DNA of 64,000 nucleotides from Vampirovibrionaceae bacterium NZW_1234 (GTDB taxonomy: Bacteria; Cyanobacteriota; Vampirovibrionia; Vampirovibrionales; JAGQHJ01), in assembly GCA_041697335.1 (NCBI GenBank), contig JBGUGD010000007.1:1-64000 (forward strand), written 5' to 3'. Of this stretch, positions 1 through 64,000 are shown in pieces. Made by a program: the position numbers and the translations under genes. The notes under the pieces were generated by a model. That model saw only the letters and a list, made by a program, of their open reading frames with translations, was not told where the DNA came from and made no database searches. The stretch's first letter is position 1. Each line of letters starts with the position of its first letter.

Positions 1-916
1 CGTAATGGCCGAGCCCACCATTGTGGAGCCCAAGTTGGATGCGATTCAGGAAATTTATTACAGCGCCGTGTTGCATGGCATTGAAACCGGCGCCTTTCGG
101 GATCGCCAGGACCGACAAGATCGCCTAACGCCTTTGGTTCGTTTGCAGCAGATCTGCAACCACCCGGCCCTGGTCAAAAGTAACATTCCGCTGCCACCGG
201 GCAGTGGCAGTGTCAGTGGCATGGATGCCGAGGATTACTTGCCGCCGAAATTTCAACACTTGATCCGGTACATTGACGACCAGGTCCTGGCCAAAGGCGA
301 ACAGGCCGTTATTTTCTCCGAATACGCCGATACCCTTGATTTAGCACAGCGGCTTCTGGAAAAGCATTTAAAGCACTTGAACCCGCAAGTCCCCAATGCC
401 GGTCCCAAGCGCGTGGTCCTGACCGCCCATGCCAAGGTCCGAGGCGGGAGTGGTGCCAACGCCGATCTGGTAGATACCCGTATAGCGGCTTTCAAACGCC
501 AGCCCGATCAATTTCCCATCCTGGGTATTACCTACGGCACCGGCGGCGAGGGCCTGAACCTGCAAAACGCCAATCATGTCATCCTGCTGGATGAAGGTTG
601 GAACCCGGCGAAAGTGGATCAAGCCGTCAAGCGGGTCAATCGTCTTGGCCAGAAGAAAGTGCTCCACCTGGTGCGCTACAAGACCCAGCGGGAAGTCCCT
701 GCCGTGGGTGATGGCCCGACTCCTCAGCCTGTTGCGGCACCCACGGTGGAAGGCTTTAAAGATACGGTCAGACAAGAAAAACGAGCCATGGCCGGCAGCC
801 TCCTCAGCGCCCAAACCAGCGACAACGCCGTGATGACCAATCAAAGCATCATGGATCGCTTCCGTCGCGACGTTGCTCAACCTGCTGGTGGTGCCGATCC
901 TCAGCCTTCTTCGTAA
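1..916 (+). CDS. SNF2/SWI2-family helicase, C-terminal helicase domain (5' part lies outside the window)
   Basis: SNF2 motifs LVRLQQICNHP, AVIFSEY..TLDL and GGEGLNLQNANHVILLDEGWNPAKVDQAVKRVNRLGQ; frame open to the window edge. Confidence 0.9.
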   Translation, partial: VMAEPTIVEPKLDAIQEIYYSAVLHGIETGAFRDRQDRQDRLTPLVRLQQICNHPALVKSNIPLPPGSGSVSGMDAEDYLPPKFQHLIRYIDDQVLAKGEQAVIFSEYADTLDLAQRLLEKHLKHLNPQVPNAGPKRVVLTAHAKVRGGSGANADLVDTRIAAFKRQPDQFPILGITYGTGGEGLNLQNANHVILLDEGWNPAKVDQAVKRVNRLGQKKVLHLVRYKTQREVPAVGDGPTPQPVAAPTVEGFKDTVRQEKRAMAGSLLSAQTSDNAVMTNQSIMDRFRRDVAQPAGGADPQPSS

Positions 917-918
917 TT

Positions 919-1995
919 CTACGCCGGTAAATCGTTTTTCAGGATATCGTCCAGGGCGCGCCCAAAGTCTGCACGCACCTCCTCATCGCTGCTGCTGAGC
1001 AGATCGGCGGTGTAGCTCTCTTTTTTAGGAGAGACTTTACCTTCTAAGAGGGCACTGGCATCCACGTTTGCGCTGCCGCCCAATTCCTGGCAGACCAGAC
1101 CTTCCATTTTGTAGTCGTTGTTTTCTATGGTGTGTATCACGAGCGGGCGATTAAAAATTTCCGGGCAATACTTTTTTCCATATTGGAATAGCCCGTCTTT
1201 TAGGCGCGTTAACGCAGCAAATTCCCGGGTATCGACAAACCCGTCGCGATTGCGGTCGACGGTTTCAAACATCGTTGCTAGGCGTGCTCGACTTGAATGG
1301 AATTTAGCCGCAATATTATCGGGAACGGTAATAGAAGACACGGCTTGTTTGACATCCGCCATCATATCTGCAACGTAGTTGTCCACGCCGCCGTGATCGT
1401 TGATGTCCTCGACAATCGCCTGATTAATCATCTGTTTGCGCGCTGCATGATCATCCAGAAGTATGTTTTGCTCTGTTTCAGCGTCTGGTGTGTCCGCGTT
1501 ATGGAGGGCCACTTTGTTTTTGAAGTGATCGGCAAAGCTATACTTCGTTAATGTGAGAATAAACGTCATTTGTGCCTGAATCATCTTCATATAGGTTTTT
1601 AAGTCTTTTTTTCCCAGATGATGCATGCTCAGGAATTCTTCCTGAGCGAGGCCTTTATTAGGGTTCTGTGCAAAGCCCCGGATGTGTTCCTTGGAAAAGG
1701 CGAGCAGGTCGTGTCGGTAGTGATCACTGGGTGGTGTGTCGATGCTTAGGGGGCTTGTCGAAACAGGCGTAAAACGATAGGTGGGTAAATTATTTGTTAG
1801 CAGTTCCGGGCATTTTTGAAGGAGAACGACGCGACGCTGTCCCGCGTTGGCCCCATACCAACCCGGGCCGTATTGTTCGGCCGTGTATTGTTTGCCTGAA
1901 TAGGTCGGATTTCTAGAGAGGGCTCCGGTAATCAACATCGATTTCCACTTTCTCTGTGCTTGTGATCTGGTGGGGCCGAATTTAGTATCTTTCAA
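919..1995 (-). CDS. hypothetical protein with one EF-hand Ca2+-binding loop
   Basis: 358-aa ORF; canonical 12-residue loop DRNRDGFVDTRE; TTG start, in-frame TAG just upstream; N-terminus MKDTKFG. Confidence 0.7.
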   Translation of the reverse strand: MKDTKFGPTRSQAQRKWKSMLITGALSRNPTYSGKQYTAEQYGPGWYGANAGQRRVVLLQKCPELLTNNLPTYRFTPVSTSPLSIDTPPSDHYRHDLLAFSKEHIRGFAQNPNKGLAQEEFLSMHHLGKKDLKTYMKMIQAQMTFILTLTKYSFADHFKNKVALHNADTPDAETEQNILLDDHAARKQMINQAIVEDINDHGGVDNYVADMMADVKQAVSSITVPDNIAAKFHSSRARLATMFETVDRNRDGFVDTREFAALTRLKDGLFQYGKKYCPEIFNRPLVIHTIENNDYKMEGLVCQELGGSANVDASALLEGKVSPKKESYTADLLSSSDEEVRADFGRALDDILKNDLPA

Positions 1996-2257
1996 CCATA
2001 CATTCTATTTCTAAATAGTATGTGTTTCTCAAGCTTTCAAATTGCTTGGAAAGCCTCGATCAGTTTCATTTCGTAACAAAGCGTATATTGATACGGGCTC
2101 AGTGGGTTGTTTGTCATGATGTGTCAGCGAGGGGGGAGTCAGATATATATCAATAAGTCACTGTCAAAAGTTTGGCTTGACGTGTTTTAAGCCAAGCATC
2201 CTTTTCATAGTTATAGAAGTGGTGATTGTTGTACACGTTGGGCAAGGAGTATTCGGG

Positions 2258-3718
2258 ATGAGATTAGGAACGTCATTTTCATATGGTCATCTTCAAGCAT
2301 ATGGCACGTCTCAAACAGCTGTTCATTTTGGGCAGACCCCTGTCGACGAGGGGATTCCTCAGGCTGAACCACAGCCAAAAAAGCCGCAAGATACTCCTGC
2401 GGTGGACAAACCCAAGGCCAAAAGTATGTGGCGTTGGGCCTGGCCGACGGTGGTGGTGGTCTTGGCGACCTTGAACCTCCTTCAGGCACGCCACACGCTC
2501 AGTAAAAGTACGGATAAGCCGACTCCGTCAAAACCGACGGCCAATCTGGTTCAGGACCAGGCGGGGGCAGCGGTTTCCGATGCGAAGGAAGTGGTGACCC
2601 TTGAGGACGGCACGGTCAAAACCGAAGTTACCCAGCGCGCCGAATCGGGAGGGAAAATCGTCACCACATCGTTAAAAGAACCCAGCGGCGATGTTCGCAC
2701 CGAGCGCGTGGAATACGGTGAAGACGGCAAACGCCTGTCATCGGTAATGGATTTTGAAAATGCCAATTTTAAGCAGCACAAGGAAACCCAGTACTTTGCC
2801 AATGGCGGTGAATCTGTCATTCGTGACAAAACACAGATGACCAATGGTAATTATTATGAGACCACTCGCGAGTATACGCCGGAAGGGCGTCTCTACTCCA
2901 GCCAGTCCGTCTCAAAAACAGCCGACAGAGGGATTGAAATCGTCAAGCAGGAAAACTCCCGCGTACGTTCCAATGTGTGGACTACACGGTATCACCAGTC
3001 CACCAAGGAAATGAAACACGAAGTGTTTGAACATGTCCCTGATGGGGAGGCACAAAGCGGGGAATCCGCAAGGGAAATAAAGCAGTTGGTCCTGCGGGTG
3101 ACCCAAAAGTATCAGGCCAGCCCTGTTGAATCGTTTTCGCCCGAACAAGTCGATTTTGCAGCTTTTTCTCCGTCCCTTGGCAAATATCCGGATTTGAAAG
3201 GCCAGGATTCACAACAGGCAAAGCCATTGGAGCACCTCTGGGAATCTTTCCAGGGGGGACGTCCCCAGCGGACCAATCTGATGAAGTATTCCCCGGACAC
3301 AGGTCAAATCACCGAGCAGGTGACATCCACATGGTCGCCGAATGTCGAGACCGGTCGCGTGCATTACAGTCAGGAAAAAACAACCTACGGTCCCGATAAA
3401 AAATCCTTCACCGAGCGTACCCGAGCCGAAACATCCAGTAATGGCGGTATTATTTATATGGAAGACACGGCCACGAAAAGCAGTACCAGTTCGCATTGGT
3501 TCGGTATTCGGAAACAATATGACAGTCGCGGCTACCATCTCATTGAACGATCAAATTACAAAGAGTATAGTCTTGGCCGCTATAAAGACGGCAAGATCAG
3601 CAAGGAAGAATCCATTCAACGGTATTCCTCTTTCGGGAAAGACCCCATTCAGACCGAGACCCGGACACATTATTGGGATGGCCGTGTCGAGACGACCGCG
3701 ACGTCAGCCCAGAAGTAG
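2258..3718 (+). CDS. membrane-anchored hypothetical protein with beta-hairpin-type repeats
   Basis: AGGAG RBS before ATG 2258; one TM segment WAWPTVVVVLATLNLL; C-terminal T/E/Y/G-rich units (EYGEDGK, QYFANGG, EYTPEGR, TYGPDKK, HYWDGR). Confidence 0.7.
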   Translation: MRLGTSFSYGHLQAYGTSQTAVHFGQTPVDEGIPQAEPQPKKPQDTPAVDKPKAKSMWRWAWPTVVVVLATLNLLQARHTLSKSTDKPTPSKPTANLVQDQAGAAVSDAKEVVTLEDGTVKTEVTQRAESGGKIVTTSLKEPSGDVRTERVEYGEDGKRLSSVMDFENANFKQHKETQYFANGGESVIRDKTQMTNGNYYETTREYTPEGRLYSSQSVSKTADRGIEIVKQENSRVRSNVWTTRYHQSTKEMKHEVFEHVPDGEAQSGESAREIKQLVLRVTQKYQASPVESFSPEQVDFAAFSPSLGKYPDLKGQDSQQAKPLEHLWESFQGGRPQRTNLMKYSPDTGQITEQVTSTWSPNVETGRVHYSQEKTTYGPDKKSFTERTRAETSSNGGIIYMEDTATKSSTSSHWFGIRKQYDSRGYHLIERSNYKEYSLGRYKDGKISKEESIQRYSSFGKDPIQTETRTHYWDGRVETTATSAQK

Positions 3719-3725
3719 CGTCTGT

Positions 3726-4616
3726 TCAGACCTCCTTGGATGACTTGAAGTTGGCTTGATCGAGACCGTTTGGGAAAAGCATCACTGTGTGGGGGTATGT
3801 GATCTCAAGCCCCTGATCACCCAGTTCGGCCATGATTTGGGTAAGAACCTGGTTTGTGACTTTCAAGACGTTTTGCTGCAACGGCCGTGTCCAGAAATAG
3901 ACATCAATGGCCACAGAGAACGGGGTAATTTCATGAACATAAACCCACGGGCCTGGTGTTTGAAGAACGCCTTCTGTTCGATTCAGGACCTGGTGAATGA
4001 GTGTGTAGGCTTTCTCGTAATCATTTAAATAGGCTATCTCGACGTTTAGTCGAACGCGTCGTTTGTCATAGGCCGTAAGGACAACGACGGGATTGGTATA
4101 GATTTCGCCGTTGGGAATCACCACGCGCTCGCCATGATAAGTCTGAATGTAGGTTGAGCGGATGTTGATGTCCTCGACGGTGCCTTCAAACGATTTTGTT
4201 CGGATTTCGTCCCCGATTAAAAACGGTTTACGCCAGAGGATTAGGATACCGGCAAAGGAATTTTGTAAAATATCTTTCATGGCAAACCCAATGGCGATTG
4301 AGGTTATTCCAAGACCGGTGATCAGATTGCCCGGGCTAAATCCGGGAAAAATAACAACCGCAGCCACAAGGAGCCCCAGAACCACAGCCAGCGATGATGC
4401 CAAACTCCCCAGGATTTTCGCCAGGTTGACATCGAGTTTGGTTTTTTGACCGACTTTAGCAATGATTTTTTTCGCAATATGCCCGCAAATCAGGAAGAGG
4501 ATAAACACCAAAAGGCCCATGATGACAAATGGAGACCTGGCAATGACGAGCTCGATCATCTCTGCCGAGGTAACCCAGATCTTTTGTGTTGTCCATCCTG
4601 GAAGTTGGAATGCCAT
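3726..4616 (-). CDS. mscS: small-conductance mechanosensitive channel (MscS family)
   Basis: Three TM helices followed by GFAMKDILQNSFAG..PF.IGDEI....EGTVEDINIRST....G..VVIPN. Confidence 0.92.
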   Translation of the reverse strand: MAFQLPGWTTQKIWVTSAEMIELVIARSPFVIMGLLVFILFLICGHIAKKIIAKVGQKTKLDVNLAKILGSLASSLAVVLGLLVAAVVIFPGFSPGNLITGLGITSIAIGFAMKDILQNSFAGILILWRKPFLIGDEIRTKSFEGTVEDINIRSTYIQTYHGERVVIPNGEIYTNPVVVLTAYDKRRVRLNVEIAYLNDYEKAYTLIHQVLNRTEGVLQTPGPWVYVHEITPFSVAIDVYFWTRPLQQNVLKVTNQVLTQIMAELGDQGLEITYPHTVMLFPNGLDQANFKSSKEV

Positions 4617-4792
4617 ATTGCTCCTTGCAACCCAGATGGTTTGGGCTATTTGCTCAAAAGGACCCGATAGTTAGCATACTGGAGCTTGTTGTCCCAGACA
4701 TTCCCCTACCCTGGCAATTCGGTTTTGTGGCAAACGTTTCCTGACGGTATTCATTGATTTAGAAGGCGTTTTAAACCTCTAGCAGAGAATGC

Positions 4793-5695
4793 CTAACTGG
4801 CCCATACGACGTTTTTCGCGTTTTTGACCAACAGCACCGGTTGATTTGCTTTTTCATAAACTTTCTGACTGGTGCTTCCTAGCAGGGCCTTGGTGAGCCC
4901 GTGCCCAATGGAGCCGATAACAATGTAGTTTACGTTTTGCTCAGCGGCATACCGACAAATGCCAGCCACCGGATCATCAACAATCGATTCCGCATGGACG
5001 GTTTGAAACCCCTGGCTCTTTAAGTACCGTTTGGCCACATCGACAATACGTTGAGACTCGTAATACCGACGCAGGGAATCCTCAATGCCAATATCCATCT
5101 CTATCACATGGAGCAGATAAAACCGGGTACTTGCATTGTTTAAAAATCGCGTGACCCACTCCAATGTTTCGCGACTGCCTTCAGAGTCGTCAAGGGGCAG
5201 CAACACGTTATTCACGGTTTTTGAGTCTCTGCTGTTTTGACAGATCGATAAATGCTCTGTCCCTGGTGGATAACTCATCTTCAAGGCCGGTTTTTCACTG
5301 GTTTCCAACAGCAGAACCTGGGCCGTACAATCCTTGAAGACGGTTTGACTGACACTGCCAATGGTAAGCCGGGACAAGCCTTTACGCTGATTGGTCGCCA
5401 TAATGATTTGTTGGATGTCAAAATGGTTTACAAAATCACAGATGGTCGCCGCAGGATCGCCGTAGAGTTCCGTGACCTGGGCGACGTCAAACCCGTGTTT
5501 TTCCAGAAATGCTTTTGCATCTTCTAGCAGGTTTTGGCTCTTACGCGTGATTTGCTCTGTGATACGGACATCGGCCGTATCTTCCACAACGTTCAAAACA
5601 TACGCCTCTGTATGGTCCTTATCCAAAAAGAGCGATGCCCATTGCAAGGTTAATAGTGAACTCTCTGATCCGTCAACCGGCAGTAAAATTTTCAT
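4793..5695 (-). CDS. tandem universal stress protein (two USP domains)
   Basis: KILLPVDGS...IGSVSQTV and VLLPLDDS...GSIG..LLGSTSQKV. Confidence 0.9.
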   Translation of the reverse strand: MKILLPVDGSESSLLTLQWASLFLDKDHTEAYVLNVVEDTADVRITEQITRKSQNLLEDAKAFLEKHGFDVAQVTELYGDPAATICDFVNHFDIQQIIMATNQRKGLSRLTIGSVSQTVFKDCTAQVLLLETSEKPALKMSYPPGTEHLSICQNSRDSKTVNNVLLPLDDSEGSRETLEWVTRFLNNASTRFYLLHVIEMDIGIEDSLRRYYESQRIVDVAKRYLKSQGFQTVHAESIVDDPVAGICRYAAEQNVNYIVIGSIGHGLTKALLGSTSQKVYEKANQPVLLVKNAKNVVWAS

Positions 5696-6620
5696 TGGTC
5701 TTTAACCCCATTGAATCCTGTTTCGTTGCCGCATTGGCAACGCCAGCGTCATCCGATTGAACATAGCTGTCCTGGGTGTTATTGATGACAAGGACCGGTC
5801 GGTTTGAACATTTCAGAATCCCTTGTGTGACGCTGCCCATGAGCACTTTTTCGATCCCCTGGTCGCCATGTGATCCGATGATTATCTCATCAATATCATG
5901 TTCGTCAGCATAATTGCAAGAGGCGGTAATGGGTGAGCCCACAAGGCATTGTGTCGTTGTTTTAAACCCATGATCCCGGAAAAAAGCCTCTGCTTGTGTT
6001 AATGCCTGGTCGGATTCGGAAAACTCCGGATACCGGTAGCCTCCCTCTGGGCTGTAGCTATAGGCATGAAGCAGGTGAATGTCATGGGTGTCTGCATCCA
6101 GAAATCGAACGGCCCAGCGCAAGGTTTGCCAACAGCCATCAGAGCCATCCACGGGCAATAGCACCCGTCGGCCTTCAGTGGTCTTCTGCATCTTCAAACC
6201 CCGTTCGAAGACCGAACCCGACAGGTTATTCAGCAACAATACCGGCTGAGCGGCACATTGAAGCACGCCTTTACTCACGCTGCCCATAATAAATTTGGCC
6301 AGGCGGGTTTTGCCGTGTGACCCAATCAGGATCTGATCGATCCCAGTATTGTTGGCATAGTCGCAAATCACCTCAGCGGGGTTACCCAGCACACAGGTGG
6401 TATCTACAACGTTCATCCCGCGTTGGGCGAGCATCGCCTTTTCATGGTCCAGCACGCGTCTGGCTTTCTCCACGGATTCTTCCTGAACAAAGGCGTCCAC
6501 TCGTTTGGGAACCACGCAGAGCAGGTAAATCTCCGTGGTTTGGGGAGCAAACAGTTGGGTTGCCCATTGCAGGGTCAGTTGCGAGGCTTCGGAACCATCT
6601 GTGGGAAGTAATAGTTTCAT
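5673..6620 (-). CDS. tandem universal stress protein (two USP domains)
   Basis: KLLLPTDGS...GSHG..IMGSVS and VLLPVDGS...GSHG..LMGSVT (ATP-binding USP motif); GGAG RBS. Confidence 0.92.
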   Translation of the reverse strand: MKLLLPTDGSEASQLTLQWATQLFAPQTTEIYLLCVVPKRVDAFVQEESVEKARRVLDHEKAMLAQRGMNVVDTTCVLGNPAEVICDYANNTGIDQILIGSHGKTRLAKFIMGSVSKGVLQCAAQPVLLLNNLSGSVFERGLKMQKTTEGRRVLLPVDGSDGCWQTLRWAVRFLDADTHDIHLLHAYSYSPEGGYRYPEFSESDQALTQAEAFFRDHGFKTTTQCLVGSPITASCNYADEHDIDEIIIGSHGDQGIEKVLMGSVTQGILKCSNRPVLVINNTQDSYVQSDDAGVANAATKQDSMGLKTNENFTAG

Positions 6621-6805
6621 AGCATCTTCTCCTCTCTGTCTCCTGAGGTTTAAGCATCAGGCCCATGGTGTGTTTTCTGGTATAGTTCGTGAAACCCGAT
6701 GGGGTTTATGACCAATGCATAAAAGAGTTATTGTAATTCATGACCTCCCAAATCCCCCTATCGATGTGGGTAATAGTCCAACCGTGCTCAAACACGGGGG
6801 ACAGA

Positions 6806-9622
6806 CTAGCGACGTTGCGTATTCATCGTCTCGGCGTGATATTCCGGCTTGCTTCGGAACAACTTAAATATTTCAACGGCGAAAAGCACAATAGAGGCCA
6901 GGCAGAACAACTGGAACCACTTGTGCAAGCTCACCGGCGAGAGCCCTAAAATGTCCTGAAACAACGGTGTGTTCATGGCCGTCACGTGGAAGAGATGGGC
7001 CACAATGACGCCAATCACCAGAACATAATTGTTTTTTATCGGCACCGCAAAGGCCGAATGATATTCCGAGCGGCTGTTAAAGGCATGATAGTTTTCCAGC
7101 AACACCAGGGTCAGCAGGGTCGTATTTCGGGCTGACTCAATATCGGAGCCCGATGAAATGAGCCAGTAGAATACGCTAAAACACACCAAGCCCATGGTCA
7201 TCCCGGGCACCAGGGTTTGCATAATCATGGCCCGGTTAAACAGACTTTCTGTGGGTTTGTGAGGAGGTCGTTTCATCACCTCGTGCTCACCTTTTTCAAA
7301 CGCCAATCCAACGTCCTGGATCCCGCTGGTCACCAGATTCGCCCATAAAATCTGGACCGGCAGCAACGGAAGCGGCAGGTTAAACAGAAGGGTCATCATA
7401 AACAGAATTATTTCGGCGGTTCCGTTGGAGATTAAAAACCAGATGACCTTTCGGACATTGGCATAGGCGAAGCGTCCTTCTTCCACCCCGGCTTCGATGC
7501 TGGCAAAATTATCATTGGTCACGATAATCGAGGAAATATCCTTGGTAATATCAGACCCGGAGCCCATCGCCACGCCGATGTTGGCCTTGCGCAATGCGGG
7601 TGCATCATTCACACCATCGCCTGTCACCGCTACAAAATGCCCTTGGTTCATCAAGGTCTCGACAATCTCTACTTTTTGCAAGGGAGAGACACGTGCAAAC
7701 ACGCGAACCGATTCAATCTTTTCGGTGCAGTTGTTCGAGTCCACGGAACAGAACTGGGCTAACTGTTGGCCGGAGATCACATCCTCTTTGGACCGGGCAA
7801 TCTTGAGTTCCTTGGCGATGGCCAGGGCGGTTGCCGGATGGTCGCCGGTGACCATGGCAATTTCGATACCGGCTTCTTGACACTTTGCAACGGCTTCCTT
7901 GGCTTCGGGCCTTAGCGGGTCGATCATCCCGATATACCCCAGCAGCGTTAAAGGCGGAATATCCGATTCTTTCGGGTGCATCGCCTGATCCGGCGTCAAC
8001 GGTGCTTCGCCCGAGGCAATGGCCAGAACCCGGTAACCGGCTTCGGCCATTTCGTGCGCCTGTTTTTCCATGGCGGAAAGATCAATGGGCACGACCCCGT
8101 TGCCGGTCATCATATACTGGCAGAAAGGTAGAATTCGTTCACCAGCCCCTTTTACAGCGACCATGGGGCCACGGTCCTCCTGGTAAAACGAGGCTGCGTA
8201 ACCGCGCTCGGATTCGTAAGGAATGATCCCCAAGGGGGTAATGCTCTGACGGACTGCGCTTGGCTTAAGTCCCAACTTATAGGCGAAGGCCAAAATCGTA
8301 ATGTCCACGGCGTCGCCTTGGTGCACCCACTGATTATCGGCCACTTGATAGTTCAATTCCCCTTCGTTACAAATAACCCCTGCTTTTGCCAGTTGGGCCA
8401 GACGAGCGAATTGCGCTTCATCCAGCCTCGCTTTGGTGTCGGTCTCAACGATGCCTTCGCCGGTGTACCCGTCACCCGTCACGTTAAAGCGTGTCCCTTC
8501 GGGCAAGGTAACCTGGCGTAGCGATTGTTTGTTGACGGTCAGCGTCCCTGTTTTGTCACTCACGATATAGGTGCAGCTGCCCAGGCCTTCCACGGCGGGA
8601 AGTTTGCGCACAATTACATTGCGCTTCGCCATGCGTTGTGTGGCAATGGACAGAGCCACGGTCATGGCGACAGGCAGTCCTTCAGGAATGGCAGACACGG
8701 CAAGCGCAATGGCCAGAAAAACAGCATCAATAGCGGAGACGCCTTTGACGACAGCAAAAATGGCCAACACCCCACAACTGGCCAAGATAATAAAGGCGAC
8801 CCGCTGTGTAAATTCTTCCATGCGAATCAGCAAGGGTGTTTTCGAAATTTTTGCTCCACTAACGGATTGCGCAATTCGCCCCATTTCAGTTTGAAAGCCG
8901 GTCTCAACAGTTACTCCGACCCCTCGGCCTTTTACCACGACGGACCCGGCATAGGCAATGTTTGTCCGATCGCCTACCGGCAGGCCCGGGTCTTGCAAAG
9001 CGCCCGTTATTTTCTCAACCGGCACTGATTCGCCGGTCAGCAGAGCTTCGTCGATGGCCAGGTTATTGGTGTCCAAAAGCCTTAAATCCGCTGGGACTTT
9101 ATTCCCCGATTCCAGGTAGACAATATCGCCCGGCACGAGTTGTTCGTGGGATACCTCATGTTTTTCGCCATCACGTAGCACGTGGGCTTGGGCTTTAACG
9201 AGGTTCTGCAAGGCGGCGGCCCCTTTTTCCGCCTTCCACTCCTGAAACGTCCCCAGGGTTGCGTTCAACAAAAGCACGGCCATAATAAACGAGGCGTCCT
9301 TGGCATCCCCAATGGCTATGGAAATAATCGCTGCAAGAAACAAAATGTAGATGAGCGGGCTTTTAAACTGATGCAGAAATATTTCCCCGACCGAGGGCGG
9401 GCGCTTCACCGGCAGTGTGTTCAATCCGTATTGTTCAATGCGTTCTTGTACCTGTTGAGACGTGAGCCCATGTTGGAGGTTTGTGTGGGTTTGGGCCACC
9501 ACCTCGTCGACTGGTAATGTATGCCACGCAGTCGTTTTCTCGGTGAGGGATTTCATTGTGACTCCCGTTGGTTTTGTTGCAGCACGGAGCGACTTTCGCG
9601 TTTTCGCATCTATTTTTGTCAT
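6806..9622 (-). CDS. P-type cation-transporting ATPase (type II, Ca2+/cation, CtpF/PacL-like)
   Basis: LTGES, PEGLP, DKTGTLT (phospho-Asp), KGA, DPLR, TGD, TGDGVNDAPAL; GGAGAGG RBS. Confidence 0.96.
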   Translation of the reverse strand: MTKIDAKTRKSLRAATKPTGVTMKSLTEKTTAWHTLPVDEVVAQTHTNLQHGLTSQQVQERIEQYGLNTLPVKRPPSVGEIFLHQFKSPLIYILFLAAIISIAIGDAKDASFIMAVLLLNATLGTFQEWKAEKGAAALQNLVKAQAHVLRDGEKHEVSHEQLVPGDIVYLESGNKVPADLRLLDTNNLAIDEALLTGESVPVEKITGALQDPGLPVGDRTNIAYAGSVVVKGRGVGVTVETGFQTEMGRIAQSVSGAKISKTPLLIRMEEFTQRVAFIILASCGVLAIFAVVKGVSAIDAVFLAIALAVSAIPEGLPVAMTVALSIATQRMAKRNVIVRKLPAVEGLGSCTYIVSDKTGTLTVNKQSLRQVTLPEGTRFNVTGDGYTGEGIVETDTKARLDEAQFARLAQLAKAGVICNEGELNYQVADNQWVHQGDAVDITILAFAYKLGLKPSAVRQSITPLGIIPYESERGYAASFYQEDRGPMVAVKGAGERILPFCQYMMTGNGVVPIDLSAMEKQAHEMAEAGYRVLAIASGEAPLTPDQAMHPKESDIPPLTLLGYIGMIDPLRPEAKEAVAKCQEAGIEIAMVTGDHPATALAIAKELKIARSKEDVISGQQLAQFCSVDSNNCTEKIESVRVFARVSPLQKVEIVETLMNQGHFVAVTGDGVNDAPALRKANIGVAMGSGSDITKDISSIIVTNDNFASIEAGVEEGRFAYANVRKVIWFLISNGTAEIILFMMTLLFNLPLPLLPVQILWANLVTSGIQDVGLAFEKGEHEVMKRPPHKPTESLFNRAMIMQTLVPGMTMGLVCFSVFYWLISSGSDIESARNTTLLTLVLLENYHAFNSRSEYHSAFAVPIKNNYVLVIGVIVAHLFHVTAMNTPLFQDILGLSPVSLHKWFQLFCLASIVLFAVEIFKLFRSKPEYHAETMNTQRR

Positions 9623-9781
9623 AAAGTCCTCTCCAAAGCAATCCCAGGCTCTTCCATGCTATGCCAGAATACTTGGCCACGCTATTGCCTGATGGTGTAA
9701 GTCTTTCCCAGGCGAAAATCCGACGCTTTCTCGTGTTACGTCAGTGAAACGTCGCCATTTTGTCAGTGAGCGTTCGGGGTT

Positions 9782-11632
9782 CTACTCTCGCCGACGCATT
9801 CGGGCCTGCGTGATTTCCAGCGCACGAACAGGGTCCAGAAAACCGGCGCCCTGATCCCGTTCGGTGTAGCGCCTGTTTGGCGTGGCGGCTTCGCGCAGAA
9901 TGGATTGAATGTCATCAAAACTCAAATTGGGGTTCATTTGCAGCATCAGGGCCACCACCCCGGACAAGCGCGGCGCGGCCACGGAGCTACCGCCGTTGAT
10001 ACGACTGAATCGGCGCATAATCGGTGTTTCCAAATCATCCGCCGGAATAGCCACCGTGGGGTTCCACCGGCCATCCCCCCGGCCGGAGTGAAAGGCAATG
10101 GTGTCATCGGCATTGTTATCCGGTGTCCCTTGGGCATTGGCTGTCGCGGTTCGTAACACATGCGAGCTTTTGGCCAGGTCGTTAAAACTCCATCCCGGCA
10201 GGATGGGATCCAGACTGGCATCCGGTGCCGTGTTGCTGCTGGCAATCACAATGACCCGACCACTTTCGGCAGCCTTTCGAGATATGTCACGCCATCGTTC
10301 CAGGGCTTTCTCGTCCTCCCTTCCGCCATCCAGGGCATGGCGAATGTAGCGCATAATGGCCTGGTTTTCCGTGTCGCCGTCTTGCCGGAACCGGAGAATC
10401 TCCCGCGTCAATTGGGGGTATCGGTCTCGCTCGGGTCCCTGAAGGTGCCCCTGAAGATACTGAAATAAACTGGCCGCACTGGCTCCGTCGGAAATATTAA
10501 TTAGGCGCTCGGCTGGGTCGTTGCGTTTCATAATGGCTTCGACGCCGTCGCTAAATTTGTCTATACCATCGGCTAAAACCTGTCTGAGATGGGCACCCAG
10601 GCGTTCCGGGTTTTTATTGAGCATTTCTTTTTCGCGGACCTGCTCAGCCCGAATGGCATCCAGCCGGGTTTGTAGGGATTTCACAGTCGGGTCGGCCTGC
10701 AGCTCCTCGGGTGACACTGGCTTGCCATCGCGAGCTTCGGACAGTTCCTTTTCCCGGGCTTTCATCGCCTTTTCAATAGGATACATTCGGTTTCTGAAAT
10801 TGATCGGTCCCGATTTTGCCAGCGGCGGCGTCATCCCTCGGGAGCTGACACCGGGTGCGATGCCCACATCCTTGTTGTCCAGCATTTCGGCGACTTGTCC
10901 GGCATGATCCCACCGGGTCCGCACCCCGTCTTCCACGTCCTTGGTGTCTTCCAGGATGACGGCTTTAATTCCGGCCCCGGTAATGGGTTTGCCGTTGGGG
11001 TCCACAAATTTTTTATCGGCAATGGCCTTCCTCAGCCGGTCGGCGTAGGCTTGGGTATTCTCCTTGGCCCGGGCTTCAAAGTTTTTCTTGAGGGCCTTGC
11101 CCAGGTCTCCGGCGAAATGATTGTGGGGCATATTGTATCCCAGTCCCAGGGCTACGTCCTCGTTGGCAAAAATAGAGCCCTCTCGCCCATCCAGCAGACG
11201 ATAGCTTCCATCCGCCCGGACCGATCCGACCTCGCGTAATTTGGCCTGATCGCCGTTACCCACCAGAACATACAACGTGCCATCCTTCGCCAGTACAGCG
11301 GCTTCCCGTCGGCCGTTGATCTGAACGCTGGGATCGCCGATGGTGTCTTTTTCCGGAATCGAATCTGCCGAAATCACCCGACCTTCCTTGGGCTTAGGTT
11401 TCACCACGCTGCCTCGTGCCGCCACTGGGGTAAGCGGTTTTGGGCTGGGCTTAGGCGTTTCGCCGGGCAACGGCACGTCGGAAAACGCCACCAGGCTAAA
11501 ATCGTCCTCCTTCGACGAGGCCGGGCCTGGCATCGATTTGCCGTTTGTCGCTGATATTTTCAGTAGGGTCGGGGAACCTAAAATGGCGTTTAACACCGCC
11601 TGAGGCACGCCTTTGCCCAACTTATCGAACAT
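9782..11632 (-). CDS. divergent subtilisin-like serine peptidase (S8) with N-terminal extension
   Basis: GAGIKAVILED (acidic residue), DHAGQVA (His), ASSN (oxyanion Asn), NGGSSVAAPRLSGVVALMLQMNPNL (Ser), QGAGFLD; start set at MFDK behind GGAG (ORF track starts at 11659). Confidence 0.82.
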   Translation of the reverse strand: MFDKLGKGVPQAVLNAILGSPTLLKISATNGKSMPGPASSKEDDFSLVAFSDVPLPGETPKPSPKPLTPVAARGSVVKPKPKEGRVISADSIPEKDTIGDPSVQINGRREAAVLAKDGTLYVLVGNGDQAKLREVGSVRADGSYRLLDGREGSIFANEDVALGLGYNMPHNHFAGDLGKALKKNFEARAKENTQAYADRLRKAIADKKFVDPNGKPITGAGIKAVILEDTKDVEDGVRTRWDHAGQVAEMLDNKDVGIAPGVSSRGMTPPLAKSGPINFRNRMYPIEKAMKAREKELSEARDGKPVSPEELQADPTVKSLQTRLDAIRAEQVREKEMLNKNPERLGAHLRQVLADGIDKFSDGVEAIMKRNDPAERLINISDGASAASLFQYLQGHLQGPERDRYPQLTREILRFRQDGDTENQAIMRYIRHALDGGREDEKALERWRDISRKAAESGRVIVIASSNTAPDASLDPILPGWSFNDLAKSSHVLRTATANAQGTPDNNADDTIAFHSGRGDGRWNPTVAIPADDLETPIMRRFSRINGGSSVAAPRLSGVVALMLQMNPNLSFDDIQSILREAATPNRRYTERDQGAGFLDPVRALEITQARMRRRE

Positions 11633-11903
11633 ACGAGACTCCATAGCATCACTGCACACACACCCGCAGCTACCTATATAAAACCCATCAACCCCCTATT
11701 CGATGCCAATCCAATAGCAATATTAATACAATCCTTAGAATCGCATGGCGTTTAAAAAGCGCCAGACACCTGTGAGCATGTTGCCAATTTGTTACAAAAC
11801 GCATGAATTTTTTGTATTTCTATTTTATTTTTGACTTTATGTTGTATAGTAATGGCTCTGATGAAAAAAATAGGCTATTGGGGTGCTCTCGAATCGTCCA
11901 ATA

Positions 11904-13457
11904 ATGACCGGTGTGATGCTCGGGCCCGTGGGGCATTCATGGCCCTACTCAAATGGTGGAGCCTATTTGCCACCTCATTCTTTCCTGCCTCATCCGGCCT
12001 ACTCGGGATATCCCCCATTTAACCCGTACAACAGACCATATTTCCCTTATTCTTATCCACCTGTGTATGAGCCAAAAGCCTATACGCAGACCAATACTGC
12101 TCCTCAAGCGGTGCTCAGCCGGAACCCGATAGGCTCTTCTGCTGCATCTTCTGCATTTGCCCAAAAAAAACTTCTGTCTAGTCCCACTCAGCCTGCATCA
12201 CTGAATGCATCGGAAACCATTTTGACGGATGGCATGGCTGATAACATAGACAAAAATGTAAAGCCCAACTCCAAAACCTTGTTGTATGCCGGAGGAGCCC
12301 TTGCACTCTCCGCTGCCGTTATAGGTGGAATTCTGTATGCACAGCGTACCCAGGCTAACTCGAAGGTCGAGAGTAAGAAACCGGTTTTGCCCTTGTATAA
12401 ACTTGAGGATTTTAAGGTCCCCCCAGGCCTGGAGACCCCTGAAAAACGCCGTAAAAAATCTGTTGAGCTGGCCAATCTCATCTATCCTGAAATTATAAAA
12501 CGCTATGAGAAAAATCCAAATTCAGCCGAATGGGCTCATGAAGTTAATGAGATCTTTAATAGCCTGCTTCGGAGCCGGGTATACGACAAAGGGCGTGTCA
12601 ATTTTATTGTCAATTATGGGATATTTGTACCAGGCGAATACGGCGGTCGCTATGAGCCAGCTTTGAAACCCAAATATGTAAAAGATACTTATTTAAGCAA
12701 TATGGCTTCTCTGGAGTTAATTAGCTATGCCGGTCTCATCAAGTTCAATAAAAGTCATGTTCAAAAGGCTGTATCCCAAAGTGAGGCTAATATGCCCTGC
12801 TTTTACCTGGGTCAAATTGAAATCAAACCTTCTTTAAAGCCCAGTGACGATGAAGGAAAAAGCAAACTGTATAGTTTGATAGTGCATGAAACTAACCACT
12901 TTCTCTTTGAGCTAGCCAATCACCCGCTTAAGATGCGAAAGGCTCTGGAAACAATTCTCCAAAGTCCGTTTAAGAAAGCTCTTGTCTTGGATGATTGGGA
13001 AACAATGCTGTTCAACCAAATCTTAGCTCATTACAAGTTAGAAACGATTCCTAAGGATGCTAAGCTCTCTCAAGAGAGGGTGGAAAAGTATTGGCAGGTG
13101 TTTACGCGTCTGGCCTCCGATCCCACTCATAAATATCCCTTAATCAGTCAATGGAAGGACAAAGACATTATTTTTAATCAGTGTCCTCGGGACAAGTTAA
13201 AAGCCCTTTTAAAAGTGAAATATCTGAATGAATATGAAGCCTATTTGACCTACAAAGAACGCTTTCGTTCCGAGAACTGTTCAGCAAAAAAAGTTTTTTT
13301 ACACGACCTGGTATCCGGCCTTCGTGCGATGATGTTTCGGGATGTCATTGATTTCGTGGAAGCTGAGATCCTAAAACTGCCTGAAGATCAACGACACAAT
13401 CTTGCACAAAAGGAATCTATTCTTGTCCGTCCAGAAAAGGGAAATGATGCCTTATGA
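11904..13457 (+). CDS. hypothetical membrane-anchored protein with HExxH zincin-like motif
   Basis: Pro/Tyr-rich N-terminus, TM segment LLYAGGALALSAAVIGGILYA, LIVHETNH, downstream NEYEAY as possible third ligand. Confidence 0.6.
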   Translation: MTGVMLGPVGHSWPYSNGGAYLPPHSFLPHPAYSGYPPFNPYNRPYFPYSYPPVYEPKAYTQTNTAPQAVLSRNPIGSSAASSAFAQKKLLSSPTQPASLNASETILTDGMADNIDKNVKPNSKTLLYAGGALALSAAVIGGILYAQRTQANSKVESKKPVLPLYKLEDFKVPPGLETPEKRRKKSVELANLIYPEIIKRYEKNPNSAEWAHEVNEIFNSLLRSRVYDKGRVNFIVNYGIFVPGEYGGRYEPALKPKYVKDTYLSNMASLELISYAGLIKFNKSHVQKAVSQSEANMPCFYLGQIEIKPSLKPSDDEGKSKLYSLIVHETNHFLFELANHPLKMRKALETILQSPFKKALVLDDWETMLFNQILAHYKLETIPKDAKLSQERVEKYWQVFTRLASDPTHKYPLISQWKDKDIIFNQCPRDKLKALLKVKYLNEYEAYLTYKERFRSENCSAKKVFLHDLVSGLRAMMFRDVIDFVEAEILKLPEDQRHNLAQKESILVRPEKGNDAL

Positions 13458-15661
13458 AAACCCAATTTGCGTATTTCACGTTGAACCAACATCGTCATTT
13501 GAACTTTTCTCATGGATTAAATTCGGAGACGACTTTGGCCCACAACCGGATTAATCCTCGCCTTTCTGCCGATCGGTTTCAACAGAAAGAATTATCAGAC
13601 AAGAGCAGCTTCAAACCTCGCTTTTCCGGGCAAACCAAAGAGTATTACTCCAATGCAAAGAAATCACTGTCCCAAGTTCGTCAGGAGATTGAAGATTTAA
13701 AGCGTCAAATGAATCAGCTGGATAAGCCAACGCCCCCACAAGTTCCTAATAAAAAAAGTTTTTTTGAAGAACTCTTTAGCGGTTTATTCAAGCCGGGTGA
13801 TTATCCGGGAGATTCTGTTTATTATGATGCCTGTGTTCCAATGAACTCAAGTTCTGATTCGAGCAGTGAGCCTGATGATGACTGGAAGTACGATTATGAT
13901 GATGCTGACTATAAGCGTGAGTTAGCGATCTATAAGAGCAAGAAAGCCAATTTGCAAAAGAAAATCCAGGAAAAGTTTCAGGCGATTGCGGGTATTGAAG
14001 AACAACGAGCCAAGCTTAAAACCATTCGGGATAAAACGGCTCAGACGACCCGGTGCCCGAATCTAACACCAGAAGAGCTTTTGGCCTTAGCTGAGGGGTT
14101 TGCAACTCAGTTTCAAGAAGTTAAAGACGAGCATTTTTTAACTTTATACCCATTACGGAGCCGACCGGGATTAATAAGTTCAATGAGAGAAGCTGTTAAA
14201 ATTGATTTAGGGTCAGGCTCTCCAGTAGCGCTTTTCCTAAATGAGGGGATTGAAGAAACCCGCAATAACTTGAAACCGGATGCTCCGTTGTCGGCGAAAG
14301 TAGATGCCTTGAATCGTTTTTACTTGCTGGAGGCGGAGGTTGATACCTTTCTAACGGATAGCAAAGCTTTATATCCCAAATTTTTCTCAGAACCAGCAGT
14401 TGAACTAAAAACAGCAGCATTACACGCCATGATGGCTGAGCCAAAGATCCGCCCGGAGAATTATAAACAATTACTCGAAGACACTTTTTGGGGTAAGAAT
14501 GTGGCTTTAAAAAAGATAGCCATGCGTGGGATTCTAAAGGAGCTGACTTCGCCAGGATTTACGCTATCCAATAAAATGGACTTGCAGATTGCCATTTTAG
14601 GGAAATATGAAAAATCCGATTTTGAGCTAAGTGGGTTAGCCCAAACCATAAAACAAAAACGGGAGGACTTAGGGCACTACAGACCACTGGATCAGTTTGC
14701 TGCATCTAAGAAGATTGCGGAAAAGTTTATTGGAAACCCGACATTGGAAAGGACTCTGAAGGGTGCATTAAATGTTTATTACAACAGGTTGGCTGATTAT
14801 TATCAAGATAATAACCGCCTGATTCCACTGACAGGGGCGAATTCGCTAATGTTGTTGGAAGGCCCTCCAGGCATTGGTAAAACAAAGCTCGTCAAAGCGT
14901 TTGCGGATGAAGTTGTTGGATCTCCAAACTTGATTCTCATTAATATGTCAAATATTTCTTCACTGCAGCAACTAAAGGACCAACTCCGTTCGAATGCTTT
15001 AACGCTGGATCCCTATGAACGACGTGTTAAAATGGCTGGGAAAGTCCTGTTTTTGGATGAGTTCCAAAGTTTGGAAGAGAAGAATCCAGCGGTTCAAAAT
15101 GAGATCATTAGTTTTCTCAAGCAGGTATTTAATCGGGAAAGTCATCCGGAATTTGATTTTAAGGACTCTATTGTGGCCGTCGCTACGAATAAGCGCTTAT
15201 CAACCCTGCCTGCCTTCCAAAGTGAATCTGCCTTACCTATGACACAACGTATATACGGAAATAGCCAACGGGTGATGATGAATAATAATCTTCACGAGAA
15301 CTTGGGCGAAATTGTGGATCGCTTTGTGTCGGATAAACTTTATAAAGACTCAAAACCTGATATGAATATTGTTGCCATAGATGACGATGCCAAGACTTAT
15401 TTAAAGCGGTTTCTTCGTAACGTCTTTCCAGATAATTCTGGCGATCAATGTGGTCGCGTGGTGATTGGTGAGATTGTTAATGAGATCATTTCGGCCATGA
15501 ACTGTCAGGAGGGCTTTACTTATACAGCAGCTGATGAATTGACCATCCAAGCTGCGCCTAATTCAAGTGGGTTAATCGTTCGCAAGAATCTCGTTCAGTA
15601 TCAAGGGAAGAGAGATCCATTTCACGTTACGTTTTCCGATTATCAAAGAAGGCGTCTATAG
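13454..15661 (+). CDS. AAA+ ATPase with ClpA/B second-domain-like module and N-terminal coiled-coil/acidic region
   Basis: Walker A GPPGIGKT, Walker B VLFLDEFQ, FDFKDSIVAVATN (compare Clp D2 VDFxNTIIIxTSN), IDDDAKTYL; ATGA overlap with the upstream gene. Confidence 0.8.
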   Translation: MKTQFAYFTLNQHRHLNFSHGLNSETTLAHNRINPRLSADRFQQKELSDKSSFKPRFSGQTKEYYSNAKKSLSQVRQEIEDLKRQMNQLDKPTPPQVPNKKSFFEELFSGLFKPGDYPGDSVYYDACVPMNSSSDSSSEPDDDWKYDYDDADYKRELAIYKSKKANLQKKIQEKFQAIAGIEEQRAKLKTIRDKTAQTTRCPNLTPEELLALAEGFATQFQEVKDEHFLTLYPLRSRPGLISSMREAVKIDLGSGSPVALFLNEGIEETRNNLKPDAPLSAKVDALNRFYLLEAEVDTFLTDSKALYPKFFSEPAVELKTAALHAMMAEPKIRPENYKQLLEDTFWGKNVALKKIAMRGILKELTSPGFTLSNKMDLQIAILGKYEKSDFELSGLAQTIKQKREDLGHYRPLDQFAASKKIAEKFIGNPTLERTLKGALNVYYNRLADYYQDNNRLIPLTGANSLMLLEGPPGIGKTKLVKAFADEVVGSPNLILINMSNISSLQQLKDQLRSNALTLDPYERRVKMAGKVLFLDEFQSLEEKNPAVQNEIISFLKQVFNRESHPEFDFKDSIVAVATNKRLSTLPAFQSESALPMTQRIYGNSQRVMMNNNLHENLGEIVDRFVSDKLYKDSKPDMNIVAIDDDAKTYLKRFLRNVFPDNSGDQCGRVVIGEIVNEIISAMNCQEGFTYTAADELTIQAAPNSSGLIVRKNLVQYQGKRDPFHVTFSDYQRRRL

Positions 15662-15662
15662 T

Positions 15663-17006
15663 ATGAGAGCCATGGTTACACCTTCGAGTTTGTTTCAAGT
15701 TGTCCCTACTTTTTCAACCCGGCATTGTTCAGAATACATACCGGTAGTTTCACAGGACTCTAGGGCTCTTTCGCGTCTACGAGCGACAATGTCTAAGGGT
15801 GTTCTTTTGTTTGGGGCTGATCAAGTTAGTCTTTCGGATCAAATAAAACAGAATGCGACGCGCAATGTCCGAGCGTGGGAAATTGTCCGATCCTTTTTGC
15901 AAGTTCCAGAAAAGTTGATGACTGCCTCTCAGCCATTCAATGGTGCTTTGAATCAGTCATCAACATTGGGTATTCATAAATTATTACCGTATATCCCGAT
16001 GCTAAAGCGGTTTGCCTTGGTTGGGGATGTTTTAGGTCCGATTTTGGCCCTTGTCGGATTTAATCATGACAATTCTGTTGCCTTAAAAAGTCATAACCAA
16101 TTGCTTAAAAATCATAAGGATGTCTTAGAGAAGTTTAAAGCAGTTAATACGCAATTGAATACTTTATCCACCCTCATCCAAGAAAGTCACCAGAAGTTGC
16201 ATACGGAATTAACTGCTCTCCGTAGAAGAATTGATGATGTCGAAGGTCGAGTTATTCTTCTTCAGGACAGTGATTTAGAAGCAGGCTTGATGCATATGAC
16301 TGAAGCCTTTTATTGGTTGAAGAAACTCGGAGAAGCTTCTCAAAGCATGGGGCCGGGGGTTCATAATGAACAAAAAGGTTTTTCTGCATCATTGAATAGA
16401 GCGAAAGCCAGTTTGGCGAACGCAATCAATAAAAGCTCAACATTAGAAAAACGTGTCGATGCTAAATTTAATTATGCTATCTGCCACGCATTATCCGGAG
16501 CAGAAGATTTGGCCTGTCAGCAGCTTGACAGTGCCTTGCAGGACATTAGCCAGGAGCCCACTGGGAATAACTATATTGCTGCAGCTCAGTTAGTCAATGC
16601 ATCACATGATTCTCAAATCGCAACATTATTTACTCGCTTGGCCTTATACAAAGCTGTAAAAGCCGATAAAGACGAGTTTGGCCATGAGTATATTGCCTCT
16701 GCCATAGGGTATTACAAACTGGGGGTGGCGATTGCACAGGAGTCCGGCAAACCTGACTTGCAAAAATCCGAAGATGCCCTGAATAAAGCATTAACCATAG
16801 GAGAAAATATTTTTTCGACCAACCACCCGTTCTTGGCTTTGACCTGCAAATCTTTGGGGAGTGTCTTGATAAACCAGAACAAGCGGGCCGAAGCTTTGAG
16901 CGTCCTGAAAAAGGGTTCTGCCATTGCAGAAAAAACTTTAGGAGCAAGTCATAAATTGGCACTGGAAATAAGACAACTCCAGAGTTCTTTAGATTCATCT
17001 AACTAA
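15663..17006 (+). CDS. coiled-coil protein with C-terminal TPR (kinesin-light-chain-type) repeats
   Basis: NHPFLALTCKSLGSVLINQNKRAEALSVLKKGSAIAEKTLGASH; hydrophobic helix LVGDVLGPILALVGF followed by heptad coiled coil; starts 1 nt after the upstream stop. Confidence 0.72.
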   Translation: MRAMVTPSSLFQVVPTFSTRHCSEYIPVVSQDSRALSRLRATMSKGVLLFGADQVSLSDQIKQNATRNVRAWEIVRSFLQVPEKLMTASQPFNGALNQSSTLGIHKLLPYIPMLKRFALVGDVLGPILALVGFNHDNSVALKSHNQLLKNHKDVLEKFKAVNTQLNTLSTLIQESHQKLHTELTALRRRIDDVEGRVILLQDSDLEAGLMHMTEAFYWLKKLGEASQSMGPGVHNEQKGFSASLNRAKASLANAINKSSTLEKRVDAKFNYAICHALSGAEDLACQQLDSALQDISQEPTGNNYIAAAQLVNASHDSQIATLFTRLALYKAVKADKDEFGHEYIASAIGYYKLGVAIAQESGKPDLQKSEDALNKALTIGENIFSTNHPFLALTCKSLGSVLINQNKRAEALSVLKKGSAIAEKTLGASHKLALEIRQLQSSLDSSN

Positions 17007-17287
17007 AGCGTTTGTTTGATGCATTTCATGAGTGAGTTTCAGGGATAGGTTTGTTTCTGTTGACGCTAATTCTATCTGGGAAACTAATATACGCCTATCG
17101 AAACTATTGTCTCCTATTATAGTAATTATATTGGCCTGTATTATAGGTTGAGTCTTCGTAATAATATAGCGTTTACCCCCTTTGAATCCTTAAGATTCTC
17201 TTAAAATGGGAGCTTTTTGTATATAAAAATGATATAATGTCCATGACATTTCATTCATAGCTTATTGAGAAGAGAAAGGAATTGATT

Positions 17288-18013
17288 ATGACAAAGGCTG
17301 CGATAGATTGGATGGAAGTTCAAGGGGTGTATCTGGCGGGGGAGAAGCCTCGGCGGATTGCACAGATGTATGGGATTGACGCAAAACAGCTGAGAAACGT
17401 CATTACGCGCCAGGGGTGGTGCAAGCAGCGTGAGGAGATTCGGCTGAAAGTGGCCGAGGAATTCGTCGCCGCCCAACGGGATATGAACACTCGGGCCATG
17501 AACGTGGTCAATAATGTCCTGGCGGCGCTGGTCAACGACGACGGGTCCATGAACTGGGAGGCCTGTCGGCGGGTGCCTGCCTACCTGGTGCGGTTGGCCC
17601 TCAATATGGCGATGCCTGACAAAATTCGCATCAAGGAATATACCGAAACCTACGATTTTGGCGACCTGCCCGAAGACCCGCCCGAAGCTCTGCCCGTGCA
17701 GCAGACCCCGGCCCCGATGCCCACGGAACAGGCGCCGCCCCCGAAAACCGCCTCTGCGGCCACCAAACCGAACACCCCGGCCGAGACCAAACCGGTGACC
17801 CCCAACAACGCCCCGGCAATCACGCCCCCCTCTCCCCCGGTTCCGGCGTCTCGCTATACCCGGGAAGAAGCCATGCAACGGCTGATGACCAATCTGGCGA
17901 ACAACCAAACCTCGGTGCTGGTCAACGGGGAATACCTGGATGCGCTGATGCCTCAGAATTCGTCGACTTCCAAGCCCGCCGGGGCTCCGGTGAGTCAAAA
18001 CGAGTCAAAATGA
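17288..18013 (+). CDS. hypothetical protein: N-terminal HTH resembling phage terminase small subunit, then Pro/Thr-rich linker
   Basis: IDWMEVQGVYLAGEKPRRIAQMYGIDAKQLRNVITRQGW fits the DW..(I/V)...Y.AG....R.IA..YG.......GW pattern; AAGGA RBS before ATG 17288. Confidence 0.55.
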   Translation: MTKAAIDWMEVQGVYLAGEKPRRIAQMYGIDAKQLRNVITRQGWCKQREEIRLKVAEEFVAAQRDMNTRAMNVVNNVLAALVNDDGSMNWEACRRVPAYLVRLALNMAMPDKIRIKEYTETYDFGDLPEDPPEALPVQQTPAPMPTEQAPPPKTASAATKPNTPAETKPVTPNNAPAITPPSPPVPASRYTREEAMQRLMTNLANNQTSVLVNGEYLDALMPQNSSTSKPAGAPVSQNESK

Positions 18014-18020
18014 GTCAAAC
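17991..18020 (+). repeat. three tandem 10-bp repeats YGAGTCAAAM
   Basis: tgagtcaaaa cgagtcaaaa tgagtcaaac; the third copy supplies the TGA stop of the 17288 ORF. Confidence 0.85.
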
Positions 18021-18358
18021 TTAAAAAAATGCACTACCCTCAGGGACCGCTTCGACAGAACCGCCCCTCGCTACCGGAAGCGACGGACATCGGAAGCCTC
18101 GAAGCCATCTGAACCGACCCCCGTAGGCCGGGCCTGCCGGATTTCATCCCAGTGCCCCTGGCTGATCGGGGAATCCCGCCAGTCTGGGGTGTCTGGGCTG
18201 CCATGGTTTTGCTGCAATTGTTTCAAAAGGATACAATCTCAAGGATTTTTTAGCGGCTTCGCTAAAGCTTTTCCCGCATCCTTCGATGACCTAGTAAGGA
18301 CCTCCGTAGGACGGATGAAAAGGACAGTGCTGGCCAAACGATAGAGGGGTGTCGGTGT

Positions 18359-19498
18359 ATGATTCTTGCAGAAAAATCCAGGTTGCTCCCCAACGCCCAA
18401 GGCATCTACCCGGAAGCCTACCGGCAACTGAAGCACGCCCTGACGGCCCTTGCGGATCGGAATTTTTTGAAAGCCAAAGTCCTGCTGGACAAAGCAGCAA
18501 AGCGCCTTCCCGAGCTGGAGAACACCCCGGAGGGAACCCAGCTGCTTTTCTTCCTCGAGGCCGCCTATAAGCGCCTTGACCCCGCCTCATCCGCCCTGGG
18601 CAACCTGTACCTGTTGCCGGATCAGGGCCAGCAGATCGCCATGTTCAACTTTATGGCCACCCGCTTTCCCGTGGTCACCTTTGCCCAGGACATCGTCAAC
18701 ACCCTTTGCCTCAGCGAGTTCCAGGGCCAGACCCATGTCACCCTGCTGGATATCGGCATCGGCACCGGCCAGCAGATAGCCCGCATTCTCAGGCAATTAA
18801 CACCGGCTACGGCCCCAGGCCAGCGCCTTACCGTCATCGGGATCGAACCGGCAGAGGCCAATCTGGCCCAGGCCCGGGAAACCCTGCTGGAGGTGGCCCG
18901 TCAACAACACCTCCCCGTTGATTTCATCGGCATCAACCAGAGTGTGGAAACCCTCCTCACCCCCCAGGGCTGGAAGGCCTTTACGCACCAACTGGGCTCG
19001 GTCCGGCACCAGGGCACGCTCATCGTGAACGCGTCCTTTGCCCTGCACCACGTTCAGCCCATCCGCCTGCGCTTGGAATTGTTCCAGAAACTCCGCCAGC
19101 TGTCCCCGACACGGGTCACCATGATTGAACCCTACGCCGACTTCGTCACCCCGCGCCTGATGCAGCGCTTTGATGAGGCGTGGTATCATTACGGCCTCAC
19201 CTTCCAGGCCATCGACCGGATTGACGCCACGGATCAGGAAAAAAGCCTCGTCAAACAGGTCTTCTTCGCCCGGGAAATCCAGGACGTGCTGGCCAAAAAC
19301 GGCCGCCGCATCGAACAGTTCGAAACCGGTGATATGTGGCTGAATCGCCTGACCAAAGCCGGTTTTTACCCCGAACTCCCCACCGGCATTCCCGACACCA
19401 TCCCGGACTGCCCCTCGGTCTCGGTGAAGGCCTTCTCCAACTACATCGGCCTGTGTGTCAACGAGTACCCGATCATTTCGATTATTGCCGTCCGCTAA
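18359..19498 (+). CDS. bacterial GRAS-domain protein (Rossmann methyltransferase-like fold)
   Basis: Colinear GRAS motifs: FFLEAAYKRL (LHRI), HVTLLDIGIGTGQQ (VHIID), LTVIGI, LIVNASFALHH, LRQLSPTRVTMIEPYAD and RFDEAWYHYGLTFQAID (PFYRE), FFAREIQDVLA, RIEQFETGDMWLNRLTKAGF; GAGGGG RBS. Confidence 0.88.
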   Translation: MILAEKSRLLPNAQGIYPEAYRQLKHALTALADRNFLKAKVLLDKAAKRLPELENTPEGTQLLFFLEAAYKRLDPASSALGNLYLLPDQGQQIAMFNFMATRFPVVTFAQDIVNTLCLSEFQGQTHVTLLDIGIGTGQQIARILRQLTPATAPGQRLTVIGIEPAEANLAQARETLLEVARQQHLPVDFIGINQSVETLLTPQGWKAFTHQLGSVRHQGTLIVNASFALHHVQPIRLRLELFQKLRQLSPTRVTMIEPYADFVTPRLMQRFDEAWYHYGLTFQAIDRIDATDQEKSLVKQVFFAREIQDVLAKNGRRIEQFETGDMWLNRLTKAGFYPELPTGIPDTIPDCPSVSVKAFSNYIGLCVNEYPIISIIAVR

Positions 19499-19520
19499 AA
19501 AACACCCCTCAGGGTGTTGT
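19497..19520. terminator. probable intrinsic terminator between the convergent GRAS and glutamate-synthase-like genes
   Basis: AACACCC-ctca-GGGTGTT hairpin (19501-19518) preceded by an A run, i.e. a U tract on the minus strand. Confidence 0.55.
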
Positions 19521-19547
19521 CCGCGTTCGATGTCAACTCTTCAGCCC

Positions 19548-21065
19548 TTACGGCCGGATTAAAAACGGCTCGTTGGGATTGGCCTGCTGCCAATACCGGC
19601 GATACTTCTTGGGCAGTTTCCACAGCCAAAGCGACAATAACGCCCCGGGTGGCAAAAACTCGTAGACCTCATCCAGGGTCGCCATATCACCATAGCCAAT
19701 TCGTTTCTGGATATGAAAGGGCCGGATGTCCTGTGGGTGCTCCACACCGGCAATGGACAACAGGTCCATGACCTCGTCCAGCGTGATGCGGTGGTAGTTG
19801 TACAGGCGCTCCGTGTTGAGGGCGGTATCAAAGTTCCGTATCAGCCACGGGCTTTGCGTGGCAATGCCCTTCAGGCATGTCCCCTTGTAACACTCGCGCT
19901 GCTGATCACAGCCCACAGCCAGCATCATCCCGCGCGCCGTCGAACACAAATCGGCCCCCCGCGCCAGCTTGGAGAAGATGTCTCGCTCCGTGAACACCCG
20001 CCCCGAGGCAATAATCTTAATGTGCTGCCGAAGGTTGGTTCCCATCAGTGCGTTGTGAATGAACAGAAGCGCATCATCCAAAGGAGATCCTGTAAAGCCG
20101 GATGCTCCTTTGGAGACACCTGCGCTTCCGGCTTCCATGCCATCCACTGTGATAAAGTCCAACAGAATCCCGGTCTTTCGCATGGCCTTGCAAATGGCCA
20201 GGAACCAGTGACGGTGACTCAACCCCAGCTTGATGCCCACCGGCTTGCCCTGGGCCAATTCACGCAGCTGCTGAACAAAATACATCAGCTCCATGGGGGT
20301 CGAAAACGAGGAATGACGGTCTTGAAGCTCCACACAACTGCTGAGGGGAACACCCAAAACCTTGGCCAACCCGATGGTTAATTCCTGTGCCGGAAGCGAC
20401 TTGCGCGGCTCCACTCCCTGGGAGAGCTTCAGCTCAATCATCCGCACATTAGGCAGGGTCGCTTTTTTCTGAAACTGCACCGGGTCAAACTGCCCGTTCT
20501 TGTCACGACAGCCGAAATACCCGGTTCCCACCTGCCACACCACATCCCCGGCCTGATGCGACTCCGGATAGTACCCGGCATGCAAGGCCTCCAGAAACGT
20601 ATCCATCTCAAAGTCGTTGGTGTCGATATCGATATCCACCCCGAAGTGATAGGGGCTGATGCCCGCCTCACCCGTGTTCTGAAAAAACTCCCCGCGCCGG
20701 GCCGCCTGATTCAACGCCAGGATAAAATTCTTGCTCATGGGCCCATAACTTAAGGCGGCACAGTTGAATACCGATGCCGCATAGGGCTGCTCACACTGCG
20801 GCCCACCCACGACGATTCTGGGCTGGCGGGCCATTCTCGGGGCTTTGATGTACGAGGGCAGCAACGATTCGTACCCAAGCTGCTCTACATCTTCCGTTGT
20901 GCCAAAGGCCTCCACTTGCCGAATACCCAGAGCCCGTTCGGCAATCAGTCGAGCAATCTCGTCCGCAATGGGCTTGGCTTGGACCGCTGGTTTCTCACGC
21001 AGGCCATTGACAAAGTACATCGTACTCTCGTTCATGGATAAGCGATTGCGAAAGCGTTTGACCAT
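19548..21065 (-). CDS. FMN-binding glutamate synthase family protein (stand-alone YerD-like FMN domain)
   Basis: ALSYGPMS, NTGEAG, WQVGTGYFGCR, ELKLSQG, KPVGIK, DFITVDG, IASG, ARGMMLAVGC...CYKGTCLKGIATQ (Fe-S Cys cluster). Confidence 0.9.
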   Translation of the reverse strand: MVKRFRNRLSMNESTMYFVNGLREKPAVQAKPIADEIARLIAERALGIRQVEAFGTTEDVEQLGYESLLPSYIKAPRMARQPRIVVGGPQCEQPYAASVFNCAALSYGPMSKNFILALNQAARRGEFFQNTGEAGISPYHFGVDIDIDTNDFEMDTFLEALHAGYYPESHQAGDVVWQVGTGYFGCRDKNGQFDPVQFQKKATLPNVRMIELKLSQGVEPRKSLPAQELTIGLAKVLGVPLSSCVELQDRHSSFSTPMELMYFVQQLRELAQGKPVGIKLGLSHRHWFLAICKAMRKTGILLDFITVDGMEAGSAGVSKGASGFTGSPLDDALLFIHNALMGTNLRQHIKIIASGRVFTERDIFSKLARGADLCSTARGMMLAVGCDQQRECYKGTCLKGIATQSPWLIRNFDTALNTERLYNYHRITLDEVMDLLSIAGVEHPQDIRPFHIQKRIGYGDMATLDEVYEFLPPGALLSLWLWKLPKKYRRYWQQANPNEPFLIRP

Positions 21066-21475
21066 AGCCAATGACCCTTTTCTCGACCGTACTCCATCGA
21101 GGTCCTCGTGTTCCGAGAACCTGAAGCCTCGTCATTGATGCGATAACTACCCCTCGATCCTGACGATGCCCGAGACATGAACGTTGGGTATGTCCTTGTT
21201 CCAGCCCGTTTTTACTGCGGCTGTACCCATCGTCATGCGTCTTTATTATCAAGATTCCCAGAACCCAAAACGGATAAACTGCCCAACTGGGTAATCCTCT
21301 GAAACCGCCTCTATGATTGTTTTTAAAAGATTATTGAATTCATAATAATTTACATTACTTTTTTGAAATTTGCGCTAAAATCATCAAAGGTGCATCTACC
21401 CGTAAACAAGACCCACTGCCTCGGGTTTTGTAACAGATAGGCCTTTTTTGCGGAATCCATATTCATCCCTTTCTT

Positions 21476-23392
21476 ATGACAAATCACGCTTTAGCTAACC
21501 CCTTCCTTGATCAGCTGTCTTATTGTCTTTTAAATCACCAAGGACAGATTATTGACTGTTCCCGTAAAACAGCAGGGCTGTTCGGAAGTTCGCCGGAGGA
21601 CCTGCAAGGGCACTCTATTGTCGATGTGCTTCGGATAACCTCGGAAATTCCTGCAACCTTCGAGGGGATGTTAAGCCAAGCCAATGCCACTGGGGAGCTG
21701 CGTTTTGAAGCCGAGTATTCCCCTGCTGAGGGTTCTGCCTGCCACTTCGAAGCTACCCTGACACCTTGTCGCATTGCAGAGGGCCAGGACGAGGGCGCTC
21801 TTCTCCAGATTTGGGATGTGACCCACCACAAGCAGCTCGAAAGAAAGCTCCGGGAGCGCAAAGAGCTTTTTTCTTCAACCTTCTACCAGGCCGCCGTTGG
21901 TATGGTTCATGTGAATATGTCCGACGCCCGCTTTCTCGGGGCCAATAATACCATCTGTGAGATGCTGGGCTATACCGAGGAAGAATTCTGCTCCAAGACC
22001 ATTATGGATGTCACGCATCCGGATGATATTTTATCGGACTTGGATAACACCAAGCGGATGATTGACGGTGAAATCAACATGTTTAGCATTGAAAAGCGCC
22101 TTCTGCGCAAGGATGGCTCTTCGGTGTGGACAAGGCTCACGGCCGCTTCCGTTTCTCGGGATGAGCAGGGCCATGCCAAATACGGCATGGCTGTTGTAGA
22201 GGATATCACTCAGATTAAAGAAGCTCAGGATGCGTTGAAGGAATCCGAAGAGCGCTTTAAAACCTTGGCCGATTCCGCCCCGGTTTTAATCTTTATGACC
22301 GACACGAACGCCAATCATCTGTACGTTAACAAGAACTATCTCAACTATACGGGGCTCACCTATAGCGATCTTTTGGGTACCCAATGGCAAAATAGGATTC
22401 ATCCTGAGGACCGGGAAGAATACCTTTCACGGATGGCCTCGGCCTGTCAGCATCAGGAGTCACTTCGGGCTGAAGTTCGCATTAATCGCAACGACGGCCA
22501 ATATGGATGGGTATTGGTGTCGGTTGTGCCGCGCTATACAGCCACCGGACTATTTATGGGCTTTGTTGGCAGCGGCATCGATATTACGGATAAAAAGCTT
22601 CTTGAAGAGTCTCTGGAAAAAGCAAAGGTCACCGCCGAAGATCTCAACCGACGCAAGAGCGAGTTTCTCTCCATGATGTCTCACGAACTGCGGACACCCT
22701 TGAATTCCATTATCGGGTACTCCAGCATTATTCAAAACAACATGGCCGGCCCCCTGAACGACAATCAGAGCAAGTTCATTCAGAATGTGGTTTATAGCGG
22801 TAAGCACCTGTTGAACCTGGTCAATGACCTTCTGGATCTGTCCAAGGTAGAAGCCGGGAAAATGAAAATTACCGTTTCTCAGTTTGACCTTCCCGTACTG
22901 GTCCAAGACGTCCAATCCATGTTGAACGATTTGGCCCATCGAAAAAATATTACCCTGACCTTCAGTATTCAGCCTGGTATTACCACCGTTCAAGCCGATC
23001 CCGAACGGTTCAAACAGATTCTAATTAATCTCATTACCAATGGAATCAAATTTAATCGCCCCGGTGGCGAGGTCCGTGTACGTTTGTTCAAGCGGGATGA
23101 TGATGCCTGGCTCATTGGTCAGGTCCAGGACTCGGGGATTGGGATTCCAAAGAGCAAGTTTGCAAATCTGTTTGGTAAATTCTATCAGGTCGACACATCT
23201 CCAGCCCGTTCCAATGAAGGCAGTGGTCTGGGATTGGCCTTGACCAAAGAATTGATTGAACTGCATGGGGGGACAATTGAAGTGGATAGTGAAGAAGGGG
23301 TTGGAACCACATTTACGTTCCGCCTTCCCACTGTCCAGACCGTGGTGGTGAAGGGAACACACAATGACGCAGTCCGTAATTCTTCTCGTTGA
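21476..23392 (+). CDS. cytoplasmic multi-PAS sensor histidine kinase
   Basis: Three PAS/PAC domains (THPDD, IHPED), H-box SHELRTPL, NLITNGIKF, DSGIGI, GSGLGL. Confidence 0.95.
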   Translation: MTNHALANPFLDQLSYCLLNHQGQIIDCSRKTAGLFGSSPEDLQGHSIVDVLRITSEIPATFEGMLSQANATGELRFEAEYSPAEGSACHFEATLTPCRIAEGQDEGALLQIWDVTHHKQLERKLRERKELFSSTFYQAAVGMVHVNMSDARFLGANNTICEMLGYTEEEFCSKTIMDVTHPDDILSDLDNTKRMIDGEINMFSIEKRLLRKDGSSVWTRLTAASVSRDEQGHAKYGMAVVEDITQIKEAQDALKESEERFKTLADSAPVLIFMTDTNANHLYVNKNYLNYTGLTYSDLLGTQWQNRIHPEDREEYLSRMASACQHQESLRAEVRINRNDGQYGWVLVSVVPRYTATGLFMGFVGSGIDITDKKLLEESLEKAKVTAEDLNRRKSEFLSMMSHELRTPLNSIIGYSSIIQNNMAGPLNDNQSKFIQNVVYSGKHLLNLVNDLLDLSKVEAGKMKITVSQFDLPVLVQDVQSMLNDLAHRKNITLTFSIQPGITTVQADPERFKQILINLITNGIKFNRPGGEVRVRLFKRDDDAWLIGQVQDSGIGIPKSKFANLFGKFYQVDTSPARSNEGSGLGLALTKELIELHGGTIEVDSEEGVGTTFTFRLPTVQTVVVKGTHNDAVRNSSR

Positions 23393-23735
23393 AGATAATA
23401 TTATGAATCTGAATATGGCAACCTTTTTGCTGCAACGTGCCGGCTTTCAGACCCTTGAAGCGGAAGATGCTGTCACAGGAATTCGTCTGGCACAAGAGCA
23501 TCAGCCGGATCTGATCTTATTGGATATTCATTTGCCCGGGCTCGATGGGTATGATGCAGCCCGCATTATCAAGGCCAATCCGGATACCGCGCATATCAAT
23601 GTCGTCGCGTTCACGGCACATGCCATGGAGGATGAGCTCCAGAAAGCCTTGGCATGTGGGTGTGTGGGTATTATTTCAAAGCCCATTAATGTCGAATCCT
23701 TTGCACAGGACGTGGCTCAATTTCTAAAGACATAG
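23364..23735 (+). CDS. single-domain response regulator (CheY/DivK-like)
   Basis: LLVEDN, PDLILLDIHLPGLDG, FTA, SKPI; overlaps the kinase 3' end. Confidence 0.95.
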   Translation: MTQSVILLVEDNIMNLNMATFLLQRAGFQTLEAEDAVTGIRLAQEHQPDLILLDIHLPGLDGYDAARIIKANPDTAHINVVAFTAHAMEDELQKALACGCVGIISKPINVESFAQDVAQFLKT

Positions 23736-24142
23736 TGTCCATCCATTGGCCTCTTGTTTCAAGGTCAGGCATTATTTTACATGCCTCACTATCAGAGCGT
23801 ATTCTTCATAACCTCCTACTTCCAAGTCGCCTGGTGAAACTGTTGAGGGGTGGATAAGCGATGAGACTTCGAAAACATTACAACAAAATGTAAAGCTTGA
23901 AATCACGAAGAATACTTATCTCCAATGCAAGTACATCGGTCAGGTGCTTTCTTTTGATTGTTTTAAAATCGCAAAGCAATGACCATTTCTACTGGAACAA
24001 CGCATCACGGTCGTGTCGAATTAAAAAACGATCTAAAGTCTCAAATACCCCCGTCGATAAGAGCATACATTTTGTAATGCCGTAATAAAAAGTTGTGTGG
24101 CAAGCGAAACGCTCTGATAACGGATGATTAAAGGAGACTGAG

Positions 24143-24625
24143 ATGAGTAAAGTCAAAGCGATTCCTGATGGGTACCAGGTTATTATTCCCTACCTGACCG
24201 TTCATAATGTTCCGGAAGCCATTGAATTCTATAAGAAAGCATTTGGCGCAGAAGAGCGCGTCCGGGTTCCTGGTTTTCATGGAAAAGTGGGGCATGCAGA
24301 AATTTTAATCGATGGTCACGCCATTATGTTGACGGATGAGTTTTCCTACCTGGAGGCTGTCAGCCCAAGAACCCTTGGGGGGACCACCATGGGAATCCAC
24401 TTGTATGTCGAAGATGTGGATGCCGTTGTTGCGCGCGCCCTGGAAGCCGGGTGTCGGATTGTGTTCCCCATTGAAGATCAATTCTGTGGAAACCGCTCCT
24501 GTGGGCTGGCCGATCCGTTTGGCCACAACTGGTATGTGGCGACCCACACAGAAGACATGACCTATGAGGAAATGTGTCGTCGTGGCGCCGAAGCCGCCAA
24601 GGCGGCAGAAGTCCTGACCAACTAG
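24143..24625 (+). CDS. VOC/glyoxalase (PhnB-like) family protein
   Basis: PYLTV...AIEFYKKAFGA, HAEI, LYVEDVDA...A..AG, DPFGHNW; AAGGAG RBS. Confidence 0.92.
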   Translation: MSKVKAIPDGYQVIIPYLTVHNVPEAIEFYKKAFGAEERVRVPGFHGKVGHAEILIDGHAIMLTDEFSYLEAVSPRTLGGTTMGIHLYVEDVDAVVARALEAGCRIVFPIEDQFCGNRSCGLADPFGHNWYVATHTEDMTYEEMCRRGAEAAKAAEVLTN

Positions 24626-24645
24626 GGTTGATTCGAATCACTCGT

Positions 24646-24678
24646 GAATGAGGAGCCGAGATAAAAGGCTCCTCATTC
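24646..24678. terminator. 12-bp perfect hairpin after the VOC gene (terminator or mRNA stabiliser)
   Basis: GAATGAGGAGCC-9 nt-GGCTCCTCATTC; no clear U tract. Confidence 0.5.
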
Positions 24679-24781
24679 CGATAATACGTTGTGAGACGCC
24701 AGGGTGTTTTCTGCGTTCATGCGGATTAACAGCCGAGATGGCCTTTGGTTCACCTGCGTGCGAAGGACGAGGATTTTTGTT

Positions 24782-25309
24782 ATGTCTAATCAACACTATC
24801 ATTTAGCCCACCTCAATATCGGTCTTGCTCGGGCTCCCCTGTTTGATCCTGTGATGGCTGGGTTTCTGGCCAAGCTGGAGGAGATGAATAACCTGGCTTA
24901 CGACAGCCCCGGCTTTGTCTGGCATTTAAAAATCGATATTTATAATCCCGAGGATTTAGCCATGTATGGCGAACCCGGTGTCTTATTTAATTTGTCTGTC
25001 TGGGAGTCCGTCGAATCGCTCTATACCTATGTTTACCGATCCCAGCATGGGACCATGATGAAATCCCGCAGAGACTGGTTTAACCCGATGGACGGTCCGA
25101 GTTATGCCTTGTGGTGGTTGCCGGTGGAAGAACTGCCCACGCTGGCGGATGGGAAAAAGCGTATTGCCCATCTGGCAGCCCATGGGCCAACGCCCCATGC
25201 CTTTACGTTTAAAGACAGCTTTCCCAACCCGGCTGCTGTGCCTCAACCCCAACGCGAGGGCGCGTTGATATTACAACCCCAGTCGAGTCTGAGGCCACTT
25301 CAGCCGTAA
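24782..25309 (+). CDS. DUF3291 domain protein (ABM-like fold)
   Basis: HLAHLNI, SPGFVWHL, NLSVWESVESL..YVYRS.H....RRDWF, LWW, HGPTPHAFTF; GAGG RBS before ATG 24782. Confidence 0.88.
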   Translation: MSNQHYHLAHLNIGLARAPLFDPVMAGFLAKLEEMNNLAYDSPGFVWHLKIDIYNPEDLAMYGEPGVLFNLSVWESVESLYTYVYRSQHGTMMKSRRDWFNPMDGPSYALWWLPVEELPTLADGKKRIAHLAAHGPTPHAFTFKDSFPNPAAVPQPQREGALILQPQSSLRPLQP

Positions 25310-25492
25310 CCTGGGTTCCGTCTCCGATTTTGTCTTTTTTTAAGGTGGATTTAATCATGAAGGCCTTTTGATTGGAGGGAGTTCCGGCGTTATTCCGGCG
25401 CGTTGCCTTCTGTTTTTTGATGTTGCATTCCGGTGATGCTTACGCTATTTCTGACAAGATTATGTATCGGATAGAAAAATAAAGGATGCCCT

Positions 25493-26221
25493 GTGAACGT
25501 TCTGATTGTTTATGCCCACCCGGAGCCCCAAAGTTTTAATGGTGCGCTTCTCCAAATCGCCATGGAGACCTTGACAGCCCAGGGGCACGCGGTGCAGGTT
25601 TCCGATTTGTATGCCATGAACTTTAACCCCGTCTCTGACCGGCAAAACTTTACCACGGTGAAAGACCCGGATTATTACAAGCAACAACAGGAAGAACTCC
25701 ACGCCACGGACCATGACGGCTTTGCCCCAGACATCCAGGCTGAGATGGACAAGCTTGCGTGGTGTGATGTTTTGCTACTGCAGTTTCCACTGTGGTGGTT
25801 TGGAATGCCTGCGATTCTCAAGGGCTGGGTTGATCGGGTTTTTGCCATGGGAAAAATTTATGGCGGCGGAAAATGGTACGACGATGGGGCTTTTCAGGGG
25901 AAACGGGCACTCTGCTCAATTACCATCGGCGGGCCCGAGGCCATGTATCGCCCCGACGGCCTGAACGGTGATATTCATCAGATCCTTTTTCCGATTCATC
26001 ATGGGATCTTGTACTTTACCGGGTTTAGCGTCCTGCCCCCGTTTCTGGTGCACAGCCCTGCCCGAATCCCTGATGACGCCCGGCAAGCGTATCTGGCGCA
26101 ATTCCGGCATTATCTCGAAACGCTTGATACCTTGAAACCGCTCGACTATCCCCGGCTTTCCGATTATGATGAGTCTTTCATTCTGAAACCGGTCGTAACC
26201 GCTGATGTCGTGAAAGGATAG
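25493..26221 (+). CDS. NAD(P)H:quinone oxidoreductase (flavodoxin-2 / NQO family)
   Basis: VLIVYAHPEPQSFN, SDLYAMNFNP, QFPLWWFGMPAILKGWVDRV. Confidence 0.93.
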   Translation: MNVLIVYAHPEPQSFNGALLQIAMETLTAQGHAVQVSDLYAMNFNPVSDRQNFTTVKDPDYYKQQQEELHATDHDGFAPDIQAEMDKLAWCDVLLLQFPLWWFGMPAILKGWVDRVFAMGKIYGGGKWYDDGAFQGKRALCSITIGGPEAMYRPDGLNGDIHQILFPIHHGILYFTGFSVLPPFLVHSPARIPDDARQAYLAQFRHYLETLDTLKPLDYPRLSDYDESFILKPVVTADVVKG

Positions 26222-26225
26222 TTCC

Positions 26226-27335
26226 ATGGCAGTAACATCGCAACACCTGCTTTCCTCGTTTCAACTGGGGGATTTGACTCTGGCCAACCGTGTGGTGATG
26301 GCCCCAATGACCCGGGGGCGTGCCGGGAAAGAACGTATTCCCAATGCCATGATGGCCGAGTATTACGCACAGCGGGCCAGTGCAGGCCTCATCATTACCG
26401 AAGCCACCAGCATCTCCGAACAGGGGCTGGGCTGGGTGGATGCGCCCGGCATTTATAAGCCCGAGCAAACCCAAGGCTGGAAGCAGGTGGTGGATGCCGT
26501 ACACCAGAAAGGTGGCAAGATATACCTGCAACTGTGGCATTGCGGTCGGGCGTCTCACACCAGTTTCCACCCTGACCTTGGTTTGCCGGTTGCGCCCTCG
26601 GCCATTGCCATTTCCGGCGATCATATTCACACCCCCAACGGTAAACAGCCCTACGAAGTGCCTCGTGCCCTGGAAACCCACGAGATTCCCGGCATTGTGG
26701 AGGACTACAGAAAGGCTGCTGAGCAAGCCCGCCTGGCTGGCTTTGATGGTGTTGAAATCCACGGTGCCAACGGCTACCTGATTGATCAGTTCCTGCAGGA
26801 CAAGACCAATCACCGCACCGATGTCTACGGTGGTCCTATCGAAAACCGGGCCCGGTTTTTATTGGAGATTGTCGATGCCATCTGCACCGTCTGGCCCAAG
26901 GAGCGAGTTGGGGTCCGTATCTCCCCGAATGGCGTCTTTAATGACATGGGCGACTCCGACGCTCGTGCAACGTTCTTTTACGTGGCCCAGCAATTAGACC
27001 TGCGCCAAATCGGCTACCTCCACGTCATGGACGGCTTGGGTTTCGGCTTTCATGGAATTGGCCAGCCCCTGCTGTTGGGTGAATTCCGGGAGCATTTCCA
27101 CCGGGCCTTAATCGGCAATGTCGGCTACACGCAGGAAAATGCGGAAGACACCCTGGCCCGCCAAGATGCCGATCTGATCGCCTTTGGCCGCCCCTTCATC
27201 TCCAATCCCGATCTGGTAGAGCGCTTCCGTCACAACCAGCCTCTGGAAGCTTTTGACGATATGTCTCACTGGTACACCCCCGGTCCTGAAGGCTATACGG
27301 ACTACCGTCCTTTCGCCGAAGCAGCGCATGTTTAG
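26226..27335 (+). CDS. nemA: old yellow enzyme / alkene reductase (NemA-like)
   Basis: NRVVMAPMTR, QLWHCGR, AGFDGVEIHGANGYLIDQF, NHRTDVYGG, FGRPFISNPDL. Confidence 0.93.
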   Translation: MAVTSQHLLSSFQLGDLTLANRVVMAPMTRGRAGKERIPNAMMAEYYAQRASAGLIITEATSISEQGLGWVDAPGIYKPEQTQGWKQVVDAVHQKGGKIYLQLWHCGRASHTSFHPDLGLPVAPSAIAISGDHIHTPNGKQPYEVPRALETHEIPGIVEDYRKAAEQARLAGFDGVEIHGANGYLIDQFLQDKTNHRTDVYGGPIENRARFLLEIVDAICTVWPKERVGVRISPNGVFNDMGDSDARATFFYVAQQLDLRQIGYLHVMDGLGFGFHGIGQPLLLGEFREHFHRALIGNVGYTQENAEDTLARQDADLIAFGRPFISNPDLVERFRHNQPLEAFDDMSHWYTPGPEGYTDYRPFAEAAHV

Positions 27336-27744
27336 TCGGGTCGTCCCTTTTTTACCTTCTCCCACTGTATCTTCTCCCTGCAAGCGTCTTTTTCGTTTGG
27401 GTGCGCTCGTTGCAGCTGGGCTCGTGATGGGGGTGATGGCCTATTTCACCCTAAATCCGGTTGCCCAAGGCAACACGCCCGAACCCAAAACACCGTTTGA
27501 ACAGGACATTCGTGAACTAAAGGTCAACCTGCCCGCTGATGCAGCCCGCTTTATCGATCGACGGGTGGGCTGTAATCATTGGTGGGGGGAAGAGCCTTTT
27601 GATTCCGAGCGGGCCCAGGAGATTTCCCGAGCCTTAGAGCACTTCCGCTGCGAGCGCTTGGAAAAAGATGAGCAGGCACTTTTCAAGAAATACAAGGACA
27701 GCGCTCGCGTTATTCAGGCCTTGAAGAAAGCCCAACGGCTGTAA
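27328..27744 (+). CDS. small exported or membrane-anchored hypothetical protein
   Basis: Hydrophobic N-terminal segment; conserved-looking RRVGCNHWWGEEPFDSERA...C motif; ATG overlaps the OYE 3' end. Confidence 0.6.
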   Translation: MFSRVVPFLPSPTVSSPCKRLFRLGALVAAGLVMGVMAYFTLNPVAQGNTPEPKTPFEQDIRELKVNLPADAARFIDRRVGCNHWWGEEPFDSERAQEISRALEHFRCERLEKDEQALFKKYKDSARVIQALKKAQRL

Positions 27745-27751
27745 ACGCCAA

Positions 27752-29029
27752 TCACTGCCGCTTCAGATCGTTGAGGATCCATTCAAAGATGGGTCTGGGA
27801 GACTCGTTGGGGTTGAGCAGATCCGGGACCTCCTGCGAGCGGGTGCGGGTCGTGCCGTCGATGAGGTCGATGTGATCCAGGGAGGGAAACAGCCGGGCCG
27901 AGGTGTTGTTTTTTAGCGCCACCAGCGTTCCCCAAAGCTTGTTCATGGGGTCGTCCTCCAGGGCCAACCCGTCGCTGAAACGTCCCAGCCACAGGGAACT
28001 GCTAATGGGGCTGATGCCATCGTTGTAAAGCATCAGGGGGGCACTGTTGCTGTCAGGCTGCTCCGGTAAGGCGTTCATACTGGCCGAGGCTGCCGTCAGT
28101 TTTTCTCGATCGTCGGGTGGGTTTTTGAAGGCCCGCCGAACGACGGGCAGCTTGGAGATATTGTTTTCCACCAGCGAGAAGATGAAGTGTTTCGAGAACA
28201 AGTGCCTGGCTTGATGACGTTCCTTGGGCAAGGATCTCGAATTCGCCAGACGCGTCAGCAGGTACTTGGTGCTATTGTCCGTGGAGCCAAAGAAGCTGCC
28301 ATAGGTAATGAACTTATGCTGAAATGCCTTGTAATCCTGTTCGGCCTTGGGGAATACCGTGATGTTCGGGTTATTGCACAACGAACAGTCAAAGTTGTCC
28401 CAATGAAAGTCCTTCTCGAATCCGGGAAACTTTTTTTCCGTGACCCAGTAAACCAGCCCGCTGGTCATCCGGACCGGATTCATGGGGTGCCCATTTTTGA
28501 ACTGTTCTCGCATCCAGCTGGGGTGTGCCAGGGGGCTCCCGTGAAACGGGGTGCCAATCGTCAGAACGGCGTCGGTTTGGGCGTTGATCTCCGGATTGTG
28601 CATGACATTGCGATAGAGCAGGCCCCCTTCACTGTAGGCCAGAACCTTGTACCGGACACCGGGGTGAAGGTTTGAAAACTGATCCAGCAGTACCGCCAAG
28701 TTTTCGCTGAGTAAAGGCAGATCCTTGGACGTGTCGTAGCGGAGCAGGTAGATTTTAAAACGTCGCTGGAACTCGTCGTCGCGCCTGGCGTAGTTTAAAA
28801 ACGGAGCCCAATGATAGTATTCTTCTTTTTCGGCATTGATGCCATGGATCAGAATCAGGGGCGTGCGGTTTTCAAGGGGGATACTCGTAAAGGTATCGAG
28901 GCTGACATCGGCCACTCGATGAATGGTTTCCAGCTTCTGAAGTGCTTGGGCTGATAGGGGCAGCATCAAGATCCAGATCATGAGGCTGGCGGTAAGGTAT
29001 TTTCGAGTCGCGGTCGATACTGGATTCAA
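27752..29029 (-). CDS. secreted alpha/beta hydrolase (lipase/PGAP1-like)
   Basis: Signal-peptide-like N-terminus ending AQA, LILIHG, nucleophile elbow AYSEGG, TIGTPFHGS, NDG, DH. Confidence 0.82.
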   Translation of the reverse strand: MNPVSTATRKYLTASLMIWILMLPLSAQALQKLETIHRVADVSLDTFTSIPLENRTPLILIHGINAEKEEYYHWAPFLNYARRDDEFQRRFKIYLLRYDTSKDLPLLSENLAVLLDQFSNLHPGVRYKVLAYSEGGLLYRNVMHNPEINAQTDAVLTIGTPFHGSPLAHPSWMREQFKNGHPMNPVRMTSGLVYWVTEKKFPGFEKDFHWDNFDCSLCNNPNITVFPKAEQDYKAFQHKFITYGSFFGSTDNSTKYLLTRLANSRSLPKERHQARHLFSKHFIFSLVENNISKLPVVRRAFKNPPDDREKLTAASASMNALPEQPDSNSAPLMLYNDGISPISSSLWLGRFSDGLALEDDPMNKLWGTLVALKNNTSARLFPSLDHIDLIDGTTRTRSQEVPDLLNPNESPRPIFEWILNDLKRQ

Positions 29030-29347
29030 GTCGTCTAACTCCCCTGACTTTCCCGGTAGCGTAACCCGGGAAGCTGCCTCTGGGTTTTTTCGTCCCTCGG
29101 TTCCCTAAGGGTGCCGGGGGCACATGTACATCATACCCATATTTCAATGTCATGAGTATCCTGCTTCGGGCTAGACTTTCATACAGCCCATCGCGATAGC
29201 TGACCTGGGTGTTTTCGGTTCCGCAAAGAAGGTTTTGCCAAGGCGTCTCTGCTCATTCGAAGAGGCCATTCACCAAACGTAACACTTTATCATCTTTACA
29301 AATTCAGGTGCATTGATGGGAACAGATAGTGTCACGAAAGGAATTGG

Positions 29348-29809
29348 ATGATGATCCCTGCTGTTAAGTTTTCTGCCGCAACGTCAGCCCCCACTGTGTC
29401 TGAGCGTGGAACGATTCAACCTCACGTTCGCCTGCAATCCGATTTGGATGATCCGGATCAGTACTATGCCCGTGCCCGTCAGATTGCGCGTGAGAGTCAA
29501 GGCGCCGTGTCGGATGTCGACTTTCCCATTGGCAGCGATGCCGCTGAGCAACTGGGAGAATTGACCGGTTTGGCCAATGGCCGCTTTAAGAGTGCCGTTG
29601 ATGTTTTAAAACAGATTGGCGATCTGGCCGGTGGTTTTGTGAACAGCTCTGACGATAAGGACGATGGTCAAACTCTCCTCAGGCAGCTGAAAAATCTGGG
29701 CGTCCCCCTGCCGGATTTGGCGGCCATTATGTCGAAAGGCAAAGCATATGAAGAACTGATCCTCAATGCCCTGGTGAAGGCTGCTAAACTCTCTGAGGGA
29801 CAAAAATAA
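29348..29809 (+). CDS. hypothetical protein
   Basis: 153-aa ORF with AAGGA RBS; N-terminus MIPAVKFSA. Confidence 0.65.
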   Translation: MMIPAVKFSAATSAPTVSERGTIQPHVRLQSDLDDPDQYYARARQIARESQGAVSDVDFPIGSDAAEQLGELTGLANGRFKSAVDVLKQIGDLAGGFVNSSDDKDDGQTLLRQLKNLGVPLPDLAAIMSKGKAYEELILNALVKAAKLSEGQK

Positions 29810-30114
29810 GCGTCACGTGTTCATCGTGGGAACAACGCGCTGAGGATAGGGCTATCCGGTTGAGCTTGACATGCCATTAAAATCCCTAGCCACGTGACGA
29901 ATGGACTTGACAGAGCGAAAGGTTACACTATAGCCAAAACTAGGCGCTATGCTTGACCTTACCTGCGTTTACACTCAAGAATGGGTTATGAATTAAGCTA
30001 CTGAAGCTACTGATGGAGTAGCTGGATTTTTCATGGAACGGCGTTGTGACTTAGGTCGGTGATTCAGAGCCCGGGGCAAGGGTGAAGTCGTGTCTTGTAT
30101 AAGGATGGGTTGTC

Positions 30115-30792
30115 ATGAGTACACACCAGACGTCTCAAGTGGGTTTTCGGTTTCGAGAAGAGATAAAAGCAAAAACCTATGAGCAGCACATGCGTCTTGA
30201 GCAACACTTGAACGTGCTGGGGCCGGATAAGACGTTAGCCGATTATGTTCATCTCTTACACCTGTTTTACGGGTTCTATCACCCTTTGGAACGACAACTG
30301 CGGCGGTGGCAGGATAACCCGGAGTTGCGTCCTCTTGACTTACATACTCGCCTCATTAAGGCCGAGGCTCTTCAGGAGGATCTGGCGATACTCCGAGTAC
30401 AGCATCCCGATGAATTTTCGGATCTCCCGGAATGTACCCAACTGCCAAGCCTTCGGTCCGTGCCTGAGGTGATGGGGTGCCTTTATGTGGTGGAGGGCTC
30501 GACCTTGGGAGGGCGGATTATCACCCGGCGGCTCCAGGAGGCCTACCAAATTACTCCGGGCACTGGTGGGCGCTTTTTTGCCAGCTACGGTTCAGAGGTC
30601 CCATCGATGTGGCGACAATTTTGGCGTGTCCTGACGGCATATGTCGATGCCAATCCCGAGACAGCGGACACTATTCTGGCCTCGGCCCAGTGCACCTTTA
30701 GGACACTGGAAGACTATGTCGTTCGGCAGTCGTCTAGCCCCCCTCTGTTTCCGGCATCACCCGGACACAATACATCGGGAGCAACTTCATGA
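30115..30792 (+). CDS. bphO: biliverdin-producing heme oxygenase
   Basis: Proximal His in TYEQHMRLE, GCLYVVEGSTLGG, FFASYG, W..F; ATGA overlap with the phytochrome gene. Confidence 0.93.
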   Translation: MSTHQTSQVGFRFREEIKAKTYEQHMRLEQHLNVLGPDKTLADYVHLLHLFYGFYHPLERQLRRWQDNPELRPLDLHTRLIKAEALQEDLAILRVQHPDEFSDLPECTQLPSLRSVPEVMGCLYVVEGSTLGGRIITRRLQEAYQITPGTGGRFFASYGSEVPSMWRQFWRVLTAYVDANPETADTILASAQCTFRTLEDYVVRQSSSPPLFPASPGHNTSGATS

Positions 30793-33700
30793 CTCTCACC
30801 CATGATCCGCTGCCTGAACCTGTTGATCTGAGCGTATGTGATCAGGAGCCTATCCATCAGCCCGGGTATATTCAGCCCCATGGGGCCTTGATTGTCCTGG
30901 AAGAGCCTCACTTGATTATTACGCATGCCAGTAACAACCTGGCCTCGCTCTGGGGTGTGTCGGCACAAGCGGTGTTGAATGAACCTTTGACGGCACTGTT
31001 CAGTGTGTCGGAAATAGCGGAATTTCAAAACGCCATGGCGACCGAGTCCCTGGATAACAATGTCGTCAGCCTGATGAGCCTTGATCGTCTGGGCCAGTCC
31101 ATCTGCATTCTTGCCCACCGTGTAGACAATCATCTTTATTTGGAATGTGAAGTTTGGGACAACCCTCCCACATCACCGCCAGTGAATATGAATCTGTTGC
31201 TTAAGGACGATCTGGCCCGTTTGTCCAAGTTCAAGCGATTGACGCCCTTTTTTAATGCGGTTAGCCAGCTTCTTAAAAAAGCAACTGGATTTGATCGGGT
31301 GATGGTTTATCAGTTTGCCCAAGATGGCCATGGGCAGGTCATCGCCGAAGCACGCAACGAGAATCTGGAGCCTTTTCTCGGACTGCGTTATCCGGCTACG
31401 GATGTGCCGACTCAGGCCCGAGCGTTATATTTACGAAATCCCATTCGCCTCATCCCCGATGTCAACTACACGCCTGTTGCGGTCCAAGCCAGTGAAAGCC
31501 TGGTGGGACATCCGCCACTGGATATGAGTTACTGCTTTCTGCGCAGTGTGTCGCCGATCCATATCGAGTACCTGCAAAACATGGGTGTTCGCGCCTCTAT
31601 GTCTATCAGTTTGGTGGTCAATAACACACTGTGGGGGCTCATCGCATGTCATCATATGACCCCCCGATACATGGCCTTTGAAATGCGAACCCTGTGTGAA
31701 TTCTTGGGACAATATATTTCCATGCAGATTGAACACCTGATTGAGGCCGAAAACGAAGACTATCAGCATCGGCTTAAAGTCCGGCTTCGGACCCTGGTGG
31801 ATAAAATGTATGTGGCTGATACGTTTATGGATGGCTTGAAGAGAGCCTCCTCCGAATTATTGGAGTTGGTTCAGGCCAGTGGTATTGCCATTACTTATGG
31901 TGGCGACCTGTATCTGCAAGGTCTGACCCCATCGGAGTCCGATATGCGGCAGTTGCTTGACTGGTTGAGCGACAACGCAGGCTCTGAAGTCACCATTGTC
32001 AATTCGCTTTCAACGATGCATCCGCAAGCCTTGCAATATGTCCCTCATGTCTCCGGGTTGCTGGGGATTACCTTGTCGAAAGAGGAGCGGGATTATATTC
32101 TGTGGTTTCGCCCTGAGGTGGTTCAAACCGTGAACTGGGCCGGTGATCCGGGTAACGTTGCTACGTACAATCCCGCAGAAGGTCGGCTCTCTCCTCGCAG
32201 GTCCTTTGAGTTATGGAAGGAAAAAGTTCGTGGGACCTGCCAACCATGGCTTCCTGCCGAAGTTGACATTGCTCTGGATTTTCGCAAGATCATCCTGAAC
32301 ATCATTTTTCGTCGTGTGGAAGAATTGAACCGGCTATCCAAAAAGCTTCGGGAAAGCGAGGAACGCTATCAAAGAGCCTTAACGGCTTCTCGGGACGGTG
32401 TGTGGGAATGGAACCTGAAGACCGATAATATTATCTGGAACGACCGTGCCGCCGCCATTCATGGCTATTCGCTCGGCGAGCGGGTGACATTCAGTAGCAG
32501 GCTGTTTTTTAATCAAATTCACCCGGACGATCGTCCGACTGTTCAACAGGCATTCCACCAGCATTTTAAAGGGGGGACGTCCACGTGTGAAATTGAGTAT
32601 CGTGTCCTGAATAGGCAGGGGCAGTACATTTATGTCAGTAACAAGGCGATTGCCCAGCGCGATGAATTTAAAGAACCCATCCTGGTTACTGGGACCATTT
32701 CAGATATTACAGCCCGGAAGACGGCTGAGGAAAGTTTGCGAGAAAGTCAGGTCCGCTCTCGTAAAATAGTCGAAGCCTCGATTATCGGTATTTTGTTTGC
32801 GACACCTGAAGGGGCTATTGTTGATGCCAACGAAGCCTTTTTAAATATGATTGGGTACTCTCGCCAAGCCCTGGATGCCGGGTGTATTCGCTGGGATGAA
32901 TTGACGCCGCCCCAGTATGCGGAGCTGGATGCCCAAAAATGGCAGGAGGTAATACAAACGGGACAGTGTGCGCCTTACGAGAAGCAATATATTCACAAGG
33001 AAGGGTACTTGATTGATGTGTTGATTGCTGCTGCACTAATTAGCTCAGCTGTTCCGACCACATGTATTGCTTATGTTATTGATATTACAACGCAAAAGAA
33101 GGCAGAAGAGACGCTTCGCACCAGTGAAGCTCGCTTTCGAGCGTTGGTCAATGCCATTCCTCAAATTGCCTATTCCGCTGAACCCAATGGGCATATTGAT
33201 TGGTACAACGATCGATGGTATGTCTTCTCGGGGTTGTCTCCTGATGATCCAAACGGTCAGGCGCTGATTACCGTTTTACATCCGGATGATTTGCAATCGT
33301 ATCTGGAGACGTGGCAAACGGCTGTGGAAAAGCAAACCATCTTTCAAGGGGAGTATCGTTTTTGGGATGCAACCCTGCAGCAATGGCGCTGGCATCTGGG
33401 CCAGGCAACGCCCTTGCGGACGGAAGATGGCACCATTTTAAAATGGTTTGGAACGTTTACGGATATTGAGCCCATCAAGCAGGCCAAAGAATTGGCCGAA
33501 GAGTCCAATCGTCGCAAAAGCCAGTTTCTGGCCAATATGTCTCATGAGTTGCGCACCCCGTTGAATGCCGTAATTGGCTATTCGGAGATGATGTTGATGG
33601 GGCTTGCCGGAGAGATGAGCGGCAAGCAGCAAAAATACACCCAGAATATTTACATGAGTGCCAAGCACCTCTTGGACATGGTGAATGACATTCTTGATCT

Positions 33701-34244
33701 GTCCAAGGTTGAATCGGGCCATGTGTCTTTCCACCCGGTGCCGATCAACATTCAGGAGCTGGTTCAGGAGTTGAATGATATTTTGATGAATTTGGCAAAA
33801 ACCCAGGATATTCGCATGACGTTTGAGGTCGATCCGTCACTGACGGTGATTCATGCCGATCCCTTGCGTTTGAAGCAGGTGTTTTTTAATCTCATCAGCA
33901 ATGCCATTAAGTTCAACAAACCGCAAGGTCATGTTAAAGTTCGCCTTCGCCAGTCCCAGGATACGGATTCGGGTTGGATGGTGGTTGATGTAGAAGACAC
34001 CGGAATTGGCATTCCTCAGGATAAAATTAAAAACTTGTTTCAGGAATTCTACCAGGTGGACTCATCGAAAAGTCGTCGCTTTGAGGGCACCGGCCTTGGG
34101 TTGGCCCTTACAAAACACCTGATTGATCTCCAGCATGGAACGATTACGGTACAAAGCACGGAAGGCGAGGGATCCTGCTTTAGCTTTAAAATTCCCCTGA
34201 ACCCCGTGCGATTTGTCCAGGCCGAAACCTCCTCTTCAGCTTGA
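30789..34244 (+). CDS. bphP: bacteriophytochrome histidine kinase (PAS-GAF-PHY-3xPAS-HisKA-HATPase)
   Basis: CDQEPIHQPGYIQPHG (N-terminal BV-binding Cys17), GFDRVMVY, YPATDVP.QAR, LRSVSPIHIEYL, LWGLIACHH, WAGDP, LSPRRSFELW, SHELRTPL. Confidence 0.95.
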   Translation: MTLTHDPLPEPVDLSVCDQEPIHQPGYIQPHGALIVLEEPHLIITHASNNLASLWGVSAQAVLNEPLTALFSVSEIAEFQNAMATESLDNNVVSLMSLDRLGQSICILAHRVDNHLYLECEVWDNPPTSPPVNMNLLLKDDLARLSKFKRLTPFFNAVSQLLKKATGFDRVMVYQFAQDGHGQVIAEARNENLEPFLGLRYPATDVPTQARALYLRNPIRLIPDVNYTPVAVQASESLVGHPPLDMSYCFLRSVSPIHIEYLQNMGVRASMSISLVVNNTLWGLIACHHMTPRYMAFEMRTLCEFLGQYISMQIEHLIEAENEDYQHRLKVRLRTLVDKMYVADTFMDGLKRASSELLELVQASGIAITYGGDLYLQGLTPSESDMRQLLDWLSDNAGSEVTIVNSLSTMHPQALQYVPHVSGLLGITLSKEERDYILWFRPEVVQTVNWAGDPGNVATYNPAEGRLSPRRSFELWKEKVRGTCQPWLPAEVDIALDFRKIILNIIFRRVEELNRLSKKLRESEERYQRALTASRDGVWEWNLKTDNIIWNDRAAAIHGYSLGERVTFSSRLFFNQIHPDDRPTVQQAFHQHFKGGTSTCEIEYRVLNRQGQYIYVSNKAIAQRDEFKEPILVTGTISDITARKTAEESLRESQVRSRKIVEASIIGILFATPEGAIVDANEAFLNMIGYSRQALDAGCIRWDELTPPQYAELDAQKWQEVIQTGQCAPYEKQYIHKEGYLIDVLIAAALISSAVPTTCIAYVIDITTQKKAEETLRTSEARFRALVNAIPQIAYSAEPNGHIDWYNDRWYVFSGLSPDDPNGQALITVLHPDDLQSYLETWQTAVEKQTIFQGEYRFWDATLQQWRWHLGQATPLRTEDGTILKWFGTFTDIEPIKQAKELAEESNRRKSQFLANMSHELRTPLNAVIGYSEMMLMGLAGEMSGKQQKYTQNIYMSAKHLLDMVNDILDLSKVESGHVSFHPVPINIQELVQELNDILMNLAKTQDIRMTFEVDPSLTVIHADPLRLKQVFFNLISNAIKFNKPQGHVKVRLRQSQDTDSGWMVVDVEDTGIGIPQDKIKNLFQEFYQVDSSKSRRFEGTGLGLALTKHLIDLQHGTITVQSTEGEGSCFSFKIPLNPVRFVQAETSSSA

Positions 34245-34281
34245 AGGGGGAGGGGCAAGAGCATGGGCAAGACAAGCAGGA

Positions 34282-36675
34282 TTATTGTGTGGGGCTCTCA
34301 TCTGCCAGATATCGTATTGTATTGATAATACTGTCCGGATTTAACGAGATGGAATCAATCCCCGCATTGACCAGAAATTTCGCAAATTCAGGATAATCAC
34401 TGGGGGCTTGGCCACAAATCCCGACCTTGCATCCTGCCTTTTTTGCAGCCTGGATGATGTGTACAATCATTTTGTTTACCGCGTCGTTGCGCTCATCAAA
34501 CAGATAAGCCAAATCGACGGACTCCCGATCGATGCCTAAGGCCAGCTGGGTCAGATCGTTGCTGCCAATGGAAAACCCATTAAACAGCGTGGCAAATTCT
34601 TCGGCCAGAATGACATTCGACGGGATCTCGGACATCATATAGATTTCCAGGCCATTTTGGCCTTTGACCAAGCCATTTTCTGCCATCACTGCCTGGACCT
34701 TATGCGCCTCTTCCAGGGTGCGGCAGAAGGGGATCATGACAATGACATTGGTCAATCCGGCAATGTCTCGAACCCATTTGATGGCTTTACATTCCAAGGC
34801 AAATCCTTCCTGATATCGGGAGCTGTAATATCGGGAGGCGCCTCGAAAGCCAAGCATTGGGTTCGCTTCTGGTGTTTCAAACTGGGCACCTCCAATCAGG
34901 GCGGCATATTCATTAGTTTTAAAATCACTGGTTCTGACAATCACAGGCTGGGGATATCGCGAGGCGGCAATCTTGGCGATTCCCAGAGCGAGCTGTTCAA
35001 CAAAGTAATCTGATTTGTGGGCATAGCGTTGGGTTAAATGCTCAATTTGTGCCCGGACGTGTGAGTCTTCCAAGTGGTCAAAATTCACCAGCGCCATGGG
35101 GTGGATTTTGATGAGGTTGCTGATAATAAATTCCATGCGGGCCAAGCCAATACCCTGGCAGGGCAAATCCCACCACTGCAGGGCACTGGAGGGATCGGCT
35201 ATATTCATCATGATGTTGACCGGGCTGGTGGGAATCGAGCCCAGATCGAGGGTTGTTTCTTCATAGGGCAGGATGCCTTCATAGATGTAGCCTTCCTCGC
35301 CTTCGGCGCAGGAAAGCGTGATCTCCTGGTTGTCTCTTAAGGTTGTGGTTGCATTCTGAGTACCGACGATGGAAGGAATCCCGAATTCCCGGCTCACAAT
35401 AGCGGCATGGCAGGTTCGTCCACCAAAATCCGTAATAATGCCTTTGGCATGTTTCATCAGGGGAACCCAGTCGGGCTCTGTCATCTGTGCTACTAGGATT
35501 GATCCTTCCTGAAACTGCTCAATGTCTTTTGAATTTTCAACAATGCATACTTTCCCTGTGGTGATGGCATTGCCGATACTGATTCCTGAAAGAAGCACTG
35601 TTCCTTTTTGTTTCAGGCTGTAGCTTTTAAGGGTCTTTGTCGTTCGTTGGGAATGAACCGTTTCCGGACGCGCTTGGACGATAAAGAGCTCCTGGCTTTC
35701 CCCGTCTTTTGCCCACTCAATGTCCATGGGGCGATGATATTGATTTTCAATAATGACAGCCCATTTGGACAACGTTAAAATTTCCTGATCGGAGAGAACG
35801 AAGGATTGACGTTCGGTTTCTGAAGTAGGAATATTCCGGGTTTTTTCTTCCTGGGTTTCGCCATAGATCATTTTTTGCTCTTTGGTTCCAAGGGTCTTTT
35901 CGATAATGGGGCATAATGACGAATTGTCCAGCAAAGGCTTGAATGTTCGATACTCATCCGGGGTAACAACGCCTTTGACAATGTTTTCACCCAGCCCCCA
36001 GGCGGCATTGATGAGAACAGCCCGTGGAAAACCCGTTTCCGTATCGATGCTGAACATCACGCCGTAGCCTGCCTTATCGGAGCGAACCATCTTCTGGACG
36101 CCAACCGAAAGGGCGATTTTCATATGATCAAATCCTTTCTCCTCGCGGTAAGCAATGGCCCTGTCCGTAAAAAGAGAGGCAAAACATTGTCGACAGGCTT
36201 CTAATAGCTCCTGCTCGCCACTGATATTTAAAAAACTTTCCTGTTGTCCGGCAAAACTGGCGTCGGGTAAGTCTTCTGCAGTGGCGCTGCTTCTGACGGC
36301 AACATCCGAATTTTTTTGTTGATAACGCTGAGAAAGCTCCTGGTAGGCACTTTTGATTTCATCTGCAATTGCCTGGGGAAATTCTGCATTTAGGAACAGG
36401 GCGCGAATCTGTTTTCCTGTTTCCGCCAAAGAACATTTTCCGCTGTGAAAGTCTGAAAGCGCTTTTTTGATCGCTTCTTCCAGATTGTTTTCACTGGCAT
36501 AAAGCCAGTAGGCCTTTGCATTGGTGGCAAAACCCTCGGGAACTTTAATCCCCTTGCTTTTTAATGTCTGAATCAGTTCCCCGAGTGAAGCATTCTTGCC
36601 ACCGACATCAGCAACATCATTCATGCATAAATCTTCAAACCACTGAATGTAGCGGGTTTTGCTTTTTAAGTTCAT
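34282..36675 (-). CDS. ppsA: phosphoenolpyruvate synthase
   Basis: VGGKNASLGE, VAVRSSATAEDLPDASFAGQ, GGRTCHAAIVSRE (phospho-His), FSIGSNDLTQ, ICGQAPSD. Confidence 0.97.
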   Translation of the reverse strand: MNLKSKTRYIQWFEDLCMNDVADVGGKNASLGELIQTLKSKGIKVPEGFATNAKAYWLYASENNLEEAIKKALSDFHSGKCSLAETGKQIRALFLNAEFPQAIADEIKSAYQELSQRYQQKNSDVAVRSSATAEDLPDASFAGQQESFLNISGEQELLEACRQCFASLFTDRAIAYREEKGFDHMKIALSVGVQKMVRSDKAGYGVMFSIDTETGFPRAVLINAAWGLGENIVKGVVTPDEYRTFKPLLDNSSLCPIIEKTLGTKEQKMIYGETQEEKTRNIPTSETERQSFVLSDQEILTLSKWAVIIENQYHRPMDIEWAKDGESQELFIVQARPETVHSQRTTKTLKSYSLKQKGTVLLSGISIGNAITTGKVCIVENSKDIEQFQEGSILVAQMTEPDWVPLMKHAKGIITDFGGRTCHAAIVSREFGIPSIVGTQNATTTLRDNQEITLSCAEGEEGYIYEGILPYEETTLDLGSIPTSPVNIMMNIADPSSALQWWDLPCQGIGLARMEFIISNLIKIHPMALVNFDHLEDSHVRAQIEHLTQRYAHKSDYFVEQLALGIAKIAASRYPQPVIVRTSDFKTNEYAALIGGAQFETPEANPMLGFRGASRYYSSRYQEGFALECKAIKWVRDIAGLTNVIVMIPFCRTLEEAHKVQAVMAENGLVKGQNGLEIYMMSEIPSNVILAEEFATLFNGFSIGSNDLTQLALGIDRESVDLAYLFDERNDAVNKMIVHIIQAAKKAGCKVGICGQAPSDYPEFAKFLVNAGIDSISLNPDSIINTIRYLADESPTQ

Positions 36676-36690
36676 CGCTATCCCCTTTGC

Positions 36691-37137
36691 TTATTTCAAG
36701 GCTTCCTGTGAATACTTCGTTTTGATGGATGACATGGGCCCGTTATTGATAATCATAATTGTTTGTTTGGCATGCTTGAAAACATCTTCACTGACACTTC
36801 CCATCAGGAATTTTGAAAGTCCTTGCCTGCCATGGGAGCCCATTATAATCTGATCAATCCCTTCTTTATCGGCGAAGTGGCGAATCTCCTGGGAAGGCAT
36901 CCCTCGAACATACTTTGTCTCAACCACATCAAGACCGGCTTGTTCTAGATATGCCTTTGCCCCATCCAGCACGTGTTGTGCTTTTTCGAATTGATCCGAA
37001 TCCCAGGGCTTTTCCTGAATCAGGTCAATGACGTACAGGAGATAAAATGAGTGCTGATTATTTCTAAAAAGCTCAATCACCCATCGAAGGGTTTTCTTTG
37101 AGCAATCAGAACCGTCAATGGGCAATAGAATTTTCAT
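36691..37137 (-). CDS. universal stress protein (single domain)
   Basis: MKILLPIDGS...MGSHGRQGLSKFLMGSVSEDV; GGAGG RBS before ATG 37137. Confidence 0.92.
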   Translation of the reverse strand: MKILLPIDGSDCSKKTLRWVIELFRNNQHSFYLLYVIDLIQEKPWDSDQFEKAQHVLDGAKAYLEQAGLDVVETKYVRGMPSQEIRHFADKEGIDQIIMGSHGRQGLSKFLMGSVSEDVFKHAKQTIMIINNGPMSSIKTKYSQEALK

Positions 37138-37428
37138 CCTAGAACCTCCTTCGGTGTCCATTATCTTTCTTTCTTATGGTGACAGGTTTCCTGCGTTCCG
37201 AAATTCAACCTTAGCGTATTAGACACATGGGTAGTATTGCTTCAGGTAGAAGCTCAGAGTTGGGTTTATAGGCTATATACCCCTTCCTGGAAGAGATTAT
37301 AAAGCCAAAGTGCGAGAAGGAGCTTTTAATGCCTGGATGACGGGAACAGAAGTGGGCCAAATAGAAATACACGAAAAAGTCACAAGCAATCTGTTTTGGA
37401 TTAAAGAGGGTTGCTGGACCGTAATGGG

Positions 37429-38442
37429 CTAACTTGCTAATTCCAATATTTTCAACGTATGTAATAAGACGGCCTCTACACTGTTGCCAGCCATACAGGC
37501 ATGAATTCCTGTGCGCTCAACTCGATCGGAGTGCATAATGGACTCTCGAGAAGGTACCAGGTTCGTGCAAGGACCTTGCTCACCCGGTTTACCCTGGCGA
37601 TAATTTCGGTAGCAAGGCTGACAACGCAGGGTCGTTGTATCATACCCAAACTCCGGCTGCCACAGGACACCGTTGACCAGGTTATAGTTCTGGGCATAGC
37701 CTGTTCCTACCGGATGTGAGCTGCCCCATAATATCAACGCCGGCTTTTGAACTGCACGACTGGCATGATTGAGAAAACTGTCCAAACCGATAAAAAGTCG
37801 ACATGCCGCAACGGCTGCAATGGAATGTCGTCGGGACGGACTTTCCAGAAAATCAATCTCGGGCACCCGACGATCACTGGCGCCACCCACTTGTAAAATG
37901 TCATAGCCGGTTTCTGTTTTAAGTTGCGAAACAAGTTGCCGCCAGTGCGACATGGGCCAGTCTTTGTAAGGGGACCAGCCAGTGGTCGTATGGATTAGGA
38001 TGGTTTTATCCAGTCCCTGGGCCCAAGCACGGTGCTCGTCGGTTAAGGTTACATACAAATTATCATGGGGGGACACGCCTGCTTGGCGACAAAATACGCT
38101 TGTCAAATGAATCGCCATTGGGTGTGGTGGGTCTATGCCTTGATGTTCATAGGGATAATACAGTCCCACACGTTTATACGCTTTTTCAAGCGAGGCTGTT
38201 GCCTTATTAACTGTTTCCCAATTGCCGTTAGCTACTGGGACCACTTCATCCAGCAAGGGGTTGTCTTCCAGTAGATCGGTATAGCCCTGAAAGCAGACAA
38301 ACCGAGTCCGAAAGCCTTTTGCCTTCAACTCCGGCAACACCGATGTCGCCATTAATATGTCTCCGAGAGCTCCTGGGCGTACCAATTCAACAATTTTTCC
38401 CTCAGACACGGTGGCGAAGCCCTCGAATAAACAGCTAGTCAA
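37429..38442 (-). CDS. glycosyltransferase family 9 (heptosyltransferase-like)
   Basis: RPGALGDILMA, NPLLDEV, KDWP...W, FIGLDSFLNHASRA, ILWG; start uncertain (TTG). Confidence 0.85.
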   Translation of the reverse strand: MTSCLFEGFATVSEGKIVELVRPGALGDILMATSVLPELKAKGFRTRFVCFQGYTDLLEDNPLLDEVVPVANGNWETVNKATASLEKAYKRVGLYYPYEHQGIDPPHPMAIHLTSVFCRQAGVSPHDNLYVTLTDEHRAWAQGLDKTILIHTTTGWSPYKDWPMSHWRQLVSQLKTETGYDILQVGGASDRRVPEIDFLESPSRRHSIAAVAACRLFIGLDSFLNHASRAVQKPALILWGSSHPVGTGYAQNYNLVNGVLWQPEFGYDTTTLRCQPCYRNYRQGKPGEQGPCTNLVPSRESIMHSDRVERTGIHACMAGNSVEAVLLHTLKILELAS

Positions 38443-38780
38443 GCATTAGTATACCACGGATCGATATACGGACTTTGCGCAGATACTATGAGAATATTGC
38501 TTTCCAACTTTAAAAGAGCATCAATATACCAATTATGACAGTTTTCATTTGTTACACCGGGATTTGCGTTAAATCCCTCTGACCAATGTTTTGTATGTTC
38601 TAGAGACAATCTATGGCAATACAAGCATCATGGCCTTATGGAAAGTCTACGTTTATCCAATTCATAATACTAGTAGTTTTGGTAATTGGCAGCGTAAGTC
38701 AAAGTTTCTAGAATGCTTCCTGTTGCTAAGATTTTACTCGCTTGGCATATATTAGCATGTGACGATGCATCGGGGTTACT

Positions 38781-40199
38781 ATGCTGCGCTTTTTGAAGCC
38801 AAGACTCTATCTGGGGTTAAAACAATTGAAGCATTCCCAGTTGGCAAGTCACCAGACATGGTTCAAGCAGAATCAATACCTTCCTTATGTCACATTACAG
38901 CAGTACCAACGAAACCTCTTAAGCCAGCTTTTAAATGCGGCATATCAATATATTCCGGAGTATCAGTCGAGACTCGAACAGGCCGGAGTCATCCGCAACC
39001 AGATTATTAACTTTGACCAGTGGCCTGAGCTGATGCCCTTGACACGGCAAGATTTAAGTGAGCGAAAAAACCGGTTTATCAATCCAAACGCTGAAGAAAA
39101 TGGGATTTACTTTGCTTCAACCGGGGGGTCTACAGGAACACCTGTTTATATAGCGCAAGACGAGGCTTATCGTGCCTGGTCGCAGGCAGCATACTTTTTT
39201 TACAATGAGTGGTCGGGGTTACACATTGGAACCCCCTATTTTCTACTTTGGGCTTCGGAACAGGATCTGTCGCCTCAATGTACGTCGCTAAGGGAAAAAC
39301 TGCTTCAAGGGTTTTTGCAGGGCCGTCGCATTTTGGATTGCTCACTCACGTCGCCCGAAATTTATGCATCTCTAATCCGTCAAATCAACCGGCAAAAAGA
39401 TTGTGTCCATATGATTGGCTATGCTAAAGAATTGCATGCCTTAGCAACATTCAGCATTGAAAATAAGATGCCCATTAATCGCTCATTTAAGGCCGTTTAC
39501 TCTACCGCAGAGCGCCTAACGACTCGCATGAGGAAGACCATTGAAGAGGTGTTTCAATGTAAAGTCTTCAACCGTTATGGGGCCAGAGATGTGGGGGATG
39601 TTGCCTGTGAGTGTCATTTTCAGCGTGGTCTTCATATTAACCCCTTATTCGCACTTATCGAGGTGGTTGACCAAGACATGCGGATTTTGCCGTATGGTGA
39701 GGAAGGGCAGATTTTGGTGACCAATTTCCATAATCATGCCATGCCCCTTTTACGCTATGCCATTGGGGACAGAGGTATCCTGCAAGCTCCCCGTCGGTGC
39801 GAGTGTGGCCGAGAATGGGAGACCTTAACCTGTATTACGGGGCGGACCAATGAGAAAATTTTGCTGCCCAATGGCAGACAGTTCAATGGTATTTTCGTGG
39901 AAGAAGCGTTTGATTATGTGCCCTCGATCAGAGGCTATCAACTTAAGCAAATTGCTCCGGCTAAGCTTCTTATCCGCCTTTCATCTCATATCGAGAATTA
40001 TGCTGACACGCATGCGCCGGATCTTGAGGCCTTGGTGCACCGTCTTCAAACCTGGACACAGTACCCCCTCCAAATTGAGTTTGAGCAAACCGATGATTTT
40101 GAGAAGACGCCAACAGGTAAGCAATTAACCATTATTCCTTTCAAGGGAACGCGAAGACAAGTGCCGCAAGATTCTCCTGAGTTAATCTTAACTTCCTAA
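38781..40199 (+). CDS. phenylacetate-CoA ligase-like adenylate-forming enzyme (PaaK/CapK family)
   Basis: STGGSTGTP, NRYGARD, G.ILVTN..N.AMPLLRYAIGD, CECGR, GR. Confidence 0.9.
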   Translation: MLRFLKPRLYLGLKQLKHSQLASHQTWFKQNQYLPYVTLQQYQRNLLSQLLNAAYQYIPEYQSRLEQAGVIRNQIINFDQWPELMPLTRQDLSERKNRFINPNAEENGIYFASTGGSTGTPVYIAQDEAYRAWSQAAYFFYNEWSGLHIGTPYFLLWASEQDLSPQCTSLREKLLQGFLQGRRILDCSLTSPEIYASLIRQINRQKDCVHMIGYAKELHALATFSIENKMPINRSFKAVYSTAERLTTRMRKTIEEVFQCKVFNRYGARDVGDVACECHFQRGLHINPLFALIEVVDQDMRILPYGEEGQILVTNFHNHAMPLLRYAIGDRGILQAPRRCECGREWETLTCITGRTNEKILLPNGRQFNGIFVEEAFDYVPSIRGYQLKQIAPAKLLIRLSSHIENYADTHAPDLEALVHRLQTWTQYPLQIEFEQTDDFEKTPTGKQLTIIPFKGTRRQVPQDSPELILTS

Positions 40200-40230
40200 G
40201 TCTATTGCTAGTAATACAGAGGAACACCCT

Positions 40231-40656
40231 ATGAGCAAGATGGGTATTATGGGCCCGCATTTAATGTTCGATTGTCGTCAGGTCAACATTGAAAAATGCA
40301 GTGACCTGAATTATATTTGGGAATTTCTGAACACCATGCCGGACCTGCTGGGGATGACTAAAATCACACAGCCCTATGTCTTCCCCTATAGCGGTTTAAT
40401 TCCTGAGGATGAAGGAGTAACGGGGACAGTGGTTATAGCAGAATCCCACTTAGCATTTCATTCCTTTACTCGGAAAGACTATTTCTTTTTCGATATTTTT
40501 AGCTGCAAACCTTTTGATATAGAGGCTGCGAAACAATACGTCTTTTCGACATTTGATGTTCAGGATTATGACGTCCACTACATCGAACGAGGACGTTACT
40601 TTCCTCGCTCAGAATTGTCAAACTATTTTCGCGAGAGCATGATTGCGTTACCCTAA
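40231..40656 (+). CDS. speD: pyruvoyl-dependent S-adenosylmethionine decarboxylase-family proenzyme
   Basis: G.HL..D, GVTGTVVIAE|SHLAFHSF (self-cleavage site), DIFSCKPFD, ERG. Confidence 0.85.
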   Translation: MSKMGIMGPHLMFDCRQVNIEKCSDLNYIWEFLNTMPDLLGMTKITQPYVFPYSGLIPEDEGVTGTVVIAESHLAFHSFTRKDYFFFDIFSCKPFDIEAAKQYVFSTFDVQDYDVHYIERGRYFPRSELSNYFRESMIALP

Positions 40657-41199
40657 GTGATCATACTTGTGGTGGATTAGTCCAATACTATTATTCACGA
40701 GTTTTTGAGTCTGTTTAGTGTGTATCACATTACTGGTCACAAGTGAAGCACTATGTAGACCCTGTCTAAAACCAAACGTCTGAATTTAATATCTTTTTTG
40801 GGGATTTTTATGATTTTTAGTTAGAGATTCGGTGAGTTCTAACAAAAATTATCCTTCCCTCTTTTTAGCAGCTTTTTTGCGGGAGAGTTACCCTTCTGGT
40901 TTCCTCCTTTTCTGGGCTAGTATCCTATTTTTGTAGGCTGTCTTTACTATCAGGCAAAAGACTAATTTCTTAATAAATATCTAATTATAAATAAACAATT
41001 ATTATTTCATCTTGATTTTTGAAACCTCCAAGACCCTCTTCCCTCCTGGATTATCTGTAGATTTGAGGTTCGAGCAAAGAAATTTGATACTGATTTCTGT
41101 TAAGTAGTTGAGGAATATCTGACACAAAAAAATAGATACCCGTTTTTATATAAACACGGATAGATTAAAGGGTTATTGGGCACTAGGTCGGAGGATGAT

Positions 41200-43140
41200 A
41201 TGACACTTGCCAGTTCGACGCAAAGTCGAATTCCGTTATGGGATCGGCGTGATGATATATTGTTGCAGAAGCCTCCTGTTCTTCCTCAGAGGTCTGCGCC
41301 ACAAGATATTTTTCCAGGTCTTGCACTGCCTGAATTTCGGATTCCCGAGATTAAAATTCCTGATGTTAGTATTCCCGAACGTTATGTCCGCCCTGTTCGT
41401 AACTTCGTTCGGGATGTTAGTGAAGGGGTTCGAGATGTGATTGAACTCCAGAAGACTGTTGAGCAAGTAGAGCGCCGTCGGATAGAACTACAGCAACAAA
41501 TTCGACAGGAAGAGCAGTCGCGACAAGAAGCAATGGAACGTGCCACACGTCGGGTGCAGCGGTATCTTGACCGTCATCCTAACGTGGTCAGTCCATGTGA
41601 GTCGCCGAGTCTGTTGATTGAAAGTAGCCCAGAGGCTCTAAGAGAGCGTTTTAGCGGACATCCTAAACTTTTGCAACGTCTTCTGGCTTTGCGTGAGCTT
41701 ACGAATTCTACGGCCAGTCAAGATCGGTTAGCGCGGTGGCAAGGGGAATTGGAAATTGCCAATTATGAATATGACTTTGCTCGAGAGCAGTTATCTGCTA
41801 GAACTAATCCGGGCCATAATACGGAAGCCCGTCGGAGTCGGATTAAAGAGCTACATGCTCAATATATACCAGTTCGCGAACAACTCCTTCGTACCGAGCG
41901 GACAATTGCTGAGTTAACACATCGCCAATCCCGGATTGAGCGTGAAAGAGCAAACTCTCAGCGTGAATATGAAACGGAACGACAACGTCTTCAAAAGCAG
42001 GCTGATGATCTCATCAATACACTTAGTTTTCCAGGAGAAAGCCCAGAGCGTGCTGCACAGTTACGAACAGAATATCGTGAGTATTTTCGGACTCACTCGA
42101 TTTCTGAAATTCGGATTGAAGGTGGAGATGTTGCACCGGATGTGGTTGATAGGGTTGCTGTGCCCTTTAAGCGAATAATGAGTCAATTGGAAAGTCTGGA
42201 ACGTGAGCGTAATGAAAACCGCTCATCTGTTGATAGAATGACTAGTGAAGTGAATCGAGACTTGGTTGCAGAGAGAACTCGCCGTACGGAGTTGATTTCC
42301 GAGGCTCGTAGATTATCACGAGAGCTTTCCATCTTGGAGCCACAGTTTCGTCTTGATTCACAGGACAGTCGACTGAGAAACCGTTGGCCTCAAAATACAC
42401 AGGTTCATGCCACGAGTAGTGGTTCTCAGTATTCAATTTTCTTTCCTGGTGATGAGGAGCCCAACAATTACTTTAATCAACTCACAAGAAATATGAGAAC
42501 AGCTAAAACTTTTGATGAAGCTATTCGGCAAACAGAGCGGACCATTCAATATTATCCAGGTAGTGCCCAAGTTCGCGGTCAAGGTGCACAAACTCCCATG
42601 TCTTCAACACCACCAGCAGATGGGGGGTGGGATACAAGGCAGAATCGTCCACGCCGTATTTTGATAGTCATGGGTGATGGTGCTGACATTGCTGAAAACA
42701 ATGAAGCAACGAGCCGTCAGATCATTGAAATGGCCCGTACTCGCTTTGGTGTTCCTGCAGAAAATATTCAAATCCTGAGACGTCCCACTCGGACTCACTT
42801 GACAGAAGCATTTGAAAATATGCGAGATTTTGCTACCAATAATGACAATGCCGAGTCTATGGTTCTCATGTTGGGACATGGTCGCTCCAATGGTTTGGAA
42901 GCCGGATTAACTGCCGAGAATGGTTACCAGCAAGGTGCAAACAACGGCTCGATAAGAATGCGTTCTCCACAGGGGCCAATGGCAGGATATACCTTACAAG
43001 AAAGCGAACTCAAAGAGTTATTTAATACCTACATGTCCGGTTTTCGTGTGAACCGATTAATTGTGGACTCCTGTTTCGCGGGTGATTTCCTTGCTCAAGC
43101 TCCGGGCCGTAGAGACTCCTTATCTGCCTCAGTAGCATAG
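41200..43140 (+). CDS. long coiled-coil protein with C-terminal caspase-like (clan CD) protease domain
   Basis: RRILIVMG...ENIQIL..PT...L.EAF...SMVLMLGHG (His)...RLIVDSCFAG (Cys); GGAGG RBS before ATG 41200. Confidence 0.75.
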   Translation: MTLASSTQSRIPLWDRRDDILLQKPPVLPQRSAPQDIFPGLALPEFRIPEIKIPDVSIPERYVRPVRNFVRDVSEGVRDVIELQKTVEQVERRRIELQQQIRQEEQSRQEAMERATRRVQRYLDRHPNVVSPCESPSLLIESSPEALRERFSGHPKLLQRLLALRELTNSTASQDRLARWQGELEIANYEYDFAREQLSARTNPGHNTEARRSRIKELHAQYIPVREQLLRTERTIAELTHRQSRIERERANSQREYETERQRLQKQADDLINTLSFPGESPERAAQLRTEYREYFRTHSISEIRIEGGDVAPDVVDRVAVPFKRIMSQLESLERERNENRSSVDRMTSEVNRDLVAERTRRTELISEARRLSRELSILEPQFRLDSQDSRLRNRWPQNTQVHATSSGSQYSIFFPGDEEPNNYFNQLTRNMRTAKTFDEAIRQTERTIQYYPGSAQVRGQGAQTPMSSTPPADGGWDTRQNRPRRILIVMGDGADIAENNEATSRQIIEMARTRFGVPAENIQILRRPTRTHLTEAFENMRDFATNNDNAESMVLMLGHGRSNGLEAGLTAENGYQQGANNGSIRMRSPQGPMAGYTLQESELKELFNTYMSGFRVNRLIVDSCFAGDFLAQAPGRRDSLSASVA

Positions 43141-43230
43141 AAATTTTATACTAGCCTTTTCGAGGTTAAATTTATCTTGTGATACGATAGAGACAACCTC
43201 AAGTCTTATCGTTGGTTGCGAGGCCATTGT

Positions 43231-43917
43231 ATGGACCCTTCATTTCCGATTGTGCGGATTGAACAGGTTTCAAAATATTACCCTGCTCATCAGGTGAAAG
43301 CGCTTCAGTCCATCTCGCTTCAGATTCAGGTGGGGGAACGGGTGGCCCTGGTGGGTTCTAGTGGTTCCGGGAAAACAACGTTATTAAACTTGATTGGCTT
43401 GATTGATACTTTTGATCAGGGTGAGATTTTTTTTGAGGAGAAGCCTCTGTCTTGCTTGTCAGAGGCCGAGCGCACGAATCTGCGACGGGCCCGTATTGGA
43501 TTCATATTTCAGTTTTTTAATCTATTACCAACATTGACTGTATTCGAAAATGTTGCATTACCCTTGCAGTTAAATGGTCTGCGTCAAAAAAAGCAGATTC
43601 AACTTCAAGTGAATGACATGTTGGCCCAAGTTGATCTGTCCGAGAGGGCCTCATTTTTTCCACATCAATTGTCAGGAGGGCAAATGCAGCGTGTTGCTAT
43701 TGCCCGAGCCTTGGTGCATAGGCCTGTCCTGGTTATTGCTGATGAACCGACCGGTAATTTGGACAGTGAAACCGGTCATGAAATCTTGGGGCTTCTGGAG
43801 CGCTCCTGCCAAGAGAATGGCCAAACCCTGGTAATGGCAACTCACAGTGCTGAAGCAACCCGGATCTGCAACCGACAGATCCGAATCCATGATGGCAAAC
43901 AGGCCCACAACCTATGA
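43231..43917 (+). CDS. ABC transporter ATP-binding protein (LolD/AttE-like)
   Basis: [42 protein letters not shown]. Confidence 0.95.
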
Positions 43918-46493
43918 GCTTCTTTTTAACTCAGGCCCTGGTGTTTCGAAATTTGGCCCAAAATCCGCTTCGGACCCTATTTACAGTGATGGGAATTGCG
44001 CTTGGGGTAGCTGTGTTTCTGGCCATTCAGCTTTTAAACCGATCGGCTCTGGCCGAGTTTGAAAAGAGCGTGACGTTTTTGAGTGGGGACAGTAATCTTG
44101 AAATTGTATCTGAGACGGGCCAGCTCTTTGATGAGCATATCTTATCGGGCTTAACCTGGCTTTGGCACGAAAACAGTCGATACACACCAGTTGTCTCTTT
44201 CGTGGCCGCACTTGTCTCCAAAGTTGAGCGTGATGAACCAGAATTAGTTGAGGTCCTGGGGCTTGATTTCATGCGGGATACGCCATTGGAAGGGTGGGAA
44301 TTTACGCAGGAAGGGACGCCCAAGGATTTTCTCGATATTTTTAAAGCCAATTGTGTTTATGTTTCTGAAGGGTTTGCCCGGGCTCATGGCATTCGGCTGG
44401 GCGATACGCTTCCCTTGCAGCTGACCGATAGCCAAGAGAATGTCAAGGTTTCGGGTATTTATCGGACAAACAGCGGGACGGCATCCATAGCTCAGAATTT
44501 AATCTTGGGTGATATCAGCGTTATTCAAGATCTGTTTCATCAGCCGGAGCGGATTAACCGTATTCAACTCACCGTACCATCTCATGAGGTATCTTTGTTT
44601 CAGAAACGATTACAAGCTCAGATGCACCCTGGTCTTGTGGTACAGACTCTGGCCGAACGCCAGAAGCAGCTTGAAAAAATGCTGGCATCTTTTCATATCA
44701 ATCTTCAGGCATTGAGTATGGTGTCTTTGTTGGTCGGCATGTTTCTGATTTACAACACAATGTCGATTTCAATTCTCCGCCGACGGGTGGAAATTGGAAC
44801 ACTTAGAACGTTAGGCTTAACCCGAGGGCAGATATTTCGGCTTTTCCTAACAGAAGCCTCGGTGTTGGGCATTATCGGTATGGCACTCGGTGTCGCACTT
44901 GGGGTTGGTCTGGCTCAGGGTGGGATGGCCGGTGTGTCAAAAACATTGCAGACCGTTTATGGTGCATCCCCACTCAGACAATTGGATCTGTCATGGGTTT
45001 TGTTGAGCATCTCGGGTCTTGTAGGCTTTCTAGTGACCCTCCTGGCCGCATTTCCGCCTATTTGGGAAGCGACTCAGGTTCAACCGGCTTTGGCCAGCAG
45101 ACCCTCTGAGGAAAGCACTCGGGCGCAAAAACGGGCTTGGCCATTATTGGGAGTGGGATTGCTTTTTTTGCTTCTTGCAGCCTGGGCCTGTACATGGCCA
45201 AGTGTTGATCGGATTCCTGTTGGCGGCTATGCGGCTGCCTTTTTATTAATGCTGGGCTTCGCCGCCATGACACCGTTTGTTGTGTTACAGACCGCACGAT
45301 TGATCAAATTTGTTGCTGAACAGATGAGCTTTTGGCGACTTCAGTTGGCGTTTGCCAATCTTCAACGTGCCTTGGCGAAGACCAGTGTTGCCGTCGCCAG
45401 CCTGATGGTCAGTGTTGCATTGGTGGTGAGTATTGCGACCATGGTGGGGAGTTTTCGCTCCACGGTTACGGATTGGGTGAACCAAACCCTGAAGGCCGAT
45501 TTGTTTATTGAACCCACCCTGCGAACCTATTCCCCATCTGCCCCCGGTCTTTCTCCAGAGATTGTGGCCTCGATCAAAAAATTGCCTGGGGTTGAAGCTG
45601 TGGATGATTTTGTGGAGAGACCGATCTCGTTTCGAGGTGAACCAACACGCTTGGGAGCCGGAAATTTTCAGGTACTTCAGCGTTACGGCAACCTTCGCTT
45701 TGTCGGTGGCCAATCCCACCAAAGTGTGTTTGAACGGGTGGTTTCTTCCCCTCACAATATTGTGGTGAGTGAAAGTTTTGCCACCCGTTTTAATATCCGG
45801 CCGGGGCAAATGCTCTCATTACCGACTCCCAGAGGACCATTACGTCTTGAAATTGGGGGTGTTTATTACGATTATGCCAGTGAGCTGGGTTATATCGTTA
45901 TGGATAAAGCCCTTTATCGACAGTATTTTAATGATGCCTCCAGCACCAGTATGGCTGTTTATCTGGCACACGGTGAAGAACCCGAACAATTACGCCAACG
46001 AATATTAAATACCATCGGTAAAACCGTTCCTCTGACCATTCGTCAAAACCGAGAATTGCGTCATGAGGTGCTTCGGATCTTCGACAACACCTTTGCCATT
46101 ACCAACGTTTTGTTGATTATTTCGATTGTCATTGCGGCACTATCCGTGGCCATTACCTTGTTCACCCTGGTGTTGGAATTGGAAGCCCATTTGACGTTGC
46201 TTCGGTATCTTGGGGCTCAAATCAACGATATCCGTCGCATTATTTTAATCCAGGCGGGTGTTTTTGGTGCTCTTGGAGGCACATTGGGAATTTTGAACGG
46301 GTACTTTCTATCGCTCATTCTGATCTTTATCATTAATAAGCAGGCCTTTGGATGGACTCTATTTTTTGAATGGTCCTGGGTCTTTATTATCAAGTTGTTT
46401 CTCGCCTTGCTGGTTGGTTCCGTTGCGGCTGGCTGGATCCCTGCTCAAAAGCAGGTGACCTTGTTGAAACCGGAGGTGCTTCGTCGTGCGTAA
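43914..46493 (+). CDS. duplicated FtsX/MacB-type ABC permease (AttFG-like)
   Basis: Two MacB-periplasmic plus FtsX repeats (RRRVEIGTLRTLG; LLRYLGA); ATGA overlap. Confidence 0.9.
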   Translation: MSFFLTQALVFRNLAQNPLRTLFTVMGIALGVAVFLAIQLLNRSALAEFEKSVTFLSGDSNLEIVSETGQLFDEHILSGLTWLWHENSRYTPVVSFVAALVSKVERDEPELVEVLGLDFMRDTPLEGWEFTQEGTPKDFLDIFKANCVYVSEGFARAHGIRLGDTLPLQLTDSQENVKVSGIYRTNSGTASIAQNLILGDISVIQDLFHQPERINRIQLTVPSHEVSLFQKRLQAQMHPGLVVQTLAERQKQLEKMLASFHINLQALSMVSLLVGMFLIYNTMSISILRRRVEIGTLRTLGLTRGQIFRLFLTEASVLGIIGMALGVALGVGLAQGGMAGVSKTLQTVYGASPLRQLDLSWVLLSISGLVGFLVTLLAAFPPIWEATQVQPALASRPSEESTRAQKRAWPLLGVGLLFLLLAAWACTWPSVDRIPVGGYAAAFLLMLGFAAMTPFVVLQTARLIKFVAEQMSFWRLQLAFANLQRALAKTSVAVASLMVSVALVVSIATMVGSFRSTVTDWVNQTLKADLFIEPTLRTYSPSAPGLSPEIVASIKKLPGVEAVDDFVERPISFRGEPTRLGAGNFQVLQRYGNLRFVGGQSHQSVFERVVSSPHNIVVSESFATRFNIRPGQMLSLPTPRGPLRLEIGGVYYDYASELGYIVMDKALYRQYFNDASSTSMAVYLAHGEEPEQLRQRILNTIGKTVPLTIRQNRELRHEVLRIFDNTFAITNVLLIISIVIAALSVAITLFTLVLELEAHLTLLRYLGAQINDIRRIILIQAGVFGALGGTLGILNGYFLSLILIFIINKQAFGWTLFFEWSWVFIIKLFLALLVGSVAAGWIPAQKQVTLLKPEVLRRA

Positions 46494-47595
46494 GCTTTAT
46501 CTGCTGTTCGGTGCCATCATCACATTGCTCTTGGTGAGCGGTATTTCAACGGCCGTATCTCAGTCGCCGTTTACTCTTGCGCTGCCCGGCTATCAATTTC
46601 ACTTTCCGAGGGACCACGCTTCTCACGATACTTTCAAAACCGAGTGGTGGTACTATACAGGGTATTTGAAAGCTGAGAATGGCCATCGGTACGGGTATGA
46701 ACTGACGTTTTTTCGCACCAACCCGGGCATCATCCATCTGCCGCAAAAGACCCGGTGGGCTCTTAAAAATGTCTATCTTACCCATTTTGCAATTACCGAT
46801 GAAACCGGCCGAAAATTCTTTCATCACCAGTTTCGCAACCGCCCTGGTTACCACGTGGCAGGAGCTGAAACAGCCCGCTATCACGTCTGGAATCAAAATG
46901 CTCAGGTCAGGCTTGTCGGGCAACATCATGAGCTCCAGGTCAATACGCCGGAGTTTGGATTGGCACTTCGTCTTGATCCGGCAAAACCCCCCGTCATTCA
47001 CGGACAAAATGGAGTTAGCCAGAAAGCTGGCTGTTATGGCTGTGCCTCTCATTATTATTCGATGACGCGCCTCAAGACTCAGGGAATCTTACGCCAGGGA
47101 AAGACTCCTGTGAGAGTGACCGGACTTTCCTGGATGGATCATGAGTTTGGTAGTAACCAGTTGGGTTCCGATCAAGTGGGTTGGGATTGGTTTAGCGTTC
47201 AGCTGGAAGACCAAACGGAGCTGATGCTTTACCAGCTTCGGTTGAAAAATGGGCAGATTGATCCTCATTCCAGCGGTACTTGGGTAGAGGCTTCAGGTAA
47301 GGCACATCACCTGGATCGTAAGGCGTTTCGGATCCGAGTGTTGGATCACTGGAAAAGTCCGGATACAGGTGGTCGCTACCCCAGTCTGTGGCAAGTGGAG
47401 ATTCCCAGTAAAAAGCTATCGCTTCGGATTACACCTACGTATTCTCGCCAGGAATTGGTGGCGCCAGAAAACTCCGGCTTAAGCTATTGGGAGGGGAGTT
47501 GTCGTGTCACAGGACATCTGTCAGAAAAACCCATAATGGGCCGGGCGTATGTTGAAATGACCGGGTACGCAGAGCGGTTTCGCCAAAAGATCTGA
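46486..47595 (+). CDS. secreted lipocalin-like AttH / CrtC-like protein
   Basis: Signal peptide; FPRDH..H..F..EWWYYTG, SHYYS, WMDHEF, GWDWF, YWEG, YVEMTGY. Confidence 0.9.
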   Translation: MRKLYLLFGAIITLLLVSGISTAVSQSPFTLALPGYQFHFPRDHASHDTFKTEWWYYTGYLKAENGHRYGYELTFFRTNPGIIHLPQKTRWALKNVYLTHFAITDETGRKFFHHQFRNRPGYHVAGAETARYHVWNQNAQVRLVGQHHELQVNTPEFGLALRLDPAKPPVIHGQNGVSQKAGCYGCASHYYSMTRLKTQGILRQGKTPVRVTGLSWMDHEFGSNQLGSDQVGWDWFSVQLEDQTELMLYQLRLKNGQIDPHSSGTWVEASGKAHHLDRKAFRIRVLDHWKSPDTGGRYPSLWQVEIPSKKLSLRITPTYSRQELVAPENSGLSYWEGSCRVTGHLSEKPIMGRAYVEMTGYAERFRQKI

Positions 47596-47783
47596 AGTCG
47601 TGGAGTGGCAATACTTTAAAATACCGTTCTCAAGCGTAATCTAAAATTAGCCCGGTCTTTTTAGTTACTCAGGTAAGGAGAAGTCTTTTTGATGCTCCTA
47701 GAATGAGGCCAGTGATGATGTGATTCGCGCGCCTGGCTGAGAATGATGGGTTGCGCTCGACCTGAGAAATAAGGAGAACAGGT

Positions 47784-49001
47784 ATGAAAGCGGTTGTTTG
47801 GCATGGTGTTGGTGATATTCGTTTGGATGAGGTGGCAGAACCTCAAATTGAAGAACCCACCGATGCAATTGTACGGTTAACTGCCAGTGCCATTTGTGGC
47901 ACGGATCTTCATATGATTCGAGGTACTGTCCCAGGAATGCAGCCTGGCCGTATATTAGGGCATGAAGGGGTTGGCATTATCGAAGCCCTGGGGCCGGATG
48001 TCCGCAATTTTCGTGTCGGTGATCGGGTTGTCATTCCCAGTACTATTGCATGTGGTAACTGTGTCTACTGTCGTGACGGGTATTATTCACAGTGTGATCA
48101 GGCTAATCCCAAAGGACCCGCAACGGCCTTTTTTGGAGGGCCTGAGGCTTTTGGAGGCTTTAACGGCTTGCAAGCCGAGAAGGCCAGGGTGCCTTTTGCC
48201 CATGTGAATTTGATTAAGCTCCCCAACGAAATTATTGATGAGCAAGCCATTCTGTTATCGGATATTTTTCCGACAGGTTATTTTGGAGCCGACCTTGCAG
48301 ATATCGAACCTGGCCATACGGTGGCTGTGTTCGGTTGTGGCCCGGTAGGTTTATTTACCATTGTCAGTGCCAAGCTGATGGGGGCAGGTCGGGTGTTAGC
48401 CGTGGATAACATCCCATCTCGCCTAGATAAAGCTCGTGAGCTTGGTGCAGAGGTCATTAACTTTGATGAGGAAGATCCGGTTGAAACCATCAAGCGCTTG
48501 ACCGGCGGGATTGGTGTAGACAGGGCGATTGATGCTGTTGGTGTGGATGCCAACTGTCCTCACCATGGGCCTGGTGTGGAGATGGCGAAACAGCAGGCAC
48601 AGGTGTTTGAGCAAGAGCGCCAGCAACTTGCCCCGGAACAGAATCCCAAAGACGGGAATTGGGAGGTAGGAGACGCTCCCTCTCAGGCTTTGATATGGGC
48701 GGTTGACGCATTGGCCAAGGCAGGTACGCTTTCCATTATTGGTGTTTATCCGCCCAATGCAGAACATTTCCCCATTGGTCGGGCGATGAACAAGAATTTG
48801 ACCATTCGGATGGGAAATTGCAATCACAAAAAGTACATTCCTGAGCTCATTGATCTGGTTCAGGCGGGTGCCCTCGATCCCCTCACCGTGTTAACGGAGG
48901 TTAAGCCGATGAGCGATGCTCTGGACGCGTATAAAGCCTTTGATCGGCGGGAAGCAGGCTGGATTAAAGTAGAGTTGGAGCCTGCTGCCGCTTCCAGCTG
49001 A
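47784..49001 (+). CDS. zinc-dependent alcohol/formaldehyde dehydrogenase-like (MDR family)
   Basis: ICGTDLH, LGHEGVG, CGNCVYC..G..SQC, LSDIFPTG, GCGPVG; AAGGAG RBS. Confidence 0.93.
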   Translation: MKAVVWHGVGDIRLDEVAEPQIEEPTDAIVRLTASAICGTDLHMIRGTVPGMQPGRILGHEGVGIIEALGPDVRNFRVGDRVVIPSTIACGNCVYCRDGYYSQCDQANPKGPATAFFGGPEAFGGFNGLQAEKARVPFAHVNLIKLPNEIIDEQAILLSDIFPTGYFGADLADIEPGHTVAVFGCGPVGLFTIVSAKLMGAGRVLAVDNIPSRLDKARELGAEVINFDEEDPVETIKRLTGGIGVDRAIDAVGVDANCPHHGPGVEMAKQQAQVFEQERQQLAPEQNPKDGNWEVGDAPSQALIWAVDALAKAGTLSIIGVYPPNAEHFPIGRAMNKNLTIRMGNCNHKKYIPELIDLVQAGALDPLTVLTEVKPMSDALDAYKAFDRREAGWIKVELEPAAASS

Positions 49002-49014
49002 GGCATTCTTTGTT

Positions 49015-49752
49015 TCATTTGGATTGGCTTGCATCAACCTGGATAAAATGGCTGGCAATGGCGGCTGTGATATAGCCGAAGACGGCAAAGGCATACACGG
49101 CTAACAACCAGCCCAAGATGCGTCCTTCTACTGTTTTGGGCCAATAATCAGAGCCCATGGTTGTCATCGTCATCGCAGTCCACCAGAGGGCATCTCCATA
49201 GTTCTTGAGACCTGTTCCCAGGGGATAACCTGCTTTATGCACGGCCTCCAGGTTTTCAAAGTGAACCATGCCCGCAGCACCGGACAAGGTGATGGCCAGG
49301 GTCAGTACAAGGACATACATCACACCCCGTCGTTTCCAGGTTCTATGGAGTGCCTGAATACTGCGACGGGTTGATGTGAGCCATCGCAATAAATTAAGGG
49401 AGCGGCTAAACCTTGCGATGTTGATTACTTTTAATGCCGGTACGACTCGAACGATTCGAAAGGCAGGTAGGAGAATGGATAGCGCAGTTAGCCAGTGGTG
49501 TCGGACATAGTCTATACGTTTGGGGGCAATCAGAAGTTCTACTAAAAAGTCGAGAATAAAGATGACCCAGATTCCATAGCCAAGCCATTCCAAAGGGCGA
49601 TTTAGTCCATGGACCAGATCCAGGATGAGTAGACCGAGCCATAGAAAAGAGAGAGCAATCATGATGGGCTGAGTGAGTTTATGAATCTCCGATAATAAGG
49701 CCCATCGTTCTTGCTGATTTATGTGAGCGTGTTTTGAGTTGTTCTTGTGCAT
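49015..49752 (-). CDS. 6TM voltage-sensor-type ion channel with atypical filter
   Basis: S1-S3 helices, Arg-rich S4 (RIVR..KVINIARFSRSLNLLR), pore helix DALWWTAMTMTTMGSDYWPKTVEGR. Confidence 0.85.
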   Translation of the reverse strand: MHKNNSKHAHINQQERWALLSEIHKLTQPIMIALSFLWLGLLILDLVHGLNRPLEWLGYGIWVIFILDFLVELLIAPKRIDYVRHHWLTALSILLPAFRIVRVVPALKVINIARFSRSLNLLRWLTSTRRSIQALHRTWKRRGVMYVLVLTLAITLSGAAGMVHFENLEAVHKAGYPLGTGLKNYGDALWWTAMTMTTMGSDYWPKTVEGRILGWLLAVYAFAVFGYITAAIASHFIQVDASQSK

Positions 49753-49773
49753 AGTGAGTTAGAAAAGGATACC

Positions 49774-51543
49774 CTATTGGGTTTTGGCCATCTGTTGCAT
49801 ACTATTGCGGATAACCGCTAGCGCATCGGGGTCTCCTTTCATTAACGCAGAAGCATAATTTTTCGCTTGATCAAAGGTGATATGCGGTGGTAGAGGTGGC
49901 ATTTCTGCTGTGGTGTAGGCTTCGATTAGGACCGGCCGATCACTGTGTAAGGCTTCAATCCAGCCAGGCTCCACCTCGTCAGAATGCTCTATGCGAATGC
50001 CTTTAAAACCCAACGACTCAGCATAATGAGCATAGGGGAAATCCGGTAAGTTCTGGGAACAGTTGAATTTCGGATCGCCTTCGCTGGCCCGCATTTCCCA
50101 CGTCACAAAGTTAAGCTCCCTGTTATTCAGGACCACGATAATAAACTGGGGTGATTCCCATTGTTCCCAGTAGCGCTGCAGCGTTATCAGCTCATTGAGC
50201 CCGTTCATTTGCATGGCGCCGTCTCCTACCAGAGCGATGACGGGTCGGTTGGGATAGGCAAATTTTGCAGCCAAGGCATAGGGCATGGCAGCCCCCATGG
50301 AGGCCAGCCTTCCCGACAATGTTGCCATCATTCCGCGTTTGAAGCGATGGTACTGGGCGTACCACACGGTCGTGGTACCGGTGTCGATGGCCAACATGGC
50401 ATTCGAGGGGATGCTTCGAAATATCTCGTAATACAGGCGTTGCGGGTTGAGGGGGCGTGTCTCAATCATAGCTCGATCATGCAATACGGTTTGCCAGGTT
50501 TGAATCGATTCGATGAGTTGTTGCTGCCATTGTCGGTCGGTTTTTTCCGCTAATAGGGGCAGTAGTGCTTTCAGGGTTTCTTTACAGTTGCCGGCCAGAT
50601 TCACTTCCATGGGATAGCGCTTGCTGAGGTTTCGGGCACGAATATCTACCTGAACTCCACGGGCTTGCCCTTCTTTGGGCAAAAATTCCGTATAAGGAAA
50701 GTCTGTTCCCAACATCAGAAGCGTATCGCAGCCTGTCATCAATTCCCAAGAGGGCTTTGTACCCAGTAACCCAATGGAGCCGGTTACAAACGGGACATCC
50801 TCGGGAAGGACGGATAAGCCCATTAAAGCTTTGGCCACGCCGGCGCCTAAGCGATCGGCGACAGCAATAATTTCATCCGTTGCGTCCTGGGCACCAGCCC
50901 CAACCAGGATGGCTACCTTTTGGCCCGCATTTAACACATCGGCAGCACGTTGCAAGTCCGAAGCCATGGGGAGGATTCGGGGGACAGCATAAGCAATGCC
51001 ACTGTGAGTATAGCCATGTTTGTGCGGGATGTCCGGTTGGGCATCCAGGTTTTGGACGTCATGAGGCAGGATTATTCCGGCAACGGTTCGTTCGCTGAGT
51101 GCGATCCGGATAGCTTGATCTACAAGCTGGCGAGCTTGTTCGGGCGAGCTCAGCGTTTGAAGATAGGCACCGGCTACATCTTTAAACGCAGCATGTAGAT
51201 CGACTTCCTGCTGATAATCACTGCCCATAGCATGCCGTGGGAGTTGCCCTAGAAGGGCCAGAACCGGTTGATTGTCCAGCTTGGCATCATAGAGGCCGTT
51301 GAGCAAGTGGATGGCGCCAGGGCCTGCCGAGGCACAACATACCCCCAGCCCTCCGGTGTATTTGGCATGGGCTGAGGCCATGAATGCCGCCATTTCCTCA
51401 TGACGTACCTGAATAAACTCAACGTGATCTTGGGCTCGCCGTAAGGCCCCCATAAACGGATTAATTGAATCTCCCGTATACCCAAATATCCGTCTTACTC
51501 CCCATTCTTGAAGCCGTTGTAACAGATAGTCGCTCACAATCAT
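49774..51543 (-). CDS. thiamine pyrophosphate-requiring enzyme (pyruvate oxidase/PoxB-like)
   Basis: RHEEMAAFMA, GPGAIHLLNGLYDA, GDGAMQM...NN (TPP motif); GAGG RBS before ATG 51543. Confidence 0.92.
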   Translation of the reverse strand: MIVSDYLLQRLQEWGVRRIFGYTGDSINPFMGALRRAQDHVEFIQVRHEEMAAFMASAHAKYTGGLGVCCASAGPGAIHLLNGLYDAKLDNQPVLALLGQLPRHAMGSDYQQEVDLHAAFKDVAGAYLQTLSSPEQARQLVDQAIRIALSERTVAGIILPHDVQNLDAQPDIPHKHGYTHSGIAYAVPRILPMASDLQRAADVLNAGQKVAILVGAGAQDATDEIIAVADRLGAGVAKALMGLSVLPEDVPFVTGSIGLLGTKPSWELMTGCDTLLMLGTDFPYTEFLPKEGQARGVQVDIRARNLSKRYPMEVNLAGNCKETLKALLPLLAEKTDRQWQQQLIESIQTWQTVLHDRAMIETRPLNPQRLYYEIFRSIPSNAMLAIDTGTTTVWYAQYHRFKRGMMATLSGRLASMGAAMPYALAAKFAYPNRPVIALVGDGAMQMNGLNELITLQRYWEQWESPQFIIVVLNNRELNFVTWEMRASEGDPKFNCSQNLPDFPYAHYAESLGFKGIRIEHSDEVEPGWIEALHSDRPVLIEAYTTAEMPPLPPHITFDQAKNYASALMKGDPDALAVIRNSMQQMAKTQ

Positions 51544-51752
51544 CGCTGTTTCCTCTGGTGTTTTGGTTTTATGCAGAAGCAGCGTATCACCTGAACCCGA
51601 TTTTGCCATTCACTATCTCGATAAGACTTGATTTGGAACTTGGGTTGACCGTGTTTAATTGCCTGGTTGATTGATTTGCTAGGGACAGAGTCGGACTAAG
51701 ATGCCTCAACACAAATTTATTGGTGTTATCGAAGGAGACTGAGAGGATTCGT

Positions 51753-52751
51753 ATGAACATTTTAAATCGTGTGGGGCGGATGAGTCTCTTAGGATTAGCT
51801 CTGGGGTTTGGTGGCGTGATGATCAAACGGCAAGTTCAGCATCAGCAACTCAAGGCGAATTTCAAGCGTCGACCCGTTCTTGCCACCAATCCAATCAGTC
51901 TGAAAGAACCTGTGACAATTCCAGAGGCGTCGCTTCAGTTTATCGGTACAGCCACACTGATTATTCGTTATGGTGGGTTTACGGTGTTAACGGATCCGAA
52001 CTTCACGCAAAAAGGCGAATTTGTTCATCTGGGTTATGGTATTTTCTCCGAACGGTTAACAGATCCTGCAATATCGTTAGCTGATTTGCCACCAATCGAT
52101 GTGGGCGTGTTGTCGCATTTTCATGAAGACCACTTTGACAAGCGAGTGCAGCGCGAGTTACCGCGTACCTTTCCCATTGTGACCACCCCCTCGGCAGCCA
52201 GAATCCTTAAACGTCAAGGGTTTGACTCAGTTGCCGTAGGCCCTTGGCAGGCTGTCACCTATGACAACGGACAAACCCGACTGAAGATAACGGCCATGCC
52301 GGGCTTGCATGCCTGTGGTCTTTTTTCAGAGCTTTTGCCACCGGTGATGGGTAGTATGCTGGAGTTTTCTCCCATCGACGAGGATGGTCCCACCTACCGC
52401 ATTTATTTGTCCGGTGACACCATGGTCCATGAAGATTTAAATGCCATTCCACAGGTCTTTCCGGAGATCGATGTGGCTGTGCTCCACCTGGGGGGCACCC
52501 GGATAATGGGTAAAACGGTAACCATGGACGCGGAACACGGTTTGGAATTGATGCGACTTTTAAATGCCAAGGTGACGATTCCGGTTCATTACAATGATTA
52601 CACCGTCTTTCAATCTCCCTTAGAGGACTTTCAGCAGTTGGTTCGCGAGAACCATATGGATAAGCGTGTTCAGTATGTCAGTCACGGGGAACAGGTTGCT
52701 TTAGGCAAGGCGTTGATTGAACCGATGGAAAGGGAAGCGTTTCAAATCTGA
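51753..52751 (+). CDS. MBL-fold metallo-hydrolase
   Basis: LTDPNF, SHFHEDHFD, GDT, IPVHY; GAGG RBS before ATG 51753. Confidence 0.9.
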   Translation: MNILNRVGRMSLLGLALGFGGVMIKRQVQHQQLKANFKRRPVLATNPISLKEPVTIPEASLQFIGTATLIIRYGGFTVLTDPNFTQKGEFVHLGYGIFSERLTDPAISLADLPPIDVGVLSHFHEDHFDKRVQRELPRTFPIVTTPSAARILKRQGFDSVAVGPWQAVTYDNGQTRLKITAMPGLHACGLFSELLPPVMGSMLEFSPIDEDGPTYRIYLSGDTMVHEDLNAIPQVFPEIDVAVLHLGGTRIMGKTVTMDAEHGLELMRLLNAKVTIPVHYNDYTVFQSPLEDFQQLVRENHMDKRVQYVSHGEQVALGKALIEPMEREAFQI

Positions 52752-52870
52752 TACATACGTTGATTCTGAGGCCCATAGGATCTGATGCGTCAGGGTGACT
52801 AGGCCAACAAGCATATTTGTGATAGAACCATAGTCATCACTTAAATTGGGGACATGGGAATAGTGGAGTG

Positions 52871-54334
52871 ATGCGGATACAGTTGCGCCCGTATTCGATT
52901 CGAGGCATGTCGGGACAGAAACCCACAGTTTATGGTCCTCCGAACAACCGTAGCTCACTGACGCAATTTCAGGGTGAGTCTACACAGGAGGGGAATGAGC
53001 TTACACTGCTCCGACGCCATTTCTTAGCAGGTCTAATTGGCAGTGCCGTATTTGCTGCCTCCTTTTTTCCGAAACGCTCTACATCCAACGTTTCAGCCCA
53101 AGTTGTGTCACCGGAGCGAGTGCAGCTGTTAAAGCTGATTCAAGATCTGAAAATCCAAGAAAAAGCATTTCATTTTTTCGAGGATGCCCGAGATGAGACA
53201 AGCGGTCTGTATTTGGATCGGCTACCAAATCGACCTCTGAAGCCTGATGTCAAAAAAAACAACACGATTGCCAGTCTGGCAGCCACCGGCTATGGGCTTG
53301 CCCTGGATGTGATGAAAGCAAATCAGGGCTTTTTTAGTGCTCACCCGGGTGGTCCCAAGGCCATGGTGAGGCAGCGTCTTGAACAAGCGTTGGATACGGT
53401 TGAGAAGTTGAGTTTACCTCAAAATGGGCGGTTTTTGCCTCATTTTATCGATGTGCGCACACGGCAGAATCTGGCTGAGATTTCAACCGTAGATACCATG
53501 CTGTTCTATCTGGGGGCTTTGGCTGCTGGCCAGTATTGTGGGGGGAACACACTTCGTCGGGTTGAGCGGATGTTTCACCAGTTGGATTTTGAGATGATGC
53601 GAACACGGGCCAATGATCCGGTTTATCATAACAGCGATAATTTTACCCATGGCATCGCACCAGACAGACGTTTTATCCCTTATCATTGGGGCGGCCCTTA
53701 TTCAGAAGGGGTATTGCTGTTAAACCTGATGGCCTTGGCCTCGCCTCGAGTACCGGAAACGGTCTGGACAAAGGGTTGGGACCGGCGAAAGGCCTGGACT
53801 GTTGATAAACAATCTACTTTTACCAACACGCCTCTATTTACGTATTTTTACGCCCATGGGTTTCTTCCATTGAAAGGGTTCATGGATAGCCAGGGTGTGG
53901 ATTACTGGGAGGAAACTAAACGAGCCATCCAGATGCAAGTAGCCTATTGTCAATCGAAGAACTATGATCATGGCCTGTTTGGCCTATCAGCCTGTGATGC
54001 CCCGCCACCGCTGGGTTATCAGGGATATCACCCGGGTATTGATGATGGGACCATTGCGCCTCCTTCGATTTTAGCAAGTATTCCCTTTGCCGAGAAAGAA
54101 TCCTTGACAGCCTTAAAAAGGCTGAAGGAGTTAGATTTATTGAGTGAGCACTATGGTCCAGTAAATGCTTACAATGTTTTTACAGGGTGGAAAACAGGAG
54201 ATGCTCTAAGCATTGATGTAGGTAGTATGGCCTTGATGCTGGATGCTTATCAAGAAGGGACAATTCAAAAGCTGATGGGGCAAAATAAGATAGTTCAAGC
54301 CGCATTGCAACGAGCGGAATTCTTGCCCAAATAA
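52871..54334 (+). CDS. glycoamylase-like glycoside hydrolase (GH144 / beta-1,2-glucanase-like)
   Basis: SGLYLDR, ASLAATGYGL, PHFID, EISTVDT, YSEG, PLFTY, GLSACDAP..GY, DGTIAP, IDVG; N-terminal RRHFL plus hydrophobic segment. Confidence 0.78.
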   Translation: MRIQLRPYSIRGMSGQKPTVYGPPNNRSSLTQFQGESTQEGNELTLLRRHFLAGLIGSAVFAASFFPKRSTSNVSAQVVSPERVQLLKLIQDLKIQEKAFHFFEDARDETSGLYLDRLPNRPLKPDVKKNNTIASLAATGYGLALDVMKANQGFFSAHPGGPKAMVRQRLEQALDTVEKLSLPQNGRFLPHFIDVRTRQNLAEISTVDTMLFYLGALAAGQYCGGNTLRRVERMFHQLDFEMMRTRANDPVYHNSDNFTHGIAPDRRFIPYHWGGPYSEGVLLLNLMALASPRVPETVWTKGWDRRKAWTVDKQSTFTNTPLFTYFYAHGFLPLKGFMDSQGVDYWEETKRAIQMQVAYCQSKNYDHGLFGLSACDAPPPLGYQGYHPGIDDGTIAPPSILASIPFAEKESLTALKRLKELDLLSEHYGPVNAYNVFTGWKTGDALSIDVGSMALMLDAYQEGTIQKLMGQNKIVQAALQRAEFLPK

Positions 54335-54450
54335 ATTTACATGCTGTTTGGATAGCTGAAGTTACCTCTTAATTGGCTTATAGCCATAACAGTTCGCTTG
54401 TCTTTGATTTAAGTGCCTGAATGTCTTGCCTGGTTTTGGTTATTGACTGA

Positions 54451-54767
54451 AAAGCTAAGGCCCGGTATTCATCTAATTGGGAAACCTATCGTCGTTCGCT
54501 TTTGGTTTCCTTTCAAGAGGTTGAGGATTCCTTAGTGGCATACAAGATGATCTGGACTCCTTACAGGAGACGGAGCGTCAACTGACGTCACCCAAGGATT
54601 GTATCGCGTTACTGTAAAGCCGCTATGAGCAGGGATTGATTTTTTATCCAGGAGTGTTGCCCGAGAAGCGACTCCTCTTAGCTCAAGAGCAACGCTACTA
54701 CGACTATAAGCGAGCGGTTCTCTCACATACGGTGAATCTTTATAAAGCTTTCGGTGGGGACCGGTAG
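54451..54767 (+). pseudogene. degraded 3' fragment of a NodT/OprM/TolC-type outer-membrane efflux factor
   Basis: Frame 1 gives KAKARY...YRRSLLVSFQEVEDSLVAY; after a frameshift near 54546, frame 3 gives ...LL*SRYEQGLIFYPGVL..KRLLLAQEQ...VNLYKAFGGDR* (internal TAA 54615-54617); matches OMF C-terminal motifs AFxEVEDAL, RYxxG and LYKALGGG. Confidence 0.8.
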
Positions 54768-54925
54768 ATTTAACTCCACTATGAGGTTTTGTCCAGAATC
54801 CTATCCAACCGGTCGATAAGCATTCTGTTGAAATTCCTGCAAAATAACTGATAAAGGATTCCGATTCTGAACTCAGACAGGTGTGATTTGACGAATAGCA
54901 GCGGGCGTTGGATGGGAGGTGCGTC

Positions 54926-55132
54926 ATGACTCAGGCACAAAAAGCGGTGATTGTTTTTGTTTTTGTCCCCTTGGTTTCTGTGCTCATTATGCGAGTTTTT
55001 AGCCCGAGCGAACAGTATCCCACCCTCACCAGCCAGTTGAATATTATGCCTTTGCTGTTTTGGTTGGCTGTGGCCTTAATGGCTTTTATTTTATTCTTTG
55101 CTTGGAATCGGGCTAAAAAAACAAAAATATAA
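54926..55132 (+). CDS. small two-TM membrane protein
   Basis: GGAGG RBS before ATG 54926; two hydrophobic helices and a basic tail. Confidence 0.6.
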   Translation: MTQAQKAVIVFVFVPLVSVLIMRVFSPSEQYPTLTSQLNIMPLLFWLAVALMAFILFFAWNRAKKTKI

Positions 55133-55157
55133 ATGGGAGACAGGTCCGCTTTTACCC

Positions 55158-55192
55158 ATTATTGCGCTATTCTCTGACTAGCTTGTTACATT
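55158..55192 (+). promoter_or_regulatory. upstream motif pair ATTATTGCGCTATT + TTGTTACATT
   Basis: Both motifs recur exactly, in reverse-complement orientation, at 57246-57259 and 57191-57200. Confidence 0.5.
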
Positions 55193-55342
55193 ATAGTGCT
55201 GTTACTGGGCGGGATGTTGTGATTTGACTTTCCGTTTGATATGCTGAGCTGAAATTTGACGAAAATTGTTATTCTGCCAATTTAACCCCGAAAGCGACTG
55301 CTGCTGCCTTGCGGGAACATGAGAGACAGGAAAACGGAACAG

Positions 55343-55708
55343 ATGCATGTTAAATTTAACGGGGTTATTTACATCAAAAGTAAGTCTCAGCAAAACGTTC
55401 AAGACCAGATTGAGGTACTGGAAAGACGTCATAAATATGTGATGGCGGTATCCACTCAGGTGGCAAACCATGTTGAAGGACGTGTGCTGACGGGGAAGGA
55501 TGCACGGAATCTGATTCGGCTTTTTGGTATTGAAATTATTCCTTCTGCCACGAAGGCCGAGAATGACAGTCGTATTGGTCAGCAATTAAGCCAGCGTTTT
55601 GGTGATGGTCTTTATGACCATTTGCTGCGTGCTATCTCAGCCTATGCTCTGCTGCATGAAGCAACAGGTCACAAAATTAAAACCATGCGCCTAGATAAAG
55701 AGGCCTGA
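55343..55708 (+). CDS. hypothetical protein
   Basis: ORF starting MHVKFNGVIYI (alternative ATG at 55319). Confidence 0.6.
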   Translation: MHVKFNGVIYIKSKSQQNVQDQIEVLERRHKYVMAVSTQVANHVEGRVLTGKDARNLIRLFGIEIIPSATKAENDSRIGQQLSQRFGDGLYDHLLRAISAYALLHEATGHKIKTMRLDKEA

Positions 55709-55853
55709 GATTTCTGAATACCTGTTGTGATCTACGGGAGGCAAATCTAACTGTCAGCGCTATCAAGGTTGAAGGGTCACAGGAGTTCAAGTGGTAATTT
55801 TGCGTGAGAATTCTGAGAATTCACAGACCAATTCAAGGGAGCAGGGCTTGTGG

Positions 55854-57104
55854 TTATTGAGGGTTGACTTTAGACACTTTGTCGGCTGATTCTTTAAACT
55901 TGGCCGTGCCATGAGCTTCTGCACGAAAATAATTATCCATTACAGCGATTCCCGCATCATGCAATGCCATACCCAACTGTGTTTGAAGGGCGGCTGTTCC
56001 TGCCACCATTGTTGGGATTCCCACTAGAACGGCTTTCCCGGAAAAATCCTTGCGACGAAATCCTTCCAAAAATACAGAAGATAAAGACGTTAACGTACCA
56101 GCTGCAATCAGTTTTGCGCCTATGGCATCAACTAAGGGATAGGCGCCTTCAAGAATTAACATTGGGATCCCTCCTAAATACATTAAGCAGGCGCCTACCT
56201 GGTTCTGGGTTGAGGAGGGTTTTAGGGCATCAGGTACCTCGGTACGTGTTCCTCTGAGGAATTGCCATAACTGAGAGCCATTACTTCCTATCGCTTTGGT
56301 TGTCTGTATGGGTGATATTAAAGGTTTTGAGAGGGTGACAACTGTTTTTCTGACGGTTTGATATTGATCAACAGCGATAAATTTTAAGGTTTCGAGCCCT
56401 CGGTGGAGATACGCCCTAGCGAGTTTGATATGTCGGTGGGATGCGTTTTCAGGGACAAGGGACCGAAGCGCGGAGATACTATAAAGAGGGCTCATATCTA
56501 GCTCTCGAGGTGTTTCTCCCGGATTCCGCTCAAAAAGGTTTCTGTTACGTCCTGCAACACCTGTAAACAGTAAGGCTTTGGCAACTAAAAATGCTGTTCT
56601 TACACCGACGCTACTGTGAAATGCAAGAATTGGTGCTATCGAGACCATCCCTAAGCCTGCCGCTGCCATAGAAGGTTGTTTTTTTACAAGGCCGGCAGAT
56701 AACCGGTTAATGCCTCCTGCCGTGAGTCCCACGGCAGAAAGGCCCCAACCTAGATCGCTCATTAATTTCTTCAGATCGTTCATATACCCTTTGGCTTGTT
56801 CTAATTGCGCCGGACTGATTGTCGTGATTTCGTCTTTAGGAGAGATTGCTGTGCTCTCTATTTTGGGCTGTGTTTTAGATGGTAATAACGCCGAGGTGCC
56901 TAAGAAAATTGCAGCCAAAATATTTGCAATTGGTGCAATCCATAAGGTTGAGCGCTTTAGCTGTGTGCCGGCTGAGTTCTTAGAGGCTATTGGGAGTGGT
57001 GGGCTATGAACTGTGGAATCTGATGAATCGCTTTTGAATCGTAAGTTCTGACTTAAAGTCAGCTGTTGGGAATGGATAGATGTTGATAATGGTTTAAGAA
57101 ACAT
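55854..57104 (-). CDS. hypothetical multi-pass membrane protein
   Basis: Ser-rich leader MFLKPLS...NLRFKS followed by several Gly/Ala-rich hydrophobic helices; start chosen at ATG 57104 (track starts at 57179). Confidence 0.65.
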   Translation of the reverse strand: MFLKPLSTSIHSQQLTLSQNLRFKSDSSDSTVHSPPLPIASKNSAGTQLKRSTLWIAPIANILAAIFLGTSALLPSKTQPKIESTAISPKDEITTISPAQLEQAKGYMNDLKKLMSDLGWGLSAVGLTAGGINRLSAGLVKKQPSMAAAGLGMVSIAPILAFHSSVGVRTAFLVAKALLFTGVAGRNRNLFERNPGETPRELDMSPLYSISALRSLVPENASHRHIKLARAYLHRGLETLKFIAVDQYQTVRKTVVTLSKPLISPIQTTKAIGSNGSQLWQFLRGTRTEVPDALKPSSTQNQVGACLMYLGGIPMLILEGAYPLVDAIGAKLIAAGTLTSLSSVFLEGFRRKDFSGKAVLVGIPTMVAGTAALQTQLGMALHDAGIAVMDNYFRAEAHGTAKFKESADKVSKVNPQ

Positions 57105-57190
57105 TTCTGAGTCTGTCCGAAGTTTTGCTCTGCTCAACTTGATAACGAATATCAAGAAGAAAATTGTCCAATTGGGCATCTATATTAAGA

Positions 57191-57259
57191 AATGTAACAA
57201 TGTGCTGTCAGGTAGACTCGCTCTTTTTTTTCAAAAGTTTTAAAAAATAGCGCAATAAT
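57191..57259 (-). promoter_or_regulatory. second copy of the motif pair ATTATTGCGCTATT + TTGTTACATT, upstream of the 57104 gene
   Basis: aatgtaacaa (57191-57200) and aatagcgcaataat (57246-57259) are exact reverse complements of the motifs at 55183-55192 and 55158-55171. Confidence 0.5.
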
Positions 57260-57324
57260 TTTCTTGTTCTGGTTTTGTTTAACAAGCCAATCCACTGACT
57301 CAACCCGATGGACATCTCTTAACA

Positions 57325-59613
57325 ATGCTGCGTATTGAACCTCGATTTGCAGGCACCTATATTTTATCTGACACTTTAAAACATGATTCGGTCTTGCCTG
57401 GCACGTTTCCTCAATTGATTCGAGATACCTATTTTTCGCTTACCCCCAGTCCCAGTGAGCGTCAGGTATCCGCTCGTATAACTCTAACCCAAGCCCGTCA
57501 GGAGCTTCAGGAAAGAACAGTTCGGACTTTGGCAGAGTTAATAACTTTATCTTCGGAATTAGAGGCTCGATGTGCTCCGCTCGTTACAGATGATGAGAAT
57601 ACTGCACAGCTCAAGCAATCCTTAACGGCTTTTCTTCGTACCTCTGAAAGAGCAGCAACTGCTCCAACTGTTTCGGCAGCCTTAGTATCTGTAAAGTCCC
57701 TACTGGAAGCTCCAGCGCATGCAAATCAAACCGAGTTCATTCAAGATGCAATCGAACCTGTCTATTTTGCTCTTAAGCCTATATTTCGGCAATTGAATCA
57801 ACGAACCTCAGGTGAGGAGCCATCGTTTGAGAATTCTTTTCGAGGACTTGCTCAACGGTTTTTTAATCAAGTGGAAGAGCTCTATCAGGCTCACGTATCT
57901 TTTAATGCTCTGTCGGATTTGAACTTAATGGTGGCTGACAACGTAGCTCGCGACAGAGTCTATCATCTAACTCCTGACTCTCTTGCATCTTTGCGAAAAC
58001 GAAAATGGAAGGATGATGTGGCGGATGTTGCCATAATCGGTGCTGGTCCTGCCGGGCTCTCTGTGGGACTTCATAGCATACAGAGCAACCTTAACACTGT
58101 GGTTTTTGAGGCTGGGTATGTGGCTCAAAGTTTTTCCGACCAGATGATGTTGCCTGTTCATGTGATGCGCACGAACGGTATTATGAGTTCCTTAACACGA
58201 GAAGGTGTATCTCCTCCGGAACTGGTGAACAGATATGGGCTACCTCGATTTTTGAATTCGTATCGCGAAATAAGTACCCGAGCCCGCCAGCGTCTTGCGG
58301 AATTATTGGGACGTGATTTGATTGGAAATCCACCGAAAGCCATTCCTGGGCAAGATGCTCGCGCAGATGTTCCTGCAGCTCGAAGCGAATTATTTCAGCA
58401 TTTTGATCACGTTGCCGAAGCCATTTCCTCTCATCCACGAGGCATTTTGTTAGAGCGTGCCCCAGTTGCCAAAGTTACCAAGGATAAACGAACGGGTTTA
58501 TTTCGTATTGAAACTCGCAAGGGCCATGTTCAGCTAGCGCGTAATTTAGTTGTTTCTGCCGGGCAAGTTGGTAGCCGAGGTGAATTCATCAAGCAGGCAG
58601 GTTGGCTGGAGGACTTTGCAAAGGCAAATCCCAGTGTCGTTTTACTTCGGACTCGGGATGATTTGGTTCGAGAAAATGTACAGGTTTTGGATTATCAGAA
58701 TGCCTGGCACCACAATAACCCTCGCAAAGGGCAATTAATTCTATGTGATCCATTATTAGGAAGTCCTGAAATGCGTGCAGTTATTTCTCGACTGCCAAAA
58801 GGGACAACTTGTGGTGTTATTGGCGGTGGGGAGTCTGGTGCTAAAGCTGTTATTGAGTTATTTAACCTGAATCCTGGTCTTCAGGTCCATTGGTTTGTCA
58901 AGGAACGTCCGCGTGGTGAACAGTTTCAAGTGCCTCCCAATAACACAAGCATTGAGACGATGACCCAGTGTCTTTCTGATCCGGATGCTGCAGAGCAGAG
59001 CCTGAGAGATTGGAAGTATCGCTATGGGGTACCTATTACTCCCCAAACCCTCAAGGATCTGGAAGAACAAGAAGATGCTGGTAAATTGACAATTTACGCA
59101 CTTGGAAAGCATTTTGACCCTTCAACAGTAGAATTAAAGTCAACCGTTGCTAATGGAACAGGCTCAATGTCTCTGGAAATTATTGCTAAAGATCCGTCAG
59201 TGATACGGCGGATAAGTCCTGTATCAAAACCAGGTATTACCTCATTGGCGTTGTCTCATCTCGACGGAGTATTGGTTTCAGCCATGGGTTATGATCGAGA
59301 CCGGCTTCACCAGCAAGGTTCTTTAACTCAAGAACTTAAGCGGGCTGACTTAGTCAATCATCCGGGGGCCTCATCGGACGTTAACCGAACTGAGCTATCT
59401 ATGGGGCAAAATGGGTTATGTGCTGAGGCTGATGAGAGTGTGTATACCTGTGGTGCCTATAATATTGCTATGGCGGCAGATTCTGCTATCTTTTCCATGC
59501 CCGTCAGAGCGCAAAACATTGTTAACGACATTCGGCGGCGTGGAAATTATAAGAAAGAGCGTTTTCAAGCTGTTCGCTTCTGGCTGCGACGTCTTATTCG
59601 GTTAAATGTATAG
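57325..59613 (+). CDS. FAD/NAD(P)H-dependent oxidoreductase, class B flavoprotein monooxygenase-like, with about 225-aa N-terminal extension
   Basis: VAIIGAGPAGLS (FAD), LVVSAG, GVIGGGESG (NADPH), LVSAMGY. Confidence 0.75.
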   Translation: MLRIEPRFAGTYILSDTLKHDSVLPGTFPQLIRDTYFSLTPSPSERQVSARITLTQARQELQERTVRTLAELITLSSELEARCAPLVTDDENTAQLKQSLTAFLRTSERAATAPTVSAALVSVKSLLEAPAHANQTEFIQDAIEPVYFALKPIFRQLNQRTSGEEPSFENSFRGLAQRFFNQVEELYQAHVSFNALSDLNLMVADNVARDRVYHLTPDSLASLRKRKWKDDVADVAIIGAGPAGLSVGLHSIQSNLNTVVFEAGYVAQSFSDQMMLPVHVMRTNGIMSSLTREGVSPPELVNRYGLPRFLNSYREISTRARQRLAELLGRDLIGNPPKAIPGQDARADVPAARSELFQHFDHVAEAISSHPRGILLERAPVAKVTKDKRTGLFRIETRKGHVQLARNLVVSAGQVGSRGEFIKQAGWLEDFAKANPSVVLLRTRDDLVRENVQVLDYQNAWHHNNPRKGQLILCDPLLGSPEMRAVISRLPKGTTCGVIGGGESGAKAVIELFNLNPGLQVHWFVKERPRGEQFQVPPNNTSIETMTQCLSDPDAAEQSLRDWKYRYGVPITPQTLKDLEEQEDAGKLTIYALGKHFDPSTVELKSTVANGTGSMSLEIIAKDPSVIRRISPVSKPGITSLALSHLDGVLVSAMGYDRDRLHQQGSLTQELKRADLVNHPGASSDVNRTELSMGQNGLCAEADESVYTCGAYNIAMAADSAIFSMPVRAQNIVNDIRRRGNYKKERFQAVRFWLRRLIRLNV

Positions 59614-59789
59614 AGTTGTGCTGCTCCTCTCTGAACGAAATTAGAGCCGTAATGTCCATGTGTTTATTCAGGCGTCAGAGCTTCCAGGATACGTTATACT
59701 CAATTTGGAACAAAGCAGAATCAGGCTCGTCTTTGTCAAAAAATTGGGGCTTAAAATCTGCGTTAAAGTTGATGTGAGGACTGAAACGA

Positions 59790-60296
59790 ATGAATAAGCA
59801 AGCGCTCTTTTCAATGGCCCTGATCGGGCTTATGGTATTTTCGCCTTTATCGGTGTCCGCTGACCCCCCAGGGCATGCCAAGGGAAATAAGAACGCGAAC
59901 AGGCAGGCGGTCAGGGAAGCTGAACGCAATGAGTGGAAGTCGAAAAACAAGGTAGAGGAGGACACTCAGGGTTGGGTTCGTCCTCAAGGGCAAGCACGGC
60001 TTGATCAGTCTGTTTTTCGGCAATTGATGATTGGGCGAGGTAATGGCTTGGATCCGGCAACTCGCAGTATTTTACAGAGTCAACAGCCGTTACCGCCTGG
60101 AATTCGTAAGAATTTATTGCGTGGTAAGCCTCTTCCTCCTGGTATTGCCAAAAAAGTCTATAATTTGCCTCCATCGGCATATGCCTCTATGGGTATTCCT
60201 CCCAATGCCTATCGCATTGGGTCCGTGGGGCGGAACGTGATTTTGTATGATGTTGCCTCTGGTATTGTACGAGACATTTTGTATAACGCATTCTAA
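59790..60296 (+). CDS. exported CigR/RcnB-like protein
   Basis: Signal peptide (VSA-DPPG), LPPGIRKNLLRGKPLPPGIAKK, VGRNVIL...SGIVRDIL. Confidence 0.78.
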   Translation: MNKQALFSMALIGLMVFSPLSVSADPPGHAKGNKNANRQAVREAERNEWKSKNKVEEDTQGWVRPQGQARLDQSVFRQLMIGRGNGLDPATRSILQSQQPLPPGIRKNLLRGKPLPPGIAKKVYNLPPSAYASMGIPPNAYRIGSVGRNVILYDVASGIVRDILYNAF

Positions 60297-60327
60297 AGAT
60301 TACCTCTCGTTTTTCTTCAACGCCAAG

Positions 60328-60368
60328 AAGAGATCCTTGCCTATTGTATGAGTCGGCGAGGATCTTTT
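60328..60368 (+). terminator. probable intrinsic terminator
   Basis: AAGAGATCCTTGCC-13 nt-GGCGAGGATCTTTT stem (with G-U pairs) ending in a T run, about 30 nt after the stop. Confidence 0.55.
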
Positions 60369-60469
60369 CGGCTATTGAATTGAGTGGTTTGGTTAACCGT
60401 TGGCTTTGTGGACCGTTTGGTGAATTTACGGCATACTGTAGCCTCTCCCAGAATAAAGGGATATGAATA

Positions 60470-61441
60470 ATGACTTATCGTATGCGAATGATGGCTATAA
60501 TGATGGGGCTTGCAAGTCTTACTACGTTTTTACCCGCGATAACACAAGCAAGAGGTGTTTCCGGCGATTCGATCATCTCGCAAGTAATGCAACAGGTTCA
60601 AAACTTTACGCTTTCGATGAGTGTTTCGAGAGATGGAAAAGGCCAACAAGAATATCAATTTCGGGCCTATCAATATGGTCCTGCTGAGAAACAGGTATTT
60701 TATATGGTTCATCCGATGGGCTTATCTAAGCCTGAGAAGTTGGCTATCCTTGTTCACGGCGGTGGATTTCTAAGTGGTTCAGCTCTGGGGTTTGATGTTC
60801 AACCTTTGGCGCACTATTTTCTGAATCGTGGCTATACGGTGGCGAGTGTGGATTACCGGACATTAACTGGCTCTTCTTGGCCTACACCGGTACAGGATAT
60901 TGCTGAAGGTATTCACGCTGTCTATAGACAATTTGCGCAACCTCCTGAGGAATCCGTTTTGGTGGGCTTTTCTGCGGGGGCAGTGTCCGGGGCCTTACTG
61001 TTGTATGGCCAAAATTATCCACCTTTGCCTGAGATTGATAAGTTTATCGGGATCAGTGGTTTGTATAGTAAGGCTGCCACGGCTGAAGCACCTATTCGAG
61101 ATATTCGGATCCAAAGTCTTAAACAGGAAAACCTCCTTGAGATTGTTGATGATATTCGACGTCCAAGCACCAAAACGCCTGCTCTTTTGATACAAGGAAC
61201 ACGCGATTATTTTGCTGACCGTTACCCTGGGACTTCAAAGTCTCATGCCAGTTATTTAAGCGCCCTTTTAAACGAGCATCAGATTCATTCAAAAGTCTAT
61301 TGGGCAAGACAGGAAGGGTATGATGATCATGTTGGTCCTATCAGTTTGATAACCCTCGGGCATCCTGAAATGATTCAAACCATGGATCGGTTCTTAGCCT
61401 CACAGGATGGGCATCCTGGTTTTACCTGGTTCTGGAAATAA
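60470..61441 (+). CDS. secreted alpha/beta hydrolase (HSL-like esterase)
   Basis: Signal peptide; VHGGGF, SVDYR, GFSAG nucleophile elbow, QGTRD, DH. Confidence 0.88.
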   Translation: MTYRMRMMAIMMGLASLTTFLPAITQARGVSGDSIISQVMQQVQNFTLSMSVSRDGKGQQEYQFRAYQYGPAEKQVFYMVHPMGLSKPEKLAILVHGGGFLSGSALGFDVQPLAHYFLNRGYTVASVDYRTLTGSSWPTPVQDIAEGIHAVYRQFAQPPEESVLVGFSAGAVSGALLLYGQNYPPLPEIDKFIGISGLYSKAATAEAPIRDIRIQSLKQENLLEIVDDIRRPSTKTPALLIQGTRDYFADRYPGTSKSHASYLSALLNEHQIHSKVYWARQEGYDDHVGPISLITLGHPEMIQTMDRFLASQDGHPGFTWFWK

Positions 61442-61615
61442 TAAGTCTTGTGCTTGGATTTGCCTCAATTGTTTGGGAATTTTATAATTATCCACAATGA
61501 CGTCTCCTGCTATGAACGCTTTTGTGGCAATTGAGTGATCGGGTCATTAGGCTTTAGGCCTGGATATGTTGTTTGTATGATAACTTCTTCGTCTTCTTCT
61601 ACTAAGCAGAGTAAT

Positions 61616-62221
61616 ATGACAATCACAGGGGCTATTTTGGCTGGAGGCAAAAGTTCTCGGATGGGAGAGCCTAAGGCTGGAGTCCGTCTTTGGGACGGGC
61701 GAACGATGCTAGACTACGTGATTACAGCATTAAGACCGGTATGTCAGCAACTGGTTGTGGTTGGAGATAATGCTGGGGTGGATTTGTCTGGTTATTCTGG
61801 GTTGATTCATCTGGTAGATCGGAATCCCGGTTGCGGCCCTTTGGCGGGTTTAGAAGCCCTGTTTGAAAGCCGCTTGGATCATCGCTATCTCGTTGTTTCT
61901 TGTGATCAACCCCTACTGACTCCAGCGTTGCTTCAGATGCTTGTGGCAGCGGCTTCCGATACAAGTTTTACGTTTTTTAAAGGTGACTCTGACGAACTAT
62001 TTGACCCGTTCCCCGGTATATATCCTTCATGTTGGTTAACCGAGGTCAGGCAATATCTTGCGCAGAAAAGCTATGCACTTCGGCCAGCTCTCAAAAGAGA
62101 AGATATTCGATGGGTGCCTATCTCACCTTCTGATTCCAGATTCTTGGAAAGCATTAACACTCCCGAGCAGGTCCGGCGTATAATGGACAAGCCGTCGAAG
62201 GAGACCTTTCATGTTGGTTGA
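61616..62221 (+). CDS. mobA: molybdenum cofactor guanylyltransferase
   Basis: GAILAGGKSSRMG.PK, GPLAGL, SCDQP, INTPE; start uncertain (alternative ATGs upstream). Confidence 0.9.
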   Translation: MTITGAILAGGKSSRMGEPKAGVRLWDGRTMLDYVITALRPVCQQLVVVGDNAGVDLSGYSGLIHLVDRNPGCGPLAGLEALFESRLDHRYLVVSCDQPLLTPALLQMLVAAASDTSFTFFKGDSDELFDPFPGIYPSCWLTEVRQYLAQKSYALRPALKREDIRWVPISPSDSRFLESINTPEQVRRIMDKPSKETFHVG

Positions 62222-63188
62222 TCGGTTTGGTCGTATTCAAAATTACCTCCGCATTTCTGTTACGGATCGATGTAATCTGCGTTGTGTGTACTGCATGCCA
62301 GAGGAGGGCTTGGCTTGGAAACCTCGTGAAGAGATACTAACCTATGAAGAAATTGTCCGGCTGGCTCAATTGATGGTCAATTTAGGTGTGACGAAGATTC
62401 GTTTGACAGGGGGGGAACCAACAATTCGCCAGGATTTTGAGCACTTAATTGAAGGGCTGGGGCAGGTGTCTGGTTTACAGTCACTTTATATGACCACGAA
62501 TGGCTTGTCATTGGCCGATCATGCTCAGACCTATAAAAGTCTCGGGCTTACCGGAGTCAATATTAGCCTGGATACTCTGAAGCCTCATCGATTTCTTGCT
62601 ATTACACGCCGCTCAGGGTTTGATTCTGTCATGAAAGGAATCGAGGTGGCTTTAAGTGCTGGGTTCAATCCTGTGAAGCTTAACGTGGTCGTTATGGCCG
62701 GTGTGAATGATGATGAAATCTTGGATTTTGTTCGATTTGCCTCAGACAAGCCTTTGAATGTCCGTTTTATTGAGTGGATGCCCTTTCAACAGACTCCTTG
62801 GAGCCCCCAGGGCATCACCTCTTATCGACAAATGCGAGAGACCATTGAAACCCATTATTCACTCACACCGATACCCAGTGAAAGATCTGCTGTCGCTAAA
62901 GATTTTGCCATTAAAGGATTCCCGGGGACTGTCAGCTTTATTACTTCGATGACAGAGAGCTTTTGTGGGACTTGCAGTCGAATTCGACTCACCTCGGATG
63001 GGAATATCAAAGCCTGTTTATTTGAGCCTGTTGAAATTCCGCTACGTGATTTACTTCGCAACGGGGCTTCAAATGAAGAATTGGCCCGCCAGATTCAGAA
63101 GGCCATCTGGTTAAAACCTCAGGGGCATCCTCCGCCGGTTGATATTCCGGCTGAACAAAACCGGGCTATGGTACACATTGGTGGATAA
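62211..63188 (+). CDS. moaA: GTP 3',8-cyclase (radical SAM)
   Basis: YLRISVTDRCNLRCVYCMP, LTGGEP, FCGTCSRIRLTSDG..KACL, C-terminal IGG. Confidence 0.97.
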   Translation: MLVDRFGRIQNYLRISVTDRCNLRCVYCMPEEGLAWKPREEILTYEEIVRLAQLMVNLGVTKIRLTGGEPTIRQDFEHLIEGLGQVSGLQSLYMTTNGLSLADHAQTYKSLGLTGVNISLDTLKPHRFLAITRRSGFDSVMKGIEVALSAGFNPVKLNVVVMAGVNDDEILDFVRFASDKPLNVRFIEWMPFQQTPWSPQGITSYRQMRETIETHYSLTPIPSERSAVAKDFAIKGFPGTVSFITSMTESFCGTCSRIRLTSDGNIKACLFEPVEIPLRDLLRNGASNEELARQIQKAIWLKPQGHPPPVDIPAEQNRAMVHIGG

Positions 63189-63204
63189 AGAGGAGACAGA
63201 ACAG

Positions 63205-64000
63205 GTGCGTGATATTACGGCAAAAATTCACTCCCTCAGAACGGCTACAGCCCAGGCAGTCTTGCGGGCTTTACCTGAAACAGTGACTCGTATTAAAGCG
63301 GGAGACTTGCCAAAGGGCGATGCTTTGCCTGTCGCAAAAGTGGCTGCTATTCAAGCCGCGAAAAATACGTCTTTGCTTATTCCCTATTGTCATCCGATTC
63401 CAGTTGAATCGGTCACTGTGGATTTTTCGTTTATGGATTCTACAATCACGGTTCAAGTGGGTGTCAAAACCATTTACAAGACCGGTGTCGAAATGGAAGC
63501 GCTTTCGGCTGCCGCAGCTGCGGTGCTGACCATTTACGATATGGCCAAGATGCTCGACGAGACCATGACCATTGGGGATATTGTGTTGCTTGAAAAGCAG
63601 GGTGGCAAATCAGATTTTAAACAGGCTTTTGCCTCGTCTTTGCGTGCCGCGGTTATCGTCATGTCGGACTCCATTGCAGAGGGCAAGAAATCGGACCGAT
63701 CCGGCCAGATGATTGTTGAGCGTCTTCAGTCTGAAGGGTTAGTTGTTGAAGATTATCAGGTGATTCCAGATGATGTTGAGGCAATTCGTCGGTTGATACT
63801 CAAATACAGTGACGAAGAGCAGCTGGATCTGATTGTGACCACTGGTGGGACTGGTGTTAGTCCCCGTGACCAGACACCAGAGGCTGTAGAAAGGTTGCTT
63901 GATCAACACTTGCCTGGAGTTGCCGAAGCGATTCGAGCTTACGGACAGGAGAGAACCCCTTATTCCATGTTGTCTCGCTCCTTGGCTGGCGTGAGAAAGC
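63205..64000 (+). CDS. moaCB: bifunctional MoaC-MoaB/MogA molybdenum cofactor biosynthesis protein (runs off the window; absent from the ORF track)
   Basis: AGGAG RBS then GTG 63205; my translation gives MRDITAK..SLRTATA, KGDAL, LIPYCHP, TGVEMEAL, IYDMAK, EKQGGKS, then MSDS...DRSG and TTGGTGVSPRDQTPEA. Confidence 0.93.
   Translation, partial: MRDITAKIHSLRTATAQAVLRALPETVTRIKAGDLPKGDALPVAKVAAIQAAKNTSLLIPYCHPIPVESVTVDFSFMDSTITVQVGVKTIYKTGVEMEALSAAAAAVLTIYDMAKMLDETMTIGDIVLLEKQGGKSDFKQAFASSLRAAVIVMSDSIAEGKKSDRSGQMIVERLQSEGLVVEDYQVIPDDVEAIRRLILKYSDEEQLDLIVTTGGTGVSPRDQTPEAVERLLDQHLPGVAEAIRAYGQERTPYSMLSRSLAGVRK

Follow-up and report, generated by a model that had tools for sequence, protein, structure and literature searches.

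A short Arg-Phe-Gly leader on about 300 proteins of a Vampirovibrionaceae bacterium, a candidate export tag of a second flagellar-type export set

About 300 proteins of the Vampirovibrionaceae bacterium NZW_1234, an uncultured relative of cyanobacteria, or about one in ten of the proteins of its genome, carry an N-terminal leader with a short motif, refined genome-wide to [P/V/L/I]-R-F-[G/S/A/Q]. On balance we lean towards the reading that this leader tags proteins for export by a non-motile type III system derived from the flagellum. The window analysed here is a stretch of 64,000 nucleotides (assembly GCA_041697335.1, contig JBGUGD010000007.1, forward strand, positions 1 to 64,000). An earlier note on this DNA had described a looser F-G/F-x-G leader on about nine orphan proteins and proposed it as a targeting signal for a dedicated secretion route; its observation is partly confirmed and its interpretation partly supported.

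The tag is selected at the protein level. Among ATG-plus-RBS genes the motif was counted in 101 of 1132 N-termini compared with 3 protein bodies and 12 C-termini, and a motif model reached a score of at least 6 in 360 of 3026 N-termini, in 61 of 3026 shuffled N-termini that preserve composition, and in 27 of 2339 body segments. Within 2473 proteins RFG occurred 134 times compared with 29.8 expected, and PRF (70 versus 14.7), LRF (69 versus 21.6) and VRF (62 versus 19.6) behaved similarly. The codons of RFG are synonymously mixed across 144 sites. As a means of counting the tag across the class, back-translated DNA patterns searched in six frames had no power, since they gave no separation between the tag and control patterns. 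The looser motif turned out to be partly due to chance, as F-x-G showed no positional trend over residues 1–150 and FG occurred 592 times against 413 expected, whereas the Arg-Phe signal is real. A further pattern, D-x-[VI]-x-F-[SG], was enriched (23 versus 4.7); a FlgM-like D-x-V-x-[IL]-S motif was not (12 versus 9.9).

All nine leader strings quoted for the window were found at their positions, and five of them pass the motif model at p<0.01 against body segments. These belong to an orphan at 2258..3718 (+; tag VHFGQ at 2321-2335 with a hydrophobic segment after it; score 7.4), an AAA+ protein at 13454..15661 (+; PRFSG at 13616-13630; 9.4), a small orphan at 29348..29809 (+; VKFSA at 29363-29377; 6.9), an orphan with hydrophobic segments at 55854..57104 (-; LRFKS at 57030-57044; 7.4) and a flavin-dependent oxidoreductase at 57325..59613 (+; PRFAG at 57340-57354; 7.3). 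Borderline tags are found on a TPR protein at 15663..17006 (+; LLFGA at 15804-15818; 4.5, p=0.05) and on a Glycoamylase-family protein at 52871..54334 (+; TQFQG at 52961-52975; 4.8, p=0.04), in which an RR-x-F-L sequence and a hydrophobic stretch follow the tag and which could be a Tat substrate. The remaining two fail on score, namely the EF-hand-like orphan at 919..1995 (-; short leader TKFG at 1975-1995; weak score of 2.1) and a small orphan at 55343..55708 (+; degenerate tag VKFNG at 55349-55363; 2.2). A housekeeping-type histidine kinase at 21476 also passes the model (6.2, p=0.01) and is likely a false positive.

The two low-scoring leaders have other support. A profile made from the 55343 product and five short-leader proteins retrieved an RFS-leader protein, encoded on contig C37, that aligns with it (E=2e-4). 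A DNA motif, GCAA-N9-TTGA, lies at 2016..2048 (-), 50 nt before the TTG start at 1995, with a weak T-tract downstream. The same bipartite motif, termed class B, precedes 2258 (2161..2191, +, posterior 1.0), and promoter-like motifs lie upstream of the operon 11904-13454-15663 (11798..11829, +, 0.96), in which the AAA+ and TPR proteins are the second and third genes, and of 57325 (57249..57279, +, 1.0). Weaker ones precede 29348 (29287..29318, +, 0.79), face 57104 (57239-57270, -, 0.56) and lie at 11677..11709 (-, 0.62), where the next gene is an untagged subtilase-like one (9782-11632). A class A-like motif (41119..41150, +, 0.99) precedes an untagged orphan, 41200-43140, that was absent from the earlier list.

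Throughout the genome the class B motif was found upstream of 43 of 329 genes with the tag compared with 26 of 1980 without it (p=8e-21), the reverse complements giving 29 matches as a control; restricted to genes without paralogues, the figures were 21 of 198 and 18 of 1131. The upstream motif shared by many tagged genes is likely to be a promoter. The sister motif, class A, has 92 sites in the genome at a spacing of 17 nt compared with 3–24 at other spacings and marks harpin-like orphans free of cysteine (71% of the 75 class A genes versus 17% of 1835 controls encode Cys-free proteins). One promoter-bearing gene adjoins fliI2, and a divergent sigma-factor gene lies behind flhB2. The two sigma paralogues share about 25% identity with the FliA candidate of the genome, and the sigma factor on contig C29 scores far below the FliA/WhiG cut-off. 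Sigma-28 late regulons and the hrp-box and PIP-box effector regulons likewise have bipartite motifs of fixed spacing in front of scattered substrate genes; the layout is similar here and the consensus differs, as do the sigma paralogues. In two other families, four of six class B sites are followed by F-G leaders. The class B pattern gave low counts across 121 genomes, and none of 30 loci read in the families f7, f8 and f9 had a tag, most of them lying inside ORFs or having no gene behind. About one third of 30 class A loci in two f7 genomes precede plausible orphan genes, and many are noise.

The 318 proteins with the tag make up 280 families. As had been claimed for the window, the leader is enriched on orphans: no Pfam match at 1e-8 was obtained for 84 of 118 tagged proteins (71%) compared with 22 of 66 controls (p=1e-6). 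Most of the tagged enzymes are spare versions of housekeeping ones to which the tag has been prepended; TCA, nucleotide, NAD, lipid and protease enzymes are among them. An untagged paralogue exists for 39 tagged proteins, and in 34 of these the motif lies outside the aligned part; for tagged PurA the top 119 other homologues span only 80–83% of residues 1–140.

Among the 49 ORFs scanned in the window none was recognised as a secretion gene, in agreement with the earlier note; the search for export loci elsewhere in the genome that it had advised yielded a candidate dedicated route, a second flagellar-type export set. In-genome BLAST revealed second copies of FlhA, FlhB, FliP/Q/R, FliI, FliF, FliE and FlgC/F/G, and NCBIfam identified FliH-, FlgB-, FliO- and SctQ/FliN-like genes of this set, which is complete and likely motorless. 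The gene in the fliG position gave a weak FliG_M lead, with a poor model (pLDDT 50.6) and an hhalign probability of 5% against FliG. Homologues of the injectisome core sctJNQRSTUV are present. The second FlhA (FlhA2) scores below the cut-off of both the SctV family (586 bits, cut-off 692) and the FlhA family (678 bits, cut-off 772), in which the other FlhA copy reaches 863. FlhA2 groups with flagellar FlhA in two trees, one of 57 rows and one of 28 of these, with redundant outgroup and Gastranaerophilales rows dropped by hand; a clade joining FlhA2 with SctV withstands rejection (p-AU 0.086). A needle, a tip and an outer-membrane ring were not identified, and needle, tip and translocon candidates were obtained by composition only.

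The second set is like injectisomes in its export-core homologues, in the lack of detected motility parts in several lineages and in candidate substrates with unstructured N-termini, and unlike them in its FliF instead of SctJ, in the apparent absence of a linked secretin, in the position and score of FlhA2 and in its rod genes. The latter, flgB, flgC and fliE, lie in an operon on contig C32, whereas injectisomes are without them; in a survey of NF-T3SS that includes the Myxococcales systems, these genes serve as flagellum markers (Abby and Rocha 2012, PMC3459982).

Relatives without detected flagellin or stator retain the second export set. FlhA2 is present in 25 of 25 f7, 8 of 8 f8 and 11 of 11 f9 genomes and FlgC2 in 25 of 25 f7 genomes, whereas flagellin and MotA were found in none of the 44 genomes of these families and FliS in none of the four examined among them. 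The sigma factor beside flhB2 has family tallies nearly matching those of FlhA2, with 0 of 25 in f5 and f10. The tag, the class A motif and the second sigma factor were observed only in FlhA2 subclade II, which agrees with the claim of a lineage-specific leader; this co-occurrence is one evolutionary event and not a repeated one. Other subclade II relatives showed a weak excess of the tag over shuffled sequences (G030, 13 versus 6.7; G004, 7 versus 4.7; G017, 5 versus 3.9). For the Gastranaerophilales, the available part of a recent study reports that about 75% of genomes retain only flagellar genes such as flhB, fliI and flgG and postulates a role in secretion (bioRxiv 10.64898/2026.04.24.720558). 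These genes are treated there as retained flagellar ones, whereas in the present analysis they are paralogues that branch as a clade of their own and coexist with a true flagellum; the tag, the promoter and the sigma factor are not mentioned in that part of the study. Orphans around the FlhA2 loci of Gastranaerophilales carried the tag in 2 of 46 cases (4.6 in shuffles). Full-text literature searches, from which subscription journals are largely missing, returned no paper on the tag, the promoter or the paralogous system.

In the mechanism that we favour, the divergent sigma-28-like factor behind flhB2, or its paralogue, would read the upstream motifs; class A genes would provide harpin- or translocator-like structural substrates without a tag and class B genes the tagged cargo. 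Tagged leaders contain 3.3% acidic residues compared with 9.2% in controls, are rich in Ser, Pro, Thr and Arg and appear to be floppy. Their acid-poor Ser/Pro/Thr-rich stretch might serve as an unstructured signal of the kind usual in type III export, with the Phe-centred motif as a docking site. The putative reader that we favour, as a speculative choice, is the D1-D2 cleft of FlhA2, acting chaperone-free; some chaperone could read the tag instead. A search for the CesT family gave no matches anywhere, controls included, and so carries no information. The FlgN, FliS and FliT motifs that dock on FlhA are Tyr-centred helices on chaperones (PMC5932034, PMC8527033). The tag resembles them in having one aromatic and an upstream hydrophobic residue, and the cleft of subclade II FlhA2 keeps the Asp and an aromatic residue, with the equivalent of Leu461 replaced. 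The tag differs from them in its location on the cargo itself; that it is Phe-centred and rich in Pro, where known ligands of the cleft are helices with a Tyr, counts against the putative docking. With the gate recognition motif of early flagellar subunits (PMC8983047) it shares a short export motif in an unchaperoned N-terminus; it differs in the position of its Phe, which for 144 of 301 proteins falls within the first 19 residues. The cargo, including the spare enzymes, would finally be delivered into a prey or host cell.

Several observations count against export. The upstream motif is absent from the heads of the apparatus operons, and of the 399 tagged genes that have an intergenic gap before them only 156 carry even the relaxed motif. 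Subclade I has the apparatus and showed no tag excess in samples of its orphans (f9, 11 versus 9.7 shuffled of 128; f6, 7 versus 9.4 of 138; f8, 3 versus 3.0 of 41); the excess in subclade II samples is weak, and in f5, which is without the apparatus, one of four patterns exceeded the shuffles (8 versus 2.5 of 103). In addition, the tag is found on ClpP and FtsH-like proteins, which are oligomeric or membrane-anchored, and on the PrkA and DUF444 products of a PrkA-DUF444-SpoVR cluster, all of which would be odd cargo for type III export. These protease complexes, together with the cytoplasmic enzymes, the promoter missing from the apparatus operons and the failure to detect the tag in subclade I, would also fit a tag that acts intracellularly, as an adaptor-read mark for degradation or sorting of feeding- or resting-stage proteins under the same sigma factor and unrelated to export. 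We consider this unlikely, however, in view of the high share of tagged proteins without a Pfam match, the resemblance of the class A regulon to harpins and translocators, the sigma gene behind flhB2 with its distribution parallel to the FlhA2 set, and the exclusion of Sec-like signals: a hydrophobic core within the first 35 residues was found in 2.3% of 311 tagged proteins compared with 18.8% of 2129 others, as expected from the claim of a non-Sec leader.

Rather improbable, and compatible with export by the second system, is a role of the motif as a cleavage site or as a mimic of organelle transit, in which an M16-type or host peptidase would cut the leader after Arg-Phe. Mitochondrial presequences and plastid transit peptides are acid-poor and Ser/Arg-rich, as is this leader, which likewise sits on second copies of housekeeping enzymes and presumably resembles the mitochondrial Arg-2 rule. 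The motif ends close to the start of the untagged paralogue in 18 of 39 cases (offset -3 to +24), and in the model of one tagged protein (overall pLDDT 62) the confident region does not include the tag, which comes directly before the first strand. The genome has eight M16 domain matches, with one M16 gene tagged and one bearing the upstream motif. Unlike those peptides the leader is bacterial, its cleavage is putative and its Arg is missing from variants in relatives (AFKG, NFG); long linkers follow many tags, and the M16 protein with the upstream motif occurs in 14 of 15 f2 and 1 of 10 f3 genomes and was not found in f4 or f7 (E<=1e-40). The same model, with pLDDT below 50 at the tag, speaks against the tag being a strand of a small shared domain; the modelled protein had no homologue at E<=0.01, and a fold search returned only generic helical hairpins (best Z 8.7).

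Export through another route, be it the true flagellum, a secretin system (Tad or type IV pilus) or a C39-type peptidase transporter, appears quite improbable: the genome itself has flagellins, two MotAB pairs and two secretins, and 3 of 11 untagged proteins whose genes bear the promoter have C39-like domains, but f7 is without detected flagellin or MotA, and both secretins lie away from the export genes in clusters that, by our reading of the neighbouring genes, are probably pilus-type. Secretin substrates normally require Sec or Tat signals, which tagged proteins lack; a Tat signal (twin-Arg and a hydrophobic stretch) was found in 2 of 308, and the 52871 product, whose tag scores below the cut-off for this set, may be a further case. 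An artefact of gene calling, composition or a DNA repeat is largely refuted and very improbable. Individual starts may be wrong because they were taken from a simple in-house gene caller, and 5 of 34 Pfam-matched cases at a score of at least 6.5 look like false positives, but the N-terminal bias in ATG-plus-RBS genes, the composition-preserving shuffles, the mixed codons and an independent DNA motif on the same genes all stand against it.

What is new here is the upstream bipartite motif, the second export set kept in relatives and the tagged spare-copy enzymes. Type III export signals usually lack a consensus, and hence, with a short motif shared by about 300 proteins, the recognition of substrates could be tested directly. 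As a tentative scenario, possible rather than probable, the Vampirovibrionia may have turned a duplicated flagellar basal body into a delivery machine independent of the injectisome, to which one subclade added a sigma programme and a hydrophobic-x-Phe-Gly address that docks on FlhA2 without chaperones, sending some 300 proteins, including spare metabolic and protein-quality enzymes, into prey or host, while the non-flagellated gut Gastranaerophilales retain the same machine. If true, this would be an undescribed protein-injection route made from flagellar parts, and a second flagellum-derived machine for secretion only would offer a living counterpart of the intermediate that has been proposed in the evolution of injectisomes; a rule taking rod genes as flagellum markers would classify it as a flagellum. 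For Vampirovibrio, an earlier work proposes a type IV model of predation (PMC4451040), to which the second set would be an alternative; no match to the VirB4 family was found in the genome. Finally, the apparatus retained without flagellin in common gut Melainabacteria suggests that these bacteria export proteins into a partner.

All nine leader strings listed in an earlier note were found at their positions in the window, which corresponds to C13:1-64000. The loose F-G/F-x-G rule that had joined them proved weak, whereas an Arg-Phe motif is strongly enriched within residues 2-60: RFG occurs there 134 times in the proteins of Vampirovibrionaceae bacterium NZW_1234 (G000; 3.70 Mb, 41 contigs, completeness 94.75%; public sequencing runs containing its DNA carry hot spring or microbial mat labels) against 29.8 expected. 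Expectation-maximisation on the N-termini yielded the motif [S/A/P]-[V/P/L/I]-R-F-[G/S/A/Q]-[S/G/A]. A motif score of at least 6 was reached by 360 of the 3026 N-termini, which come from a purpose-written gene caller with approximate starts, compared with 61 shuffled N-termini and 27 out of 2339 segments from protein bodies, and from this excess we conclude that about 300 proteins are genuinely tagged. When the strict pattern was counted in the 1132 genes that have both an ATG and a ribosome-binding site, there were 101 N-terminal occurrences against 3 in protein bodies and 12 C-terminal ones. The codons of the motif are mixed, which argues that selection acts on the protein, and its Phe occupies a position between residues 7 and 50 (median 21). 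Of the nine cases in the window, the motif model accepts five and leaves two borderline; the remaining two score too low but have support of other kinds. The leader is a real feature.

For the cargo, 118 of about 318 tagged proteins, mainly from tag-rich loci, were scanned with Pfam. The orphan character noted earlier was borne out, as 84 of the 118 had no match at 1e-8 compared with 22 of 66 untagged neighbours, and the leader is indeed non-Sec, with Sec-like N-termini in 2.3% of tagged proteins versus 18.8% of the others. About 5 of the 34 Pfam-matched tagged cases are apparent false positives. Most of the tagged enzymes that could be recognised are spare copies, an untagged paralogue existing for each of PurA, LDH/MDH, IDH, MalQ, ClpP, an FtsH-like protein, RtcB, CinA, an aminotransferase, DAGK and ALDH. 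The motif lies beyond the aligned region in 34 of 39 tagged-untagged paralogue pairs, and residues 1-140 of the tagged PurA are 80-83% covered by its 119 other top homologues. In a PrkA-SpoVR-DUF444-second PrkA-ClpP cluster (L087:836-10961; contig C5:195836-205961) both PrkA proteins, DUF444 and ClpP score as tagged. The window itself also encodes, on the forward strand, a bacterial GRAS-domain protein (18359-19498; PF03514, E 1.7e-32), of a family best known from plants, and a pair of haem oxygenase and bacteriophytochrome kinase (30115-34244) in this non-photosynthetic lineage.

Most tagged genes stand at the head of their unit, an upstream gap below 30 nt preceding 6.6% of them versus 23% of other genes. 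A gapped search found GCAA-N9-TTGA before 25 of 273 tagged and 8 of 1551 untagged genes, and two motif classes were resolved 5' of genes in this genome. Class B (KCAM-N9-TTGA-N4-7-TT, 43-176 nt 5' of the start) precedes 43 of 329 tagged genes; the 26 out of 1980 untagged genes that have it correspond to background (29 on the reverse complement). Its association with the tag persists in genes without paralogues, and in two related genomes (G001, G108) four of six class B sites stand before F-G leaders, so the link with the leader is kept across families. Class A (RKCA-N17/18-GTTTTTAT), with a sharp spacing peak of 92 sites at 17 nt, is rare on tagged genes (4/329 versus 72/1980 untagged). The proteins behind it are Gly/Asn/Gln/Ser-rich, 71% of them Cys-free, and in this they resemble harpins and translocators. 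Position and fixed spacing suggest that both classes are promoters.

The earlier note had postulated a dedicated secretion route, and flagellar export loci were found elsewhere in the genome, with two FlhA and two FliP genes. The second set comprises flgF, flgG, flgB, flgC, a lytic transglycosylase gene, fliE, fliF, an uncharacterised gene, fliH, flhA and fliI on contig C32, a sctQ/fliN-like gene with fliO, P, Q and R on C8, flhB and a sigma factor gene on C29, and fliJ with a short hook- or rod-like gene on C30. Orthologues of this hook-like gene are present in flagellin-less genomes; within G000 it gave only one match at E<=1e-5, and no separate long FlgE that would serve the true flagellum could be located. 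FliG, FliM, FlgH, FlgI and FlgK are single-copy, and MotAB is present as two pairs. The transglycosylase (L003, C32:18041-18655) has, around residue 11, a tag-like motif that is absent from two Gastranaerophilales orthologues. In addition, a family of paralogues of about 110 residues (C8:98161-98493, C7:123788-124123, C10:10475-10804, C10:11173-11502 and C10:180208-180507), two of them with an upstream motif and with one homologue in locus L071, are candidates to form the filament or needle of the second system.

FlhA2, the second FlhA, shares 62-67% identity with records of which most bear the name Gastranaerophilales or Melainabacteria, which places the genome in the class Vampirovibrionia, with Vampirovibrionales as its likely order. 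Among 120 other genomes of the class, an FlhA match occurs in every family-level group but f5 (0/23) and f10 (0/2), these tallies being drawn from incomplete and non-independent genomes. FlhA2 is present in 44 of 44 genomes of f7, f8 and f9, incomplete assemblies in which neither flagellin nor MotA was found; in f7, all 55 of the 55 genomes have one copy of FliP2, and FlgC2 was found in 25/25 (f7), 10/11 (f9) and 0/8 (f8) incomplete assemblies. In the tree all FlhA2 sequences fall into a single clade (support 100) that sits with the flagellar proteins and is distinct both from SctV and from the flagellar FlhA of the class itself; forcing it together with SctV was not rejected (p-AU 0.086). Within this clade, subclade I comprises f6, f8, f9 and f11, and subclade II comprises f1-f4 and f7, the last of these clustering with named Gastranaerophilales. 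Family tallies of the C29 sigma factor nearly equal those of FlhA2, and a second match to it at E<=1e-20 is confined to subclade II. In subclade II, class A sites outnumber the reversed-pattern control (G000 92 versus 2; f3 27-88 versus 0-6; f4 65 and 65 versus 5 and 11; f2 8-30 versus 1-8; f7 7-27 versus 0-9); they are at or near control counts in f5, f6, f8, f9, f10 and f11.

Several side observations concern these genes. Outside this class, most of the phylum's genomes that were searched (f12, f14, f24, f26 and others) have two FliP copies, 40-53% identical to FliP2. Most f7 genomes give a weaker second FlhA match; in G109 (C9:81065-81682) it is to FlhA2's C-terminal region, lies within another long frame and may represent an FlhA-C-like protein that stands alone. 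Four related f6 genomes (G040, G046, G079, G107) have two TAG stops within the flagellar FlhA match while FlhA2 is open; the alignment may overrun a stop, or the gene may be decaying.

On balance, the best reading is that the leader probably marks proteins for export by a non-motile type III system that derives from the flagellum and has a sigma regulon of its own. The system would work like an injectisome, yet it falls neither among the injectisomes nor among motile flagella. A Tyr of flagellar chaperones docks into the D1-D2 cleft of FlhA, Asp456 and Leu461 being essential (PMC5932034, PMC8527033). In subclade II FlhA2 the Asp is kept, the Phe459 position is mostly aromatic and the Leu461 position holds Ala, Ser, Thr, Glu or Val. 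Four genomes lacking flagellin yielded no FliS match. We favour the hypothesis that a cargo-borne Phe motif would dock at this cleft; the tag does not conform to the spacing rule of the flagellar gate recognition motif. The leader may possibly be cleaved at the motif. That the tag acts inside the cell rather than in export accounts better for the protease cargo, and we nevertheless consider it unlikely.

A 2026 preprint reports that flhB, fliI and flgG are retained in most Gastranaerophilales and postulates secretion (bioRxiv 10.64898/2026.04.24.720558); our full-text literature search found no paper on the tag, the promoter or the paralogous export system. No tag was detected when f9 (540 kb), f6 (400 kb) and f8 (160 kb) were sampled, and in the f5 sample (400 kb) three of four patterns did not show it; its signal is weak in the small f2, f3 and f7 samples. 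Many orphans in the f9 and f6 samples (L033-L039, L135-L174) have Ser/Thr/Asn/Pro-rich N-termini without the Phe motif and are candidate substrates of the subclade I apparatus. Since subclade I samples with the apparatus lack a detectable tag, not every version of the apparatus needs one, and the tag looks like an addition within one subclade that was greatly expanded in G000.

Follow-up and report, generated by a model that had tools for sequence, protein, structure and literature searches.

The window, by which we mean the whole 64,000-nucleotide stretch of DNA analysed here, encodes a stand-alone protein related to the GRAS growth regulators of plants. Such a gene raises two questions: what a GRAS protein does in a bacterium, and whether this one stands close to the origin of the plant family. 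Taken by itself, the protein is unremarkable, since its family has been known from 2012 onwards; the informative part is its genomic context, namely a flavoprotein partner and neighbouring histidine kinases.

Fold and conserved residues of the GRAS protein

The open reading frame begins with ATG, preceded by AGAGGGG 9 nt upstream, and its translation contains the GRAS motifs in the order FFLEAAYKRL, HVTLLDIGIGTGQQ, GIEP, LIVNASFALHH, LSPTRVTMIE, RFDEAWYHYGLTFQAID, FAREIQDVLA, RIEQFETGDMWLNRLTKAGF and IAVR. An earlier note on this DNA had listed these motifs in the same order, with IAVR in place of the C-terminal SAW; all were found, and the C-terminus carries I376-A377-V378 where the SAW motif is absent. 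Pfam PF03514 matched residues 23-338 (113.2 bits where the cut-off is 27; E=1.7e-32) over positions 4-326 of the 374 in the model, which bears out the claim of a complete bacterial GRAS domain. Methyltransf_12 matched weakly (23.7 bits, under the Pfam cut-off), and an NCBIfam scan of the protein gave no match. The best 11 PDB sequence matches were all plant GRAS proteins (top E=1.2e-11), with DELLA, SCL3, SCR and NSP2 as the best relatives, and a search of the ESM Atlas returned GRAS clusters alone.

An AlphaFold2 model built with 78 homologues reached a mean pLDDT of 92.6. Values below 50 were confined to residues 1-7 and 82-85, so the protein has no long disordered N-terminus of the plant type, as the earlier note had also read; the GRAS domain begins near residue 18-23 of the 379-residue chain. 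Foldseek placed plant GRAS structures at ranks 1-10 (TM 0.71-0.79), and VIA-align superposed the model on SCL3, SCL7, RGA and SHR with Z 34.7-37.4 over 340-351 residues, compared with Z 16.9 for the best non-GRAS fold. Many methyltransferases aligned at Z 14-17 over 170-255 residues, which defines a Rossmann-like methyltransferase core. The profile and structure searches thus yielded a significant GRAS match and a fold that is not merely that of a generic class I methyltransferase, and confirm the protein as a genuine bacterial relative of the plant GRAS regulators. It also resembles the bacterial GRAS proteins proposed as methylases by Zhang, Iyer & Aravind in 2012, as cited in PMC9474926 and PMC4279901: these are stand-alone proteins of ~370 aa with a Rossmann core, SAM residues and a predicted methylase function, and on that description the window protein itself is no different. 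The gene is present in a single copy in the source genome; its GC3 of 0.78 lies at the 99.7th percentile of 2588 open reading frames, which may point to a foreign source or to strong expression.

Residue conservation was tallied over 294 GRAS sequences covering >250 model positions, with 8 identical rows removed and one plant protein included (Table 1). Besides the tabulated sites, Q139 (99%), E197 (98%), E306 (99%), E319 (98%) and W327 (99%) are conserved. The SAM site said to be retained in this protein is indeed conserved among bacterial GRAS proteins at D131, G133 and G135 and at E163, the residue expected to contact the ribose in class I methyltransferases. E163, H231 and H277 are missing in all seven plant GRAS sequences compared, mostly of DELLA type, and G133 is still present in four of them; since motif I partly survives in some plant DELLAs, the other three residues are the more telling. 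Plant GRAS proteins, as described in PMC5873383, lack SAM motifs and bound neither SAM nor SAH in ITC.

Table 1. Features of the GRAS locus (frequencies refer to the 294 GRAS sequences)
Feature	Position	Strand	Remarks
Stand-alone bacterial GRAS protein, non-SAW clade	18359..19498	+	379 aa; helical cap and class I methyltransferase core
Motif I, D131-I-G-I-G-T-G137 (SAM glycine loop)	18749..18769	+	D131 90%, G133 99%, G135 99%
E163, acidic residue after strand 2	18845..18847	+	E 87% and D 12%; plants 0/7
H230-H231 after strand 4	19046..19051	+	98%, 98%; candidate catalytic or metal ligands
E257	19127-19129	+	100%; candidate catalytic or metal ligand, putative role
H277	19187-19189	+	94%; candidate catalytic or metal ligand, putative role
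7-bp hairpin between the converging GRAS and flavoprotein genes	19501..19518		z -2.59 on +, -1.35 on -
Stand-alone glutamate-synthase-like FMN/[3Fe-4S] protein, GRAS-linked clade	19548..21071	-	PF01645, 180 bits
PAS-PAS-PAS histidine kinase	21476..23392	+	~1.9 kb from GRAS; candidate read-out
Single-domain response regulator	23364..23735	+	overlaps the kinase stop
DUF3291 protein	24704..25309	+	recurs near the pair in the window's clade; 7/94 loci, duplicates counted

The near-invariance of the SAM site and of the histidine and glutamate set, together with the loss of E163, H231 and H277 in plants, makes methyltransferase activity plausible, and judging from this conservation the protein is quite probably a SAM-dependent, catalytically active methyltransferase. 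The substrate is not readable from the fold, because O-, N- and C-methyltransferases tie: the closest non-GRAS structures, BelI, MM_2633, CmoA, histamine N-methyltransferase, SgvM and Hen1, all score Z 16.1-16.9. No assayed bacterial GRAS protein was found in the literature searched.

Distribution and genomic context

Bacterial GRAS proteins are common, contrary to the earlier description of them as sparse: a search of GTDB with two strict peptide patterns retrieved 209 matches. The 80 kept for comparison come from Cyanobacteria, Bacteroidota, Paenibacillus, Gemmatimonadota, Myxococcota, Proteobacteria and the archaeon Methanoperedens, and the nearest named loci among them belong to Vampirovibrionales or Melainabacteria, at identities of at most 58%. 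A profile search returned 2031 representatives at 50% identity, plants among them. GRAS matches above the Pfam cut-off were detected in 11 of 301 genomes of the class, every one in the window's order. Strong matches occur in 11 of 49 genomes in the order survey and, in a phylum sample of 401 genomes, in the source genome and one other only; weak matches (E 1e-5 to 1e-3; 2 in the class, 2 in the order, 7 genomes in the phylum sample) were left uncounted.

The earlier note had singled out the convergent glutamate-synthase-like gene for comparison among relatives, and the comparison of neighbourhoods shows that it matters. Across the 49 genomes of the order, a rewritten form of this flavoprotein adjoins GRAS in 10 of the 11 GRAS-bearing genomes (G090 is the sole one with no flavoprotein match); all ten order copies of the rewritten form lie beside GRAS, and none was found elsewhere. 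The ten proteins (identity at least 50%) form one clade with support 100 in a quick tree. Eight of the pairs are convergent and two tandem, so the genes are usually not co-transcribed. On the minus strand a U-run follows the hairpin between them, so the hairpin probably acts as the terminator of the flavoprotein gene; the consensus scan missed it, and the promoter and terminator scan performed at chance (1 promoter-like site against 1.4 expected, 5 terminator-like sites against 3.9).

The protein shares PF01645, the barrel fold, the Cys triad and an equivalent of K931 with the FMN domain of glutamate synthase (1EA0, 1OFD), K215 aligning to K931 of the Azospirillum enzyme. It differs from these structures and from the stand-alone 'FMN-binding glutamate synthase family' in that GAKPGHGG is rewritten, with a deletion, to GVEP and the arginine is lost (K937 to E221 and R957 to L239 in 1EA0 numbering); relative to the canonical family, GGTG is changed to AGT/AGS and the canonical N-terminal motifs are missing. 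We take K937 and R957 to be the lysine and arginine that bind 2-oxoglutarate, a role for which no statement was found in the literature searched. In a wider collection the rewritten clade comprises 56 clusters, with the Cys triad in 56/56, Lys to Glu in 53/56 and Arg to Met/Leu in 56/56, whereas canonical stand-alone proteins keep AKP in 64/64. The source genome holds two canonical paralogs elsewhere (contigs C8 and C34), which would leave the GRAS-linked copy free to change, and the conservation of the substitutions themselves suggests a new pocket rather than decay. The second paralog, G000:C34:24887-26290 (locus L117), and its counterparts L116, L104 and L105 align without a gap at residues 144-173, where other canonical copies show one; this type keeps GAKPGHGG and is a candidate sister of the rewritten clade.

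Indirect evidence of linkage, inflated by shared ancestry, comes from the wider collection. For 29 of 53 GRAS-clade clusters, the longest contig is exactly the same size as that of one of the 56 rewritten flavoprotein clusters, compared with 0 of 64 for the canonical flavoproteins. Across these 29 cluster pairs the pairwise identities correlate (rho 0.63). A metagenome scan with the single flavoprotein as query gave no match; a further scan gave 49 loci, three of the rewritten type and 46 weaker matches. GRAS was seen in two of the three (L137, L138), the third (L139) ending inside the gene, and in none of the 46.

Histidine kinases were found to be enriched near GRAS. Of the 50 loci whose flanks are complete, 20 have a kinase within 4 kb, and in each of these the distance is no more than 2.01 kb; where ~10 kb of flank was available, kinases were near in 18/38 loci as against 8/38 at 5-9 kb; and 8 of 10 loci of the window's clade have a kinase near, compared with 206 of 2554 genes of the source genome, although these counts, like the linkage counts above, come from related genomes and are not independent. 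The other 30 of the 50 loci, including L015 and L020 of the window's clade, have no kinase within 4 kb. The kinases vary in architecture and in the side on which they lie, which argues for repeated recruitment and against one dedicated receptor. No membrane-sensor Pfam domain was found in the kinase of the window. Neither the GRAS and rebuilt-flavoprotein module nor the kinase enrichment was found in the literature searched, whose coverage leaves out most subscription journals.

Other lineages pair GRAS with different enzymes. A HisC-like PLP gene lies directly 3' of GRAS in 22 of 26 Bacteroidota loci (L089 unscored), and these partners look active, since they keep the SFSK lysine. GRAS-aminotransferase fusions occur in Bacteroidales and Streptomyces in opposite domain orders. 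A ScyB-like amino-acid dehydrogenase lies 3' of GRAS in two cyanobacterial loci, an alanine dehydrogenase directly upstream in L015, and a 2-hydroxyacid dehydrogenase downstream in one Paenibacillus locus. Among 121 scanned GRAS proteins, six carry CBS fusions and seven TerB fusions (three more at a looser cut-off), while many loci have no amino-acid enzyme, TerB, CBS or V4R-like neighbour. No NRPS or other biosynthetic genes appear among the annotated neighbours. In Gemmatimonadota (L032:11359-11922, L050, L060, L072) a conserved protein of ~188 aa with a weak, sub-cut-off V4R match is directly 3' of GRAS, and a cyanobacterial GRAS gene (L186) has two TerB genes and a CHAT protease gene at its flanks, echoing the TerB fusions. 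O-methyltransferase genes (PF00891) were noted near the GRAS-flavoprotein pair at three loci of the window's clade, L014:14538-15581, L020:9896-10951 and L027:13095-14135.

The remainder of the window offers several separate observations. Upstream of GRAS, a 243-aa open reading frame (17282-18013, +) without Pfam or NCBIfam match has a Pro/Ala-rich tail and, by eye, an N-terminal helix-turn-helix like that of terminase small subunits; it was not seen beside GRAS at other loci. Farther upstream lie three co-oriented genes (11883-17006) encoding a 524-aa protein with no Pfam match and a HETNH metallopeptidase-like motif, an AAA ATPase and a TPR protein, the latter two low in GC (42%), preceded by a subtilase gene (9782-11659, -) and by an ordinary stress island (3726-9622, -) with MscS, two tandem-Usp proteins and a P-type cation ATPase. 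Downstream, 3' of the kinase (24143-27335, +), glyoxalase, DUF3291, flavodoxin-like quinone reductase and old-yellow-enzyme genes form an electrophile-detoxification set that may be regulated by the GRAS module. Across the open reading frames of the source genome, an [RH]FG motif shows ~4-fold enrichment over the N-terminal 50 residues (81 and 69 occurrences in the first two 25-residue bins, 13-23 in later ones), and several orphan proteins in the window (2177-3718, 13454-15661, 15663-17006) carry related variants (HFG, RFSG, LFG) close to their N-termini. The motif is possibly a secretion signal; none was found at the GRAS N-terminus.

Proposed function and competing explanations

Our preferred reading, held tentatively and at somewhat less than even likelihood, is that the GRAS protein methylates a small molecule as one of two enzymes in a module, and that the product of this module feeds into two-component signalling. 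It would be a cytoplasmic SAM-dependent enzyme acting on a small amino-acid-derived metabolite, with SAM held at D131-G137, E163 and E197 and the substrate in the cavity beneath the helical cap, where H230, H231, H277 and E257 would activate it directly or via a metal. The flavoprotein would be a duplicate of the stand-alone glutamate-synthase family with its putative 2-oxoglutarate pocket rebuilt (Lys to Glu, Arg to Leu/Met); because the pocket is rebuilt, it may oxidise or reduce some other compound, conceivably a positively charged one (an amine or imine, for example), and would feed or follow the methylation step. Its slot would be taken, in other phyla, by a PLP enzyme or an amino-acid dehydrogenase. 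The methylated product, or its precursor, would be sensed by the adjacent histidine kinase, much as Ralstonia PhcB makes a methyl-ester signal for the kinase PhcS (PMC8578825, PMC11960443). The likeness to PhcB-PhcS is a functional analogy alone: both link a SAM methyltransferase to a histidine kinase, but PhcB acts on a hydroxy fatty acid, and no flavoprotein partner figures in the description given by these sources. We infer a shared pathway for the GRAS protein and the flavoprotein and an amino-acid-derived substrate class, while the proposed link of the GRAS product to kinase signalling has, in our estimate, roughly an even chance of being right.

A non-catalytic sensor is the alternative that survives best, although we consider it somewhat unlikely. 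The GRAS protein would bind SAM, SAH or a metabolite in its cavity and act through protein contacts, as plant GRAS proteins are described to do (PMC5873383), the flavoprotein would be a pseudo-enzyme serving as redox or ligand sensor, and the pair would tune the neighbouring kinase. The kinase enrichment is consistent with this, as are the loss of putative substrate residues from the flavoprotein, the CBS and TerB fusions and, weakly, the V4R-like neighbours. However, the histidine and glutamate set beyond the SAM site is near-invariant in bacteria and lost in plants, the pattern of catalytic residues; the PLP partners look active; and the flavoprotein substitutions are themselves conserved, which speaks for a new pocket.

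Metabolic tailoring without signalling also appears unlikely. Here a metal-dependent 2-oxo-acid C-methyltransferase similar to SgvM or MppJ would make a beta-methyl amino acid, the flavoprotein, transaminase or dehydrogenase would perform the amino/oxo interconversion, and the kinases would regulate expression or be passengers. The 2-oxo-acid C-methyltransferases SgvM, MppJ and MrsA partner with aminotransferases, and all partner classes of bacterial GRAS interconvert amino and oxo acids. SgvM, which shares the class I core, is moreover the best non-GRAS Foldseek match, and its Zn-binding histidines, H244 and H296 (PMC10502145), have a spacing similar to that of H230/H231 and H277. Yet the SgvM match is partial (TM ~0.4) and ties with O- and N-methyltransferases, and SgvM lacks the GRAS cap. 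The GRAS protein belongs to a different family: it has no Pfam (PF00891, PF08100) or NCBIfam match to the O-methyltransferase type with an N-terminal dimerisation domain. Biosynthetic genes are missing from its annotated surroundings, and an acidic residue replacing lysine in the flavoprotein would presumably suit a 2-oxo acid poorly.

A bolder extension of the preferred methyltransferase reading, which we regard as speculative and quite unlikely, would have bacterial GRAS proteins synthesise methylated signals that derive from amino acids and form a class not yet described, with a lineage-specific, interchangeable precursor enzyme (in the window, the newly repurposed flavoprotein) and an adjacent kinase as reader.

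Relation to plant GRAS proteins

The window protein resembles plant GRAS proteins (RGA, SCL3, SCL7, SCR, SHR, NSP2) in its cap and core fold (Z 35-37, rmsd 2.6-3.1), in the order of regions and in the equivalents of H230, E257, E319 and W327. It differs, at ~21% identity, in lacking the disordered N-terminus and SAW, in keeping E163, H231, H277 and an intact GxG loop, all lost in plants, and in belonging to a bacterial clade other than the plant sister group. When the Pfam model, which is plant-based, was scanned against 121 proteins chosen for spread from 218, 116 scored 79-160 bits, four bacterial proteins 260-317 and one plant protein 578. A search from one of these four returned a bacterial clade including Sorangium and Caldilineaceae, plus six plant proteins. 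A SAW-like end is present in 17 of 18 of these plant-like bacterial proteins and in 7 of 7 plants, compared with 0 of 13 in the window's clade, and identity to plant GRAS is 26-33% for the SAW-bearing clade against 21% for the window protein. A quick LG+G4 tree of 35 rows (five plant rows, no algal rows) united plants and the SAW-bearing clade on one branch with SH-aLRT 99, and forcing plants together with the window's clade was rejected in the AU test on the same rows (delta lnL 139, p-AU 2.6e-60). This placement fits the single GRAS transfer to plants from one soil-bacterial subgroup reported in PMC12448838 and PMC9942845.

The earlier note had linked this gene to the origin of plant GRAS and to a possible action on algal metabolites, should the host be a Vampirovibrionia-like bacterium associated with algae; neither idea found support. 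On this tree and these identities, the window protein is a cousin of the plant family and does not stand near the plant donor. An algal target is unsupported, given that proteins with this core are also found in Bacteroidota, Paenibacillus, Gemmatimonadota and an archaeon and that the window protein has no hydrophobic leader. That the gene stands close to the ancestor of plant GRAS and acts on algal metabolites in a predator associated with algae is highly improbable, its ancestry part being largely refuted: the domain is complete and the host probably belongs to Vampirovibrionales, an order that includes an algal predator, but the AU test, the SAW distribution, the plant identities and the Pfam score all point to the other clade, and the protein lacks the N-terminal [RH]FG motif enriched in its host. 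Transfer from plant to bacterium was likewise rejected, since the gene falls within a broad bacterial clade whose SAM residues are intact.

The SAW-bearing clade (P0214, P0081, P0238, P0219-P0265) comprises ~50 clusters, among them Sorangium, Caldilineaceae and many metagenomic ones, and combines the SAW end with the full SAM and histidine set as the sister group of plants. For the question of plant origin, this clade (P0214, P0081, P0238) and not the window gene is the right target.

The GRAS gene and its co-diverging partner make up a compact module of two genes for soluble proteins, which helps to narrow down the substrate and can be expressed in E. coli, so that the role of GRAS proteins before plants becomes testable. 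According to PMC5873383, plant GRAS proteins retain a cavity of a size to hold a ligand, though none is known. If the signal-synthase reading were true, the product class would indicate what kind of ligand the large, empty cavity of DELLA, SCR and SHR originally bound.
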